Source of the DNA: a bacterium
GTDB lineage: Bacteria > Electryoneota > Electryoneia > Electryoneales > Electryoneaceae
Assembly (NCBI GenBank): GCA_963675295.2
Contig: CAXXKJ010000002.1
Span: 1,472,001 to 1,536,000 of the forward strand
DNA: 64,000 bases
Reading direction: 5' to 3'
Shown here: positions 1-64,000 of the stretch, in pieces
Numbering within the stretch: position 1 is the first letter of the stretch
Layout: each line of letters starts with the position of its first letter
Position numbers and translations under genes: made by a program
The notes under the pieces: model-generated
Database searches by the model: none
The model's input: only the letters and a program-made list of their open reading frames with translations
Told to the model about the DNA's origin: nothing

Positions 1-1
1 G

Positions 2-1378
2 CTATACCAGACATCTCTAGTGATAGCACAGGAGTGGACCGAACACATCATAGATAACAGCTTCGATGGTGCATTTGACGTGTGTGCCACCGACATCGAT
101 GGTGATGGCGACATAGATGTGGTTGGTGCTGCCAACACAGGTAACGCCGTTGCTTGGTGGGAGAACACTGATGGTATGGGTACAACATGGACCGAACACA
201 CCCTTTACAGTCATTTTGATGGTGCTAAATCCGTATATGCAATAGATTTGGACGGCGACGGCGACATTGATGTCCTAGGAGCGGTGCAATCTGCTGACAA
301 AATAATATGGGGGGAAAACCTCGATGGGATGGGTACTCTCTGGGCAGCTCACACCGTCGACGACGACTTCAACGGAGCTAATTTCGTGCACGCAACGGAC
401 ATGGACGGTGATGGCGATATTGACGTGTTAGGTGCAAGTCTTTTTGATACCATCATGTGGTGGGAGAATACCGATGGTGCTGGTGCGACATGGACTGAGC
501 ACACCATAGACGGGGACTATGATATGGATTCCGTTTGCGCAGCGGACCTGGATGGCGACGGTGACATTGATGTGCTTGGGAGTGGACATTTTATGGATTA
601 CACCTCGTGGTGGGAAAATCTGAATGGTTCAGGTACCCAATGGTTTGAGCACACCTCGACTATCATCTCTGGATTGATATCCGCATATGCAACGGATGTC
701 AATGGAGACGGTGACATTGATTTAGTTGGGTCGGCAATACTGGAAGGCAGCATCAATTGGTGGGAAAACCGCTTCGGCCATGGAACAAACTGGATCGAAC
801 ACATTGTAGACAACATTCAAGCATACAAGGTGTCCGCAGCAGACTTGGACGGCGACAATGACATAGACGTGCTGAGTACTTGGGATGCATATCCATGCTA
901 TGTCTCGTGGTGGGAAAACGCTGACGGAGGGGGTATGGACTGGTTTGAGCACTTTGTCGGTGAAAACTTAGGGCACACACGTTCACTGCAGGCCACCGAC
1001 TTGGACGGTGATGGTAGTACCGACGTGCTCTGTGCGTCGCTTCTCCAAATCGTTTGGTGGGAAAATCCTCTAATTACCAGCGTCAGAGATCAAACACAAA
1101 GCAATCGCCCAACAGAATTCAAGCTCATTCTGGCATACCCAAACCCGTTCAACCCCACAACCAACTTTGCGGTTGAATTGCCGAAACCGTCCGATTTGAC
1201 TGTTACCGTCTACAACGTGACCGGTCAACAAGTGGCAGAACTGGCGAATGGCAGCTACACCGCCGGAACGCACCGCTTCACCTTTGACGCCACCAACCTA
1301 TCTAGCGGAATTTACTTCCTGCGAGCAACAGTACCTGGACAGCTGGATCAGACACAAAAGCTGGTGCTGATGAAGTAG
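2..1378 (+). CDS. FG-GAP/VCBS repeat beta-propeller protein with C-terminal T9SS sorting domain (5' truncated)
   Basis: Seven DxDGDGDxDV repeats followed by WWEN motifs; C-terminal AYPNPFNP...SSGIYF...KLVLMK. Frame is open to the window edge, so the signal peptide likely lies upstream. Confidence 0.9.
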   Translation, partial: LYQTSLVIAQEWTEHIIDNSFDGAFDVCATDIDGDGDIDVVGAANTGNAVAWWENTDGMGTTWTEHTLYSHFDGAKSVYAIDLDGDGDIDVLGAVQSADKIIWGENLDGMGTLWAAHTVDDDFNGANFVHATDMDGDGDIDVLGASLFDTIMWWENTDGAGATWTEHTIDGDYDMDSVCAADLDGDGDIDVLGSGHFMDYTSWWENLNGSGTQWFEHTSTIISGLISAYATDVNGDGDIDLVGSAILEGSINWWENRFGHGTNWIEHIVDNIQAYKVSAADLDGDNDIDVLSTWDAYPCYVSWWENADGGGMDWFEHFVGENLGHTRSLQATDLDGDGSTDVLCASLLQIVWWENPLITSVRDQTQSNRPTEFKLILAYPNPFNPTTNFAVELPKPSDLTVTVYNVTGQQVAELANGSYTAGTHRFTFDATNLSSGIYFLRATVPGQLDQTQKLVLMK

Positions 1379-1500
1379 ATGTCGTACAGGGTGGTTTCAC
1401 TAATACCAGCTAAAACTGTTACATGTGCTTACGCAAGTAGCCTCGCTGGTTATCGCTAGTTTTCGCTGGCGTGACAGTAAACAATAAATCAGGAGATCTA

Positions 1501-1779
1501 ATGAATCTACATCAATCACGAAGTACTGCCAGTACGCCCCCAGATTGGGGCGACGAAAAACAACAACAAAAAGAACGAGCCAGACTAGCTCGAGCTCTTG
1601 GGTTACAGCATTCGAAAATCAAGCAAGAGCAAGAACAACCACGAATCGAAACAAACAATCCCGATGATCCACCAACATCTGGATTACCATTATCGCCTGA
1701 TTCGGCGGTGCATCAGGCAAGGCAGATCGATAGCATGTTCGAAGAGTGGTGGCAGAATCGACGGAAAGTAGGCAGCTAG
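1501..1779 (+). CDS. Small hypothetical protein ending in QIDSMFEEWW
   Basis: AGGAG RBS before ATG 1501; a degenerate paralogous segment lies at 25045-25224. Confidence 0.55.
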   Translation: MNLHQSRSTASTPPDWGDEKQQQKERARLARALGLQHSKIKQEQEQPRIETNNPDDPPTSGLPLSPDSAVHQARQIDSMFEEWWQNRRKVGS

Positions 1780-1843
1780 AAAACAAGTCGAAGATCCAAT
1801 AATAAGGCCAGTAGTAGCTCAGCTCCAGATCAAGAAAGCGGCT

Positions 1844-1872
1844 TTGAAATTAATCTGTGGAACCTTTATATT
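1844..1872 (+). promoter_or_regulatory. sigma70-like promoter of ATPase operon copy 1
   Basis: TTGAAA-N17-TATATT; same offset to the ATG as the equivalent motif before copy 2. Confidence 0.65.
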
Positions 1873-1957
1873 CATCACTCTTGAACCATCCATGGCCCTG
1901 GTTCACCGATAAATCCGCGAATCTACTGTAACCTTGGTTGAGTCTTTCGAGGCAGAT

Positions 1958-3409
1958 ATGATTACCCAGATTAGACTTGAGAATTTCAAGTGTTTTCGTG
2001 ACCTGGTTACGGTAGACTTGAAGCCGATAACAGTATTCGTAGGTCCTAACTCTGGCGGCAAAAGTACACTTACTCAGCCCCTCTTGCTTCTTAAACAGAC
2101 CGTTTTGGCAAACGAGGCTAGCCAAAAGCTATTCACATACGGTCCTATAATAGATATGGGTGATGCAAAATCGATTTTTAACATTAGCAGACCAAATGAC
2201 CCTCTAGGAATTGGTATAAGCCTTACTGAGACAAGTATCCATCCAGAAGGTGATTACTTACCAGTTAATGGATCAACAACTATAAATGATCGCAAATATA
2301 ATTTCAATCCAGTTACGGATATAAATATTTCAATATATCCAAATGATGTTTTAAATATCAGAAATTTAGAAATTAATAAATATACCTTTATTAACAATAA
2401 CATCAACAATCTTCACTATGTTATTAGCACCGAACAAGATCATTTAGCGTATAGAAATAATAATGATATTCTACTAAATAACATAATAATTAATGGTAGT
2501 TTTGGAAATTATGATGTTGGTTTATTGAATCCCATGTCAGAGCATGTTGATGACGAAGGAAATCTTACATTAAAAATGGAAGAATTAGATAACGCTGATG
2601 AACTTAGAAAGATCAAAAGAATGATTAGTGGTTGGATTGGTAATATTAATTATTTTACAAAAAATATATATTTCATTCCAGCTATAAGACATATACCAAA
2701 ATTTTACAATGAATATCAAGGCATAGACCTTAATGATAATAGTAACTCATATTTGAACAGGATTGTCAAAGGTTATACTAAGGAACGCCCAACTGAAAGA
2801 AAGGCATATGTTGATAATATTATTGAGGATAGGTGGTTCAATGAGCTGTGCATAGGCAAAAAACTGATATCGCGTGCTTATAAACATGGCATGGAACTTT
2901 TAGTGGAAAGCAATGATGGTAGTTTAATAAATGTAGCTGCAATGGGTATAGGTATATCGCAATTAATGCCAATAATATTGCTATCAAAAATTGGTGAGAT
3001 CGATTCAATTATAATTCAAGAACCAGAATCACATTTGCACCCAAGTATTCAGAGGAAATTGTCAGAGATGCTATCCTTAAATGTTGGTAATAGATATGAC
3101 GAAATTGATCATATTTGTACTAGAAATGAAAAAGGTAAATTAAGTAAGATAATACAGATGTCGCTTGGGTCTCAATATATAATAGAAACACATAGTGAAC
3201 ACATTGTAAGAGGATTCCAGATAGCAGTGGCGAAGGGATTAATAAGAAATACAGATGTGGGAATTTACTATGTTGATGCATCCCAAACTGAACCCATAAT
3301 ACCGATGAACCTAGATGAAAAAGGAATTCTAGTAAATGATTGGCCAAACGATTTTTACGGTTTTTCATTTGCAATGGCAATGGAATTAAAACGATATACT
3401 GAGAATTGA
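1958..3409 (+). CDS. ABC/AAA_21-type ATPase with C-terminal DUF3696, copy 1
   Basis: Walker A GPNSGGKS, signature MGIGISQ, Walker B IIIQEPESHLHP, H-loop IETHSE, DUF3696-like GIYYVD...LDEKG...WP..F; GAGG RBS before ATG 1958. Confidence 0.9.
   Translation: MITQIRLENFKCFRDLVTVDLKPITVFVGPNSGGKSTLTQPLLLLKQTVLANEASQKLFTYGPIIDMGDAKSIFNISRPNDPLGIGISLTETSIHPEGDYLPVNGSTTINDRKYNFNPVTDINISIYPNDVLNIRNLEINKYTFINNNINNLHYVISTEQDHLAYRNNNDILLNNIIINGSFGNYDVGLLNPMSEHVDDEGNLTLKMEELDNADELRKIKRMISGWIGNINYFTKNIYFIPAIRHIPKFYNEYQGIDLNDNSNSYLNRIVKGYTKERPTERKAYVDNIIEDRWFNELCIGKKLISRAYKHGMELLVESNDGSLINVAAMGIGISQLMPIILLSKIGEIDSIIIQEPESHLHPSIQRKLSEMLSLNVGNRYDEIDHICTRNEKGKLSKIIQMSLGSQYIIETHSEHIVRGFQIAVAKGLIRNTDVGIYYVDASQTEPIIPMNLDEKGILVNDWPNDFYGFSFAMAMELKRYTEN
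1988..2073 (+). repeat. 86-bp block identical to 25442-25527
   Basis: Base-by-base comparison: AAGTGTTTTCGTGACC...AAAAGTACACTTAC is identical in both ATPase genes. Confidence 0.95.
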
Positions 3410-3418
3410 GGCGCTGGC

Positions 3419-4231
3419 ATGGATCATCACATTACAATATCACCAAAAGCATTTTTGCACGATTTTGATTTCAAGCAATTTCACGCAGCAATGCTTAGGA
3501 GAGATCATAAACTTGCCCTAGATGATAATGATGAGATGATCAAATATTATGATAATGTACTAAATAAAGAAATAAGAATGGCAATAATAGCGAAAATGGT
3601 ATCTATAGGTCGGCTAATACAAGAATATAATTTTAATAAAAGCATTAATAGCGAAGAAGATCTGATTATATTTTGTAAGTCTACTCAAGATAAGTTTTGT
3701 GTTTCTTCAGTAAGTGAAAGAAGCGTATATAATTTATTAATATCCGATATCATAGATGAAAACGGCTTGTTATATGAAACAAAATGTAGAACACGTCATT
3801 ACAAAAAGAATGATAGTGCTGATAACTTACTGAAAACAATGCAACACTTAATAGAAAGAAAAAAACATGGCATAGTGCAATATAAAGACAGATATATGGA
3901 AAAATGTATTCCATTTATTGAAATGATACGAGAATCAGCGAAGAAATCAAGCAGCATATTAGAACTGTATCCTGGAAAATCATATTATGAACTACAAAAG
4001 CGTTATAGCGATGATAAAGTAATTAAATTATTGAATAAGGATTCACATGATAGAATGCTGTTGGGCAGCGATTTTGAATTCTTACTTGGTAATGGTATGG
4101 ATACAGTGAGATTTAATGTCCGGAACGGTAAATTAGAAAAAGGCTGCATCTTTCGAGCTGAAAACTCAATATCGCTAAACAGAAAATCAAAGGAGCGCCC
4201 TGCAAAGGTAACTGAAGCTTGGACCTTGTAG
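3419..4231 (+). CDS. ATPase partner with putative PLD-like (MIT_C-type) C-terminal domain, copy 1
   Basis: 9 bp after the ATPase; motifs YKDRY and SHDRMLLGSDFEFLLGNGMD; N-terminal RRDHKLALDD matches RRHKLVVDE of copy 2. Confidence 0.6.
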   Translation: MDHHITISPKAFLHDFDFKQFHAAMLRRDHKLALDDNDEMIKYYDNVLNKEIRMAIIAKMVSIGRLIQEYNFNKSINSEEDLIIFCKSTQDKFCVSSVSERSVYNLLISDIIDENGLLYETKCRTRHYKKNDSADNLLKTMQHLIERKKHGIVQYKDRYMEKCIPFIEMIRESAKKSSSILELYPGKSYYELQKRYSDDKVIKLLNKDSHDRMLLGSDFEFLLGNGMDTVRFNVRNGKLEKGCIFRAENSISLNRKSKERPAKVTEAWTL

Positions 4232-4237
4232 CATGAG

Positions 4238-6184
4238 GTGGCTGACATGGCAAGAGTGTTCCCAAGTTGGCTTACGATCCATGATGCCTCCAAGTTTACC
4301 CCAGCACTGACCCCTGGCGAGGAATATCTGGTTGAACAGCTTGAGTCCCTCCTGGATGACAAATGGTCTGTTTATGTCCAGCCCCATTTGAATGGCGATC
4401 GACCTGATGTTGTTGCAATGAATCCAAACGTAGGTGTTACTTTTTTTGAAGTTAAGGACTGGAATTTGGATCTGTATAATGTTGATTCTTTTGACAATTG
4501 GCATGTTGTGACCAGACATGGAAGACAGACCTGGGTAGCATCTCCATTCAAGCAGGTCACCCGTTACCGTACGAATGCAATAAACCTACTTGTACCTCAA
4601 ATTGGACGTGCTGTTGATGAGGAACCCCAAAGACTACAAGCCTTAAAGACAGCCGTCTATTTCCACAATTCATCGGGCGAAATTGCCCGTAGCTTCAAGA
4701 CACCATCATCAAAGTATATATATGTGTTCGGATATGACGATTTTCCAAATGGTCTGCAAAAAATTATTCCAGACTTCGGGTACTCGAGCTCAAAATACAT
4801 GAAACCGAATTGGGCCAAGGAGCTAGCTCCTTGGCTACTTCCGCCCAGGCATGAAGCAACGCACGGGCGACTCCCATTGAGTCGTGAACAACGTCAACAC
4901 GCAACGCCATCGCAGGGCTTTCATCGGTTAAGAGGGGTTGCAGGATCTGGTAAAAGCTTGGTTGTAGCACATAGAGCGGCTGCCAATGCGCAAGCCGGTA
5001 AGCGAGTTTTGGTTTTGTGTTTCAATATCACGCTTGTGAATTACCTTTTGGATCTAGTAAAACGCGCACCTTACAACTTTGACCCATCATATATATCGAT
5101 TAGATATTTTCATGATGCATGTATCTGGATTAATGATAAGTTAGGAAGTTATCTTTCGGCTAAGAAGGGTGATGAAGAGGTATATTTTGAAAAAACAGTT
5201 CCGAATAAGACAATTAACGCCTTAGAAAGTTACATGACACTGAATGGTAGATTGCCATACGAGTTACGCTTCGACAGTGTACTGATAGATGAAGGCCAAG
5301 ATTTTACAAGGTCTTACTATGAGGTGGCAAGGATCTTGGCATCCGCATCCGGGAGAGAATTTGAATTGTTCATGACTGCTGACTACGCCCAGAACATTTA
5401 CAACCGTGAGTATAGCTGGTTGGAGGATATGAGGGGAACCGGTTTCCGTGGTGCCTGGGGAAAGCTTGCAAAAACATATAGAATGCGTCAAAGATTCGCA
5501 TCTGCTGCATGGCGTTTTGCTCAGGCTTGTGGGTTGGACACAGATTTACCAGAATTTGATGTAAACCAAGTTGGCCTGCTTGAAACCCTCGTATACTACC
5601 GTACGAAAGATATAGAGTCAGCCTGCAGAATCGCACTTGGGTGCTATGAATACCTTAGATCGGTTAGAGGTGTGCATCCACAGGATACAGCACTCTTGGT
5701 GCCCGACCATTCAACTGGTGTTAGTATGGCGACATGGTTAAATAATCAGGGAAATAGGGTTAATCATGTTTTTAGTACAGCTATAGACGAGAGACAAAGA
5801 CATAAAAAAGGTTTTTGGATGGGGCAAGGTGGAATAAAAATGTCCACAATACATAGTTTTAAAGGATGGGAGATTAATAGTTTGATATTAATAGCTAATA
5901 AAGAAACTTTAGCTAACATTAATACATCTATGATAATATATGTAGCTTTAACACGTGCGATCGAAAACATATATATTATATCTACTTATGATATAATCAA
6001 TATAGAAACCACAGAGCCTGATAATATCCCACTAGAAATATTAGAATATGCAGGAAAGACATCTTTTACGATCAACTGGAGAAATACTGTTCGTTCAAGT
6101 GACGAAGGATTGGATTACTATGACCGTATTGATCCTCCAGAAACTCATGGAGATGCTTGGTCATTCGGAATTGACGACGATTAG
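4238..6184 (+). CDS. NERD nuclease fused to UvrD-like SF1 helicase
   Basis: N-terminal RPDVV...FEVKDW; Walker A GVAGSGKS, IDEGQD, TIHSFKGWE, YVALTRA. Confidence 0.88.
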   Translation: MADMARVFPSWLTIHDASKFTPALTPGEEYLVEQLESLLDDKWSVYVQPHLNGDRPDVVAMNPNVGVTFFEVKDWNLDLYNVDSFDNWHVVTRHGRQTWVASPFKQVTRYRTNAINLLVPQIGRAVDEEPQRLQALKTAVYFHNSSGEIARSFKTPSSKYIYVFGYDDFPNGLQKIIPDFGYSSSKYMKPNWAKELAPWLLPPRHEATHGRLPLSREQRQHATPSQGFHRLRGVAGSGKSLVVAHRAAANAQAGKRVLVLCFNITLVNYLLDLVKRAPYNFDPSYISIRYFHDACIWINDKLGSYLSAKKGDEEVYFEKTVPNKTINALESYMTLNGRLPYELRFDSVLIDEGQDFTRSYYEVARILASASGREFELFMTADYAQNIYNREYSWLEDMRGTGFRGAWGKLAKTYRMRQRFASAAWRFAQACGLDTDLPEFDVNQVGLLETLVYYRTKDIESACRIALGCYEYLRSVRGVHPQDTALLVPDHSTGVSMATWLNNQGNRVNHVFSTAIDERQRHKKGFWMGQGGIKMSTIHSFKGWEINSLILIANKETLANINTSMIIYVALTRAIENIYIISTYDIINIETTEPDNIPLEILEYAGKTSFTINWRNTVRSSDEGLDYYDRIDPPETHGDAWSFGIDDD

Positions 6185-6356
6185 CAACACGCTGCATCTT
6201 AATCTCGGCCAGTCTACTTCTTAGTCATCCGCCCAAATCCCTGAAATAGCGTTCTGTCATTCGCCATGTTTACGGGCACAGAAAGATTCATGCTACGACG
6301 AATTCAGTGACAAGTAATTCCAACCAGGAGTATCGATTCCACAACACCCATCCCAT

Positions 6357-6947
6357 CTACTTCTTCTTCCGGCGGAGCTGTGCCGCTCGTTCGATAATAC
6401 GCTTACGATATTCAGCTTTCGACTGCACGTCTTTAATGGCGTCGATACCGATTGCCTTCGGTCCGAGTCCCAGCGCTTCTGACATCTGACTGCTGATGGC
6501 CGCAGAGCTTTGGTAAAGGAAGATGCAGATACCGCGAATTGCCAGTTGGCGTTGGGTGTGGGTTTTTTGGCGATCATCGTCGAACATGTCACCCAACGTT
6601 TCAAATGCTATCTTGTGCGCCAGATAGTTCCGGATTTCAATGGAATCTTCAAGACGCTGAAAGTACGTTGGTGGGTAAGCTGCGCCTAACTGGTCCAGTT
6701 TGTTGATCTGCTCCAACAGCTTGCGGACGTTCTGACCGTACGTGTCCTTCTTGCGTTGCGCATACAGCTGAAGCACCTGTTCTTCTGTGACCACATCCTG
6801 GTCATCCAGAAGGTCATTGATTTCAATACCGACCAACACATCGTTCACCATGTCTTCGATCAGCTGGAAGAAATAGCTGTTGTACCCGAAGTTGTAGAAG
6901 AAGATCTCTTCGTCAGGTGTCGGTTGACGGCTATCGTCATTGCTCAT
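6357..6947 (-). CDS. Putative HEPN-domain protein
   Basis: Helical 196-aa protein with Rx4H motif (IRNYLAH); last gene of the RM-like operon. Confidence 0.6.
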   Translation of the reverse strand: MSNDDSRQPTPDEEIFFYNFGYNSYFFQLIEDMVNDVLVGIEINDLLDDQDVVTEEQVLQLYAQRKKDTYGQNVRKLLEQINKLDQLGAAYPPTYFQRLEDSIEIRNYLAHKIAFETLGDMFDDDRQKTHTQRQLAIRGICIFLYQSSAAISSQMSEALGLGPKAIGIDAIKDVQSKAEYRKRIIERAAQLRRKKK

Positions 6948-6994
6948 CTAATGCCCATGTATTGAAACGGTGTGTTGTGGCCACTTAAGTCAGG

Positions 6995-8491
6995 TTACAT
7001 GTGGCGATCTTCAAGCTTCATGAAGAATCCAGCTGGTTTACGGTCAATAAATGTGCGACGCTTCTGGGTGGACTGAACCAGCTGGCCTACCGCAACAGCT
7101 GCTGCAACGCCCCCGCCATGAATGCTTGCTGATGGAAGCATTCCTGCTGATCCTGCCACCACCGCGCCGGCCATAGCTACGCCGCCCATTAGGGTGGGAA
7201 TTAGCTTCTGATCGATTTCTTTCCATTCTATCCGTGCTTGGGCTACCTCGTGCTTTAGCTCGTCAGCCAAGTGTGAAGTGTTAATATCGCTGTATTTGTC
7301 ATCCACAGAAGCACTGTTCCACATCTTTCTGAGGAAGCTTCTCATGCTGCTAAGTCGATCACGCTTCCGTAGTTCAAGCGCGTCTGATATTTCGATGTTG
7401 TTGAGATAGAAGAACTCTTGTTCCTGAAATGCCTTAGCAAATGGTGACCAGAATTTAATTTTATCGTGATCTAACTCATGATCTGTCTGTAGTTCTTTCC
7501 AGCGATAAGGGACGTCAGTTGCTATGTACGACCCCGTAATAGCACAGGTCTCCTTTGCTTCATCATAACCAGCACCTGTAGTTGCAAACCGCAGGTCACC
7601 AGAAGTTTCACGAGGATCAAAGTAGAAGGGATTCTGTTTCTTCATGTTCTCCCAATAATCCAGAAGTTGTTCCTTACTAACTCCTGGTGGCAAGTCGGTC
7701 ATTTCTTCAACCGCTTGCAGCACTTCCTTTTCCATCGTCGCCCACTCCATCGCTCGCATGTATGGGTCTTCCATCATGCGTTCCGTAGCAGCCGCTATCT
7801 CCCTTTCAGCTGCGGCCACCAGATCGGGATTGCTTCTACTTCGCTGATCAGAACGGCGGAAACATTCATGTCGTAATCCTGGTACAAAATCCCCGGGAGT
7901 TCGGATAATATCCAATAGACCCGCTTCAATCCACGGAAGGAAATGGCTATAAATCATGAAGGCGCGTAATGTACTTGCCAGATGCATCTCGGGATGTTCA
8001 AGTGGGCTGAATTTTTTATTGATCCATAACGGGTGCACGAAGGGATCGATGAGTAGAATTTTGTCGCTATAGCAACAATGGCGTACTACACCTCGGGACA
8101 GGAGCTTTGGGATATCATAGTAACCCACATATAGGCCCGTCGTCGTTCGCTGATACGGTTCAAGCAACTTTTGATGATCTGTATCAAGTGGCCACAGTTC
8201 CGCGATGAACTGGTGAATGTCATGTACCACTTGTGGCGTGAATAGCTTTTTGATTTCTCCTGGATTTTCAAGATCCCTGGGGTCAGATAACAACTGCCGC
8301 CCCAGTACTTCTTCCATTTTCCAAGCAAGTAAGAGATTTCGACCCCTGACTGTAACAAATGGAATCCGATCCTTAACTGGTTTCTGGTTCAAATCATTCC
8401 AGTCCACGTGCCCTTGGCAACATTGTTTATACTTCTTGCCGGACATGCAGGGGCATGGGTCGTTGCGATTGATTTTGTTTTTGCTAGCCAT
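6995..8491 (-). CDS. SEC-C zinc-motif protein with C-terminal hydrophobic Gly/Ala segment
   Basis: N-terminal RNDPCPCMSGKKYKQCC; C-terminal LMGGVAMAGAVVAG...VAAAVAVG. Confidence 0.75.
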   Translation of the reverse strand: MASKNKINRNDPCPCMSGKKYKQCCQGHVDWNDLNQKPVKDRIPFVTVRGRNLLLAWKMEEVLGRQLLSDPRDLENPGEIKKLFTPQVVHDIHQFIAELWPLDTDHQKLLEPYQRTTTGLYVGYYDIPKLLSRGVVRHCCYSDKILLIDPFVHPLWINKKFSPLEHPEMHLASTLRAFMIYSHFLPWIEAGLLDIIRTPGDFVPGLRHECFRRSDQRSRSNPDLVAAAEREIAAATERMMEDPYMRAMEWATMEKEVLQAVEEMTDLPPGVSKEQLLDYWENMKKQNPFYFDPRETSGDLRFATTGAGYDEAKETCAITGSYIATDVPYRWKELQTDHELDHDKIKFWSPFAKAFQEQEFFYLNNIEISDALELRKRDRLSSMRSFLRKMWNSASVDDKYSDINTSHLADELKHEVAQARIEWKEIDQKLIPTLMGGVAMAGAVVAGSAGMLPSASIHGGGVAAAVAVGQLVQSTQKRRTFIDRKPAGFFMKLEDRHM

Positions 8492-8499
8492 ACCATACC

Positions 8500-11400
8500 T
8501 CAGTCAATAACGAACGCATTTGGCCAGCCACCGTGTTCTTCGATGACTTCATCGATCTCGCCCACGATGAGGATGGTCTTCTGTATGGCAACAATGATCT
8601 TCTTGTAGTGCTCGATGTCTTCATCGGTTAATGTGCGCCCTGGCCGACCTTTCTTCGGCCCCCTGTCCTTTAGCCACTTCTTGCAAACAGGGTATCCCCC
8701 AATTTCATAATTCCACAGTTTGCTTGATATACCCGAAAACGAAATGTTCTTATCTTTATCTATCCATATCATGTTATCTTTAAATAATACTGAAGATATC
8801 CTCGGTGAAGCGCCGGAAGTGTTTTCATATGATACTGACGACAATGAATCAATTTTTTTTAACATATGTATATTTGTTAACTCTTTACCTTTGGTTTCTA
8901 GTTTTTCATACAATACTTTAGATTTGGTTATTGGGATATGCGGGTAATCAGATCGTAATTGCTTATCATATCGAGTACGGTATTTACTTGAATATAATAT
9001 GGCGTATATATAATATATGGATACATTTTCTTTGATGTTATTTATTGTATAATTATCTATTCTACCCATAACATCTTGTTTATAATATAATACTTGGGGT
9101 AAATAAGCTACTTTTCCTTTTGTACTGTAAAACGATCGATTGTTTGGAAGTACATTTGTTATTAATGCATGTGTAAAATATGAACCGATTGATACCTGCC
9201 TCATTATCATTAATGCTATATTATCATGCTCCACAAGATGTTTTCCAACTCTATAACTTGCAGTCATAACAAATTCCGGATTATAATACGCATATCTAAT
9301 ATCAAAAGGAGCATATAAAAACTTTATAATCGAACCATTTAGTTTATTATCGGTTACCATAGATTTTCTACGCGAAAATAAATCCTTTGCATAGACACCT
9401 GTAAGTCTATACTCTGATGTAACAATTTCATCTGATAAGGTAGAAAATTTTATTATATTATCTAATAACTCTTCTTTTGTAAATGCCGTAAGTAGTTGAT
9501 CATAACCGGAAGTAAACCCGGTAGCAAAATCATTGAATAATTCAGCACAAGAAATATAATTATTATATTCAGCATCAATAGAAACGTCTGATATATCAAA
9601 AATATAATTAGGTCTAATTGGTGATATCACTTTTAATGATAAGCTAGTGGCAGTTTCTTTTAGGAGTGTAGCATATTTATCATCACGAATGCCATAAATA
9701 TCTTTATAAAGCGTTAACATCTCGTTTGTAGTACTTTTTAATTTATATGAAATATTTATAGTAACTCCCTTTTTTATATCAAATACGTTATTATCTGGTT
9801 TTCCTTCCGGTGTACGTTCTTTTTTATCAGCATCACCGTGTAAATTAACTACCATCATACGATCACAATTCGATATAAGATTCCACCTAAATCCCCTAAG
9901 AGATAGCGCATCTAAGTAACTGTTATTTGTTATATAACCAATAATATTAGGAATATTCGCTGTAACTAATTGGGATAATCTAAAAAACTTGATATAATCG
10001 TCATTAAGATTACGTTCAAGCGACAAAGCACTCTTTTCGGAAATAGGAAGATTGTCTATGTATCGATACACATCTATCATCGATTTGACTGAATTAGACA
10101 TGTTAGCAGACATCTGCGCATAAGGTGGATTTGCAATAATTATCGTAAATAATTTATTAAACATAATATTCTGAACCATAGTTGCTTCTTTGGCAAGAGC
10201 GGGTAATATATTCTTTAGTGATACTTGTTTGTGGCCTGTAATAAATTCAAGCGAGTTTGAGAGATAAATGCGAGCTCTCTCTGAGGACTTGAAGTCATAT
10301 CCTGTTTCAATGAGTTTCAAACCAATCTTCATGTGTGCAATTGCATAAGGCGCCATCAGAAGTTCGAAGCCGTGAAGGCGAGGAAGTAGGGAATCCGCTA
10401 CATAGTCATTCCACAGGTCGTGGATTTCAGTCTTGCTATTTCCCGCTGACTTCCACTTTTTCTTCATCGTAGTATGTATAACGCCGATGACTTCAACCAG
10501 GAATGTGCCAGTTCCTGTTGCTGGATCAAGGATTTGGACAAACGGCTTTTCCGGATCAGCGCTATTTGGTATTTCGAAATCATCAATCCGCTGTCCCATC
10601 TCCCCCCAAGTTGTTGTATCCGCCAAACCGTCTTCCAAGCCAAATTCGGTTCGGAGTAGTTCATCTACGGACCTTACGATGAACGAAACTACCGGTCGTG
10701 GGGTATAGAAGACACCGCGTTGCATCCTCTTTTTCGCGTCGTATTCCTTAAGAAACAGCTCATAGAAGTGGATTACGGGGTCTTCGTAGGGATTGCGGTC
10801 ACCAAAGTCGCGCAAAACGGCTTCCATGTTTGCGTCCCGCAGAAGCTGTACGACTTCGTTTACACCCAATTCATCAAAATCGATGCCTGTACCCCGATTA
10901 TCACCATCTCGATCACGACCACCCATCTTCAGAAAGGTCTCGAGAAGTTCCTTCAGAAACGGATTGGTTACGGGGACCATGTCTGCGGCGTTATCGGCAA
11001 CCAAACCTTCCGGGCGCGATATCCTTGCCGTCAGTAACCCGTATGCGATGGTCTGTGCGTACATGTCTGCAAAGTCGTCTTCTTCCAGATCATGGATCAG
11101 CGCTTTTTTGAAGCTGTCCATCATGGTGCGGAGTGGACCTTTTTCGGATTCTGAATCCAGAGCTGAATTCACCTTCTTGCGAATGACCTTGGCCAGTTCA
11201 GCCAACCGAATCGCCAGGGCTTTTGATGTAGTAATGACCTCGCGGTGTCGAACCTGGAAGGCCTTCGACCATTCTTCACGCCAGGTATCCGTATCGGTGG
11301 GATCGTCCGGCCATCGAAGCCGGGTCTTCATCGTCTGAACCGAGTGTTCCAAGTGAAGGACTGTGTTTTCACCGTCCCACCCTAGAACATGAAGTGTGGG

Positions 11401-11832
11401 CAGGTCTTCAGTTTCTTTGTCCTCATGGAAATGCGCAAAGCTAAGCTGGCGCTTATCTTCCTCACCAAAGCTTGAAATGAAGAGAAGATCGGACATTTCC
11501 CAACGGGCCCGTACAGAACTGTTTGCCGATGACCGTTTCTTGATTACCAGACGGTTCAGGATACGACGCATCGCAACTACCGGCAGACGCTTCCTGTCGA
11601 ATTCAATGAAGAAGATGCCCCACGGCTGCTGGTCGTGAATTGGCCGGAGTTGGTGGATGGACCTGATCTTTGCGATTTCTTCCTCGCGAAGACCGAGTTC
11701 CTCTGGTGTGTATTCAAAGGTCAGTTCGTCGAATCCATATTCCTGTAGCGGCCAGTCGAGTTCATATTCCAGGTATTCGATTAGATCTTCAAACGTGGAA
11801 ATCTGGCGCAGACGCTCGGCTTCGGACGACAT
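8500..11832 (-). CDS. N6-adenine DNA methyltransferase with specificity domain (type ISP/IIG-like)
   Basis: GVFYTPRPVV, motif I ILDPATGTGTF, motif IV IANPPY, DDYIKF, NLHGD...NVFDI, YEIGGYPV.KKWLKDR. Confidence 0.9.
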   Translation of the reverse strand: MSSEAERLRQISTFEDLIEYLEYELDWPLQEYGFDELTFEYTPEELGLREEEIAKIRSIHQLRPIHDQQPWGIFFIEFDRKRLPVVAMRRILNRLVIKKRSSANSSVRARWEMSDLLFISSFGEEDKRQLSFAHFHEDKETEDLPTLHVLGWDGENTVLHLEHSVQTMKTRLRWPDDPTDTDTWREEWSKAFQVRHREVITTSKALAIRLAELAKVIRKKVNSALDSESEKGPLRTMMDSFKKALIHDLEEDDFADMYAQTIAYGLLTARISRPEGLVADNAADMVPVTNPFLKELLETFLKMGGRDRDGDNRGTGIDFDELGVNEVVQLLRDANMEAVLRDFGDRNPYEDPVIHFYELFLKEYDAKKRMQRGVFYTPRPVVSFIVRSVDELLRTEFGLEDGLADTTTWGEMGQRIDDFEIPNSADPEKPFVQILDPATGTGTFLVEVIGVIHTTMKKKWKSAGNSKTEIHDLWNDYVADSLLPRLHGFELLMAPYAIAHMKIGLKLIETGYDFKSSERARIYLSNSLEFITGHKQVSLKNILPALAKEATMVQNIMFNKLFTIIIANPPYAQMSANMSNSVKSMIDVYRYIDNLPISEKSALSLERNLNDDYIKFFRLSQLVTANIPNIIGYITNNSYLDALSLRGFRWNLISNCDRMMVVNLHGDADKKERTPEGKPDNNVFDIKKGVTINISYKLKSTTNEMLTLYKDIYGIRDDKYATLLKETATSLSLKVISPIRPNYIFDISDVSIDAEYNNYISCAELFNDFATGFTSGYDQLLTAFTKEELLDNIIKFSTLSDEIVTSEYRLTGVYAKDLFSRRKSMVTDNKLNGSIIKFLYAPFDIRYAYYNPEFVMTASYRVGKHLVEHDNIALMIMRQVSIGSYFTHALITNVLPNNRSFYSTKGKVAYLPQVLYYKQDVMGRIDNYTINNIKENVSIYYIYAILYSSKYRTRYDKQLRSDYPHIPITKSKVLYEKLETKGKELTNIHMLKKIDSLSSVSYENTSGASPRISSVLFKDNMIWIDKDKNISFSGISSKLWNYEIGGYPVCKKWLKDRGPKKGRPGRTLTDEDIEHYKKIIVAIQKTILIVGEIDEVIEEHGGWPNAFVID

Positions 11833-11841
11833 AACCTTCTC

Positions 11842-14800
11842 CTAGTTCAGTTCCATCCAGCATTTCAACACGGGAGAAACACCTGGTAAAGCGTTTAGCG
11901 GACGAAGGTGATCCTTGATCAGCTGCTTGTCCATCTTCTTTCGGATGTCCGTCAGCAAAGCACGGTCAAGCTCAGTGTGGCGATTGGTATCAGGGTAGGA
12001 TCGGATCTGTTTCGCAATCACGCCTGGTTCGGACAGCAAACGTTCACTGTTCAGATCGTACAGGAGCCAGACAGTATAACCGGCATCATCGGACCAACGC
12101 TGATTTCCATTTTCATCTGGGATCAAATTCTTGTCCGGGCGTGGAATACGGTAGCAGAAGAACACCCCCTTCGCGCCGTTCTTCTCCGCTTTCTTGCCCG
12201 AGAACGTTTTTAGCGGAAGGTTCGCAACAGATTCCGCCAAATCTGCATGATCCCGCACCAGTTCATCATATTCAAGGCGGAGATCTTCAATGTCGCTACG
12301 CTTGCCTTCGTACTTTTCGTTCAGCTCACGGATTTGTTCGTATTGATCTTCAGGCGTCAACAAGGTTTGGCCCTCGATGCCAAGCGTCTTCGATATCACG
12401 ACAACCTTGTTCGTGACTGTGCGGTACAGGCTGAGCAGGTTTTCCAGTTCGTTCGGCGGCAGAAAATTCCAGTACGTAACCTTACCGCGATATTTAACCT
12501 GCTCGGGATGATCCCTCGTTAGGGCTTTTTCGTGGTCTGGATTCAGACGCCGGTCAATTCGGCCAATCCGCTGCATCATCCGTACGGGGTTCCAGTGCAG
12601 GTCGTAGTTTACAAGGGCTGTGGCATCCTGCAGGTTCAGACCCTCCGCTAAAATATCTGTCGCAATCAGGACGCGGATTTCCTTCCTTTTCTGTGTTGCC
12701 AGAATTTCGGAAGACGATTTGTTGTAGTATGGGGAGAAGCGTTTGATCGTCGCGCTTCTGTGTTTCTGCGAACTGCTACCGTCGATGCGCTCCAGATCTT
12801 CGATACTAGCTTCTTTCAGTTCCTTCTCGAGATAGCGAGCGGTATCTGAAAACTCTGTGAAGACAATCACCTTTTGTTCACGCAACTCCTTGCTCTGCAG
12901 TAGTTTCTTCAGTGTCTGCAGTTTGTCATCGTTCGCCGGTTTGATCTTAGAAACTTCTTCCAAGAATTCGGCAATTTGATTCATGTCATCTAATGTGTCA
13001 TCAATAATGTCATCGAGATTGAATTCATCTGGATCTAAGTCTGTTACATTGTTAAGGATGTCTTCAGTTAAAAAATCTTCCACTTGATCTTCTGATGCTT
13101 CTTTCGGCCATAACTCTTCTTGATGGTTCTTGATCAAGCCCACAAGATCAGCATATTTAGCATCCCACTTCTTTAGACGGCGAATGTCATGTTCGGTCGC
13201 AGCATACGTCTGAACCCAGGCATACAATTTCTGTAGTAGTCGATAGCAGGAACCTTCGAACGCCCTGGCTGAACTTTCGAAACGCTTCAGGAAAAGTGTG
13301 CGGATCAATGAAACAACCTGTTTCTGGCGACCTTCATCAAACGACTGGCTTTGTGAATCATCTTCTTCGCCGATCCGGTAGAATAGTGGATAGTAAATTC
13401 CCAGCATGAACAATGGGGTCTTCTTGCTGAACGCCTTTTTCACCTTCACGAGTAGCTCACCGTACGTTTTCTGCAAGTCGTAATCGGCAACCTGGGGAAG
13501 ACCACGTTCAGGGAAGATCGCGTTGTTGCCACCATGAAGCTTTTGGCTTGCCTTCACATATGACCGGCTACGCTGGATTACTAATGTGTCGAAGATCTTA
13601 TCCTTGTGCAGCGCTTCTTCGGCTTCTTCGATTTGGTCTGATGTAATCAGTGTGAGCTGGTCGTCGTCTGGAAGCTTATTCAGGATTCGCTTTTCGAGAT
13701 TGATGAAGTGCCTGCGCAGGTTATGGATGCCAAGGCTGTTGGCGAAGTAGTTATCCAAGGCATTAGTGCGAAGTTCAATGATATGACGGAAGTCGTGGAC
13801 TGAGTTGTTGATTGGGGTGGCTGTAAGGAAGAATAATCGCTTCTGGCGGTCCCCTCCATTTAAATACTGCTGGAGCTTGCGATAGCGCGATGGGGCTTTC
13901 GCCCCCTGACCTTTCACCCCAGGATTTCTGAAGTTATGCGCTTCGTCGATGATAATCGCATCAGCATCTCGAAGCGTCTGCTCCATCTGCCGTGGCCATT
14001 TTCCCTCCCGCTGGAGGTCGGTGTGGTTATACACAATCAGGTTGACAAATCCATTCCAAACCTCTTCAAGAAAATCGTCCAGTACAGTCTGCCAGACATC
14101 TTCCCTAGCAGCTTTCGGGGCAAAAAGTACGACTTGCTTCGCATCCTTGAATACAAGTCGTTCGATCAGCATCAGCCCGACATAGGTCTTACCCAGGCCC
14201 ACACCGTCGCACAGAAACGCACAGCCGTGTTCGTCAGCGATCCTTAGTAGATTGCGATAAGCATCTTGCTGATATCTGTCGAGAAGCGGAAAAATCTTTG
14301 ATTTCGTCTCATCCCATTCATCTGGTTCGAGATCTTTGCCACGGAAGAATTCTTGCAAAGATTTCATCCAGACAACGAATGGTGTTTTCGGTTCGATATG
14401 ACGTTCGATAGTCCGCAGAATTTCAGGAGTAACTTCTTGGGCTTCATCCCAATGTCGTTCGTACCAGTCTTGTAGAAGACGAACCTCAGGTCCGCTAATT
14501 TTGACGTTCAGTTCGACATTATCTGACAGGCCGGGGTAAGTAAAATTCGATGAACCTACTAGGGCGAATGATCCAACCACTTTTTCACGTGCATGTGTGA
14601 TATATGCTTTTGCATGAAACTTATCTTTTGTGTACACACGACAAACAATATATCCAGATCTAATAGCCTCTACAATTGCTGGAACACCTTCTAAAAAATC
14701 ATTTTGTTCCTTTTCTTTCTCAATACTTTCTTCGAGCTTTTCATTCAATTGCTGAATACCACTTGTTATTGCCCGCTTTGTACGTCTGCTTAATTCGTCA

Positions 14801-15000
14801 CCGAATAAAATCCTGATGTTGTCTATCTGCTGCCATTTTTCGTCCAGCCCTAAAAGGCTTCCAATTTCGAAATATCCGGTAGCGACGTCCAACCCTGACG
14901 ATATATTACACCATCCAGCTAAGTAGTCCAAGACTTTCCAGTCACTGTCACTGTTGTCTACAATGAACGGATCGCCTTCTGGTTCGCGAGTCTGCGGCAT
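11842..15000 (-). CDS. PLD-nuclease domain fused to SNF2-family helicase
   Basis: FHAKAYI...GSSNFT...N.ELN (PLD); DGVGLGKT, IIDEAHNFRN, TATPINN, EGLNLQ, QRIGRIDR; AGGAG RBS before ATG 15000. Confidence 0.9.
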   Translation of the reverse strand: MPQTREPEGDPFIVDNSDSDWKVLDYLAGWCNISSGLDVATGYFEIGSLLGLDEKWQQIDNIRILFGDELSRRTKRAITSGIQQLNEKLEESIEKEKEQNDFLEGVPAIVEAIRSGYIVCRVYTKDKFHAKAYITHAREKVVGSFALVGSSNFTYPGLSDNVELNVKISGPEVRLLQDWYERHWDEAQEVTPEILRTIERHIEPKTPFVVWMKSLQEFFRGKDLEPDEWDETKSKIFPLLDRYQQDAYRNLLRIADEHGCAFLCDGVGLGKTYVGLMLIERLVFKDAKQVVLFAPKAAREDVWQTVLDDFLEEVWNGFVNLIVYNHTDLQREGKWPRQMEQTLRDADAIIIDEAHNFRNPGVKGQGAKAPSRYRKLQQYLNGGDRQKRLFFLTATPINNSVHDFRHIIELRTNALDNYFANSLGIHNLRRHFINLEKRILNKLPDDDQLTLITSDQIEEAEEALHKDKIFDTLVIQRSRSYVKASQKLHGGNNAIFPERGLPQVADYDLQKTYGELLVKVKKAFSKKTPLFMLGIYYPLFYRIGEEDDSQSQSFDEGRQKQVVSLIRTLFLKRFESSARAFEGSCYRLLQKLYAWVQTYAATEHDIRRLKKWDAKYADLVGLIKNHQEELWPKEASEDQVEDFLTEDILNNVTDLDPDEFNLDDIIDDTLDDMNQIAEFLEEVSKIKPANDDKLQTLKKLLQSKELREQKVIVFTEFSDTARYLEKELKEASIEDLERIDGSSSQKHRSATIKRFSPYYNKSSSEILATQKRKEIRVLIATDILAEGLNLQDATALVNYDLHWNPVRMMQRIGRIDRRLNPDHEKALTRDHPEQVKYRGKVTYWNFLPPNELENLLSLYRTVTNKVVVISKTLGIEGQTLLTPEDQYEQIRELNEKYEGKRSDIEDLRLEYDELVRDHADLAESVANLPLKTFSGKKAEKNGAKGVFFCYRIPRPDKNLIPDENGNQRWSDDAGYTVWLLYDLNSERLLSEPGVIAKQIRSYPDTNRHTELDRALLTDIRKKMDKQLIKDHLRPLNALPGVSPVLKCWMELN

Positions 15001-15033
15001 AGCATCTCCTACTATTGCAAGTAGAGTGGCATC

Positions 15034-15062
15034 AAGGTAGTGCGGCAAGTGTATGGAGGCAA
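15034..15062 (-). promoter_or_regulatory. Possible sigma70 promoter for the helicase-MTase operon
   Basis: TTGCCT-N17-TACCTT on the minus strand, ~35 nt upstream of the ATG. Confidence 0.35.
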
Positions 15063-15155
15063 AGTGTTGAAGGGTCTAGGTCCATTTGACTATCGCCCCT
15101 GGTCGTGGGTCAGATCCCCCACGAATTCTCTAGCTTTGCTTCCATCGTGATCACA

Positions 15156-15782
15156 TCAGTCAGCACGCAGTTCAACCAGACCGGTGTTTTCTTCCTCAAT
15201 CAGCCGCTGCAGTAGATTGACAGCAGTTGCGAAGTCACCACCAAGTGGGTTTTCAAGAAGGGTGGCCGCTGCTTTAATAAATTCACCTTGCTCACGATAA
15301 AGCTCTGCCATCATCAAACGGTCACTTGGTTCGTTCTCATCCATGAATCCTATAAGTGCATTCATGTTCGAAATGTCATCATTCGACAGTGGATCTGCGT
15401 CTTCAACACCACGTCGTAGATCATTCCTTGCCCACCACAGATGCAGCCTGAGATACCTTTCTTGTTTTCTGTCATTTCCACCCCGATCCAGCATCTGGAT
15501 ATAATCGGTCATTTCAAGGGATAATGAGTTTACCGCCCCTGGGTAGTTTTCGTCTACCTGGAAACGATATAGTTCGTCTATGTTTTCAAATTCATCCTTC
15601 CATCCAGCATGACTGCACTTGTGGCATTTCAGTAAGTGATGGACAATCAAGTCCATAGGCGCCACCATTCTGCCGTCGGTCCAGTACGTAGCTCCAAAGG
15701 TGTTGCCGGATAGCCATGTCTGCTCAAGTAACAACCCTTCACATTCAGGGCATTTACGAACTATTGTTGGTCCTGGCTGCAT
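15156..15782 (-). CDS. Hypothetical protein with zinc ribbon and TPR-like C-terminus
   Basis: CPEC...CHKC; C-terminal AELYREQGEFIKA helix pair. Confidence 0.7.
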   Translation of the reverse strand: MQPGPTIVRKCPECEGLLLEQTWLSGNTFGATYWTDGRMVAPMDLIVHHLLKCHKCSHAGWKDEFENIDELYRFQVDENYPGAVNSLSLEMTDYIQMLDRGGNDRKQERYLRLHLWWARNDLRRGVEDADPLSNDDISNMNALIGFMDENEPSDRLMMAELYREQGEFIKAAATLLENPLGGDFATAVNLLQRLIEEENTGLVELRAD

Positions 15783-15812
15783 GTTTTTAGACCCTTCGTC
15801 GCTATTCTTTGT

Positions 15813-16145
15813 TTATGCCGCTTTATCTCTGAATACTGTTATGAGCACATCATCTTCAGATGTAATGACACATACATTTATTGCGCGTTCTATGTCTTTT
15901 AACCACTCATGTCTGCTTTTTTCAGAAATATTTCTAACACTATTCCTTTCCGCACTATTAACTGCTCCTGTACGCCACTTATGCTGCATGTATAATTCTT
16001 CAATCATCTTCCTCGGAATACTATACATACGTTTACCACCTTTTAAATTGCTAACAGCCCCATGTATCACAACATATTCAGCTGTACATTCATCAATATT
16101 CCGCTGTCTACACCTATCTACGAAGTGTTGTGTCTTTTCAAACAT
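15813..16145 (-). CDS. DUF4258-like (RelE-fold) putative toxin
   Basis: TQHFVDRCRQRNI at the N-terminus and VLITVF at the C-terminus; AAGGAGG RBS before ATG 16145; basic protein. Confidence 0.6.
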   Translation of the reverse strand: MFEKTQHFVDRCRQRNIDECTAEYVVIHGAVSNLKGGKRMYSIPRKMIEELYMQHKWRTGAVNSAERNSVRNISEKSRHEWLKDIERAINVCVITSEDDVLITVFRDKAA

Positions 16146-16158
16146 GAAACCCTCCTTT

Positions 16159-16770
16159 CTAGGCAAATGGTATTTCTTCAGTTACTATTTTATCTCTTGC
16201 TAAATCACCTTCAATAAAACCAATAATGTTTTCCAATGTTATTAAGGGCCATCCCATAGCCCTATAAACTTCATCTTCCTTGTCACTTATTATATTATCA
16301 ATATCCCTTTGAACTTTATAACAATATGATAACAGTTTTTTCATTTCTTCAAGTGCTAATAATTGCTTATTACGTTTATTTTCGAGATAGTTATTATGCG
16401 TATAGTAAGACCATGATACCATATTCGCGAATATAAAGTCACGGCTGTGTTGCGATACTTTTGTCGCGTTATTAATTCTGTTTAATGTTTTTTCTCTAAT
16501 TGCAAAATTCTTTTTTTCAAAAGTTTTTTCATCATATTCAAAGCCGTTTTCTTTATTATATTCAATTACATAGTCAATGATTTTATGGAAATCTTGAGCA
16601 AATACTGAATCAAGAAATTCAACTGTCGGATAATCATTCTCTCTTAGCTCGTCAATGTATTCGATGACAATTTTCGGCAACTTAAAAGTTGTTCGCGCTG
16701 TTTTCGTGGTCCTTGAAGATTCCAAATTCTTATTTATCTCATCAAGTTTCTTTTTTGCGTTTTCGTTCAT
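16159..16770 (-). CDS. Putative antitoxin/regulator with ribbon-helix-helix-like motifs
   Basis: TARTTFKLPKIVIEYIDEL and KKNFAIREKTLNRIN; directly upstream of the toxin-like gene; GGAG RBS. Confidence 0.5.
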   Translation of the reverse strand: MNENAKKKLDEINKNLESSRTTKTARTTFKLPKIVIEYIDELRENDYPTVEFLDSVFAQDFHKIIDYVIEYNKENGFEYDEKTFEKKNFAIREKTLNRINNATKVSQHSRDFIFANMVSWSYYTHNNYLENKRNKQLLALEEMKKLLSYCYKVQRDIDNIISDKEDEVYRAMGWPLITLENIIGFIEGDLARDKIVTEEIPFA

Positions 16771-16809
16771 CTTGCTCTCCAAATGTTATCTGAGTACCAA
16801 CTGGGGATA

Positions 16810-16838
16810 AACATACGGAATGCGATGAGGGATGTCAA
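16810..16838 (-). promoter_or_regulatory. Strong sigma70 promoter for the TA-like operon
   Basis: TTGACA-N17-TATGTT on the minus strand. Confidence 0.7.
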
Positions 16839-16948
16839 GTAGTAGGACTCCAAGTGAATGGTAGGATATTGTGTAGTGCGTAGGTGGCCGTGTCTGCAAT
16901 AGGCTGGATCTACTGTGCCAATGTTGATGCGCGTTTTTCTCAAAATTC

Positions 16949-18493
16949 CTAGTTTGTGGGGGTTTCAGCCAGGCCGTAAACCCTATTTATGAGCGCGACC
17001 ATAGCTTCAGTATCACGTCGACAGTAAATCCACAAATCGTTGCGGATATTTTCAATCTCCGGATCTTCGTCGCCAGAAACTTTCCGTGCCTCCATTCGAT
17101 CGATCATCTCCAGAAACCTCAATGCAGCCGTGTCACCGTCTGCTATTGCTAATCCATCGTACGATAAGTCGTCGCACAGTGCTGGAAGAACTGATTTGAT
17201 GGAGAAGCTGCCTTCGAATTTTGGGTGGTAAACGTGTTCACGAATTATCGGAAGAAGGTCCATTAGTCTGTCTTGAATTGCTGAAAGATCGCTTTCCAGA
17301 TCTGGGCAGGCTTGAATCAACTCTCCCAGCATCCGATGCTCGTAACCGGAGTAGGTCAGTATCTTTCCTGAAACGATTGAAGCTTGTTGAATCAGTGCTT
17401 CTGAGAGTGGTCTTCGTGGGTCTGAAGAATCTGAATGCAGATACCCATCATGGAGTACGGTTTGCCCAGGACCACGTTCAAGGTGCAACGAAAACTGGAA
17501 GGGGATTGCCTGGAATGGGCGTGTTCCTGCCCACCGAGGAAGCGAAGTCAGACTACCGGTGCTTTCAAAATCCAGATGATATCGTGGATACCCAATCGCG
17601 TCGATTTGCTCCTTTAGTCCTCTTTCAATTTGAAGCTTACCTGTTTGATGCGCCCGTAACGCACGAGCTTGTGTAGCATTCAACGTAGAGGCGTCAAGTT
17701 GATCAAGCTCGTCAATGCCCTCGTCATGCCACTTGTCTGCACGAGCGGGCCCAGCTCCTGGAAGCAATGTCAATTCATCACGTGGTGGGATTTCACATGC
17801 AGTTCCAAGAAATGGGCAAGCGTATGGATCCGAACATTGGGACCCGGGGTAAACGACAGGAGCGGACGAACTGTCAATGACCTGTGTACCAAGTTCTAGA
17901 AGCTGGTTCACTTCACCAAGATACTGATCGGTTTGTGTTGTGAGATCGTGTTCGGAATACAGTTGCTGCAAATCATACTCGCCGCCTGGGTAGACATATT
18001 CCTTGTTCAGGTGCAGCACACCTGCCCTAACGATTTCGAGCTGAAATTCATTTTGTTTTGCCCAGAATTCGATGATCTTTCGTTGTATGGCAACATCGAT
18101 TTCATGGATGTCCTTCGCTGATCCGACCGACTTCACTTCCCACAGCTCCCATTGCTGGCCATGCAAGCGCACCATGATATCGGCACGGATAAACGTGCGC
18201 TGTACAATGAATGCAGCTTCATAGATGGCTTTACACTTGGGATCTTCAAGTAGGGCTCGTGTTTGACCGAGGGCACCTTCCACATCCCAATATTCAGTAT
18301 CAACCAGTACGCCACCAGACCAACGGTCACGAGCTAGCTCACCAATCCGAGTACCATTGTCAAAACGTGCCTGGGTGGCCACGTCTGTTTCAGCAGCTAA
18401 CTCGCGGTGATATACTTCGTTCCACAATCGCAACGGACACTGGCGTAAAGAAAGCAGTTTTGATTTGGAAAGGGATTTTCTATGCATGAACAT
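16949..18493 (-). CDS. DUF2779 protein (Cas4/RecB-like nuclease plus RNase H-like exonuclease domain)
   Basis: LSKSK...QCPLRLW; RADI...EVKS; C-cluster CSDPYACPF...C; LDFES, PFQFSLH, SIKSVLP, YCRRDT. Confidence 0.85.
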   Translation of the reverse strand: MFMHRKSLSKSKLLSLRQCPLRLWNEVYHRELAAETDVATQARFDNGTRIGELARDRWSGGVLVDTEYWDVEGALGQTRALLEDPKCKAIYEAAFIVQRTFIRADIMVRLHGQQWELWEVKSVGSAKDIHEIDVAIQRKIIEFWAKQNEFQLEIVRAGVLHLNKEYVYPGGEYDLQQLYSEHDLTTQTDQYLGEVNQLLELGTQVIDSSSAPVVYPGSQCSDPYACPFLGTACEIPPRDELTLLPGAGPARADKWHDEGIDELDQLDASTLNATQARALRAHQTGKLQIERGLKEQIDAIGYPRYHLDFESTGSLTSLPRWAGTRPFQAIPFQFSLHLERGPGQTVLHDGYLHSDSSDPRRPLSEALIQQASIVSGKILTYSGYEHRMLGELIQACPDLESDLSAIQDRLMDLLPIIREHVYHPKFEGSFSIKSVLPALCDDLSYDGLAIADGDTAALRFLEMIDRMEARKVSGDEDPEIENIRNDLWIYCRRDTEAMVALINRVYGLAETPTN

Positions 18494-18501
18494 ACTGCGC
18501 C

Positions 18502-19440
18502 TCAAAGTTTGAGAAAATCTTCCCATTCTATTCTTTCAGACAGGTTCTTCTGTTGAAATTCTGAGGCTTTGTGCGGCTTGCCAGAAAAATGAAAAGTTTG
18601 TATAGTGCCGTCATCAAATTCGATTTGGTAGTTTGGGGCTGTTTCACCCGTGTTACCAACCCACACATAACGAGGTATTATTTCCGGATATTCGGAATTT
18701 TCAAGAAGCGTACTTAGGTTAGATACTATTGAGTCTCGTATGTCAGGTGTTACATTCTTATTCACTTCATCATCATTTAATTTTATTGCACTACTTGCAA
18801 CAAAATCGTATGATTTTAATGCAACACCTAATATGTGAAGGAAATAGTCATTTCTAAAATCCTCTAACTTGGCGAATTTATCGTAAATTTCCTTCCATGT
18901 AATAACAGGTACTTTCAATGGTTCAGTAAACTTTTTGTATTGTTGTTCAGCTAGTAATAAGATATGAATTGGAGCCCTCCTGGTTGATAAGTTTTTACAT
19001 AGATGATTAATAACTTCCTTTTGTTTACTAACTTGATATTTTAGATCAGCAGTTGTTGTATATCCAAATAATTTAGCTTCTATAACTATTAATATAATTG
19101 TGTTATCAGGATATACAATGTTAAAAACAATATCCGGTGTATCAAATCGGCGAGGAGGGCTACCATAGGTTTTTATAACGTTTCCAACCCACGCTTTCTT
19201 CAAATTGTATTCTGTAAATATTTGGATATTTGTTCTGTTTCTATCAGCACAAATCGCAGGCCATTCTACTTTATTTTGCAACTTTTCATTTATCAAATTT
19301 AAAAATACCGATATATATTCAAATTGATTTTTGCATATGATTTGAGGTAATACAGTAGCCGTGTAAAATCGCTCATCCCGGCTTAACGGAAGACCCTTGC
19401 CAGAATTATCGATCCCGAAAACCTCCTCCACAGATTGCAT
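18502..19440 (-). CDS. Putative PD-(D/E)XK nuclease
   Basis: RDERFY; TPDIVF...IVIEAK; ITWKEI; AT-rich. Confidence 0.65.
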   Translation of the reverse strand: MQSVEEVFGIDNSGKGLPLSRDERFYTATVLPQIICKNQFEYISVFLNLINEKLQNKVEWPAICADRNRTNIQIFTEYNLKKAWVGNVIKTYGSPPRRFDTPDIVFNIVYPDNTIILIVIEAKLFGYTTTADLKYQVSKQKEVINHLCKNLSTRRAPIHILLLAEQQYKKFTEPLKVPVITWKEIYDKFAKLEDFRNDYFLHILGVALKSYDFVASSAIKLNDDEVNKNVTPDIRDSIVSNLSTLLENSEYPEIIPRYVWVGNTGETAPNYQIEFDDGTIQTFHFSGKPHKASEFQQKNLSERIEWEDFLKL

Positions 19441-19471
19441 CGCATCCCCCGTCTCATGTTAAATAATAGTT

Positions 19472-19777
19472 CTATACTTGGGAATCATCCCCTTTCCAAC
19501 TCTCGCCGTTGATTTGATCAAGAAGCCTTTCCAAATTAGGACGGATATCTTGATCAGCGCTTTCCAGGCCTTCAAGGCAAATCTTTTTTGCATCTGCTAC
19601 CTGGCCCAGGTCAAGCAACAATTGTGCAGCCAGTCCACATGCATACGGATGCGCATCGGCTGTTGCCCACCGGCTGAAGATAACCGACTGCTGCGCACTT
19701 TGCGTTGCGCTGTTGACAAAGCCTTCGCTCGCCTCATGACTAGCACGTGCAAGTAATACCTTACTCATTTCGGCCAA
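19472..19777 (-). CDS. Small helical/TPR-like hypothetical protein
   Basis: AAQLLLDLGQVADAKKICLEGL helix pair; co-oriented with downstream genes; TTG start uncertain. Confidence 0.4.
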   Translation of the reverse strand: MAEMSKVLLARASHEASEGFVNSATQSAQQSVIFSRWATADAHPYACGLAAQLLLDLGQVADAKKICLEGLESADQDIRPNLERLLDQINGESWKGDDSQV

Positions 19778-20065
19778 AGCATCGCCGAAACAGATTCGAA
19801 AGGCTCGGTCGAAGGAGATAGGATCAGAACTAATATCTATGTTTTCTGCGCTAATGTGACCGACCTCCTTGCTAGCTAATCTAAGACCAAAACCATTTTA
19901 CCTACAGCTCTAAATCCGTCCCACTTCTGATGTCAGAGAATCTACCACTTTGGAAAAGTTAAAATTTTGCCGTTCAATTGCGAACATGAATTCAGATCAT
20001 TAGATTTGCTGCTCAGTAGATGCGCGAACTTCTCAAAGATAAATCACTCTCACAAGGGAACTAAA

Positions 20066-21301
20066 ATGTTCGGAAAATTTGTTCGGGTTCTTCAGAACGT
20101 CGCTAAAGGATTTGGCGACGCTGCCCAAACCGTAGCCCATGAAGGTGGAAAAGTCATTGATAAGGGCTTGAAAGTAACGGGGGATGCTGCCCAAACCGTA
20201 GCCCATGAAGGTGGAAAAGTCATTGATAAGGGCTTGAAAGTAACGGGGGATGCTGCCCAAACCGTAGCCCATGAAGGTGGAAAAGTCATTGATAAGGGCT
20301 TGAAAGTAACGGGGGATGCTGCCCAAACCGTAGCCCACGAAGGTGGAAAAGTCATTGATAAGGGCTTGAAAACAGCCGGTGAAGTGGGCGATGGTATAGG
20401 TAAAGGCATTAGGCAGGCAGCTGAAGAAAATAACGTCCTAAATATGGGTGCTAGGGAGAAAGCGCTAAAGGAGCTTGAAGGCGCTTATAACACTTATCAA
20501 CAGAAACGTGCAGAGCTCGAAGATCGGCTGGTGCGCCTGTACAATCTAAGGAAAGGTATCGCAGAAAAGACGCTACCATCTGTTGAGCTCTATCTAAGTG
20601 AATTAGCAAATGCGCCAAGAGAATTCAAAGTCGGGGCTAGAGAATTAAGCCTAGTTGCCCAGGAATTCACTGGAATAGCCGAGCAGGTAAAGTCAGAGGT
20701 TAAGAAAACAGACCAAAAAGCTATGACTGGCGTGGCTTTGGCAGCTGGAGGTGGTGCTGCCACAGCGGCGATGGCTCCTACCTTAGCGATGGCAGTAGCT
20801 ACTACTTTTGGCACAGCTTCCACAGGCACAGCGATCTCAACACTGTCTGGTGCAGCTGCAACACAAGCTGCCCTTGCTTGGCTCGGTGGTGGCACTCTAG
20901 CTGCAGGGGGTGGAGGAACAGCATTGGGCGCGCAGGTCATATCAGTGTTGTCTGGACCCATTGGTTGGGCTATTGCTGCGGCAGGCATTGCAGCTACCGG
21001 CTGGTTTGTTGACAAAAAGAACCGTGAAATTGCAGAAGAGGCTACTGAGAAAACAATAACGATTCGCTCCGAATCAGCCAGGCTGGGTACGATTAGGGAA
21101 TCTACAGAACGATTAATTAACCAGACTGGCAAGCATCAGAAAGGCGTTACGGATCACCTTAGCTGGATCCGTCAAAACGCACCTCAGGATTACAAGCACT
21201 TTACTGACCAAGACAAAACAGAGTTAATGGCCTTAATCAACAATGTACGGTCCTTGACTCAGCTTCTTTCTGAACGAATTGACCCAACTGAGGGTAGCTG
21301 A
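20066..21301 (+). CDS. Coiled-coil membrane protein with N-terminal 22-aa repeats and Gly/Ala-rich hydrophobic hairpin
   Basis: 4x GDAAQTVAHEGGKVIDKGLK(VT); ASTGTAISTLSGAAATQAALAWLGGGTLAAGGGG...GPIGWAIAAAG. Confidence 0.8.
   Translation: MFGKFVRVLQNVAKGFGDAAQTVAHEGGKVIDKGLKVTGDAAQTVAHEGGKVIDKGLKVTGDAAQTVAHEGGKVIDKGLKVTGDAAQTVAHEGGKVIDKGLKTAGEVGDGIGKGIRQAAEENNVLNMGAREKALKELEGAYNTYQQKRAELEDRLVRLYNLRKGIAEKTLPSVELYLSELANAPREFKVGARELSLVAQEFTGIAEQVKSEVKKTDQKAMTGVALAAGGGAATAAMAPTLAMAVATTFGTASTGTAISTLSGAAATQAALAWLGGGTLAAGGGGTALGAQVISVLSGPIGWAIAAAGIAATGWFVDKKNREIAEEATEKTITIRSESARLGTIRESTERLINQTGKHQKGVTDHLSWIRQNAPQDYKHFTDQDKTELMALINNVRSLTQLLSERIDPTEGS
20114..20371 (+). repeat. Near-perfect 66-bp in-frame tandem repeat, ~3.9 copies
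   Basis: Units start at 20114, 20180, 20246 and 20312 and differ at only a few synonymous positions. Confidence 0.97.
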
Positions 21302-21303
21302 AA

Positions 21304-22785
21304 GTGGCGAAGAAAAGGCAGAAAGCAGACCCAAACAGTCACCTCTCTGGACAGATCATTGGTGCCGGTGTTGATGCCGAAAAAGCTAGTCGACTGGCAG
21401 CAGAAACCGCAGCAATTTCCGCACAGGATCGAGCGTATGCTGCTGCAAGTGATTCCATTGACCAGGTCAGGAAATTTGTTGGAAGCCCGGAACACATCCT
21501 TGGAAATCCCGACACCAAACATGGAGAAATCGCCGAACATGCGCAAGTAGCTATTGATAACTCAAATGCTTTGCTTCAGCAACAAAGTCCTTCATCAACT
21601 TTCGATGGTGTAAGTAGAACGGATCCTGCTGACTACTTGAGGGACGGTGTATTTGTTCAATCCAAATATATCAATGGACTTAATAAAAACCTTCAGCACG
21701 TTCTGGATCATTTGCGCCAATATCCAGATTTTGGCCGTGGTGAAGAATACTATCACATTCCCAAAAATCACTTCAATGGCATCATGGAAGTGGTTCGGAA
21801 TAATGAGTACTCCACGTTGAACACTAGAAGTATTGCGGCAATCCAGGATAAAATTTCGAGGATTGAAGCATCCACTGGTCGTGACTTCACTGACGTCGTC
21901 AGACCAGGAGCTCTTGATTATGCAGCAGTTCAGCAAGGTAAAATCCATACAACGCTTGATGAGTGCGATAATTCCCTTAAAATCAGGAACGAAGAGCTGA
22001 AGCAAGAAATCTACCAGGAGCACCAGGCATCACTTGGTGGTGCAATTATGGCCGCGGGCGGTGGGGCGGCCGTAGGTGCAGGAATTCGACTGGTCAAAGT
22101 GTATTTTGACAAGAAGAACGAAGGAAGAGATTTATTTAAAGGCGAGTTCACGACCCAGGACTGGCAGGACTTTGGACTTCAGGGTGTTGGCGGAGCTGTT
22201 CAAGGTGGTGTTTCCGGTGCGGCAATATATGCCTTGACTAACGCCACAGATATGGCGGCCCCTTTTGCTGCAGCATTTGTGACAAGCGGAATCGCCATCG
22301 GTCGGTTAGCTTATGACTACAAGCAAGGTCGGATTTCACAAGAAGAATTAGTAGAAAATGGCTTAGTTGTTTGTCTTGAAGGTGGTATTGTAGCTCTAAC
22401 CACAATTGCTGGTCAGACGCTGATTCCTGTCCCAATACTGGGATCGGTTTTGGGCGCAGTGTCAGGAAGAGTGTTGGTTGCCGTAGGCAGAAATGTACTT
22501 GGACAAGCGGATGCGCAACTATGGGAGATGCTAGAGGCACGGCTGGATCAAGCTCAATCAGCCACAGAACATAAATACCTGCCAGTTTTCCAAGAGATTA
22601 CAGCAAAATTCGATTACCTTGAGGATCTTTCAAACATAGCGTTCGATCTTGACAATAATTGCTCGTTAGTACGCTTGAGTGCTAGCATCAACATGGCAAG
22701 GCATTTGAATGTCCCTGAAGAAGAAATCATGCGCAAATATGAAGACCTTGATCGGTTCATAGTAGGCAATGGGTCAGCATCATAA
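21304..22785 (+). CDS. Membrane protein with putative restriction-endonuclease-like N-terminal domain
   Basis: HGEIAE...ADYL...VQSK (E...D...QxK); several Gly/Ala hydrophobic segments incl. GQTLIPVPILGSVLG; 2 bp after the previous gene. Confidence 0.7.
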   Translation: MAKKRQKADPNSHLSGQIIGAGVDAEKASRLAAETAAISAQDRAYAAASDSIDQVRKFVGSPEHILGNPDTKHGEIAEHAQVAIDNSNALLQQQSPSSTFDGVSRTDPADYLRDGVFVQSKYINGLNKNLQHVLDHLRQYPDFGRGEEYYHIPKNHFNGIMEVVRNNEYSTLNTRSIAAIQDKISRIEASTGRDFTDVVRPGALDYAAVQQGKIHTTLDECDNSLKIRNEELKQEIYQEHQASLGGAIMAAGGGAAVGAGIRLVKVYFDKKNEGRDLFKGEFTTQDWQDFGLQGVGGAVQGGVSGAAIYALTNATDMAAPFAAAFVTSGIAIGRLAYDYKQGRISQEELVENGLVVCLEGGIVALTTIAGQTLIPVPILGSVLGAVSGRVLVAVGRNVLGQADAQLWEMLEARLDQAQSATEHKYLPVFQEITAKFDYLEDLSNIAFDLDNNCSLVRLSASINMARHLNVPEEEIMRKYEDLDRFIVGNGSAS

Positions 22786-22926
22786 ATTTGGTCTACCACC
22801 TGCTTCAACATTTTTAACGTCTGACAGGTTTGTTGAGAGACTTTGCAGAAACGTCTCGACCTCTTCCATTTCAAAGGCCTTAGGCCAAGGCCGATTTCTG
22901 TTGACTAGTGAAAGGTAAACAGCAAA

Positions 22927-24030
22927 GTGAATACTCCAAACCTGTTCAATTTTGCGACGTCTGAACTATCACAGGATGCAACACTTGCCTACATCCTCGC
23001 CTGGGCAAAACCTGAGTACAAGGCAAATGGCTATCTACTGAACCGACTTGGCGAGTCATTACTACGTGCAATGGTCGAAAGCTGGGCTCGAGCCACAGAC
23101 AATCCGGATCCACTAGAAGGTGTTCCGATAGCTTTAGTTGAGGTAGGAACGCAACGGAATCACATTGATCTGTGGGCTAAAATCAATGATGATCTAGTAC
23201 TGATCGTTGAGGACAAAACCCAGACAGTTGAACATTCTGATCAAATTGCTAGATACCAGCAAAAAGCCGCGAATATGTGGCCGGAACGCATGGCAGTTGC
23301 AGTATATGCAAAAACAGGTAACGAGTGTCTTCCATCGCTAGAGGAAGGCGACAAGCACTTCGGTATGTTCTTGCGTCCTGACTTGCTGGAAGTACTGGAT
23401 TCTGTAATCGAGACAGACAACACCATCCTCGCAGAATTCAAACAGTACTTACAAACCTGGCAAGATGAAACTGACAGCTACCAAACTGAACCATACTATC
23501 GCTGGAAAACGAAAGAAGATCGTAACTGGCGAGCGACACACGCAATTGAAGGGTTTTATGACGAATTGAATCGTTGGTTGACCAGTATGGGTGAATGGTC
23601 GAACTGGGGTTATGTCGCAAACCCGAATGGCGGATTCATGGGCTTCTGGTGGTATTGGAAAGTGCACCATGGATTGAACTGTGAACTCTACCTTCAGATT
23701 GAAAGCGGATGGCGTCTCCAGATCAGGGTTAACCGTCTGCCGGACGAGGACAAGAACTACGAAAAGGTAACCAAGGATCTTATGTGGGATGCCTGGTTCG
23801 CCATTGAAGCTGCAGCTGCCGCACCTGCGTTCGATCTAATCCAGATCAATAAGTCGGGTCGATATCGTGGTGGCAAAATGGCATCGGTGGCCGACGTGAC
23901 GTTCTATGACAAAGACACTTACCTCGCTTCCAAAAGCGACGGTATCATCCACATGCCAGGCACAAAGCGTAACCTGCAGCTGGCAATGCAGCTCGTTGAT
24001 GCGGTTTGCACTCGATCCAAAGAGGAGTAG
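22927..24030 (+). CDS. PD-(D/E)XK nuclease (PDDEXK_4-like)
   Basis: NLFNFATSELSQDA; IDLW...IVEDK...HSDQIARY; WGYVANPNGGFMGFWW. Confidence 0.82.
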   Translation: MNTPNLFNFATSELSQDATLAYILAWAKPEYKANGYLLNRLGESLLRAMVESWARATDNPDPLEGVPIALVEVGTQRNHIDLWAKINDDLVLIVEDKTQTVEHSDQIARYQQKAANMWPERMAVAVYAKTGNECLPSLEEGDKHFGMFLRPDLLEVLDSVIETDNTILAEFKQYLQTWQDETDSYQTEPYYRWKTKEDRNWRATHAIEGFYDELNRWLTSMGEWSNWGYVANPNGGFMGFWWYWKVHHGLNCELYLQIESGWRLQIRVNRLPDEDKNYEKVTKDLMWDAWFAIEAAAAAPAFDLIQINKSGRYRGGKMASVADVTFYDKDTYLASKSDGIIHMPGTKRNLQLAMQLVDAVCTRSKEE

Positions 24031-24108
24031 GGACGACGGACAAAACAGCGATTCTGCTTGTTCAGCAGAAACCAGAATCGCTCGCACTTGTAATCCTAGG
24101 GAGCAGAC

Positions 24109-24696
24109 ATGGCACTGCGAGACTACGATCGTTACGTCAATAACAGCATCTTGAAGGCGTCTACCCGGCCCCAAGTTTCTAGCACTTGTTCTGTGAATGC
24201 GATGGCAACAGCGATAAATGCAGCATTTGGGCTTTCGCTATTTCCAAGTGAAGTGGAAGAAATCTGTGGCTGGAAACGTACTTGGGTTCAAGACGGTGAA
24301 GTCGGAAATGATGAATTGGAATGGGGTATGAAGGAAATTATCAAGCAGAAAAAACTTTCAGGGAAAGTCACCCGCTTTCTCACTTCGGTCAAACTGGGTG
24401 AGCAGAACATTGAGAAAACTTGGACCCGGCTTAAAAAAGCGATTCGGGCTAAAAACATTGCACTAATTTATCACATGCCGGGTCACTACACAGTCCTCGG
24501 AGGATATTTTGAGGAACCCTGGGACGTAAAATCCAAGAATAGCACGGCATTCGAAAACAGAAGGGATTGGGTAGTGATAGCTGAGCACTCAAGGAATAAG
24601 AAAGATACTCCTATATGGTGCATGACCTGGAAGGAACTGAGGTGCGATATTCGAGACGACAGCAATCATATGATATTCCGCGTTTCGAAGCTTTAA
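24109..24696 (+). CDS. Putative papain-fold (C39/phytochelatin-synthase-like) cysteine peptidase
   Basis: Q-x4-C (QVSSTCS), GHYTVLGGY, WVVIAE; GGAG RBS. Confidence 0.55.
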   Translation: MALRDYDRYVNNSILKASTRPQVSSTCSVNAMATAINAAFGLSLFPSEVEEICGWKRTWVQDGEVGNDELEWGMKEIIKQKKLSGKVTRFLTSVKLGEQNIEKTWTRLKKAIRAKNIALIYHMPGHYTVLGGYFEEPWDVKSKNSTAFENRRDWVVIAEHSRNKKDTPIWCMTWKELRCDIRDDSNHMIFRVSKL

Positions 24697-25044
24697 ACTG
24701 GAACTCATCTTTTTATCCAGACCGGCGAAAGATACTAAACAGCAGATTAGAGCGCTCTGACTACTCACTTTGATTCTAACGATGACCATTTGCCGATGTC
24801 TATTTATAGTAGCAGCTTGAACCTGCTAAATCATCTGCATAAACAAGGCAATCTAATCATCTCTAGCTGTTATTGTAAGTCTTACCAGATAAGGACCACT
24901 AAACGTTTCACTCCTAAATGTGATGGGTTACTAAGTAGCTATTCTAGCTGATGTACAGTATTCAGCAGTTTCACATCGACCGACGTTTAACGAAACAAGC
25001 TTGTTCACACGAATCTGCTTCAATCGAACATTTGTACCAAGCAA

Positions 25045-25224
25045 GCTCGAGCAGATGCAGTAGTTGATGTTAGTTCAGTTACAACGCAATTTGCTACAGG
25101 AATTTTTGGGGTGCCTGACCGGATCGGGCATCCTTACTCTTTCGAACCTATATCATCAGTATTTTAGGAGAAGCAGGTCGATGAAGCGAGTGAAGAGTGG
25201 TGGCACAGTGCCGCACCACGATAA
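25045..25224 (+). pseudogene. Degenerate paralog of the 1501-1779 ORF
   Basis: In-frame ARA...SVF*EKQVDEASEEWW aligns with ARA...AVHQARQIDSMFEEWW; TAG at 25165 where copy 1 has CAG. Confidence 0.5.
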
Positions 25225-25297
25225 ATAAAAAGCCAATGGCAGGAGGTGTCAGTGGTATCGAAAGGTCCTCGCTCCGCTCAATTTCCTGCAGTTGGGT

Positions 25298-25326
25298 TTG
25301 AACTAGATATGATGAACCGCTACCTT
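25298..25326 (+). promoter_or_regulatory. sigma70-like promoter of ATPase operon copy 2
   Basis: TTGAAC-N17-TACCTT; its -35 lies 114 nt before the ATG, as in copy 1. Confidence 0.55.
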
Positions 25327-25411
25327 TGGTGGTTGGAGGTAAAGATCATGTTGGCATATGCCGACAATCGACGAATTCGTCGACGTATTTGTGGGATTTC
25401 TCGAGGTACGT

Positions 25412-26863
25412 ATGATCACCCAGATAAGATTGGAAAATTTTAAGTGTTTTCGTGACCTGGTTACGGTAGACTTGAAGCCGATAACAGTATTCGTAGGTCC
25501 TAACTCTGGCGGCAAAAGTACACTTACCCAACCTTTGCTATTGTTTAAACAGTCTAAACTTTTCAAAGCATCTAAAAATGAAATCCCAACCAGTGGTCCA
25601 ATAATTGACTTAGGAGAACCAAAACATCTGTTCAATACTTCTGCGCCAAATAACGAAATGGTGCTCGGCCTGAGCATAGCAGAAACAAATTTCCACCCAG
25701 ACGGTGATGCTTATCGTCCAATCACAAACACTGCAGAACTATCCAACAAGGAGATTATGTTCAACCCTGTATCAGATTTTGACATAATAGTTTCTGCCAA
25801 TGACAAACTATATTTAGATAGATTCAAGTTAAATGGATTGCGTTTTCTTATAAATAATAACTATATACCACGTTACAGTTTACTAAACGACAGCAATACG
25901 AATTTTGAAATTGATAAGAAAAGAAGCATTCTTAGTGAGCTAAATATTGACGGAAACTTCGGCAATTTCAAAGTATCTAAACGTAGTATTGGCTATAGCG
26001 ATGAAGAAGGCCGGCTTGTCATAGACACTAGTAAAAAACATCAGGATGAAGATTTTTTGCGAAAAGAACATCTTATGGAAGTAGGAATATCTAACCTAAA
26101 TTTTTTTCCTCAAATATTGCACTTTGTTCCTGCATGGCGTTCTATTCCAAAGTATTTCACACAATATAAATCAATATCACCACATAACAGTGATACATCT
26201 TATTTAGAAACAATTATTGGGCGCTATACTAATTACATGGCATCTAATGATCAACCTTATAAAGATAATAGTATAGAAGATAATTGGCTAAAGAAGTTAA
26301 ATATAGGGTATAGACTCGTATCACGCGCATATAAGCATGGGATTGAACTTCTTGTAGATGTAGATGGTGACAACCTAATTAATGTCGCCTCTATGGGAAT
26401 GGGAGTATCACAATTAATTCCTATAATAATATTATCCAATATAGATTATATAGATACATTGATTATTCAAGAGCCTGAATCACATCTTCATCCAAATACA
26501 CAACGTAAAATTGCTGAACTATTGGCCGCTAATGTAGGAAATAGACAAGATGAAGTAGCTCACATAGGTATTCGAAATAAAGAGGGCATAATTAACAAAT
26601 TGAGACCGTTAACACTTGGATCACAGTATATTATCGAGACGCATAGTGAACACATAGTACGCGGATTCCAGATTGCAGTGGCAAAAGGTATAATTAAGAA
26701 TTCAGATGTTGCCATATATTTTGTCGACGCAAGCCAGGAGAATCCAATCGTACCCATGGAACTCGATGAGAAAGGAATGTTAATGCGCAAATGGCCGAAC
26801 GATTTCTATGGGTTGGCGTACTCTATGACACTGGAGCTAAACCAGATTCAATCCGACAATTGA
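25412..26863 (+). CDS. ABC/AAA_21-type ATPase with DUF3696, copy 2
   Basis: Same motifs as copy 1 (GPNSGGKS, MGMGVSQ, QEPESHLHP, IETHSE, WPNDFYG); same length (1452 nt); GAGGT RBS. Confidence 0.9.
   Translation: MITQIRLENFKCFRDLVTVDLKPITVFVGPNSGGKSTLTQPLLLFKQSKLFKASKNEIPTSGPIIDLGEPKHLFNTSAPNNEMVLGLSIAETNFHPDGDAYRPITNTAELSNKEIMFNPVSDFDIIVSANDKLYLDRFKLNGLRFLINNNYIPRYSLLNDSNTNFEIDKKRSILSELNIDGNFGNFKVSKRSIGYSDEEGRLVIDTSKKHQDEDFLRKEHLMEVGISNLNFFPQILHFVPAWRSIPKYFTQYKSISPHNSDTSYLETIIGRYTNYMASNDQPYKDNSIEDNWLKKLNIGYRLVSRAYKHGIELLVDVDGDNLINVASMGMGVSQLIPIIILSNIDYIDTLIIQEPESHLHPNTQRKIAELLAANVGNRQDEVAHIGIRNKEGIINKLRPLTLGSQYIIETHSEHIVRGFQIAVAKGIIKNSDVAIYFVDASQENPIVPMELDEKGMLMRKWPNDFYGLAYSMTLELNQIQSDN
25442..25527 (+). 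repeat. 86-bp block identical to 1988-2073
   Basis: Direct comparison. Confidence 0.95.
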
Positions 26864-26877
26864 GTCTGGAGGACGCT

Positions 26878-27732
26878 ATGGACTTCGATATAGCTTTCAG
26901 TCCTGACGTATTGAGATTTTTTGTGCTAAAGAATCCTGAGTCAGGAGAACGACTGATCGATATAATGAGTGAGCGGCGCCATAAACTGGTAGTTGATGAA
27001 CATGGAGCTGCCCTACATCTTTATGAAGAAGCGTGTGGAGAAGCGTGGGAGTATTTTTTTCGAGAGTTTGGATCGTATGTCCAATCCCGCAAGATTAATT
27101 CGCCAAAAGATTCTGATGATGCTGATTTCTTGCTAGACTTAGCTTCAAGATCACGAGATCGTGTTTGGATTGGAAGCGGATCGACTGACAGAGAATTGAT
27201 ACGACTTAGCATTGATGAGCTGCTAGAAAATGGAAACATATTATTCTACACTTACACTCAGGTTCCCCCACGCGAATTCAGAAAAGGTCACGACGCTAGT
27301 GGGTTTCTAAAGAGTCTACATCACATGATAGCTCGAACAAGGCATGATGAGATCCGGCTCGAAGATCCATATATCACTGCTGTCGAAGACGAGTTCTTGG
27401 AATTCTTGTGTAATGCGATGACGAGTTCAGATTGCAAGGTGCTCGTCATGCCTTGGAAGGATATGGAAGTACCAAATTCTAGAACAACCAGGGAATCAAT
27501 AAGTCAGTACATGGAAGCGTCAAATATTCGGGTAGTATGGCAGAAGTATCCAAAACTTGATTTTCACGACAGACGTATACGCGGTGACGATTTTATCTAT
27601 GATCTCCACAATTCATTCAGTCGGATCGACATGAAGCGGCGTCAGTTCCGTGGCCAATTTAGATTCAGCATATCGCGTGCAGATGAACTTGTTAAAATCG
27701 AAGATCCGCCCAAAGTTTCCATTTCTTTATAA
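26878..27732 (+). CDS. ATPase partner with putative PLD-like (MIT_C-type) domain, copy 2
   Basis: GGAGG RBS; EIRLEDPYI and DFHDRRI motifs. Confidence 0.65.
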   Translation: MDFDIAFSPDVLRFFVLKNPESGERLIDIMSERRHKLVVDEHGAALHLYEEACGEAWEYFFREFGSYVQSRKINSPKDSDDADFLLDLASRSRDRVWIGSGSTDRELIRLSIDELLENGNILFYTYTQVPPREFRKGHDASGFLKSLHHMIARTRHDEIRLEDPYITAVEDEFLEFLCNAMTSSDCKVLVMPWKDMEVPNSRTTRESISQYMEASNIRVVWQKYPKLDFHDRRIRGDDFIYDLHNSFSRIDMKRRQFRGQFRFSISRADELVKIEDPPKVSISL

Positions 27733-27792
27733 CCAAGATAAGAAGAATTAGATATTTGATTAATTCATTACCAAAGAACGAGGAAACATCAA

Positions 27793-28353
27793 GTGATATA
27801 CTACATGTGGGAAAGTGGAAACGAGTTGCTTGATGCAGCTATAAAATTTGTCACAATCGATGGCAAAGTCGCACCTTATGGTCACTGGAATAGTATATAC
27901 GAGTTCATAATAAATTCAAATGATAAGAACTTAGATATTCCTGGACTTCCGGGACTTGCAGAGCCATTAGTAGCAACGGAGGCATTATGTGTGCAATTAC
28001 GCCGAGCAGAAGAATTAGGAATTCTTGAGAAAGTCATATCTTTGTTACTTGAAATACCGGATGAAGATTGGTATTGTGATGGCCCAGATTCTCCAGAGGA
28101 ACGGTACTACGATGTTAAGTTAAAGCTCCAAAATATTGACGAAGCTGAAGAGCATTTACGCAAAGAATATGACATATTATTAGATCGTATAAATATTTAC
28201 AGCGTTTTTGCGAAAAATAGTGTAGAGGGAAGTGAAAAACGGTTAGCTGAAGAGAAAAATAAGATCAAACTTGTTGAATCAATGTTAACCAGTATTTCGG
28301 AATGGCAAAATATGTCTGATAAATACTTAAAAGAGTTGCGTAGAACATATTAG
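27793..28353 (+). CDS. Hypothetical protein with C-terminal coiled coil
   Basis: GAGG RBS; 186-aa ORF co-oriented behind module copy 2. Confidence 0.6.
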   Translation: MIYYMWESGNELLDAAIKFVTIDGKVAPYGHWNSIYEFIINSNDKNLDIPGLPGLAEPLVATEALCVQLRRAEELGILEKVISLLLEIPDEDWYCDGPDSPEERYYDVKLKLQNIDEAEEHLRKEYDILLDRINIYSVFAKNSVEGSEKRLAEEKNKIKLVESMLTSISEWQNMSDKYLKELRRTY

Positions 28354-28519
28354 AGCAATAAATAATAAAGTGGGTTAAGAATTTCGCTATTGTAGTTGGC
28401 AAGAGGTCCTTAGATTAAGGTTCCAGCTTGGCTTATTTGCACAATAGGAATCAAAGATAGAACACCAGCCAGCCGATTTTCCTTGGGACAATATCACAAT
28501 TAATTCTCATTGCACGCTT

Positions 28520-31500
28520 TCACTGTTTCAACTCTACCCATCCGCGGACCTTGTCTATACACCAGTCAATCTGTTCGCGAAGCTGGTAAACCCAGAATCG
28601 TTGCACGTCCCATCCAAGTTCGATCATGCGTAGGTTACGCATCTGATCTCTTCGGCAAAGTTCACCATCCCAGGCACGGTGGTATGTTTCTCCGTCCACT
28701 TCAATGTTGAGCCGCCGGTCTCCATCGTAGAGCGCAAAATCCAGGATATACTTTTCCACCGGAACCTGCGGAACCGGTCGAAATCCAGCTTGATAAAGCT
28801 TCTTGTAAAAGTATCGTTCCCAATCCGATACAATCTCAGGCTGCGATACGGTTGGATATTCAGGTCCAAGATCAGGTATTTCTGGTCGTTTATCCACTTC
28901 GGTGCGTTTGTCTAGCTCATATACATACGAGGAAAACTGCCTCAAGTACTTGATGTCTTCGTTGTTCGCCGCATTTCTATCGCCGACGACAATCAGTGCC
29001 GCACGAGCCCGTGTTACAGCCACGTTGAATAGATTGGAGCTTGTGCCCATGAACCATCGAGCACCTCGTGTGGTTCCCGAAGAGATCACTGGTGAAAAGA
29101 TCATGATGTCCTTTTCATCACCCTGAAATGAATGAACGACATCGCAAAGGAAGTCGTGTTCATTCAACCGCTGCTGCAGGGAGTCGTTTTCGGCAACAAA
29201 CCTGTTGATAAGATTAGCGTGAGCCCGGAATGGTGTGACAACACCCACTGTCCCTGCATAACGCTGTTCGATTACAAGCCTAGCAAGTTCATCAACCACT
29301 GCCCTTGCTTCCCGCTTGTTTATTGCACCCCCATTTTGTGGCCTTAGCAACTGTCCTTTTACGTCTATCCAACGGACGGCTGGTCCCTTCAATCCAGGTC
29401 GAATTAGTCTGTCGTAGTGGGTAGCCACACGGAGCCGACCATCGTAGAAGTTGCGATTTGAAAATTCAATGATATCAGCGTGAGACCTATGGTGATCACG
29501 AAGTGCAATGAGTGTAGAAGCAGAAACACGAGTTGATGCAAGATCGAACAGTGAATTCTCTGAGTAGGACCATTCGATGTGATCTGGCACCAGCTCATGT
29601 GATTCCAGCAATTGCTCATCCATTGATGTGGTGATCGACGTGATATGTCGTAACTGCTGAGGATCACCAATGATTACTGCTCTCTTTGCCCTGTATAGCA
29701 GCGGTAAGGCGGAAGCAATGTCACACTGGCTTGCTTCGTCGATGATCAGTAGGTCGAAAAAACCGGGATCCAATGGGACTCTATTTCGTGCACTCAATGC
29801 CGTCACTGCCCAACAAGACAGTTGCCTCGTAACGTTAGGGAACAATCGGTGAAACTCCCGGGCAGTTTTCCCGATATTGCTTCCGCTACCCATCATTCGA
29901 AGTAGAGTATTGAATCGTCCGAGGTCTTGACGCTGTTCATTGGTCAAACGTGCAGGTTGGACGCTGAGCCAAAGATCCCACAGCTTTCTGGACGTCGCCT
30001 CCAGCTCAGGAATCATGCTTGCCCGCTGTCGACTCACATCTTCCAATGCTGGTTCAGAAGACAGACGTTTCAGCTGAGTGATCAATTCTTGCCATGCACG
30101 AGCCTGACGAACTCTCTCCTTTCCAAACTCATAAACTTCCTCCCATTCCGGTAGATTTGGGTCTGATTCTTCTAATACTTGTGGCAACAACACGCCAGCT
30201 TCACCGAATGCAGAAGTGTGCTCTTTCTGCCATCTGCGAAGTTGATCGATACGCCCTTTCTTTACCCATCTCCAGAACAACTGAAAAAGTAGAGCAGCCT
30301 TTTCCTTCCAACATCCGTCCAGTACAAAACGAAATTCTTTGATTACTCCATCTATCTTCTCCAGATCCCACGACTTCAACGTCGAGATCTGATCTGGTGT
30401 CAAAACGTGGCGCCAGCCATCAACTATTCTATCAAGTTCATCTACACGATTTCGCTGATGGACAATTGTATCCAATTGTTGATCGAGCGATTGGATTCGG
30501 GATAGGAGTTGTTTGTAATGCTCGAGTTCGGCATTGAATTTAGAAATGTCTTCTCCGGTACTGGATTGAGATAAGAGCTGCGTCAAATAATCAGATAGTT
30601 CTGAATAGTGTTCTTTTTTTCCTGTACGCAACAGGACCGGCCTTCTGCCAAGAGCGTTCACCCGTGTTTCGACGACATCGACCGCCTTGCTATTCTTACT
30701 TGAAAAAAGGACGCTCATTTGCCGCCAGGCAGCATTCACAAGGATGGCCGAAACCACCTGACTTTTGCCAGTACCGGGTGGGCCGGTAACGACAGTAAGT
30801 GGAGCGGCAAGTGCTGAGTGCACGGCTGTACGCTGCTCGCTGTTTAGCGGCGCTACTTCTAAGAGGACTTCACTATCTAAAGGTTCTTCAGGTATAGATT
30901 TCGTAACATGTATCCACCGCCCCAGGGCGCTCTGCCCGTATTGCTCCTTCGTTGCTTTACGCAATGCTTGTAGTTCTGTTTCAAGTCCCTGGGTGTAATT
31001 TTGGCGTTCCAATGGGATCAGGATTGCACGGTTGTAAATACCGTCTTGTGCAGCTTCCGAAAGCGGCGGTTCGTCTGTAAGGCGGTAGGGATCTGGTTCA
31101 TCCAGCCAGGGCCACTCGGGATGCAGTTCTCGGATCCGTGCAAGGACATCATCGTATTCAGGCAATTCTGCCAAGTGTCGAGTCAGACCTAGCTCTTCAG
31201 CAAGTTCGATAGATTGTTCAAGGATGGATCGCGTATTTCCACTCAACCTTGCAAGGAATTTGTGATTGATGGAAGGTGGTGCATCGTCGATGACGGGTTG
31301 TCCGTTATCGGCACTGATGAAGTGCAGAAATACAGGTTCGACCACTGCGAAGTGATTTCTGTTCGGCAGTCGAATCCAACTCACTAATACCGGATGACCA
31401 AGGCAAAGAACGTTGTTTCTTTGTGCCTGGACCTTCCCCCAAATACTGCGAGCTCTTTCTTCCAAGAATGGATCGTAGTCGCTTGTGAGAGGGTGGGCTG

Positions 31501-31843
31501 GTAATTCCATGTAGTCCGGTTCGCCATACCTGTTGCTCGCATAAGCCGATGCATCTACAGATGATTCCTGATCGATGCAGGAAAGGAAGTATCGACATAA
31601 CTGGCTTAATGGTGTGTTTGCATCATCAGGTTCGCTTTTCTGTTTCTGTCCGACCGAACGACTTCCGGCTATCCACCAGCGGTAGTGATCATCTCTTTCT
31701 ACTTTGCCCCGTAACTGCCCGTAAAGAACACTGTTTACCAGACTCTTATCCTCATCTAGCTCTACCGCGATCTCTCGGGCAGTTCGGCCAGAGTGCTGCT
31801 CAAGGACAGAGATGATCTTCTCGCTGAGATCAGGCTGAGCCAT
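28520..31843 (-). CDS. SF1B (Upf1/DNA2-like) helicase with N-terminal wHTH and C-terminal DUF559/Vsr-like endonuclease
   Basis: GPPGTGKS, IIDEASQ, GDPQQL, HHRSH, VHSFQGDE, NVAVTRA; YILDFAL...IEVDGETYH...RDQMRN...GWDVQRFW. ATG overlaps the end of zorD. Confidence 0.9.
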   Translation of the reverse strand: MAQPDLSEKIISVLEQHSGRTAREIAVELDEDKSLVNSVLYGQLRGKVERDDHYRWWIAGSRSVGQKQKSEPDDANTPLSQLCRYFLSCIDQESSVDASAYASNRYGEPDYMELPAHPLTSDYDPFLEERARSIWGKVQAQRNNVLCLGHPVLVSWIRLPNRNHFAVVEPVFLHFISADNGQPVIDDAPPSINHKFLARLSGNTRSILEQSIELAEELGLTRHLAELPEYDDVLARIRELHPEWPWLDEPDPYRLTDEPPLSEAAQDGIYNRAILIPLERQNYTQGLETELQALRKATKEQYGQSALGRWIHVTKSIPEEPLDSEVLLEVAPLNSEQRTAVHSALAAPLTVVTGPPGTGKSQVVSAILVNAAWRQMSVLFSSKNSKAVDVVETRVNALGRRPVLLRTGKKEHYSELSDYLTQLLSQSSTGEDISKFNAELEHYKQLLSRIQSLDQQLDTIVHQRNRVDELDRIVDGWRHVLTPDQISTLKSWDLEKIDGVIKEFRFVLDGCWKEKAALLFQLFWRWVKKGRIDQLRRWQKEHTSAFGEAGVLLPQVLEESDPNLPEWEEVYEFGKERVRQARAWQELITQLKRLSSEPALEDVSRQRASMIPELEATSRKLWDLWLSVQPARLTNEQRQDLGRFNTLLRMMGSGSNIGKTAREFHRLFPNVTRQLSCWAVTALSARNRVPLDPGFFDLLIIDEASQCDIASALPLLYRAKRAVIIGDPQQLRHITSITTSMDEQLLESHELVPDHIEWSYSENSLFDLASTRVSASTLIALRDHHRSHADIIEFSNRNFYDGRLRVATHYDRLIRPGLKGPAVRWIDVKGQLLRPQNGGAINKREARAVVDELARLVIEQRYAGTVGVVTPFRAHANLINRFVAENDSLQQRLNEHDFLCDVVHSFQGDEKDIMIFSPVISSGTTRGARWFMGTSSNLFNVAVTRARAALIVVGDRNAANNEDIKYLRQFSSYVYELDKRTEVDKRPEIPDLGPEYPTVSQPEIVSDWERYFYKKLYQAGFRPVPQVPVEKYILDFALYDGDRRLNIEVDGETYHRAWDGELCRRDQMRNLRMIELGWDVQRFWVYQLREQIDWCIDKVRGWVELKQ

Positions 31844-34800
31844 GGGCTTCGACGTCCGTTGCAAAGTCAGTTGGTGGTAACTTTGTCCACGCTTCCACCT
31901 CATCATCGGATGCGGTAGTTGGCATGAAATCAGTCGCTTTGATGTTAAGTTTATCAATCCAGTGCTGGAGATCTTCCTTATTCAGTATTGTTACATCCAA
32001 ATCGGCTGGTCGCACAAATTCAGGACCTGCACCAGTAGTGATAACCATCAGATCACCCCTGAATCCCCTGACAGCTTCGAGGTCGCGGCCTAGTCGCTCC
32101 TCAAAGCTGTTGTGTCTAGCATCCCGATCTCCTAGATGGATTACCACCCATCCTGTACTCTGATTTCCATTGCCTCTGACAACCAGATCCACCAACAAAA
32201 GACCTTCATCACTTCCAGGGATGGTTTGTCTGCCTTCGCGTTCAAGAAGCAGTTGAACCAGCAGGCACATCTTTTGGCGGTCCTGTAACTCCAGTTGCTC
32301 CAAGGTCAATGGTTTTTCTTCTGGAAGAATCTCGACCGCGAGTGCTTCTTTAAGCTCATCGGCACGCACCGTTGTCATGGCTGTCGGAGTTATCACATTC
32401 TTCATCAAACCGCGTTTCCAAGTCAACAGATCATGTAATCGTTCCTCAACTGTTTTCCATGTGCCATCTGGAGACGTTGTCATGGGATAGTAGACTGTTA
32501 CGTCTTTCGTTTGTCCGATACGATACACACGGTCAGTCGCTTGACTTTCTTTTGCAGGATTCCACAATCGTGTGTAATGAATGACATGGTTGGCCGCCAC
32601 AATGTTTAAACCCATACCAGCCACATCTGGAGACAAGATCAGCACGGCGAATCCATCCCTGTGCTGGAAATGATCAACCTTCTTCTTTCGACCTGCAACA
32701 GGAGTATCACCATTCAGAATTCCGACGACAATCCCAGATCCGAACTCGTGTTCAATCGCAAGTTGAAGGATCATCTGCATACGTTTCAAACGTGTAAAGA
32801 TGAGTACTTTTTCGCCTTTCTTTTGGATATCCCTTAACCATTTAATTGTCTGGGTCAGCTTAGGGGACTCTTCGATAAGATCGCGTACCTCCCTCATGGT
32901 TAAGTCGGAACGTGACAGTAGTGCAGGATGATCAGACAGCATCAGAAGGCTGATCAATACACCAAGCGTTTGACGGGGTTCATCGGTGGCAATACGCACA
33001 TACGTACCGTATAGTGAAAGCTGACGTGGAGACAATGGTAACGGTTTAGGCTCTTCTTTCTTTATAGGTAGATCGGGAAGATGTTCTTCCTTTGTACGCC
33101 GTAAAAGTAGTTTCTCTTCGTCAAATTTTGTTTTGAGTTCATCCAAGTAGTTTTCCGGAATAGTTTGACTCGGTTTGGCTGCATACTTTTTTTCAAACTC
33201 TTTCTGGCTTTCCAGCAATCCAGGACGTGCAAAGTCAGTCAAGCACCATAGGTCGACAAGAGAGTTTTCGACTGGTGTAGCCGTACACACAATACGGCGG
33301 CGTCCTTGCATAGCTTTTACTGCATTTGTAACAAGTGTAGTTGGATTTTTAATTCGTTGAGCTTCATCGCAGATGATCGCCTCGAATTGAATACTCCCGA
33401 GACTGATCTGGTACGCACGAACAGCTTCGTAATGACATACTACAATACCCGCCTCACGGATCAGGTTTAGTCCTTTCTCTGTCAGGGCATTGCACCGGAC
33501 CGATCGTTCTTCACCGTCTTTTGTCCGAACGATTGATTTCTTCGTTCGGAAATCCGGTCTGCTAAAAAACTCTGAATCCAACACCAGTAGACGCTTTTGG
33601 ACCTGACTACTAAATCGAATCGTGATTTCTTCGCGCCAAACATCAACCACACTTAGCGGAGCAATCACGAGGAATGGCCCCTTTGCGCCAGATTCAATAG
33701 CCTGAATCATATAGGACAGCACCTGCAGGGTTTTCCCTAGCCCCATGTCGTCCGCCAAGATCCCGCCAGTCTTTCCCCGATGAACGCTTTGTAACCATGC
33801 CAATCCATACAACTGGTGAGGGAAAAGGGTGATCTCTGGTAACAACGATGTCGGTTGCAGTGGGGGATCCATTCCTGGTGGCGTTCTGCCATCCTGGAAT
33901 TCAGTAGAATCAAGGTTGGTTGAGATCAACAAGTGCTTCGGAGTATCATCTTCGCCAGGATCTTTCTTTTCTGTGATCGCCAGCCCCTCTTCCGAGAGCT
34001 CTATCTCCTTGGTGCGAATCAACCACTCAATGAGTCGATCATCACGTTCGAATAGCTGTCCCTTGTATTCGAGTTCGCTAGACTCACAGGCCACGGCTTC
34101 TTGCAAAGCTGTGCGAAGTTCTTGGATATCATCTAGTGATTCAATACGTATCTGTCTCGCCGGAAGAAGTCCAACTTCTGGATCGAGCTCTAGAACAAGC
34201 TCATCCCATTGTTGGGACATACCCCCGCCTCCTGGCGGCGGATTTGTCCTGAACAGTAGACTACCAATATCCACTACACGGGTTGAATATTGCTCCAGAT
34301 CAAACACTGGGGATTCAAGGAAAAGACCAGGATTTTGATGAAACATCCGGGCTTCATCAGGAGTCAATTGCCCCTTATCCTTCAGCTCTTTGATACCATA
34401 CCGAACAGGCTCTTCCATCAACACGCGCACCGGTTTTCCTCCACTCCGAGTGCCGTGAAAAGGAAGATCCGGTCTGCTTAGGCCTCGTCTTGTGAATCCT
34501 TCAACAGCGTCTGGTGGAATCACCGGTTTTGCAGGTTCATCGGGTTGGTCATCCGGTCTGTGTCCTGGAATAGGGATAATTTCAGCCGATCCATCTTCGT
34601 GTGGTTTTAAGACGGGAATGATTGCGTTGGGTTCGACGACTTGCTCTGCATCAATGAATTTGCTGACCTTGGCACCCGCAGCCTCTGCCAGTTCCTTGAC
34701 ACGTTTGAATTGCTTCAGGTTGTGAGCCATGACATCTGCTGGCGACAAATCCTCAGCTGGAGGATTTGCGTTCGCCGCCTGAACCGCACTAACCATCTGG

Positions 34801-35183
34801 TGCTGTTTCAAAGTCAGTCGGTATGCAAGCTGTCCGATCATCACTTGGCCCTGGTTCAGACCGGCATCCGTCAGCTCAACGCCGTCCTTCCCTATCAAGC
34901 GGATGCGGTAGCGGAAGTCTTTGTCTTTGAAATTGCCGATATCTTCAAGACGCAATTTCCCAGGAAATTTTGGTGGCCAACCAAGCAGATCAATCTGTTC
35001 GTCATCCAAACTGAGCAGACGACTGACAGTAGTTTGCCAAACCCCATCCACAACCTCAGCCGTCCCGTTTGCCTCCATCACTTTCATGATTGCAATACGG
35101 CGCGATCCAAGAAAGGATTCAGGATTATTAATAGAAATCGATATTTTATCTGTGTGGTCTTCGAACGTGTCGATAGGAATCAC
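31830..35183 (-). CDS. zorD: Zorya ZorD, SNF2 helicase with degenerate Mrr-like C-terminus
   Basis: LADDMGLGKT, CDEAQ, TATPVEN, WNPAKESQATDRVYRIGQ; follows zorABC. Confidence 0.85.
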   Translation of the reverse strand: MIPIDTFEDHTDKISISINNPESFLGSRRIAIMKVMEANGTAEVVDGVWQTTVSRLLSLDDEQIDLLGWPPKFPGKLRLEDIGNFKDKDFRYRIRLIGKDGVELTDAGLNQGQVMIGQLAYRLTLKQHQMVSAVQAANANPPAEDLSPADVMAHNLKQFKRVKELAEAAGAKVSKFIDAEQVVEPNAIIPVLKPHEDGSAEIIPIPGHRPDDQPDEPAKPVIPPDAVEGFTRRGLSRPDLPFHGTRSGGKPVRVLMEEPVRYGIKELKDKGQLTPDEARMFHQNPGLFLESPVFDLEQYSTRVVDIGSLLFRTNPPPGGGGMSQQWDELVLELDPEVGLLPARQIRIESLDDIQELRTALQEAVACESSELEYKGQLFERDDRLIEWLIRTKEIELSEEGLAITEKKDPGEDDTPKHLLISTNLDSTEFQDGRTPPGMDPPLQPTSLLPEITLFPHQLYGLAWLQSVHRGKTGGILADDMGLGKTLQVLSYMIQAIESGAKGPFLVIAPLSVVDVWREEITIRFSSQVQKRLLVLDSEFFSRPDFRTKKSIVRTKDGEERSVRCNALTEKGLNLIREAGIVVCHYEAVRAYQISLGSIQFEAIICDEAQRIKNPTTLVTNAVKAMQGRRRIVCTATPVENSLVDLWCLTDFARPGLLESQKEFEKKYAAKPSQTIPENYLDELKTKFDEEKLLLRRTKEEHLPDLPIKKEEPKPLPLSPRQLSLYGTYVRIATDEPRQTLGVLISLLMLSDHPALLSRSDLTMREVRDLIEESPKLTQTIKWLRDIQKKGEKVLIFTRLKRMQMILQLAIEHEFGSGIVVGILNGDTPVAGRKKKVDHFQHRDGFAVLILSPDVAGMGLNIVAANHVIHYTRLWNPAKESQATDRVYRIGQTKDVTVYYPMTTSPDGTWKTVEERLHDLLTWKRGLMKNVITPTAMTTVRADELKEALAVEILPEEKPLTLEQLELQDRQKMCLLVQLLLEREGRQTIPGSDEGLLLVDLVVRGNGNQSTGWVVIHLGDRDARHNSFEERLGRDLEAVRGFRGDLMVITTGAGPEFVRPADLDVTILNKEDLQHWIDKLNIKATDFMPTTASDDEVEAWTKLPPTDFATDVEAHGSA

Positions 35184-36475
35184 ATGTGCCCCCGGATATG
35201 GGATTCAACAACTTGCTGCCAACCTGGGACGTGACGCTTGTAGAACCAACCCTCCGGCAAATTCAAGAAGAAGCCCGGATGATCCAGCATAGGACCTTTG
35301 TAGTCTCTGGGAACGTCAAACTGGGTATCCCATTGAATAGGTCCATTATCTGGATAGATATACACCCCCGCCTCACCATGCCTGCAGGAATCGAGCAGAA
35401 TCAACCTGCCTATCTTTATCATGATTGTGGGTAAGGATAAGGGAGATAATTGAAAATCCAAGTGTTGTCTCAGATGGTTCACCCGATAACTTTCTACAAA
35501 AAAACGTAAATCATCCACCAAATTGCTCAAACGTAGATAAAACATCTTTCGATCAGGATCTTCCACAAGCTCATCTAGGAATCGTTTGATATTTTTTCGA
35601 ACCAACCAATTCCACAATTTTTTCCTTGCACTTTCTATCAGATTAGGATTTTTCCAACCCCCAATATTTTGTCTACTTCCGAATTGATCCTTCGCAAACC
35701 AAGCAAAACTATCATTGTCGCTTAACCATTCGACATTTTGACAATAGTGACTAATGACTTTCGCAAAAGTGTCTTGATTTGCTTCGTGTAACAACCCCAA
35801 TCTAACCGGGTGACGATTGTCAAAACTGAAGTCACCCAACAATTCATGCTGAAATTCTTCGATCCGGCCATGAGAAAAAATGGATTCACAAACCTCAGCA
35901 AGGACCCACGAACCGAACTCTGTATTTCCTAAGGCTAGATCATGCCATCTATCTTTCAGACCTTGTCCTTCATGTACCAGCTGCTCCGCGACTTTGCCTG
36001 CAGATGGACAATACGGAAGAATAGTCCGCAATCGATTTAACAATGGAGTTTCATATTGTGGTTGCAAAGCAACGTTTCGGATACGATCAAGCAGGCTTTC
36101 ATGCTCTGGTTTCTGATACCAGAGCTTCACAGCAGGCATCAGCCACGAGTTGTACCAGCGCTCATGAAGAAGGGTGTCTAATACGTGTTCTGCTACTGCC
36201 CTAGCTTGGTTCAGATAAGGATATTCTTCCAAAGGAACTGAAGGCCAACCCTCGACAAATTCAAAGAGAAGCAGGCGAACCTCCCTAGTTCGTCTGTACC
36301 AGCGTTCAATCAGATCCGACTCACTGAATCGATCGACATCCCGTTCTAGTATCCTGAGAACTTCTAACGCCTTCATCTCCGGCGGTGGTTCAGTTTCCGC
36401 AGCCTCAAGCTTCCGTGCAATTTGGCGAAGCTTGACTGGCTCAACGTTGATTTTCACTTCGAAGGGTCTCAACAT
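35180..36475 (-). CDS. zorC: Zorya ZorC (EH-signature-like)
   Basis: Between zorB and the SNF2 gene; LWNWL...IKRF...DPDRKMFY; C-terminal LLDS..HGEAGVYIY...RHVPGWQ. Confidence 0.75.
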   Translation of the reverse strand: MLRPFEVKINVEPVKLRQIARKLEAAETEPPPEMKALEVLRILERDVDRFSESDLIERWYRRTREVRLLLFEFVEGWPSVPLEEYPYLNQARAVAEHVLDTLLHERWYNSWLMPAVKLWYQKPEHESLLDRIRNVALQPQYETPLLNRLRTILPYCPSAGKVAEQLVHEGQGLKDRWHDLALGNTEFGSWVLAEVCESIFSHGRIEEFQHELLGDFSFDNRHPVRLGLLHEANQDTFAKVISHYCQNVEWLSDNDSFAWFAKDQFGSRQNIGGWKNPNLIESARKKLWNWLVRKNIKRFLDELVEDPDRKMFYLRLSNLVDDLRFFVESYRVNHLRQHLDFQLSPLSLPTIMIKIGRLILLDSCRHGEAGVYIYPDNGPIQWDTQFDVPRDYKGPMLDHPGFFLNLPEGWFYKRHVPGWQQVVESHIRGHM

Positions 36476-36477
36476 GT

Positions 36478-37281
36478 TTAATTCTCCTGAAGAATCTTGC
36501 GAATATCTTCGAGGTATTGTTCGTCATTAAGTCTGAATTTGAATTCTACACGACGGGATTTTTCAAAATCTATGTTTGTTGAATTTGAATTCAATTTCCC
36601 TGTTTCGATCAGGGAATACGGTACTACTTGAATGCGATGGTTTAAAGAATCGACAAGTTCGGAATAACTACGACCGTTTGCCGTTAAACGTTCTTTCAAT
36701 GGTATCTCGTAGTCCTGAAGGTAGATCAATCGATTGTTTTTTGCGTCATAGTTTGCATTTAGAATGTGCCTTGCTACTTCCAGAGCTCGACGTTGGCTGA
36801 GCTCAAGGTTATAATCGTAGGACTGCGCAAATCGGCTATAACTTGTTCCGCTTTGGGGCTGAGGGTCGGTATGTCCTTCGATGATGATTTGAGTGACTTC
36901 ATTCCGAAAGTCAGGGGAAAGTAAAACATGCAAATAGATCGGGATAAACTGGTCTATAGTGTCAAGACCAGCCTTTGTCAACTCGCTCTCACCCGTGGCA
37001 AAAAGTATGTCGCTGGATAATTTGATTGCACCTGTCTGTTGATCCACCTCAATCTTAACTCCTTCTTCATCAAAAGCAGCACGAAGTCTTTTTATAATCT
37101 CATCCTTGATCACTGTGATTCGTTCCGCGCGATCACGTTGCACGTCTACTTCCCGTTGCAAACGTAGCATGGTAACGACCAACAACAAGATGAACATCAA
37201 TAACAAAGCTGCCATCAAATCACTGAATGACAACAGGAATGGGTTTTCAGACGTTTCGGCCTCTTTCGAATGATACCACAT
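36478..37281 (-). CDS. zorB: Zorya ZorB (MotB/OmpA family)
   Basis: TM SFSDLMAALLLMFILLL with conserved Asp; IIIEGHTD, NLELSQRRA, SRRVEFKF. Confidence 0.92.
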   Translation of the reverse strand: MWYHSKEAETSENPFLLSFSDLMAALLLMFILLLVVTMLRLQREVDVQRDRAERITVIKDEIIKRLRAAFDEEGVKIEVDQQTGAIKLSSDILFATGESELTKAGLDTIDQFIPIYLHVLLSPDFRNEVTQIIIEGHTDPQPQSGTSYSRFAQSYDYNLELSQRRALEVARHILNANYDAKNNRLIYLQDYEIPLKERLTANGRSYSELVDSLNHRIQVVPYSLIETGKLNSNSTNIDFEKSRRVEFKFRLNDEQYLEDIRKILQEN

Positions 37282-37284
37282 GAA

Positions 37285-39222
37285 TTACTCCCTGCCGATG
37301 GGCTCATTAGCATCAGTAATACCCCGACCATTCTTATCGAGACCGTCCAACAACCCTGCAAAGGCACCTTCAAGTTGATCAATTGATGAGCGTAGGCTTC
37401 CTGCAACGCGTGACATCTCTCTATCATAGTTTACAAGGTTTTCTGTAATAGCATTGTTCACTCTCTCTGTGAAATCTCTGATGCCATTTTTGATCGCTTC
37501 GTCAAGCTCTTCAAATCCTTCCGCATGAGTATTCCATAGATCAGCCGCTTTCTGTACTGCTTGGTTGAAGTTTTCAATTACTTGTCCCTGCTCGGTGATC
37601 GTTTGACTTAATTTAGCGTTTATGTCAGCTCCTTTGTGAACTACGTTAGATGCATCTTCCATCATCTTTTGAACTGCCGCAACTCGATCTGCTGTGTCAG
37701 CATTGGCTTGGATTATGGAATCTGTAGCAAGCTTCGAATTCTCGAGTAATGATTCTGCTTTTTCTGCGAAGTCTCCCAGATCGTCCATCACTCCTTGGAA
37801 ATCACGTGCCGCGTCAGCCAACAGCGTTGCCTGTTGATCGAATTGACTCATCGTCGTTCGCACACTGGTCATGATCTCACTGAACTCTTCTGCCAGATGC
37901 TCCTGTCGCCCGATAGTGTCCAGAATGGAGCGGGCCTTCACTTCGGCCTGTTCCATTGCTGAGGACAACGTCACAGCAACTTCATTAGCTCGATCCACTG
38001 CAGACGTGACTTCATCCATAGATGTGGAGAGGGTTGCTGCTGCAGCAACCTGTCGTTCATTGTGTGCTTCTAAGTCGGTGAACCGTTCTCCAAGCTGATT
38101 GCCAACCTGCCTGAGTTGCCCCATTAACTCCAGCTGAAAATTAGAGGCATCCTCAAGGCGGCTACGTGCTTCAGCAGTTGCCTCTTCGTTCAGAATCGCA
38201 CCTTCTTCAAACTTTTCACGCGTTTGGTTCATCTGCTCAAGGATTGTATTCATCACATTTGCGCTATTCCCGATTGTGTCCGCAGCTTCTGCGAGTGATT
38301 CAGCCAGACGTTCCCTTTGTGCTCCAGCAGCACCTTCCATTGCAACCGCGAACTTGGCCACCATCTGTTCAAGAGCGTCTTGGTTCATTCCGGCTAGCTT
38401 ATCAGCCATCGCATCCATCGATTCCTTAAGCCCCTCAATAGCTGGCTTGAGGTTCTCGTCCATGGCAGAGTTGAACGATTCCGTGAGGGGATCGACTAGG
38501 GCTTCTGCAAGATCGTTCGCGAGTGATTTTGACGTCTGCACCAGTTCATCGGTGCGTTCGAGCTGCCTCCGATTGAAGTCTTCAATGCTTCGTAGGTACA
38601 TCTCAGGAGTGTGACGGATGAAAAGGTAGTCGATTCGGTCGATGATTTTATTGTATTGCATCCGAAGTTGATGATCAGCCGTGTTCCCGACCGACCGTAG
38701 AACCAAGGAGAGCAAGATTCCGACAGCTGAGGTAGCAAAAGCTATCCAGATCCCGCCGATCATCTGCGTTGTAGCCTCTACCAGGTCGTCGGCATTGCCC
38801 AAGTTCAGACGAAAAAGGCCGATCATCAAACCAACGAACGTTCCAAGGATCCCAAGCCCTGTCAGAGATTGAGGACCACTACGCCATATCTCGCGATCCA
38901 CATCTTTAAAAAGCAACTCGTGTTCGTTCAGGAATTCGCGTGGATTGACGGCGTTGTGTACATGATCGCCTTGAGTAGTCAGGCACTCTTTGAATTCGCG
39001 CCAGGCATCACCAAATCCGTGGATTTCAAGAAACTTGGTGCTAACATCCTCGAGATCTGTAGCGATCGTTTCGCGAGTGTATGGTTGAAGAATCGACTCA
39101 ATTTTCTGGAGACGTGCAAGTACTTTTAGACGGTGTCGGCTGAGACGAATGAGGTTCAGGATAAACCAGACGACGATGACAAGTACAAATGCTGCCGTGA
39201 CAGCGAGTGACCAAGGCTGCAT
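37285..39222 (-). CDS. zorA: Zorya ZorA (MotA/ExbB-like with long helical tail)
   Basis: N-terminal TM, AWREFKECL, LTGLGILGTFVGL, AFATSAVGI, then a >400-aa heptad-rich tail. Confidence 0.92.
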   Translation of the reverse strand: MQPWSLAVTAAFVLVIVVWFILNLIRLSRHRLKVLARLQKIESILQPYTRETIATDLEDVSTKFLEIHGFGDAWREFKECLTTQGDHVHNAVNPREFLNEHELLFKDVDREIWRSGPQSLTGLGILGTFVGLMIGLFRLNLGNADDLVEATTQMIGGIWIAFATSAVGILLSLVLRSVGNTADHQLRMQYNKIIDRIDYLFIRHTPEMYLRSIEDFNRRQLERTDELVQTSKSLANDLAEALVDPLTESFNSAMDENLKPAIEGLKESMDAMADKLAGMNQDALEQMVAKFAVAMEGAAGAQRERLAESLAEAADTIGNSANVMNTILEQMNQTREKFEEGAILNEEATAEARSRLEDASNFQLELMGQLRQVGNQLGERFTDLEAHNERQVAAAATLSTSMDEVTSAVDRANEVAVTLSSAMEQAEVKARSILDTIGRQEHLAEEFSEIMTSVRTTMSQFDQQATLLADAARDFQGVMDDLGDFAEKAESLLENSKLATDSIIQANADTADRVAAVQKMMEDASNVVHKGADINAKLSQTITEQGQVIENFNQAVQKAADLWNTHAEGFEELDEAIKNGIRDFTERVNNAITENLVNYDREMSRVAGSLRSSIDQLEGAFAGLLDGLDKNGRGITDANEPIGRE

Positions 39223-39489
39223 GTTTTCCCCCGCGACAATACTCTACGAAACCGATTATGAAATATAGTAGTTCCGAAACAGCCTAACACGTCGACTCTC
39301 TTGAAAAAGTAGTGGAATCAACCTCTAGGAGAAATGATGACGGAGAAAATGGAATATCTGCGAAGTAATGGAAGATAAGCTTTGGCGATCACTAAGCAGC
39401 TGTCTACTGTCTTCCAAACGTCAAGTCACAGCCGCCAAGCCGCGGTTTGACTTGTTCTGGCTGGTGCAAATCCGTATTCGGTAGGGCCG

Positions 39490-40075
39490 GTGTTTCCACC
39501 GTTCGAACCAGATCCAAACGAAGACCTGTGCGCGGTGGAAATCGCTATACAAGATGGGCACTCCGATCTGCTGAAAGCACACAACATCGATTTTGACCTA
39601 AACAGCCAGCTCGGTCTAAAGGTGCTTGAACATGCTTGTGCCTATGGAAGGCTATGTGTTGTAGAGGAATGTATTTCCAAAGGATTTGACCCAAAGCTGC
39701 TGGATGACCGCGCTTCTTCTTACCTGGAACGTTGCATCGATGGAATGCAATACTCGTGGGCTGTCGACCCCATCTGGGTCCAAAAACGTAATCCGATTGA
39801 ATCAATGCGATCAGCCGAAGCTATTGAAATAATTGATCTGTTTTGTCAGAACGGGGCCAGGTGGGAGCCTGTAAACCAATCGGATATCACAAAAGCACGT
39901 CGCGCGCTTTCTAAGGTTAACCCCCAAGCACACATTCGATTTCGTCAAGATCATGTCAAAGTACCAGGCGTGCAGTCGTGACGTGATGGACGAGCTTCTT
40001 GGTACGCCTGCAATCCAAAGGCATATCGTGGAATACGAGAAACAGCTAGGTCGTCAGCTCGGGAGACTGGTTTGA
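39490..40075 (+). pseudogene. Ankyrin-like hypothetical protein, probably frameshifted
   Basis: LEHACAYGRLCVVEECISKG (ankyrin-like). Removing one C from CCCCC at 39921-39925 joins an open frame (KHTFDFVKIMSKYQACSR...) ending at TGA 40075; 5' region has stops. Confidence 0.5.
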
Positions 40076-40179
40076 GGAAAAGCCAACATCCACCTTGGGA
40101 TTTCCGTGTTTTTTCTTACTCTCTAGTGTAGATTGGACACAAACTACAACTCTGTTGTTTAGGTGCCCAGGGGGGAATC

Positions 40180-42489
40180 ATGCAGCGCGTCTTGTCAAGC
40201 TTGATCATCCTATTGACGAGCATTTCGACCGCAGCTTTGGCTGTACAGGTAGATGGGTACTGCTTCCTGGAAGGTGAGCAAAATCATGCAGGGACTAAGG
40301 TCGTATTCCTAGCTGCATCACCCAGCGCTGAGAGTGACTCCGTTTTTACTGCTCTGTCGGGGGAATATCAACGTGATCTTGTGCCTGGACTTTACGACGT
40401 GTATTTCTCCCATAATGGATTCTATGGACAGGAAATCATCGGGCAAAACTGCTATGATCCAATAACCCTGCAAGAAATAACACTCTTATCGATGGGGGTG
40501 GGAATTCCGATCTCAGGTCCGCAAAGCGGGATACTGGAATCAGCTACCTATTTGGTCGTCGAAAATATATCCGTCACTGAAGGAGACACCCTGGTGATAG
40601 AACCTGGGGCAATCTTTTTGTTTGATGGCATTTTTTCATTCACAATTGGACAAAACAGCATCTTGCAGTGCCGGGGAACCCTGATCGACAGTATCAAATT
40701 TACACCGAACTATGACAATGGTATTGCTGAGTGGGGCGGCATTAATATTTACGGATCGAGCTCGGATAACATCATTGAATATTCTATAATAACTGGCAGC
40801 GTTGGATCTGGGATTTCATGTTTCGGCTCCCCTACGATCAGCAACTGTAGCATCATTGGGAATTATGGAGACTGGGGCGGTGGTATTTACTGCGGTGGTT
40901 CTCCAACGATCAGCAACTGCAATATCAGTGGAAATTCGGGTGAGCAAGGAGGCGGAATTTGTTGTGAATGGTCCAGTGCTACAATAATCAACTGTGTCAT
41001 TAGTGGAAACTCGGTAGGCGGGGCTGGTTGGCTTGGCGGCGGAATATATTGCGACGAATCCTCGCCGGTAATTCGCAATTGCACAATCAGTGGGAATTCG
41101 GCACAAGGCGGCGGTGGGATCTACAGCGGTCTATCTAATACTACGATCAGTAATTGTAGCATTACTGACAACACGGGACGCGGAATTAGCGGAAGTGACG
41201 ACATCGAAATAACCTACAGTGATGTTTACAACAACAGCGGTGGTAATTTTGGCGGTTTTTTCAATCCAAACCTTGGGGTTCTAGTAACTACAAATACAAA
41301 TGGCGATTCCTGCGACGCATGGTTAAACATCTCACTCGATCCACTATATGTCGATCCAGACAACGGTGATTATCATCTCCAGGAAGGATCACCGTGTATC
41401 GACGCTGGTGACCCGGACAGTCCTTTAGACCCTGATGATACAGTCTCAGATATAGGTGCTTTTTTCTTCGCACATGAATTGGAACCTGAAATCAGTATAG
41501 TTTTTCCCAATGGCGGAGAAGAATGGTGGGTGCAAACCGATCATCCAATTACCTGGACTAATAACTTTATCGAAAACGTAAGTATTGAACTTTACGATGG
41601 CTCCGACCTATCGCTGATCCTCGCAAGCGACATCAGCAATTCAGGCGAATTCCTTTGGACAATACCTGAGGATCTAACGCCTGGTAAGGAATACACAATC
41701 CGCGTGTATATGACCAGCGATCCAGCTGTAGAAGACATAAGCGACGGTCCATTTCAGGTCCTCGCACCACCTTTTGTCACCCTTACACCGTTCGAACCAC
41801 CAATTATCATCGGTCCAAACGGTGGCGGGTACTGGTACTGGATGGTTGTGCTAAATCCGACCAATACGACAGGTTCTGGTCAGGCGTGGTCGCAGGTAAT
41901 TTTGCCAAACGGTTACACCTATGGCCCCTTGTTCACCGTGAACATCACACTTGGACCTGGTGAAACCTATGCACCTGCAACACCCTATGGACAGTGGGTG
42001 CCGTCTTACGCACCAGCCGGTACATACGAACAAGTCACGAGTATCGGCGTCTATCCAAACCTGGTCATGGACACCGACAGCTTCACATGGGAAAAGCTAC
42101 CTGGTGTGAATACATCAGCAAAACCAGTAGAAACTTGGTCGTTATCTGATTGGCCTTCTGAACCATCACAGCCTGGCGAGGATATCGTAGCAGCCGATCC
42201 ACAGCATGAATCCGCGCTACCTACTGCGTTCAAGGTTTCGGCAGCTTACCCCAATCCATTTAACGCCACTACCACAGTTACAGTCAGTCTACCTGAAGCA
42301 GCACTATTGGACGTTTCGATCTTCAACGTGATGGGTCAAAAAGTAGCAACTCTAGCTGATGGACAATATTCAGCAGGTCTACATAAACTGACGCTTACCG
42401 ATCCCAGCATGGCTACTGGTATCTACTTCATCCATACGTCCGTGCCAGGAAAGCTCGAGCAGGTGCAAAAGGTGGTTTTGGTGAGGTAG
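40180..42489 (+). CDS. Secreted parallel beta-helix protein with T9SS sorting domain
   Basis: Signal peptide; repeated SPTISNC.I.GN..GGGIYC; DYHLQEGSPCIDAG; FPNGGE; AYPNPFN...TGIYFI...KVVLVR. Confidence 0.9.
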   Translation: MQRVLSSLIILLTSISTAALAVQVDGYCFLEGEQNHAGTKVVFLAASPSAESDSVFTALSGEYQRDLVPGLYDVYFSHNGFYGQEIIGQNCYDPITLQEITLLSMGVGIPISGPQSGILESATYLVVENISVTEGDTLVIEPGAIFLFDGIFSFTIGQNSILQCRGTLIDSIKFTPNYDNGIAEWGGINIYGSSSDNIIEYSIITGSVGSGISCFGSPTISNCSIIGNYGDWGGGIYCGGSPTISNCNISGNSGEQGGGICCEWSSATIINCVISGNSVGGAGWLGGGIYCDESSPVIRNCTISGNSAQGGGGIYSGLSNTTISNCSITDNTGRGISGSDDIEITYSDVYNNSGGNFGGFFNPNLGVLVTTNTNGDSCDAWLNISLDPLYVDPDNGDYHLQEGSPCIDAGDPDSPLDPDDTVSDIGAFFFAHELEPEISIVFPNGGEEWWVQTDHPITWTNNFIENVSIELYDGSDLSLILASDISNSGEFLWTIPEDLTPGKEYTIRVYMTSDPAVEDISDGPFQVLAPPFVTLTPFEPPIIIGPNGGGYWYWMVVLNPTNTTGSGQAWSQVILPNGYTYGPLFTVNITLGPGETYAPATPYGQWVPSYAPAGTYEQVTSIGVYPNLVMDTDSFTWEKLPGVNTSAKPVETWSLSDWPSEPSQPGEDIVAADPQHESALPTAFKVSAAYPNPFNATTTVTVSLPEAALLDVSIFNVMGQKVATLADGQYSAGLHKLTLTDPSMATGIYFIHTSVPGKLEQVQKVVLVR

Positions 42490-42781
42490 AGTGTTAGCAA
42501 GCCTAATGAACTGAGTTTGCAAAAGCTACTCACACAAGGTCAATCGTGCCCACGAATATTGGTAGGCTCATTAGTCGCGGAAAAAGATGCATGTGCTGAC
42601 CATCGGCGCGTCCGGACCCAACACTCCCGAAATGGTCGCTGAATCAACCGACCACCAAATGTGGGAACTTTTCAGGTTGTTTTGGTAGGGAAAGTCTGGC
42701 ATAACAGAAATGCAAAACGTCATTTGAATTTGTATATTGAAAATCGCATTTCTTCAGGGACCTGGTTTCAGGGGGGTAATC

Positions 42782-43582
42782 ATGAAGTCCGCGCTACTGT
42801 CCGCTTTTCTACTTCCGATCGTGATTCTACTGCTTGTCGTTTCTGGCTGTTCCGAAGGTGATGATTCCAGTCCAACATCTCCAGGCGAAAATGAAGATGA
42901 TCCGATTCTGCAGGTTTCGGTTACTTCTCTTGCGTTTGGTGAGGAGGAAACCACCCTTCAGTTCCTAGTCTCAAATGGTGGTGGTCAAGAGCTGGAATGG
43001 ACAATCACCACGAACTCCGATTGGATTGAAGTCTTCCCGGCGGCAGGTGTGACGCGTGAGGAAAATGATGCGGTAAGTGTGACTATCGATCGTGCAGATA
43101 TGGTACATGGTGATTATTCTGGCACCATCGCACTGACAACAACGGATGGACAGAACTGGACAATTAATGCTACTATGATCGTTCCAGCTCCAGATCCGGT
43201 TCTGCTTTGGAGTTGGGAAAACAAAACGTTGGATGAAAATTACTACACGTCCAGTAGTGTAGTTGAAATCCCATATGATGGGCTTCTAGCCATGAACATG
43301 GAACTGCATGAGTGGCCCGAGCACTATGGGCTTGAACTATTGGTTATGTCGCCCGCCGAGTACACCCACTACACGAACGGTGATGGTTTTACGGTCTATT
43401 GGCACGAAACGATATCCACTGAAGGTACGCATATTCGTGTCGCACCTGGTCTGATTGCTGGTGGAACCATGGTGAGGATTGTTGTCGACAACACTAACCT
43501 GGGTTGGGAAGATACCGATTTCGACTTCTTTAGTGATGACGCACTGTTCGATCTTGAAGTTGCGATTGGGCCTGTAGATTAG
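42782..43582 (+). CDS. Lipoprotein with BACON/Ig-like domain
   Basis: Lipobox VVSGC; SNGGGQELEWTITTNSDWIEV. Confidence 0.8.
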   Translation: MKSALLSAFLLPIVILLLVVSGCSEGDDSSPTSPGENEDDPILQVSVTSLAFGEEETTLQFLVSNGGGQELEWTITTNSDWIEVFPAAGVTREENDAVSVTIDRADMVHGDYSGTIALTTTDGQNWTINATMIVPAPDPVLLWSWENKTLDENYYTSSSVVEIPYDGLLAMNMELHEWPEHYGLELLVMSPAEYTHYTNGDGFTVYWHETISTEGTHIRVAPGLIAGGTMVRIVVDNTNLGWEDTDFDFFSDDALFDLEVAIGPVD

Positions 43583-43668
43583 TGATTTAAAGGCAGGCGG
43601 TAGGTGGCCTGACTATTCGCTGCTATGGTCGGGTATCATGGTGTTTACGTGAACTATCGGAGGATATA

Positions 43669-44049
43669 ATGCGGATATTGTTAATCTTCATTTCAGTGTG
43701 CATGATAGTGTCTTGTACTACTTTGGATTCAATACGCGCAAAGAATAGGGAATAATTATTAGTCTTGTCAGTAGGTATGTCAAAACAAGAAGTATTGGGG
43801 GTCATGGGAACGGAAACCGTTACTAGTGACCGCGGAGATGTGATAACTAATCCTTATCGCACGGAAATGTACAGATCCAATAGTCACTCCTTTGAACTCC
43901 TCCTATATTACACTGACAAAAAGAGGGCTGATGGTGCAATAACCGATGACGAGTTGACCCCAATTATCTTGAAGGATGGCAAACTAGAAGGTTGGGGCTG
44001 GTCATACTGGGAAGGGCTCGTTGAAACTTATGAGTTACATGTCAGGTAG
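43669..44049 (+). pseudogene. DUF3192-like lipoprotein with internal stop
   Basis: GGAGG RBS, ATG 43669, lipobox IVSC, in-frame TAA at 43753-43755, then LSVGMSKQEV...DDELTPIILKDGKLEGWG. Confidence 0.7.
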
Positions 44050-44138
44050 TGTAATTGCTCATTGAGAACAAATTCAACAGGTGGCTTGGGGCTTTTGTCT
44101 CGGATGGATTTCAACCTACTACAGGTTAACTAGTAGTA

Positions 44139-44798
44139 ATGAAGGAGAAAAGGATGGGATATCTTCCAAAATTGTATCCGAAGGAGCTATGGTGGTCTGG
44201 GAAGTTATTCATTGCAGAAGCACAAGCAATTGTCAAAGCTATACCTAATTTAAAAGACGACCCCGGCCGAATGTGGGTACTGCAACGTTTAATAGAGAGG
44301 GGGATATGCGTTGCGTTGGGTTTGCCTGTAGTATTAAGCGAGGAGAATACTAAAGAACATAAAGAATTAAAGCGATTCCTCCCCGACGGGTTCCCTTGGC
44401 AAAAAGAAGGAAATGATCCAAAGTATTTATTGGAAAAAGCAGAGCAAATATTTTTTAGAATATTTTATGAACAGGAATATGATGAATATTGTGAAGGTCA
44501 AGGTTTTGAAGATAAAGACATAGACTGGTTTATGGATTTGTTAGAGATATCAGAAAGTGAAGCAGAAGAAGTAATGAACAATATGGATATTGACGTGAAT
44601 GATTCACGTATAGATGTGAAACTTCGAGAACGGGTAAAAGCGGTAAACGAAGCAATCGATGAAGAGATTGATGAAGAGATTTATGATTATATGAAATATG
44701 AGTTTGATGGATTTTGGAAAATACACGAATCAGGACTCTTTGACGGTATACCCAATGGATGGAATGTATGTCGTGCCGATAATTGTTCTGAAATATAA
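44139..44798 (+). CDS. Acidic hypothetical protein
   Basis: 219-aa AT-rich ORF; AAGGAG precedes the second Met, so the start may be later. Confidence 0.6.
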   Translation: MKEKRMGYLPKLYPKELWWSGKLFIAEAQAIVKAIPNLKDDPGRMWVLQRLIERGICVALGLPVVLSEENTKEHKELKRFLPDGFPWQKEGNDPKYLLEKAEQIFFRIFYEQEYDEYCEGQGFEDKDIDWFMDLLEISESEAEEVMNNMDIDVNDSRIDVKLRERVKAVNEAIDEEIDEEIYDYMKYEFDGFWKIHESGLFDGIPNGWNVCRADNCSEI

Positions 44799-45302
44799 CT
44801 ACTAGCTTCGTAAAATGAAATCCAGTGAAATGAACCGTGATTGTATGCGGAAGATTAAACAGTCCAAAGATAACTTGCGCGGCTGGAAACCCGAGAGACA
44901 TCCAAAAAACCAAACAACACAAGCAAGCAACATTTCAGTACACGACCAATATACCAACAAAGTGTAAGTCATTGTTATAACACTTAATGTTGTTAATTTG
45001 TTTCGTTCGTGTTATACGGTGAGGACCACATCCCACGCCGACACTTTTGATCAATCCTTCCTCTACCATCTTCGTTCAGCAGCCGGGTCAGGTACGACTT
45101 GTTTGTATCGATGGCTGACCCGATGTCTGAACTGCACATCGCATTTCCTTCCCGTGCATGCGTCTCGACAAGCTGGCAACGCTTGCCATCAGTGGGCTTG
45201 CCCCATCATCAATTTTCACCAGTCGTATAGGTCACTTTGATTAGATTGGTAAAGTGATGATAGTTTGTTGATTCAATTTGTGAAATTGATCAGCGGCAAG
45301 CT

Positions 45303-45330
45303 AAAAGGGGGCGACGATGATCGTCCCCTC
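45303..45330 (-). terminator. Intrinsic terminator of the phage-like operon
   Basis: Minus strand GGGGACGA-TCA-TCGTCGCCCCC followed by TTTT. Confidence 0.65.
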
Positions 45331-45336
45331 GTTCAT

Positions 45337-45438
45337 TCACCACTTCGACTTGATCCACTTCATCAGGACCGTTGCACCTTCAATCGCGGCCTCCGCAACC
45401 TTACCGATTTCGCGCCAGGGAAGACGTGCCAGTATCAT
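45337..45438 (-). CDS. 33-aa amphipathic peptide (below ORF-track cutoff)
   Basis: MILARLPWREIGKVAEAAIEGATVLMKWIKSKW; TGATG overlap with the upstream stop; terminator directly after. Confidence 0.6.
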   Translation of the reverse strand: MILARLPWREIGKVAEAAIEGATVLMKWIKSKW

Positions 45439-46187
45439 CAGTTGCCCTCCCGGGATACGCGGTCGCCTGGATCATCAAAATCCTGTTCATGGATCAAACC
45501 AAACGCCTGACGGCATTCTTCGCGCAGCTGCATAGCAACGTCCAGTTCCTGCTGCGTCACGACACGGTCAATACTGCACTGGACTTCTGCCCAGCGGTAG
45601 CCGTTGCGTTGAACGTCTGACAAACTGAACCGCGTGATGACTGCGATTGCTGGTGCTTTGCTGCGGGCAAGCCGTTGCAAGTGGTTGCGCCAGTGCTTGA
45701 TCGAAGTTGGCGACAGGTTGAAAACCACCAACTGTGGCTTGGTTTCAAGGTACGTCAACACGAACAAGCGTACCTTATCCTTGGCTTGCGATGCCAGATG
45801 CATGGAACCGCCACCGCTGATGATCTTTCCGTCGATGGCGCTGTATCGTGGGATCTGTTCACCTTCTACCCACAAGGCGCTGACCGTCTGGCTGAACACG
45901 ACGATCCCGCTGAAGACATTATCGGGTACATCAACCTGGTCTTCCTGATTTTCGTCGTAGGACTCACCGTTGTCGATGAACATGCGATGCCGGCCAGATG
46001 GACTGTGGTCGATGCGGACACGTACCAACGACGGCGGGATGTTTTCCATCATCGCTGCGACTTCGGTTTCGATGTCGATGTTGTCCAGATTGTTGATGGC
46101 ATCCAAGACAACAACGCCCGATTCATCAGAACCAGGCTTCTGTCGTGCAGGAGCACCGTTTCGTTTTTTTGTGTTTTGTTGTGTCAT
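45438..46187 (-). CDS. Phage-like hypothetical protein (possible ssDNA-binding/annealing)
   Basis: LSPTSIKHW...AVITRFSL...NGYRWA; acidic tail; ATGA overlap with the nuclease gene. Confidence 0.6.
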   Translation of the reverse strand: MTQQNTKKRNGAPARQKPGSDESGVVVLDAINNLDNIDIETEVAAMMENIPPSLVRVRIDHSPSGRHRMFIDNGESYDENQEDQVDVPDNVFSGIVVFSQTVSALWVEGEQIPRYSAIDGKIISGGGSMHLASQAKDKVRLFVLTYLETKPQLVVFNLSPTSIKHWRNHLQRLARSKAPAIAVITRFSLSDVQRNGYRWAEVQCSIDRVVTQQELDVAMQLREECRQAFGLIHEQDFDDPGDRVSREGN

Positions 46188-47092
46188 GCAGCTTCCTCCA
46201 TAGGAAGGGTGAGTGTTTCAATCGAACGGATCTGCTTGGACGACAAGCCGTCACCCTGCGCATTTGACAAACAGACATCCGCAAACGCACACGCAGGACA
46301 ATTGATCATACCTGGGTTACGTGGAAACACACCACGGTTGATGTTGCTGGCGATTGCAGCCAGGTCACGCTTCAGTGACATCAGCTGTTTTCGACTACGA
46401 CTGGTGAAACGACGCGGGTCACCCCGTTCATCACCGGCAACAAACCCGTTGCCATTACGCTTGTACGGAATGTGATCCCGGAGCTGATAGTAGACGATAT
46501 CCAACTGTTCAGGCGGGATTTCCAACATTCGCATCGTACCGTCTGGCATCTTGAAAACACCACGCCAGCAAGCCAACGCATACAATCCAAGCTGGTAATC
46601 CAGATCCAAGAACTGCTGGTTCGGTGGGAATTTCGATGACTTGAAATCCAGCAACTGCCAACGGTCACCATCCTGGCGGATCTGATCCACCGTTCCACTG
46701 AAGACATTCCGTCCGACCTTCAGCATGAACGTGGCTTCAGACAGGATCACGTCCGCATCACGGTTGTAGTCCTTGTCCCTGTAGTTGCCGAGCATCTGCA
46801 CCGCTTCTTCGATCAGGCTGGATAGGGTCGCATCCCGCTCCTCCTTATAGAAGACAGGTATTTCAGCTTCATCCCCACGGAATTCCTCGTGGTCGAACCG
46901 TTCCCGGTATCTGGATTCGATGTCCAGATCCCAGTTCACCAGGTGCATCTCTTCGATCAACTGGTGCAGCACACGGCCATGCAGTGCAGCCACTGACCGG
47001 AAGGCTGAAGGGATTTGATCGATGTATCGGTACTTGAAGCTGGCAGGGCACCACAGGTAGGATTTGATGAGGGATTGACGTAGAACGTCGAT
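46184..47092 (-). CDS. RecB/Cas4-like PD-(D/E)XK exonuclease (apparent ATC start)
   Basis: LRQSLIKSYLWCP..FKYRY upstream of the ORF-track start; GTVDQI, LLDFKS, QLGLY, CPACAFADVC. Confidence 0.82.
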   Translation of the reverse strand: MDVLRQSLIKSYLWCPASFKYRYIDQIPSAFRSVAALHGRVLHQLIEEMHLVNWDLDIESRYRERFDHEEFRGDEAEIPVFYKEERDATLSSLIEEAVQMLGNYRDKDYNRDADVILSEATFMLKVGRNVFSGTVDQIRQDGDRWQLLDFKSSKFPPNQQFLDLDYQLGLYALACWRGVFKMPDGTMRMLEIPPEQLDIVYYQLRDHIPYKRNGNGFVAGDERGDPRRFTSRSRKQLMSLKRDLAAIASNINRGVFPRNPGMINCPACAFADVCLSNAQGDGLSSKQIRSIETLTLPMEEAA

Positions 47093-47112
47093 AGATGATC
47101 ACCCCCTCTCGG

Positions 47113-47871
47113 TCAATTAGGTGACAGAAAATATTGCGACACGCGCCGGTTCAGGTTTTCAGCGCTGAAACGTTCCTGCTTGGTCAGCACGTCCGTTGCC
47201 GCGTTGTACACGCCCCACGCTGTATCGTCTTCGATACCGTTGAACACCTTGGCCTGGGTAGTGATCGGCAGGTTGGTTTCGCGGAAGAACTTCTGGATGT
47301 CCGCACGTCGCATCCGTTTGTGCGTCAGGTCAACCAGCATCGGTAGCACCATGTGCAGACGGTTGCTTACACGGTCCAGTTGACGGGCTGCAACACGCAG
47401 TTCGCGGTCGAAGTTCTGGCTTCCCCAGTGTTTGAACCGGAATCCGCCAAGCATGAACGACAACATCATGCCGTTGCTGCAGACCAGACGGACTGCGTTG
47501 AACTCCAAGCCAAAGGTGGTGGAGCCGTCGTAGCTGTTGACTGCATCCAACGTACACGCGACAACATCACCTACCTTCACTTCACCGGTTGTCTGTGACA
47601 GCAGATACCGCTGCCGGAACTTCTTCCCGTTCCACAACGTCTGGTGCTCGTCAACGGGCATTCCCGTCCTGCCCAACAAGTCTTCCGCCACTTGCACAAC
47701 CTCGCTGTTTTTCACGAGCTTGTATTCGGGGGATACCACCCCCACTTCCGTGGCATCAGCGTTGGGATTCAACACCACAGCAAGTCGGCTGCTATGATCC
47801 CCGTTTGCCCTGCGAAGTGGTTGCAGTTCGACAGGCGCGAAGGGGGATAGCGCTGTCTTTGAATCGGTCAT
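47113..47871 (-). CDS. DUF932-family phage/plasmid protein
   Basis: GVVSPEYKLVKN; NSYDGS; RLVCSNGM; FKH; TAWGVYNAAT; AGGAGG RBS. Confidence 0.85.
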   Translation of the reverse strand: MTDSKTALSPFAPVELQPLRRANGDHSSRLAVVLNPNADATEVGVVSPEYKLVKNSEVVQVAEDLLGRTGMPVDEHQTLWNGKKFRQRYLLSQTTGEVKVGDVVACTLDAVNSYDGSTTFGLEFNAVRLVCSNGMMLSFMLGGFRFKHWGSQNFDRELRVAARQLDRVSNRLHMVLPMLVDLTHKRMRRADIQKFFRETNLPITTQAKVFNGIEDDTAWGVYNAATDVLTKQERFSAENLNRRVSQYFLSPN

Positions 47872-47908
47872 ACGTCCTCCTGTTTGCTTTGTCTGGGTAC
47901 ATGTTCTT

Positions 47909-48580
47909 ATGCCGGAAAACAGGACTATGATTCACTATCACTACATCGATTCACCGCCATCACCGAAGCGGCTCGTGCTGGAACTAGATCAAGGGAGTCC
48001 GGATTATCCTTTCGGATCGATTAACTTGATCTATGGAGGGCGAATTCAGAATCCGGCCATCCTCAGCAATAGAATGGAGGAGGCTGGTAGTCTAGTGCAG
48101 GAAGACTTACTTGTCCTATCTGAAGTTTTAGAAGCAGGCGATGTTATCACCATTGAACTGCGGAAAAACCATGTACTCGAAGACATCTTACTAGATCAGA
48201 TACATGATCTAGTCGAGCTGGTGTACGATTCTGGGAAGCGCTACCGGATGCTATACTGGATTAAAGTAGGACGTACCGGTGTGTTTAGTATGAAAGCGCG
48301 GGTGGTGCAAGACAAAAAGGGGTCAGCGAGCAAGATTGGGAAGATCAGGGCGAACATGAAGGATCATGTTTATCGAGACTTCCTTGCGAAGCAGGTGCGC
48401 GTAGGAAGTGGTGTGCCCCGACATGAATGGCCCCAGCTAATGACGTTTGCTGAGGCAGCTGAGTATACCGGTTTTTCGGTTTCTACTCTTCGCCGAGAGT
48501 CACCAGAAGACCTACCTAGATTCAGGCGGAAGCTGCGAAAAAAGGATCTGGACAAATTTCTGGAGAGGAAGGGGAAATGA
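47909..48580 (+). CDS. Protein with C-terminal excisionase-like HTH
   Basis: LMTFAEAAEYTGFSVSTLRR...KKDLDKFL; last gene before the GC shift. Confidence 0.7.
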   Translation: MPENRTMIHYHYIDSPPSPKRLVLELDQGSPDYPFGSINLIYGGRIQNPAILSNRMEEAGSLVQEDLLVLSEVLEAGDVITIELRKNHVLEDILLDQIHDLVELVYDSGKRYRMLYWIKVGRTGVFSMKARVVQDKKGSASKIGKIRANMKDHVYRDFLAKQVRVGSGVPRHEWPQLMTFAEAAEYTGFSVSTLRRESPEDLPRFRRKLRKKDLDKFLERKGK

Positions 48581-48608
48581 CCGTGTATAAAAATCTAGCT
48601 TCGCGGGC

Positions 48609-48672
48609 TCGTGACAAATTCGTGCCAAAAAAATGAACGCGAGAAGCATCGAGAGGCATCGAGGTGCATCGG
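48609..48672. repeat. Phased short direct repeats at the island edge (arm-type/Xis site-like)
   Basis: TCGTGACAAA/TCGTGCCAAA at 11-bp period; GCATCG at 48646, 48656 and 48666 (10-bp period). Confidence 0.55.
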
Positions 48673-48851
48673 GGAATTCCTTCTATCCCGCATCATTACT
48701 GGATTATTCAATGTATGCCACATCAGCAGCGGATTTCGAAAAAACGGCTTCGGAGTATCCCTCATCCTCCACATCGAGAGAATACCCGGGTTCGACGAGC
48801 CCGGGTTTCGCATTTTCCTCACACCCCACACCTCACACTCTATGCCAGGTA

Positions 48852-49862
48852 TCACCTCGCATCGTACGCATCCACCCCGTACGGCGGGTGGCCGAGCACG
48901 GGATGCGGCACATACGGCGCCTCGAGCGCGGCGATGGTGTCGTCGTCCAATTCGAGACCGGTCGCGGCGGCGGCTTCGTCCAGGTGTGACGCTTTGGTTG
49001 AGCCGATGATCGGCGCGACAACGCCCTCCTTTTGCAGCATCCACGCCAGCGCGATCTGAGACGGGCTGTACTCGGTCTGAGCCGCGATGTCGTGCAGCGC
49101 CTGGACCACTTCGCGGTCGCCGGGCTGGTTGTACATCTTCTGTGCGTAGCTGTCGGATTTCGCTCGGGCGGTGGGCTGGGCTTCGTCGGGGAAGCGTCCC
49201 CCGGCGAGGTAGCCGCGTGCCAGCGGGCTCCACGGTACGACGCCAATTCCTTCCTCAACGCAGAGCGGCATCATCTCGCGTTCTTCTTCCCGGTACAGCA
49301 GGTTGTAATGGTTCTGCATCGCGACGAAACGGCTGAACCCCAGTGCGTCGGCGGTGTACAGGGCCTTCGCGAACTGGAAGGCGTACATGCTGGATGCGCC
49401 GATGTAACGGATTTTGCCGTCCCGGATCAGCGTGTGCAGCGCCTCGAGGGTTTCCTCGATCGGTGTGCGGTAGTTCCAGCGGTGGATGTAGTAGACGTCG
49501 AGGTAGTCGGTGTTCAGCCGGCGCAGCGAGTTCTCGCACGCCGCGACGATGTGTTTACGGCTCAGCCCGCGGTCGTTGGGATCGTCGCTCATCGGGAAAT
49601 ACACCTTGGAGGCGATCACCAGCTGGTCACGCGGGGCGAGGTCGGCGAGGATGCGTCCGGTAACGCGTTCCGATTCGCCAAAAGAATACATGTCGGCGGT
49701 GTCGTAGAAGGTGACGCCGAGTTCCCAGGCGCGTTGCACCAGCGGACGCGCGTCCTCTTCGCCGAGGATCCAGTCACGCCAGTTCGGGTCGCCGTAGGTC
49801 ATCATGCCGAGGCAGATGCGCGAAACAACGAGGCCGGTGTTGCCGAGTGTGGTGTATTGCAT
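48852..49862 (-). CDS. Aldo/keto reductase
   Basis: VSRICLGMM, DTADMY, SLRRLNTDYLDVYYIHR, GKIRYIGAS, QNHYNL, PWSPLARG. Confidence 0.95.
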   Translation of the reverse strand: MQYTTLGNTGLVVSRICLGMMTYGDPNWRDWILGEEDARPLVQRAWELGVTFYDTADMYSFGESERVTGRILADLAPRDQLVIASKVYFPMSDDPNDRGLSRKHIVAACENSLRRLNTDYLDVYYIHRWNYRTPIEETLEALHTLIRDGKIRYIGASSMYAFQFAKALYTADALGFSRFVAMQNHYNLLYREEEREMMPLCVEEGIGVVPWSPLARGYLAGGRFPDEAQPTARAKSDSYAQKMYNQPGDREVVQALHDIAAQTEYSPSQIALAWMLQKEGVVAPIIGSTKASHLDEAAAATGLELDDDTIAALEAPYVPHPVLGHPPYGVDAYDAR

Positions 49863-49953
49863 GGTGGTCTCCCGGGAGTGTGTGAGATTCAACCGTATCA
49901 GACGGTACAACAGCGTGTGGCTGGGCGAAACGGAAGCGCGGCGGGTTTGATCG

Positions 49954-51405
49954 TCACCCGAGTGAGTGCTCCGCGCTTCTCGCGATGTTGCGGATCATCG
50001 CGCGGAAGACGTAGGCGTGGAACGGCCAGATCGAATACCAGTACAGCAGTCCGCCGAGGCCGAGGGGGTCAAAAATCGCGGTCTGGTGGATGGTCGAGCC
50101 TCCGTCCTTCCGTGGTATCACCTCGTATTGCAGCCAGGCGCGGCCCGGCAGCCGCATCTCGGCGTACAAACGCAGCAGATGGTTGGGTTCGATCGCTTCG
50201 ACGCGCCAGAAGTCGATGGTGTCGCCGACGGAAACATGCAAGGGGTCACGCCGTCCCCGGCGCATCCCGGCTCCTCCGACGAACAGGTCGAGCAATCCGC
50301 GCAGCTGCCAGAGGAAATCGGCGGCGTAGTAGCCCTGTTTCCCGCCGATGCGTTGGATCGGCAGGAACGCTTGTTCGGGGGGTACGTCAACGTCCCGCGA
50401 CCGCATATCGATCAGCCGGTTGCCGAAACGGACGCCTCCCAGCTTGGGTTTGTCCAGCGAGGAAACCGCGTCGCTCCAGCGAGTTTCGAACACCTGCCGC
50501 TCTTCTTCTTCCCATGCATGTTGCAGCGCTTCGCGGATGGAAACGGGTTGAACGGAAAAATCCTGGCGTGCGCGTTCGGTTTTGACCACGGTCTCGTTCT
50601 TGACGCCTTCGAGCAGTTTCTGGCCGACCTGGGCGTACACCGGGGTAACCAGACCGAGCCACAGGCTGGACAACTTCGGAGAGAGGATCGGGACCGGGAG
50701 AATGAACCGTTTGAGTCCACGCAGGCGAGCGTATTCGGTCATCAGGCCCTGGTAGCTGACGGTTTCCGGCGCACCGATCTCGTAGATGCGGTGTTCGGGG
50801 GCGGTGAACTCCAGGTCCAGCGACGCCTCGAGGTAGCTGAGGACGTCCTCAACGGCGATCGGTTGGGTTCGCACACGAGTCCAGCGTGGCGTAACCATGA
50901 CCGGCAGTTTCCGCACCAGCGCACGGATCATTTCGTAAGACAGGCTGCCCGCACCAAGGATGATGCCGGCGCGCAGCTCGACCAGCTCCAGGCCGGAATC
51001 GGCGAGCACACGTCCGACTTCGTGCCGGCTGGCGAGGTGGGGCGACAGCGACTCGCCGTGGCCGAGGCCGCCGAGGTAGATGATCCGTTTGACGCCAGCG
51101 TCACGAGCCGCACGGGCAAAGCTGCGGGCGCCGTTCAGCTCTTCGGCGAAGAACCCTTCCTTTTTCGCGAGGGCGTGGACGAGATAGTACGCCGTGTGCA
51201 CACCGCTCAGCGCGGAACGCAGCGAATCGAGATCGAGGACATCTCCCTGCACCGCTTCGATCGTGTCGCCGAAACGGTCACGAAGCGTTTCCGGGCGGCG
51301 TGAGACACAGCGGACGTGTTCGCCGCGCGTCAGCAGGCGCTGCAGCAGCCTGCCGCCAACGTATCCGGTCGCGCCGGTGAGCAGGATGGTCCGTTTCGCT
51401 ACGAT
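49954..51405 (-). CDS. NAD(P)-binding SDR with DUF2867 (YbjT-like), apparent non-canonical start
   Basis: TILLTGATGYVGG lies upstream of the first GTG; HLASRHEV; IDFWRVE; AEMRLPGRAWL. Confidence 0.88.
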   Translation of the reverse strand: MVAKRTILLTGATGYVGGRLLQRLLTRGEHVRCVSRRPETLRDRFGDTIEAVQGDVLDLDSLRSALSGVHTAYYLVHALAKKEGFFAEELNGARSFARAARDAGVKRIIYLGGLGHGESLSPHLASRHEVGRVLADSGLELVELRAGIILGAGSLSYEMIRALVRKLPVMVTPRWTRVRTQPIAVEDVLSYLEASLDLEFTAPEHRIYEIGAPETVSYQGLMTEYARLRGLKRFILPVPILSPKLSSLWLGLVTPVYAQVGQKLLEGVKNETVVKTERARQDFSVQPVSIREALQHAWEEEERQVFETRWSDAVSSLDKPKLGGVRFGNRLIDMRSRDVDVPPEQAFLPIQRIGGKQGYYAADFLWQLRGLLDLFVGGAGMRRGRRDPLHVSVGDTIDFWRVEAIEPNHLLRLYAEMRLPGRAWLQYEVIPRKDGGSTIHQTAIFDPLGLGGLLYWYSIWPFHAYVFRAMIRNIARSAEHSLG

Positions 51406-52613
51406 CGGTACACCTCCGTGACGTCTTCGATGGCCGAACAGACGGCGTCGATTTCCGCTTCGGTCTGAGCCGGGAAGATGGGCAGCGAAACTTGACGTTG
51501 CCAGTCGCGTTCGGCGGTGGGGAACAGGCCGTTGCCGTAGCCGTACGTTTCGCGATAGTACGGCATCAGGTGCAGCGGCAGCCAGTGCATCGAGCAGAAG
51601 ACTTCGCGTTCACGCAGGGCTTCGATGAACTGCGCACGGTCGATGGACAAAGCGTCCAGGTTGAGCCGGATCGAGTACAGGTGCCACGAGTGTTTCCGGG
51701 TGGCCGGGTCACGTGGCGGAAGCTGGATCGCGTCCAGCTGGCCGAGCCGTTGGTCGTACGCGGTGGCGACACGGGCGCGCTTCGCGAGGTAGTCGTCCGC
51801 GCGGAGGAGTTCGTCCAGCCCGAGCGACGCCGCAATGTCGGTCATGTTGTACTTGTAGCCGGGCGCGACGATCTCGTAGTACCACGAACCGGCGGAAGTG
51901 TAGCGTTTCCAGGCGTCCCGGTTCATCCCGTGCAACGACATGACCCGCATGCGGTCCATCTTCTTGCCATCCCTGGCGATCACCATCCCGCCTTCGCCAG
52001 TGGTGATGCACTTGTTGGCGTAGAAGGAGAAGCAGCCCATCTGGCCAAAGGTGCCGCAGTGCCGCCACGGGACATTTTCCTCGTGCCGGTAATAGGCTGG
52101 GAAGGTGTGGGCGGCGTCCTCGATGAACGGGATCTCATGCTGCAGCGCGACGGTCTGGATGGCGTTAATGTCGCAGGCAAATCCGCCGTAGTGCATGATG
52201 ACGATCAACCGGATGGGACCGTACGGCGGTTCCAGCCCGGCGACCGGCTGATTGGCACGGATCGCCCGGATGGTTTCGTCCAGCTTGACCGGGTCCATGT
52301 TAAAACTTTCGTCCATGTCAACGAAGACCGGGACGGCGTCGAAGTAGCGTACGACCTCGGCGGTGGCGGCAAAGGTCATGGTCGGGACGATGACCAGGTC
52401 ACCGCGTTGCACCCCCATCGCCTCGAGCGCGAGATGCAGCGCGGCGGTGCAGGAGGTGAGGGCCAGGGCGTGCGTCGAGTTGACCCGCGCGGCGAATTGT
52501 TCCTCGAAGGTCTTTGTCTTGAAGCCGGTGGTCAGCCATCCAGATCGGAGCGATTCGGCGACCGCGTCCACGGCGGTTTCGGGCAGCTCAACTCGGAAGA
52601 ATGGGACTTTCAT
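51399..52613 (-). CDS. DegT/DnrJ/EryC1/StrS aminotransferase
   Basis: SCTAALHLAL, IEDAAH, FSFYANKCITTGEGG, GYKYNMTD. Confidence 0.96.
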   Translation of the reverse strand: MKVPFFRVELPETAVDAVAESLRSGWLTTGFKTKTFEEQFAARVNSTHALALTSCTAALHLALEAMGVQRGDLVIVPTMTFAATAEVVRYFDAVPVFVDMDESFNMDPVKLDETIRAIRANQPVAGLEPPYGPIRLIVIMHYGGFACDINAIQTVALQHEIPFIEDAAHTFPAYYRHEENVPWRHCGTFGQMGCFSFYANKCITTGEGGMVIARDGKKMDRMRVMSLHGMNRDAWKRYTSAGSWYYEIVAPGYKYNMTDIAASLGLDELLRADDYLAKRARVATAYDQRLGQLDAIQLPPRDPATRKHSWHLYSIRLNLDALSIDRAQFIEALREREVFCSMHWLPLHLMPYYRETYGYGNGLFPTAERDWQRQVSLPIFPAQTEAEIDAVCSAIEDVTEVYRS

Positions 52614-52748
52614 CTGGGTGTCTCTAGTCTCTGGTCTTTCGTCTCTCGATAAACCGGGCTCTGGATGCTGGGCTCTGGGCTCAACTGACTCAGTCCGGTG
52701 AATAAAGGGCGTAGCGGCTATCGCATTATCCAGATTAATCCGACTTCG

Positions 52749-52774
52749 TTACCACGGACTTAAGTCCGTGGTAA
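52749..52774. repeat. Perfect 26-bp palindrome (REP-like)
   Basis: TTACCACGGACTT|AAGTCCGTGGTAA. Confidence 0.85.
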
Positions 52775-52784
52775 GTATCTTTTT

Positions 52785-52861
52785 GCAGCCCGCAGCCCGC
52801 AGCCCGCAGCCCGCAGCCCGCAGCCCGCAGCCCGCAGCCCGCAGCCCGCAGCCCGCAGCCC
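52785..52861. repeat. Heptamer microsatellite (GCAGCCC)11
   Basis: Counted directly. Confidence 0.97.
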
Positions 52862-52871
52862 GCGAGTGCCG

Positions 52872-52905
52872 CGTCCGCGTCAGCAAGCTGACACGGGCAC
52901 ATCTT
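52872..52905. repeat. 34-bp hairpin element, copy A
   Basis: CGTCCGCGTCAGCAAGCTGACACGGGCACATCTT; homologous to 62611-62644. Confidence 0.8.
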
Positions 52906-52908
52906 CCT

Positions 52909-52978
52909 TCCTGAGTCCTGAGTCCTGAGTCCTGAGTCCTGAGTCCTGAGTCCTGAGTCCTGAGTCCTGAGTCCTGAG
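52909..52978. repeat. Heptamer microsatellite (TCCTGAG)10
   Basis: Counted directly. Confidence 0.97.
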
Positions 52979-53000
52979 TCCCGATTCCCGAACCCGTAAC

Positions 53001-53675
53001 CTACTCTCCCGCCAGCATCCAATGGTTCAGGCGGTCGCGGGCGATACTCGCCCAGTCCGGGCCGAAGGTCATCGGCCACACCTTGCCGACGGTAATCGCG
53101 AGCACGGTATCGATCAGGATGCGCATATCCATTAAAACAGTCTGGTTGCGAACATACCACAGCGCCATCTCAATCTTGATCGGGAGGATGACGTCGAGGT
53201 AGGCGGCTTCGCGTTCGCTGATGCCCTCAAGGACACTCTCCTCATCACGGAACTGCAGGGTCGCGAGGTCGGTGATGCCGGGCCGTGCGTCAAAGACCTC
53301 GTCCCACTCGAGTTTGTACTTGGCGACGTAGCGTGGCACCTCCGGCCGTGGCCCGACAAGGCTCATGTCGCCGATCAGGACGTTCCACAGTTCGGGGAGC
53401 TCATCCAGTTTGCTGCGACGCAGGAACGCTCCGACCGGTGTGATCCGCGGGTCGTGCTTCGCGGTGACATGCGGGCCGTGCTTGTCGGCGTCAACGACCA
53501 TCGTGCGGAACTTGATCATCTGGAACGGGCGCTTGTGCCGTCCGACACGGGACTGCCGGTAGAACAGCGGGCCGGGATCACGGATCGCCATCGCGGCCGC
53601 GATGAGTATGAACAACGGCAGCGCGGCGAGCAGCCCAAACACGGACAGTGCGATGTCCAGCAGCCGTTTCAGCAT
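53001..53675 (-). CDS. Bacterial sugar transferase (initiating phosphoglycosyl transferase)
   Basis: MLKRLLDI, KFRTM, DPRITPVGAFLRRSKLDELPEL, GDMSLVGPRPE, PGIT. Confidence 0.95.
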   Translation of the reverse strand: MLKRLLDIALSVFGLLAALPLFILIAAAMAIRDPGPLFYRQSRVGRHKRPFQMIKFRTMVVDADKHGPHVTAKHDPRITPVGAFLRRSKLDELPELWNVLIGDMSLVGPRPEVPRYVAKYKLEWDEVFDARPGITDLATLQFRDEESVLEGISEREAAYLDVILPIKIEMALWYVRNQTVLMDMRILIDTVLAITVGKVWPMTFGPDWASIARDRLNHWMLAGE

Positions 53676-54709
53676 CAGGGTTGCCCTTCCGCTTCCGGTT
53701 CGGGCACACGGGCCTTGCAGAGGCCGTGCAGCGTACCGAAACCGTACGCAAGGTGAAACGCCAGCCAGACGGGTGGCAGCAGCAACGTAGCCAGCCGTCC
53801 GGTCTTCTTGTACTCGTTCCAGGCGAAATATGCCCCGGCGAGCAGATGCGCGGGCAGGGCGAGGCCGAGAATCCGGCCCTTGACGATGGCCAGTTTCCAG
53901 CGCAGCAACTTGCCCAGTTTCAGCACTGGCAGCCACGACAGCACACTCAACGCGAAAAGAGTCGGTATGTGATGCCGCAACCGCATCGACCGCCAGTTGA
54001 CCTTGAGGCTGATTGCGTTCCACCAGCCGGACTTGTGCGCGTAACGGAGCAAACCCCAGATCGTCGGCTTGGAAAAGTAACGTGCGGTGGTGCGGTGGGT
54101 GAGATACAGCTTGTGTCCCGCCGCGATCAACCGCTGGTTCATGTCGTTGTCCTGGTTGCGCACCAGGGTTTCGTTGTAGCCGCCGATTTCGAGCAGCGCC
54201 TGCTTGCGGAAGATGGGGTACGGGATGGTGTCGGCGAACCCTTCGGGCTGGGTGCGAACCGACGCTCCGGACGCGCCGAACGGATGGCTGATCGCCCACG
54301 CGACCAGTTGCGCCTGCAGGCTGTCGTTGGCGGGGACAGTTTCCAGCCGTCCGCTGACTCCCACAGCGCCGGTGGCTTCCATCTCTTCCAGGCAGACCTG
54401 GATGTAGTCGGGGTCGTAGTAGCCATGCGCGCCGAAGAAGCAGATGAACTCGCCCGCTGCTTCAAACAGGCCGATGTTGGCTGCGTGCGGGGTGAAACGC
54501 TGCGGATTGTCGACGAGACGGACGCGTTTGTCGTTGGCGAAACGGGTGGTGATGATCTCGCGGGTGTCGTCGTCGGACATGCCGTCAATGATCAGGATCT
54601 CGAGGCGGTAGCCAGTGAGATCCTGTTGCAGCAGCGAACGCACGACATCCTCGATGGTCGCGCCTTCGTTGTAGGTGGGCATCAGAATGGAAACGGTCGG
54701 TTGCGGCAT
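53675..54709 (-). CDS. GT2 glycosyltransferase (ExoA-like)
   Basis: SILMPTYNE, IDGMSDD, GGYNETLVRNQDNDMN, HLAYGFG. Confidence 0.93.
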   Translation of the reverse strand: MPQPTVSILMPTYNEGATIEDVVRSLLQQDLTGYRLEILIIDGMSDDDTREIITTRFANDKRVRLVDNPQRFTPHAANIGLFEAAGEFICFFGAHGYYDPDYIQVCLEEMEATGAVGVSGRLETVPANDSLQAQLVAWAISHPFGASGASVRTQPEGFADTIPYPIFRKQALLEIGGYNETLVRNQDNDMNQRLIAAGHKLYLTHRTTARYFSKPTIWGLLRYAHKSGWWNAISLKVNWRSMRLRHHIPTLFALSVLSWLPVLKLGKLLRWKLAIVKGRILGLALPAHLLAGAYFAWNEYKKTGRLATLLLPPVWLAFHLAYGFGTLHGLCKARVPEPEAEGQP

Positions 54710-55340
54710 GCGGTTACAATCCTTTGCGACGTTGATCAGTCTGGCGGAATGTAAGCAAGGTGAAGCGTCCGGATAACCCCCGCTCAACATCCGGTCTCAC
54801 GGGTTGAGATGGGGAACAGACGGTGAGTAGACGCGCTGTGCAACAACAACGAAATAAGTGGGGGTGACAGGGGCCGGCATGGGCTGAGTCCCGGTTTCGG
54901 AGGATGGTTTTCAGTGAAAAATGAACGTGTTGGCTCTTTTGTGTTTTCTTGATTTACCTATGTGAATTGTTAAGAAACAGAGGTTTAGTGAATGTGATGG
55001 TGCGCACCGGATGATTTTTCGAGAGCCCATATGCGGAACTCCGCGAAAAGTCGCGTCTCCGCTTGCATTGCTGCGTCACACCTGATTCACGGGCTACCTT
55101 GTCCGGCTGGGGATAGGATCCAAATGCACCGATCAGAACCTCTCTCGCTGTGATCGGGATCAAGTGCTTAGGTTGACAAGGGTTAGCATTGACGCCGCGC
55201 ACTCCAGATGTGAAACTGCCTGTTCAAATTACAGGCAAACATCAGAGCGGCGAGTTTGCGCTCAGTTTGACTTTGGCGCTGGAATGGGTTGAGACAACGG
55301 ACATTCCGTGAATCTGTCCGGCGAGAGAACGGAGGACCAC

Positions 55341-56597
55341 ATGAGAGTTGCAGCGGTGTTCATCGGGTTGGCGCTCCTGCTGATGGTGGCGGCACCACCA
55401 TCGTGGGCGGTGACGGCGACAGCCGGTTTCATTCACGAGAATGCGCAGATGTTCGTCATCGGCGAGCTGGTGGATGTGGAGGACCTGGAGAGCGACAATT
55501 TCAATGCCAGCGACGTGGAGAAGTTCTTTTACTTCTCGGTTACACCAGATGTCGATTCTGATCTGGACAAGAACATCCGGATGCACATTGAGTTCAGCCG
55601 GCTCGGGGAAGTGATTTACGAATCGTGGACCCGGGAGCCGTTCACCCTGGAAACGTGGGTGAACAGTCCGATCGGTGATAATGGACGGTACACCAACGAT
55701 CAGATCAACGATCTGAAGGCCACTCCGTGGTTCAACGAGGATCTTGACCGGTCGACGCAGTTCTCGGCGGAAACGTTGACCGGTGTCCTCGACGGTGGCA
55801 ACCTCGCTGGTGACATCTACATCATCAAGATCGAAGTTTTCGAGGTGATCGGGAATCAGGAAATCCCGCTGGCGTATGCGCTTTCACCGATCCAGATCAC
55901 CAGCCCGTCCCGTCCCCAGGCGGTTACACCGATGAATGGGGATGAGGTACACTATCCGGTGTTCCTCTCGTGGACCGGTGTCGGTGGTCAGGTAATGCCG
56001 GGCGATGTCGAGCTGATCCTGGTTGAAGCGGACGAAGGCGATTTCGACGATCTGCAGACGATCATCGACAACCGCAGCATCGTCAACACCCGCTACGAGG
56101 GACCGGCACAGTTCGTCGAGTACCATGCCTACACGGGCGCGGCGGGGACGGAGCAGCCGTTGACCGATGGCCGGACCTATGTGTGGATGGTGTGTGTCGA
56201 CGTGCAGTCAGCCGGTGGCCAGACGTACACCTTCTGTAGTTCACCGGAGAGCTTTGTGTACACGGAGATGATCGACGTTGATCCGGACGATCTGCTCGGC
56301 GGCGGTGGCGGTGGTGAGCAGGAGATGGACGGTGTCGAAGCCGAGGATGGTATTGTCAACAATCCTCCGGAAGAACGCGACACCAACGTCCCGATTCCGG
56401 ATCTTGTCTTCTCGGTGTTGTTGCAGGGCGGACTGACCCAAGCCCAGATCGACGAATTGATCAGCGCGTTTGAGGGATACTACGTGCAGGACATGACGTT
56501 CGACGGGCAAAACGGGCAGACGTATTCCACCCTCGCGAAGAAGTTGAACACGCCGGGGCTGGAAGTGATCACAATCATCTACGATGAGGAGGAGTGA
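55341..56597 (+). CDS. Secreted hypothetical protein (Ig/FN3-like region)
   Basis: GGAGG RBS, signal peptide, PMNG...FLSW...GRTYVW.V pattern. Confidence 0.8.
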   Translation: MRVAAVFIGLALLLMVAAPPSWAVTATAGFIHENAQMFVIGELVDVEDLESDNFNASDVEKFFYFSVTPDVDSDLDKNIRMHIEFSRLGEVIYESWTREPFTLETWVNSPIGDNGRYTNDQINDLKATPWFNEDLDRSTQFSAETLTGVLDGGNLAGDIYIIKIEVFEVIGNQEIPLAYALSPIQITSPSRPQAVTPMNGDEVHYPVFLSWTGVGGQVMPGDVELILVEADEGDFDDLQTIIDNRSIVNTRYEGPAQFVEYHAYTGAAGTEQPLTDGRTYVWMVCVDVQSAGGQTYTFCSSPESFVYTEMIDVDPDDLLGGGGGGEQEMDGVEAEDGIVNNPPEERDTNVPIPDLVFSVLLQGGLTQAQIDELISAFEGYYVQDMTFDGQNGQTYSTLAKKLNTPGLEVITIIYDEEE

Positions 56598-56601
56598 TCA
56601 C

Positions 56602-57306
56602 ATGAACGCGAAGATGATGCACACACGGACTCTGCGGATTCTGTCCCTGACCGTGTTCCTGTTGATGCTGGTTGGTATCTCCGCGCAGGCTGCGCGTCCG
56701 ATTGCAGTAGTAACGAGTTTTCGTGGGGCAGTGGAATATTACCACGACAACAAGTGGCAAGATGTCTACGAGCGACTTGCGCTGTATGATGGCGACAAGA
56801 TGCGGACCAGCGAAGACGGCTATTGCGCGCTCGTATTCGTGGATGACGTCTCGCAAATCCGGCTGAACCCGAGCACTGAAGCCACGTTCGGCCACACGGT
56901 GAACGCGGACAGCAGCTGGAACAAACGTGTCGACATGGAACTCGGACGAGTATTCGCCCAGGTGACCGAACAGAAAGGTGCGTTGCAGGTTGCAACACCG
57001 ACTGCGGTCGCGTCCGTCAAGGGCACCGAGTTCTGGGTGATGATGAACGACGATGGCACGGTTACTCAGCTCACGCTGGAAGGCATTGTTGAACTGATGA
57101 GCGTGTTGACCGGCGAGACGAAGGATGTTCGCGCCGGGTACCAGGGTGATGTTGACGGCAACGGCAACATAGACGTCGCCGTGCTGAATGAGGATATCGT
57201 GCCGGATTATCTCGACACGATGGACGTCGATAAGATCGAGATCAAGTTCATCGACGAAGACGGCAACGAAAAGACGTTGATCATTCCGATCAAGATTGAG
57301 AAATAG
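56602..57306 (+). CDS. Secreted FecR-domain protein
   Basis: Signal peptide; GDKMRT, FVDDVSQIRL, TPTAVASVKGTEF, LEGIVE. Confidence 0.9.
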   Translation: MNAKMMHTRTLRILSLTVFLLMLVGISAQAARPIAVVTSFRGAVEYYHDNKWQDVYERLALYDGDKMRTSEDGYCALVFVDDVSQIRLNPSTEATFGHTVNADSSWNKRVDMELGRVFAQVTEQKGALQVATPTAVASVKGTEFWVMMNDDGTVTQLTLEGIVELMSVLTGETKDVRAGYQGDVDGNGNIDVAVLNEDIVPDYLDTMDVDKIEIKFIDEDGNEKTLIIPIKIEK

Positions 57307-57462
57307 CGCTGATCTGATCCGCGAGGATTCGGATTAAGCAACGGGCCACTCCATCCGCTGGGGGTAGCGGATGGAGTGGACCCTGTCACGTTCCATGGTG
57401 ACGTTTCGGGGAGAGGCCGCGCAGGCGGAACCGGGGCGCGTCGCCACAGAAGGTGAAACATC

Positions 57463-60111
57463 ATGCGAATTGCGACTGACTGGAAACGGGCCACCGTTTC
57501 CACCCTCGTCCTGCTGCTGGCCATTGTGGGCATGGCATCCGCGCAGGGACCCACCATCATTGTGCACAATCCGGTTACGGTCGCCAATCCCGGCATCCCA
57601 TTGGAAATCGACGCACGTATCGAAGGCATGCAGAACATCGGCAATGTCGTCGACGCGAATGTCCGTTTCCGCATGGTCGGCTCGAGCTCATGGGATTTCG
57701 TTCAGATGGAATTCTCGCTGGATGAGCTGGTCGCGACCATTCCCGCTGAAGCGGTGACCACGGAAGGCCTTGAGTACTTCATCGAAGCGGAGATGGACGA
57801 TGGTTCGACCATCACCTACCCGGCGACGGGTGCCGAATCGGCGCCGGTTTCGGTGACGGTGCGCTCCGGTGACGAAGAGGCGGCGATTGATTCCGGCGTG
57901 TTGATTCTGAGCCCGCTGCCGGAAGAAACCATTCGCGACACGGATTTGTTCATCGCGGTGTCGTTCAATCCAAGTGTGTTCGCCGTGAATCCGGAGGATG
58001 TGGTTCTCCGCCTGAACGGGAAGGACATCACCAAGAAGGCGGTCACCACCGAATATTTGTTGATGGCGACTCTGGAAAGGGTGCCGAACGGGCGTCACCG
58101 TGTTGACCTGTTGCTCAAGACCGGCAAGCAGGAACGGTTGCTGCGTTCGTGGCTGTTCAACTACGAATCGCTGCTGGGTGAGGTCAGCTACGACGAAACG
58201 TTATTCAGTGGTTCATTGGGTCTGGACGGCAATTCGCAGCAGACCAACGGCGTCGATCAGAACCGGATGCGGGAGCTGGTGAATGTCCGGATGCAGCGTG
58301 GCGACTTCAAGGCGCAGTTGTACACGCGCACGACTAGCGAAGAACAGGGGAATCTGCAGCCGCAGCACCGGTTCCGTGTCACCGCGGGCTGGCCGTTCTT
58401 CCAGGTCGGGCTCGGCGACCTGACGCCGAAGTACAGCGAACTGGCGTTATACGGCAACCGTGTTCGCGGTGCGGAGCTCAAGTTCACCTCGGGCAGTTTC
58501 GAGGTGAAGGGAATTTACGGCGAGATGCGTCGCGGCGTGAACGGCTACGGCTACACCGTCAACGACCAGATCACCGCTGCGATTGTTGACTCACTGGGCA
58601 ATGTGATCGGCACCGAAACCTACAACGCGTATAACTACGATCCGGGTACGTATAAGCGGAACCTGGCGGCGTTGCGCTTCGGTTTTGGCCAGGAGAACGG
58701 TCCGAGCCACCTCGGATTTACGTTCATGAAGGTGCGGGACGACACGTCCTCGATTGATATCGACCGTCCGCAGGATTTGCAGGAACGGATCGAGCTGGGC
58801 CGTCCGGTGGAAGTCGCATACACGGCCACACCAAAAGATAACCTCGTCGTCGGGACTGATTTCGGGCTGAAACTTGACCGCAACCGGGTTCAGTTCAAGG
58901 GTGAGGCGGCGCTGTCGTTGTACAACAGCAACATCAGCGAACGTCCGTTGGAAGATGCGGACAACCTGAAGGACGTTATCTGGGTCAACCAGTATTTCGA
59001 ACCGTTACCGGCGGAAGGGCTGACCAACGATGACGGCGAGGCGGAAGTGAACACGGGAGAGCTGGTGTCTTCCGTGATCTCGAACTCGCTGTCGTGGCAG
59101 GGGAAACTGCGCTTGCGGTATTACGGACATGACCTGCGCACCGGCTACGTCTTCCTCAACCGCAGCTTCACCTCGCTGGGGAATCCGAACCTGGTCAACG
59201 ATGACGCCGGCTTCTACGTATACGACCGGATTCGCCTGTTCGAAAACCGGTTGTACCTGAACGCCGGGTACCGCAATTTCCACAACAACGTGCAGAACAA
59301 CAGCGAAACCACGTTGACCCGCCAGGAGATTTCGTTCGGCTTCACCTACATCACCGACCCGATGTATCCGGACATCAACTTCATGTTCCGGAACCAGACG
59401 AACGAGAACGACGGGACCGTCACCGAAGTGATCACGGATACCACGGCGTACAACAATGATCCGACGATGGGTGTTGTCTCCTTCGACAGCCGCACTGCGA
59501 GTACCATGAACAGCTTCTCGGTGGGTCTGACCCATCGTGTGCGGCTCGCCGACACGCAGAGCGACCTGTCGTTGAGCTACCTGATGGCCGACCGCAGGGA
59601 CGACTACCAGGACATCGGCAACTCGGACATGCAGTTCATCGGCTTCACGGCCAGCACGGATTACCGTGAATACCTGCCGGTGACGACGCGGATCGTGTTC
59701 TCGAATTCATCTCAGTCGTCGATGGACGGCCTGACTGAGCTGAACTACGTGACGATTAACCTGCGCGGCAGCTACTACCTGTTTGACCGGACACTGGTGC
59801 CATATTTCAATCCTAACGTGACGCTGGGTTCCGGCGACTACTCGTTGACGTATGACGACATCCTGCCAGCCGGAGCCGATCCGGCGGCGACGCTACGTCT
59901 GCAGAAGATCGACTACACGCGTATCGACTGGGTGGTCGGCATGGAATGGCGGTTCATGCGTCAGCACACGTTGGCGGCGCGGATCAGCGTGTCCACGTAT
60001 TCGGACAACGGAGAGTACCAGTACTTCGACGGCAGCACTGCCGACACGCTTGAGGACGAAATCGATCGCGACGATTATTCGGTGCTGTTCAGCTATATCT
60101 ACCGCTTCTAA
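57463..60111 (+). CDS. Outer-membrane beta-barrel protein with N-terminal Ig-like domains
   Basis: Signal peptide; GLEYFIEA; alternating beta-strand pattern; C-terminal YIYRF. Confidence 0.75.
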   Translation: MRIATDWKRATVSTLVLLLAIVGMASAQGPTIIVHNPVTVANPGIPLEIDARIEGMQNIGNVVDANVRFRMVGSSSWDFVQMEFSLDELVATIPAEAVTTEGLEYFIEAEMDDGSTITYPATGAESAPVSVTVRSGDEEAAIDSGVLILSPLPEETIRDTDLFIAVSFNPSVFAVNPEDVVLRLNGKDITKKAVTTEYLLMATLERVPNGRHRVDLLLKTGKQERLLRSWLFNYESLLGEVSYDETLFSGSLGLDGNSQQTNGVDQNRMRELVNVRMQRGDFKAQLYTRTTSEEQGNLQPQHRFRVTAGWPFFQVGLGDLTPKYSELALYGNRVRGAELKFTSGSFEVKGIYGEMRRGVNGYGYTVNDQITAAIVDSLGNVIGTETYNAYNYDPGTYKRNLAALRFGFGQENGPSHLGFTFMKVRDDTSSIDIDRPQDLQERIELGRPVEVAYTATPKDNLVVGTDFGLKLDRNRVQFKGEAALSLYNSNISERPLEDADNLKDVIWVNQYFEPLPAEGLTNDDGEAEVNTGELVSSVISNSLSWQGKLRLRYYGHDLRTGYVFLNRSFTSLGNPNLVNDDAGFYVYDRIRLFENRLYLNAGYRNFHNNVQNNSETTLTRQEISFGFTYITDPMYPDINFMFRNQTNENDGTVTEVITDTTAYNNDPTMGVVSFDSRTASTMNSFSVGLTHRVRLADTQSDLSLSYLMADRRDDYQDIGNSDMQFIGFTASTDYREYLPVTTRIVFSNSSQSSMDGLTELNYVTINLRGSYYLFDRTLVPYFNPNVTLGSGDYSLTYDDILPAGADPAATLRLQKIDYTRIDWVVGMEWRFMRQHTLAARISVSTYSDNGEYQYFDGSTADTLEDEIDRDDYSVLFSYIYRF

Positions 60112-60133
60112 GCAGTGGTTTCAGCGAGGTTTC

Positions 60134-60165
60134 AAGCCCCGGCAAACGCCGGGGTTTGTTTTTTC
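60134..60165 (+). terminator. Intrinsic terminator
   Basis: CCCCGGC-AAAC-GCCGGGG followed by TTTGTTTTTT. Confidence 0.8.
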
Positions 60166-60235
60166 CCTTGATCCGCACTTGACTGGAAACGTGGAATTGC
60201 GCTAATTCACGGCAGGTCAACGCATAGGGAGTGTT

Positions 60236-62452
60236 GTGGCGAAACGTCGGACGCGCAAACAAGTCAGCTGGTGGATCGGGATCGCGGCCAGTGTCGTGGT
60301 CACCATTATCGCCCTGTATCTCGGCAGCATCGGGCTTGTTCACGAGCTGGAACTGAAGACGTACGACCAGCGCTTCCTCGCGCGTGGTCCGGTCAATGTC
60401 AGCGACAGCGACGCGGTTGTGGTTACGATCAACGACGACGATTTCACGTTGCTCGACACCCGCTGGCCATTCCCGCGCAGCTACTACGCCCACGTGATCG
60501 ACAACCTGTTCGCCGCTGGCGCGAAGCTGGTGGTGATCGACGTCCAGTTCTTCGAATCTTCGTTTGACACCACGCAGGACATTGCGCTCGCACGGGCCAC
60601 CCTTGCCGCGCCGGACAGCGTGATTCACGCGGCCAAGATCTCGTTCACCGTCAAGGCGCAGTTGCAGGACCAGCTCGCCAGAGCAATGCTGCCTGCTAAG
60701 CGGATTTACACGCCCGAGGTGAATGTCGGCGTAGTCAATGAAATCCAGGATCGGGATGGGTTCACACGGCAGTATCCGTTCGCGTTTCAGGTGCAGGATC
60801 TGAACTGGCTGCCGTTATCGATGAAGGCGTTACAGCTGGTGCAGGAGCGGCCGGACACGGTGCAGCTGTACCGTGACGATCCGAAGGTGGTGCGTTTCGC
60901 GGGGCTGAAAATCCCGAAGATGACGGAGAATTCGTTCCTGATCAACTACGCCGGTCCGGCGGGCACGTTTCCAACGTATGCATTCTCCAGCGTAATTGAT
61001 GATGGGTCGTTTCAGCTCGCGCGGGACGACACGAACTACATGCAGTGGTTCGTGATGTCGGACGAGGAATTCAACACATTCATCAGCGTGATGCCGGAGG
61101 ATGCGGCGGACGCCTTCCGTGAGATCCGCCAGCAGAATCCGTTCCGTGGCAAGGTGGTGTTTGTCGGTGCGGCGGCCGCGGCATTGCGCGATACGAAAAA
61201 GACACCGTTCTTCGCGTACAAGCCGGCCGGTGAAATCGCGACGGAAAACCGTGAGACGCCTGGGGTGGAAGTGCACGCGCACGCGTACCAGACCCTCCGT
61301 GACCAGTCGTGGATCAAGAACGCGCCGTTGCGCGCGGAAGTGATCCTCACGTTTGTGCTTGTGCTGGCGGTGTTCGCCATCAGCAACACGTTGACGCTAC
61401 TGCTCGCCGCGCCGTTGTCGTTGGTGCTGGCGGGGCTGTATACGTGGGGAACGTTCTACGCGTTCGGTGAGCACAACCTGTGGTTTGCGCTGGTCGCACC
61501 ATTGCTCGCGATGGTGATCATGTTCTCGCTGACCACGATCTACCGCTTCCTGCTCGAACAGCGGGACAAGGCGCAGATTCGCGGCATGTTCAGCCAGTAT
61601 GTGCCGAAGCGGGTTGTGGATGAGCTGATCGACAATCCGGACATGATGCGTCTCGGCGGCGAACGGCGGCGGATGACCTGCCTGTTCACGGACGTCGCCG
61701 GCTTCACATCGGTGTCAGAGAAGTTGACGCCGGAAGAGCTGGTCAGCCTGCTGAACGAATACCTCTCCGCGATGTCGAAGATCATCCTCAAGAACGAGGG
61801 CATCATCGACAAGTACGAGGGCGACCTGATCATGGCGGAATGGGGTGCGCCGGTGCGGAACGAACAGCATGCGTTCCACGCCTGCCGGGCTGCGCTACGG
61901 ATGCAGGCGAAACTGGAAGAGATGCGCCGCGACTTTGACCGGCGGGGACTGCCGCTGCTGGAAAGCCGTGTTGGGATCAACACCGGCGACATGATTGTCG
62001 GCAACATGGGCTGCCTCGAGGTGTTCGACTACACGGTGATGGGGGACGCGGTCAACCTCGCCAGCCGTCTCGAGGGAGCAAACAAATCGTACGGTACCAC
62101 GATCATGATCGGGCCGGAAACGTGGGCCGATGTCAAGGACGAGTTCGCTACCCGTGCGTTGGACGATATCCGGGTCAAGGGCAAGGCGCAACCGGTGCGT
62201 GTCTATGAGCTGATGGCGGATTCATGGGACAAGATCAGCGATGAGCAGAAGCACGCGCTGGACGATTTCGACCGTGGTCTGAAGAACTACCGCAACCGCC
62301 GGTTCAGCGATGCGATTGATTATTTCCAGCAAGTGCTTCGGGTGATGCCGGATGACGGCCCGAGTCTGGCCTACATCAAGCGTTGCCAGCAATTCCTCAG
62401 CGATCCGCCGCCGCCGGAATGGGATGGGGTGTACGAGATGTTGGAGAAGTAA
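60236..62452 (+). CDS. CHASE2-domain class III adenylate/guanylate cyclase with C-terminal TPR
   Basis: RWPFPRSYYA, DRDGFTR, PGVEVHA; three TMs; FTDVAGFT, DKYEGD, GDAVNLASRLEG, VKGK. Confidence 0.95.
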   Translation: MAKRRTRKQVSWWIGIAASVVVTIIALYLGSIGLVHELELKTYDQRFLARGPVNVSDSDAVVVTINDDDFTLLDTRWPFPRSYYAHVIDNLFAAGAKLVVIDVQFFESSFDTTQDIALARATLAAPDSVIHAAKISFTVKAQLQDQLARAMLPAKRIYTPEVNVGVVNEIQDRDGFTRQYPFAFQVQDLNWLPLSMKALQLVQERPDTVQLYRDDPKVVRFAGLKIPKMTENSFLINYAGPAGTFPTYAFSSVIDDGSFQLARDDTNYMQWFVMSDEEFNTFISVMPEDAADAFREIRQQNPFRGKVVFVGAAAAALRDTKKTPFFAYKPAGEIATENRETPGVEVHAHAYQTLRDQSWIKNAPLRAEVILTFVLVLAVFAISNTLTLLLAAPLSLVLAGLYTWGTFYAFGEHNLWFALVAPLLAMVIMFSLTTIYRFLLEQRDKAQIRGMFSQYVPKRVVDELIDNPDMMRLGGERRRMTCLFTDVAGFTSVSEKLTPEELVSLLNEYLSAMSKIILKNEGIIDKYEGDLIMAEWGAPVRNEQHAFHACRAALRMQAKLEEMRRDFDRRGLPLLESRVGINTGDMIVGNMGCLEVFDYTVMGDAVNLASRLEGANKSYGTTIMIGPETWADVKDEFATRALDDIRVKGKAQPVRVYELMADSWDKISDEQKHALDDFDRGLKNYRNRRFSDAIDYFQQVLRVMPDDGPSLAYIKRCQQFLSDPPPPEWDGVYEMLEK

Positions 62453-62518
62453 CGGGCTTCAGGTTCCAGACTTTGGGCTCGAAGGGCTTGGTCGTCTCTC
62501 GTCTCTCGTGAAGTTTGC

Positions 62519-62540
62519 CCCGACGAGCTTGCTCGTCGGG
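62519..62540. repeat. GC-rich hairpin (REP-like or terminator)
   Basis: CCCGACGAGC-TT-GCTCGTCGGG, between convergent genes. Confidence 0.7.
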
Positions 62541-62610
62541 AATATCCGCGTCTGCAAATTATTCGATACGAGTACATGGTCCAGCTGACCGGAAGTCACC
62601 TGGAGCAACA

Positions 62611-62644
62611 CGTCCGCGTTTGCAAGCAAACACGGGCACATTTT
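62611..62644. repeat. 34-bp hairpin element, copy B
   Basis: CGTCCGCGTTTGCAAGCAAACACGGGCACATTTT. Confidence 0.8.
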
Positions 62645-62707
62645 CTCACACCTCACACCTCACACCTCACACCTCACACCTCACACCTCACACCTCACAC
62701 CTCACAC
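62645..62707. repeat. Heptamer microsatellite (CTCACAC)9
   Basis: Counted directly. Confidence 0.97.
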
Positions 62708-62715
62708 CTGGCGAT

Positions 62716-63459
62716 CTATAGATCCCAATAACTCACCCGTTCGAGGTCGGGAATCTCGTGTGCGGCGGAGCTGAGCAGAACGGTTTCGTCGGCGTAGGTT
62801 GGGTGCGTCGGGTGGACCATGGCTTCGACGATATTGAAGAACATCGGCTTGGAAACGTGCAGCTTGTGGATGGTTTCGTACTCGGCGAAGGTGTCGGTCA
62901 GACGTGTCGGGTAGCCGGTCTGGATCGTCTTACGCCAGGCGAGGCGTCTCATTCGCAGCACATGCAGCCGCGGGGTCATCGGTTGCAGAAAGAGGGTTTT
63001 GGTCGCCCGGACTCGAGTGATATCCAGCCGCTTCTGTAATTCCTTAACCACACGCAGCAGCGCCCAGAGTGTGTGCACGTGATGATGCGAGTCGATGTGG
63101 GAAACGTTGACCCCTGCCTCGCGGACACGCTGCACCTGCGCGGTCCATTCGTCGAGGATCGCGGTCGCAACATCACGATTCAAAGCGGACAAGTTGAGCG
63201 GATTCTGAAACTCGCCATCGTCGTTGAGCAACGGGCGCAGCCGGTTTGGGTCGCTGAGTGGCGCGAACTGAGTCAGGTTGAGGTGGACGCCGAACGACAC
63301 CTGCGGGTAGTCCTGAGCACGATGGACAGCGTCCTCGAACGCGGGCGCGTTCGACATGATCGTGGACGAACTGATCAGGCCCTGGTCGATCAGGTCGAAG
63401 GTGGCATCGTTGACCTCACGGCTCATCCCGAGGTCGTCGGCGTTAACTATCAGGCGCAT
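62716..63459 (-). CDS. ChbG/HpnK (YdjC) family deacetylase
   Basis: LIVNADDLG, GVHLNLT, SHIDSHHHVH, MVHP. Confidence 0.93.
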   Translation of the reverse strand: MRLIVNADDLGMSREVNDATFDLIDQGLISSSTIMSNAPAFEDAVHRAQDYPQVSFGVHLNLTQFAPLSDPNRLRPLLNDDGEFQNPLNLSALNRDVATAILDEWTAQVQRVREAGVNVSHIDSHHHVHTLWALLRVVKELQKRLDITRVRATKTLFLQPMTPRLHVLRMRRLAWRKTIQTGYPTRLTDTFAEYETIHKLHVSKPMFFNIVEAMVHPTHPTYADETVLLSSAAHEIPDLERVSYWDL

Positions 63460-63576
63460 GGTTGGCTTGAGTTGCTGGTGATTCCGGTTGCCGGAAGATA
63501 CAGTCGGCTGTGCTTCGGATGCAGCAGGGTACCGTACTCTCAAGCCTGGGCAGCGGATTCAAAAGGATGGAGAAAC

Positions 63577-63608
63577 AAAAACGGGCCTGTGGAAGCACAG
63601 GCCCGTTC
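63577..63608 (-). terminator. Intrinsic terminator
   Basis: AACGGGCCTGTG-GAAG-CACAGGCCCGTT with a T-run on the minus strand, just after the partial CDS. Confidence 0.75.
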
Positions 63609-63626
63609 CGAAAGCAGAGTTGCTGA

Positions 63627-63998
63627 CTAGTTGCGGGTCACGGAAGGATCATCGACAAAGCGCTTGCCGGCATGATCCGGAGCCGACTGAACCGGTTCAA
63701 TCTCGAACGGTTCGCTGTAGGTACCGTTCCCGTTGTGTGTGCGAATCACCAGCCGGAACGCATAGTTGGCGGTGCTCCACTGCCAACTCCCGTAATCAAA
63801 GGCCGTGGTGGTGTACCAACTCCGGCCCTCAGATCCTGAAGCGTCCGCGCTGAACGATGGGACATTCGTGTTGATGCAGCGGATGCCGAACGCGACTTCC
63901 GACGTGTTTTCATACTCAAGGTCGACCGGTACCGAATTCCAGCCTTCATACAGCCAGTGGGCACCGTAGATGTAGTTTGCCGAGCCCAGGGTGTTTCC
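63627..63998 (-). CDS. 3' end of a hypothetical (likely extracellular) protein
   Basis: Open frame GNTLGSANYIYGAHWLYEGWNSV...DPSVTRN* from the window edge, GC-rich third positions, followed by a terminator. Confidence 0.7.
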   Translation of the reverse strand, partial: GNTLGSANYIYGAHWLYEGWNSVPVDLEYENTSEVAFGIRCINTNVPSFSADASGSEGRSWYTTTAFDYGSWQWSTANYAFRLVIRTHNGNGTYSEPFEIEPVQSAPDHAGKRFVDDPSVTRN

Positions 63999-64000
63999 TG

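Follow-up and report, generated by a model that had tools for sequence, protein, structure and literature searches.

A twice-present pair of a DUF3696-type ABC ATPase and a PIN/PLD-like partner protein as a candidate two-gene anti-phage system

At two places in the window, the whole stretch of 64,000 nucleotides that was analysed, a gene for an ABC ATPase is directly followed by a gene for a smaller partner protein. This arrangement raises the question whether such a pair can form an anti-phage system of its own or whether it is a part, or the remains, of a larger one.

Layout of the two modules

A preliminary description of this DNA had reported two collinear ATPase–partner pairs with ATPase genes of equal length (1452 nt) and partner genes less than 15 bp downstream, and the open reading frames were found accordingly (Table 1). 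The modules span positions 1958–4231 and 25412–27732, both in the order ATPase then partner, with gaps of 9 nt (module 1) and 14 nt (module 2) between the genes; exactly these two copies are present in the genome. ATPase coordinates were counted from a start common to both copies, MITQIRLENFK. Longer ATPase frames are also open, from TTG 1934 in copy 1 and from ATG 25358 in copy 2, and a longer partner 2 frame, possible from 26791, overlaps ATPase 2. A third instance was found in a genome of another genus of the same family (G037), with a 484-aa ATPase and a 268-aa partner, so that the known genomic contexts of the pair number three.

Table 1. Features of the two modules, in positions of the window
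Feature	Position	Strand	Description	Basis
Promoter-like site, module 1	1844–1872	+	TTGAAA-17-TATATT, 10/12 matches, 114 nt 5' of the ATPase ATG	
ATPase 1	1958–3409	+	1452 nt, 483-aa ABC ATPase, DUF3696-type tail (WPNDFY)	
86-nt exact match	1988–2073 = 25442–25527	+	Inside the 165-nt repeat, 5' end of the ATPase genes	
Partner 1	3419–4231	+	270 aa, PIN-like N-domain and PLD/MIT_C-like C-domain (KDRY, HDR...SDF...GNG)	Homology to partner 2, family alignment
Promoter-like site, module 2	25298–25326	+	TTGAAC-17-TACCTT, homologous to the module 1 site but weaker	
ATPase 2	25412–26863	+	1452 nt, 483-aa ABC ATPase, DUF3696-type tail	
Partner 2	26878–27732	+	284 aa, PIN-like N-domain (about 1–120) and PLD/MIT_C-like C-domain (about 127–275; LEDPY, HDRRIRGDDF, NS)	

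Identity is 50% between the ATPases (over 480 aa, E 1e-173) and 22% between the partners, which proved to be homologous as claimed and align collinearly over their whole length (E 8e-13). At these levels of identity the two modules are old paralogues, with different ATPase inserts and different PIN-like domains; we infer that each responds to different phages. At their 5' ends the modules share a direct repeat of 165 nt (1934–2098 and 25388–25552, 85% identity), whereas third-codon positions outside the repeat are about 40% identical between the module genes. The 86-nt identical tract within it is likely to reflect a short, recent gene conversion. A promoter had been proposed in front of each module. 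The module 1 site was recovered, whereas its module 2 counterpart reached 8/12 matches by manual count and was left unreported by the scan. In neither region were promoter-like sites enriched over shuffled sequences (24 versus 18.1 ± 4.1 for module 1, 13 versus 14.1 ± 4.1 for module 2).

The ATPases and their partner proteins

The first gene of each module encodes a DUF3696-type ABC ATPase, in agreement with the earlier assignment. Pfam matched AAA_15 (2.5e-21) and AAA_21 in ATPase 1 and AAA_15 (8.5e-26) in ATPase 2, with DUF3696 just below its cut-off of 22 bits in both (16.2 and 20.8 bits, respectively). The best PADLOC profile was NsnB (6.2e-49 for ATPase 1, 2.3e-52 for ATPase 2), followed for both proteins by HEC-03B, PDC-M55A and AriA. 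ATPase 1 contains a Walker A motif (GPNSGGKST), a GxG signature, a Walker B motif (IIQEPESHLHP) and an H-loop (ETHSEH). An alignment with canonical NsnB and HEC-03 ATPases brings the ABC motifs and the WPNDFY tail into register. Scores against the NsnB profile were 166–177 bits, compared with 343–360 bits for canonical NsnB proteins of the same phylum. In a quick tree with an unresolved backbone, the three known ATPases formed a clade of their own (support 99), separate from canonical NsnB and from HEC-03. Sequence conservation is uneven along the protein: an insert (codons 121–240) shows 10–32% identity between the paralogues, whereas the C-terminal lobe shows 60–73%. By analogy, this enlarged hypervariable insert of about 120 residues may be the sensor.

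The partner proteins are less easily placed. Partner 1 has no Pfam or PADLOC match of its own, and searches of the PADLOC families gave no match for either partner at E ≤ 0.1 or for the G037 partner at E ≤ 0.001. All motifs quoted for them in the preliminary description were present, namely RRDHKLALDD (partner 1) and ERRHKLVVDE (partner 2) in the N-terminal part and, further on, KDRY and SHDRMLLGSDF...GNGMD (partner 1) or EDPY and FHDRRIRGDDF (partner 2). The N-domain has a PIN fold of an inactive, PIN-like kind. The final Asp of PIN strand 1 in HEC-03 partners (DTNV) is here an invariant Ser, in 3/3 full-length sequences and, as read from the family alignment, in 6/6 sequences covering the N-domain.

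This N-terminal domain had been overlooked in the earlier assignment of the partners as PLD-like proteins of the MIT_C type, which held for the C-terminal fold but not for the sequence. MIT_C (PF16565), the only PLD-clan family in Pfam touched by the partners, reached 17.3 bits (cut-off 25) in one of seven family members, and the partner-family profile found no MITD1 or PLD chains among PDB sequences. By structure comparison of the partner 2 model, the folds closest to the C-domain were MITD1 (MIT_C; PDB 2YMB, 4A5Z) and then NucT, the best matches also including the single-HKD PLD nucleases Nuc, Zucchini and BfiI, all at 8–16% identity. The model has a mean pLDDT of 64.9, with values below 50 for residues 101–131 and 267–284, and the PLD fold call rests on a pLDDT of 58–84 over residues 141–260. 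The modelled structure thus supports a PLD fold closest to MIT_C for the C-terminal half, an assignment that is weak by sequence alone.

Conservation within the family centres on the same region. H-x-R...DF is kept in 5/5 sequences covering the C-domain (HDR in four, HPR in one), and an acidic residue follows the strand at 158–162 in 6/6 sequences covering that motif. The consensus is H-(D/P)-R-x3-(G/A)-(D/S)-D-F-x5-(N/R)-(S/G), in which Arg replaces the Lys of H-x-K-x4-D. The partners resemble the single-HKD nucleases in having one motif per chain, and in these nucleases the active site is built by a dimer. The MIT_C domain of MITD1 is known for membrane binding, not as an enzyme; unlike MITD1, the partners have no MIT domain. 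It is conceivable, though rather unlikely, that the PLD-like domain is non-catalytic and that the partner is a membrane or phospholipid binder, a scaffold or an adaptor, with the killing or blocking activity residing elsewhere. This would fit with MITD1 itself being the closest fold and MIT_C the sole PLD-clan family touched, as well as with H-x-R where PLD nucleases have H-x-K-x4-D and with the HPR variant in one of five members. In Li et al. (2025; PMC12065111), catalysis by MIT_C-type domains (BrxL, MITD1) is presented as no more than a hypothesis.

Genomic setting and the missing NsnA

Both pairs lie, as had been suggested, within a dense defence island, which extends from about 1.8 to 39.3 kb of the window, differs in GC content from its flanks and further contains NERD+UvrD, a Type ISP/IIG R-M enzyme, PLD+Snf2, PDC-M09AB, a MkoC-like helicase and Zorya I. 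The partner family is rare, with 6 matches among 1.84 billion representative proteins, and the pair is patchily distributed (2/79 genomes of the phylum). A role outside phage defence, for instance as a housekeeping pair in nucleic-acid repair or processing, could be suspected from the G037 copy, which sits between a membrane protein gene and cysS. However, the rarity and patchiness, the two copies in an island of deviating GC content and the assignment of every related ATPase branch to defence or candidate-defence systems make such a role extremely improbable.

The reported absence of DUF262, the domain of NsnA, was borne out: a PF03235 search of the module-bearing genome (92.8% complete) gave no match, while the control was positive in 7/14 genomes, and no long open reading frame was found upstream of either module. 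The sole DUF262 match in G037 is located on another contig. Another sensor might replace NsnA in a three-part system, be it the NERD+UvrD helicase, a 186-aa open reading frame or a gene elsewhere. The helicase gene (4238–6184) starts with GTG 4238 on the same strand, 7 nt after partner 1, and thus nearly abuts the stop at 4231; no convincing terminator was detected at this junction, the one weak hairpin (4056–4070) lying within partner 1. On the other hand, no third gene is conserved. NERD+UvrD belongs to a stand-alone candidate family (PADLOC C3a187, 1.9e-71; matches to GajB are weak, 1.7e-10), and its GC content of 42% contrasts with 32–33% in pair 1. For the 186-aa frame (27793–28353), which begins 61 nt downstream of partner 2, neither module 1 nor G037 contains a relative, and the gene behind the G037 pair is cysS. 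A three-part system therefore appears improbable.

The pairs might also be decayed Menshen operons that lost NsnA and are now inert or serve only as a toxin–antitoxin-like addiction pair. NsnB is the best ATPase profile, the partner has the architecture of NsnC, and the remnant of a broken upstream open reading frame (...EEWW tail) is common to both modules. This remnant, however, shows no DUF262 similarity, and at none of the three loci is a gene broken: gene lengths are conserved and the ATPase motifs intact. Moreover, the separation of the ATPase clade from the phylum's three canonical NsnBs, the Q-E Walker B motif and the 120-aa insert speak for an old, stable two-gene lineage, which makes decay quite improbable.

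These observations are best accommodated if both modules work on their own, each as a two-gene anti-phage system of the NsnB/HEC-03 type, which we consider probable by analogy, counting as precedent that HEC-03 protects with two genes. In such a system, the DUF3696 tail of the ATPase would hold the partner as effector. The inactive PIN domain would be the docking or target-recognition part, and the C-domain a single-motif PLD-like phosphodiesterase (MIT_C/PB-PLD1-type). An ATPase oligomer would keep the effector silent, as envisaged from Menshen, PARIS, Septu and HEC-03. Because NsnA is absent, recognition of the trigger would fall to the ATPase itself, via the insert. Upon ATP binding or hydrolysis the partner would be released or rearranged, and two PLD-like domains might pair into one active site, as in single-HKD nucleases, and cut nucleic acid. 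Several points weigh against this explanation: the H-x-R instead of H-x-K, the one HPR member, the G037 copy among housekeeping genes, the middling model confidence, the weak sequence support for PLD and the low ATPase scores compared with the named branches.

It is possible, but doubtful, that the full proposal holds, namely that the pairs are a fourth, NsnA-independent branch of DUF3696 ATPases with an insert-sensing ATPase and a MIT_C-type domain that becomes a working H-x-R phosphodiesterase once two released partners pair. If so, the effector half of Menshen could run without a ParB-like sensor, and a working H-x-R enzyme would provide functional evidence, for the first time, that PLD domains of the MIT_C type, among them those at BrxL C-termini and in human MITD1, are enzymes.

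Comparison with Menshen, HEC-03 and related systems

The pairs resemble the second and third genes of Menshen, apparently working without the DNA-sensing first one. According to Li et al. (NAR 2025, PMC12065111), NsnB is an ABC ATPase that ends in a DUF3696 tail, and NsnC joins an inactive PIN domain to an effector domain of one of 15 types; the type named 'PB-PLD1' was defined in silico as MIT_C-like with an acidic residue after β2 and an HDR motif. Menshen NsnBC with PB-PLD1 thus already has largely the present architecture (PMC12065111), and the two-gene HEC-03 has been validated, so that the module cannot be called wholly undescribed, as it had been; the find extends families already in print and brings no new principle. 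The ATPases share with NsnB the DUF3696 tail, the GxG signature and an Arg replacing the Q motif. The partners share with PB-PLD1 NsnC the inactive PIN-like N-domain, the MIT_C-like PLD C-domain, the acidic residue, HDR and a nearly identical fold-match profile (MITD1, then NucT). Multiple diverged copies per genome occur in Menshen as well, being reported for 53 genomes (PMC12065111).

Unlike Menshen, the NsnA/ParB-DUF262 gene is absent both beside the two copies and genome-wide, whereas all three NsnB matches above 340 bits in the same phylum have a DUF262 match within about 1 kb upstream. The ATPases are larger than NsnB (483 aa versus about 360–390 aa) and contain the insert, and their Walker B motif reads Q-E rather than E-N. 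The partners match none of PADLOC's many NsnC profiles, which recognized 3/3 canonical NsnCs of the phylum as a positive control. As had been anticipated, no full PADLOC system would be called: the ATPase is named but no model fits the partner, and current defence finders would therefore miss the modules. The Menshen census, being seeded on DUF262 (PMC12065111), could not find NsnA-less pairs either. An NsnB/NsnC-like pair of this kind is a natural minimal version for studying ATPase-to-effector control alone, and the two diverged copies would allow cognate specificity to be tested within one genome. The pair is relevant to the mechanism of Menshen, in particular the signalling from NsnA to NsnB, which Li et al. 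describe as unsolved (PMC12065111).

HEC-03 is a validated two-gene system of an ABC ATPase and a PIN protein, in which protection needs both genes (Payne et al., bioRxiv 10.1101/2024.01.29.577857). Like the modules, it is an operon of an ATPase and then a PIN-fold partner with no separate sensor, and its ATPase is likewise a member of the DUF3696-type radiation and has an insert at the equivalent place. The HEC-03 partners show some profile similarity to the partner family (hhalign probability 61.5%, E 7.8e-5, 126 columns) but consist of PIN alone (about 160–200 aa) and keep the acidic residues DTNV / EY / SDRK / ATD, whereas the partners here have Ser at the first PIN position and an extra PLD-like domain. 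Membership of HEC-03 was rejected on profile scores (HEC-03B, 97–100 bits versus 367 for a true member), the position outside the HEC-03 clade in the quick tree and the absent first PIN Asp; the HEC-03A profile gave no match to the partners in the PADLOC search.

The PADLOC candidate PDC-M55 is likewise a two-gene pair, of a DUF3696 ATPase and a hypothetical protein of about 315–350 aa, which lacks NsnA and adjoins other defence genes, for example on plasmids of the Bacillus cereus group. Its partner, however, shows no profile similarity to the partner family (hhalign probability 0.1%), and the PDC-M55A profile scores 87–100 bits with the ATPases here versus 267 with the plasmid protein. PARIS (AriA/AriB), Septu (PtuA/PtuB) and Gabija (GajA/GajB) also combine an ABC ATPase with a nuclease effector under ATP-coupled control, and the AriA profile matches the ATPases at 1e-24 to 1e-30, more weakly than NsnB. 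Their effectors are Toprim/DUF4435, HNH and fused Toprim domains, with neither a PIN+PLD partner nor a DUF3696 tail, and these systems were dismissed as Pfam and PADLOC searches with the partners yielded neither AriB nor PtuB nor Toprim. The novelty lies in the combination: NsnA is missing, the ATPases form a clade apart, and the partner family escapes sequence profiles. In our reading, the pair represents a new branch, made up of two genes, within the NsnB/HEC-03/PDC-M55 radiation of ATPase–effector systems.

Two paralogous ATPase–partner gene pairs

The two collinear ATPase–partner pairs of the preliminary description are real, as judged by their coordinates, the equal lengths of the ATPases and the homology of ATPases and partners alike. 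Identity is 50% between the ATPases (E = 1e-173) and 22% between the partners, whose alignment runs end to end (E = 8e-13), and the motifs quoted in that description are common to both partners. The source genome holds two copies of the gene pair, both in the window.

Features of the two modules and of the surrounding region
Feature	Coordinates	Strand	Remarks
ATPase 1	1958-3409	+	1452 nt, 483 aa; start MITQIRLENFK
Partner 1	3419-4231	+	270 aa; begins 9 nt past ATPase 1
NERD+UvrD helicase	4238-6184	+	PADLOC C3a187, 1.9e-71
Type ISP/IIG restriction-modification enzyme	8500-11832		
PLD+Snf2 helicase	11842-15048		
DUF2779	16949-18526		
PDC-M09A/B	19967-22785		
PDDEXK_4 protein	22927-24030		
ATPase 2	25412-26863	+	1452 nt, 483 aa; start MITQIRLENFK, common to both ATPases
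Partner 2	26878-27732	+	284 aa; begins 14 nt past ATPase 2
MkoC-like SF1 helicase, C-terminal DUF559/MTES_1575 nuclease	28520-31957	-	directly adjoins Zorya operon
Zorya type I operon	31830-39222	-	complete, ZorD-C-B-A
ZorD	31830-35183	-	
ZorC-like protein	35180-36475	-	EH_Signature domain
ZorB	36478-37281	-	
ZorA	37285-39222	-	

A promoter had been proposed for each module. The site of module 1 (TTGAAA-17-TATATT, 1844-1872) was detected by our scan, whereas that of module 2 (25298-25326) was not reported; the homologous site there reads TTGAAC-17-TACCTT. Promoter-like sites showed no excess over shuffles in either module region.

The 5′ ends of both ATPase genes share an exact match of 86 nt (1988-2073 / 25442-25527), which spans the Walker A region and lies within a 165-nt repeat of 85% identity (1934-2098 / 25388-25552). 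Since third-codon positions elsewhere in the paired genes are only about 40% identical, with synonymous sites otherwise saturated, the match appears to reflect recent gene conversion between old paralogues. Neither match nor repeat belongs to an Rfam family, and searches of the window for Rfam families and tRNAs found none of either kind. DNA common to both modules upstream (1471-1779 and approximately 25150-25215) contains the final part of a small ORF (...RQIDSMFEEWWQ / ...KQVDEASEEWWH), which shows the duplicated unit, on sequence grounds, to have extended some 250 nt beyond the ATPase on its upstream side. This ORF is intact in module 1 (102 aa, low-complexity) and broken by a stop in module 2. 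The ORF with its '...EEWW' tail was rejected as a third gene, being interrupted in module 2 and absent in G037, a genome of another genus of the same family that bears the third known pair.

The ATPase and the partner protein

In Pfam searches both ATPases matched AAA_15 and AAA_21, with DUF3696 just below the cut-off. PADLOC had been expected to give no full-system match. None of its profiles matched the partner; for both ATPases Menshen NsnB was the best profile (6.2e-49 and 2.3e-52), followed by HEC-03B, PDC-M55A and AriA. Aligned with NsnB and HEC-03 ATPases of the same phylum, they keep the Walker A motif GPNSGGKST, the GxG signature, an Arg replacing the Q motif, the H-loop ETHSEH and the WPNDFY tail. 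They differ from canonical NsnB by an insert of about 120 residues (approximately 95-215), and their Walker B motif reads hhhhQE, in contrast to EN in NsnB and EQ in HEC-03. Divergence between the paralogues is greatest in the insert, with 10-32% identity at codons 121-240 compared with 60-73% in the C-terminal lobe. For these two ATPases and that of G037, NsnB is the best profile, yet they reach only about half the score of true members. A quick maximum-likelihood tree grouped the three as a separate clade with a support of 99; the NsnB clade (99) and the main HEC-03 clade (100) stood elsewhere in this tree, whose backbone was not resolved. Tree labels were assigned from the length of the ATPase and the size of its neighbour, ahead of the PADLOC scan; one labelled HEC-03 partner (L028) is probably the wrong ORF, a formyl transferase.

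For the partner, sequence methods are little informative. Pfam MIT_C was touched by partner 2 only, one of seven family members (E = 0.0046, 17.3 bits against a cut-off of 25), and no match was found among PDB sequences. An AF2 model built on a 7-sequence alignment reached a mean pLDDT of 64.9; a first model from three sequences (48.6) was discarded as too poor. Foldseek placed MITD1 (2ymb, 4a5z) on top with E values of 1e-5 to 1e-4, followed by PLD2, TrmBL2, NucT and Zucchini. The partner thus consists of a PIN-like domain and, behind it, a PLD domain of MIT_C-like type, and the earlier guess of a PLD/MIT_C fold was right. The first Asp of the PIN-like domain is replaced by Ser in all six sequences spanning the position. 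In the ESM Atlas the nearest clusters were hypothetical proteins without names, 281-295 aa long (score 0.94); 3 of 30 matches led to a cluster set with MIT_C in 10% of its members, which is a lead only.

The partner family is, by all these searches, very rare. A HMMER profile scan of 1.84 billion representative proteins gave six matches at E ≤ 0.001, of which three were fragments; the others were partner 2, the homologue from G037 and a single full-length relative of partner 1. A word-indexed search returned the query itself alone with the partner, and four already known members with the 7-sequence profile. No match to partner 2 was found by tblastn in phages and plasmids, and no relative in metagenome contigs scanned with P0004 and with the ATPase pair or in viral contigs scanned with the ATPase pair. 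In genome contigs, N-terminal peptide patterns, the only queries used there, retrieved five distant ATPases with partners of 156-163 aa, a different branch. Pfam MIT_C had no match in 79 genomes of the phylum, but this is uninformative as the control likewise matched nowhere.

The defence island

Both modules lie inside one defence island, as previously claimed (see Table). The island extends from about 1.8 to 39.3 kb, with a GC content of 32-48%; beyond 48 kb, 2-kb windows have 57-64%. The NERD+UvrD helicase gene begins 7 nt past the partner 1 stop, so that co-transcription with module 1 is possible; it has 42% GC, compared with 32-33% for the first pair.

Several further observations concern this region. 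The PDC-M09A-like gene (19967-21301) contains a tandem repeat whose unit recurs every 66 nt (20039-20434, + strand); five overlapping copies of 132 nt, spaced 66 nt apart, are up to 95% identical. The array encodes a 22-residue repeat in the N-terminal part, preceding the PADLOC-profile match, which starts at about residue 122-158. Five island ORFs, 6995-8491 (-), 15156-16782 (-), 18502-19440 (-), 24109-24696 (+) and 27793-28353 (+), showed no family or a SEC-C motif only in scans against Pfam and PADLOC for most, and also NCBIfam for the last; possibly they are further uncharacterised defence genes. PDDEXK_1, DUF932 and HTH_17 (excisionase-like) genes are located at 46184-48580, where the GC content climbs from about 47% to 57-64%, and an integrated element that bears the island may end here. 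Flanking proteins carry T9SS sorting domains, which puts the host among the Bacteroidota-like (FCB) bacteria; its phylum is small, with 79 species genomes.

Proposed mechanism and relation to known systems

According to the Menshen paper (Li et al., NAR 2025, PMC12065111), this system consists of the ParB-DUF262 sensor NsnA, the ABC ATPase NsnB with a DUF3696 tail, and NsnC, an inactive PIN domain joined to one of 15 effector domains. The AF3 model published there has a 4:2 stoichiometry, in which an NsnB tetramer clamps the inPIN domain with two of its DUF3696 tails. By analogy with this model, and with PARIS and Septu as the same paper summarises them, an ATPase oligomer would grip the partner via the DUF3696 tails and the PIN-like domain. 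A 1:1 complex prediction for ATPase 2 and partner 2, made without controls, scored 0.16 against a mark of 0.32 and is neutral as to binding. As NsnA is lacking, a phage product would be sensed by the ATPase through its hypervariable insert, and ATP binding or hydrolysis would release or reposition the partner. Two single-motif PLD-like domains would pair into one active site, as those of Nuc-type nucleases do, and cut nucleic acid. In the PLD domain, H-x-R and a downstream DF are kept in five of five sequences (HDR in four, HPR in one), and an acidic residue follows strand 158-162 in six of six. The main rival explanation for the cutting step is that the MIT_C-type domain is non-catalytic.

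The absence of a DUF262 gene was confirmed: PF03235 had no match in the whole source genome (92.8% complete; the control matched in 7 of 14 genomes), and nothing suitable as NsnA lies upstream of either module. We compared NsnB-profile with DUF262 matches across the 79 genomes. Canonical Menshen comprised only three ATPases (343-360 bits, 358-391 aa) with an adjacent DUF262 gene and an NsnC of 252-324 aa. About 15 ATPases of 440-476 aa scored 180-222 bits on NsnB and were followed by an ORF of approximately 160-200 aa. When partner ORFs were scanned, 10 of 27 matched HEC-03A and all three canonical NsnCs matched NsnC profiles. Among the top NsnB-profile matches, HEC-03-type pairs (an ATPase of 440-476 aa with a PIN protein of roughly 160-200 aa; loci L018-L035) are in this phylum much commoner than canonical Menshen (about 15 versus 3). 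Bacillus plasmid pairs retrieved with the ATPase were PDC-M55A/B. In G037 the pair (484 + 268 aa) is flanked by a membrane protein gene and cysS, and the only DUF262 match of that genome is on a different contig; judging from this gene order, the pair fits a self-sufficient two-gene unit.

HEC-03 is a validated two-gene system of ABC ATPase and PIN protein in which defence needs both genes (Payne et al., bioRxiv 10.1101/2024.01.29.577857). Its PIN partners show weak profile similarity to the N-terminal domain of the partner (hhalign probability 61.5%, E = 7.8e-5), and hhalign detected none between the partner family and either the PDC-M55B-type plasmid protein or the three local canonical NsnCs. 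The Menshen survey lists 1997 systems, as well as the PB-PLD1 members, in its supplementary tables, where closer relatives may be present; since this census was seeded on DUF262 (PMC12065111), pairs without NsnA were beyond its reach. No description of an NsnA-less ATPase and PIN-PLD pair was found in the literature searched, where the DUF3696 ATPase is treated only in PMC12065111; among the matches listed, NsnB/NsnC in the Menshen sense and PB-PLD1 likewise occur in that paper alone. The 'undescribed system' of the preliminary description is nevertheless not a new kind; the effector architecture of the partner has already been described for Menshen (PMC12065111). Within the NsnB/HEC-03/PDC-M55 radiation the pair is instead, by sequence comparison, a new and rare variant with two genes and a candidate defence system.
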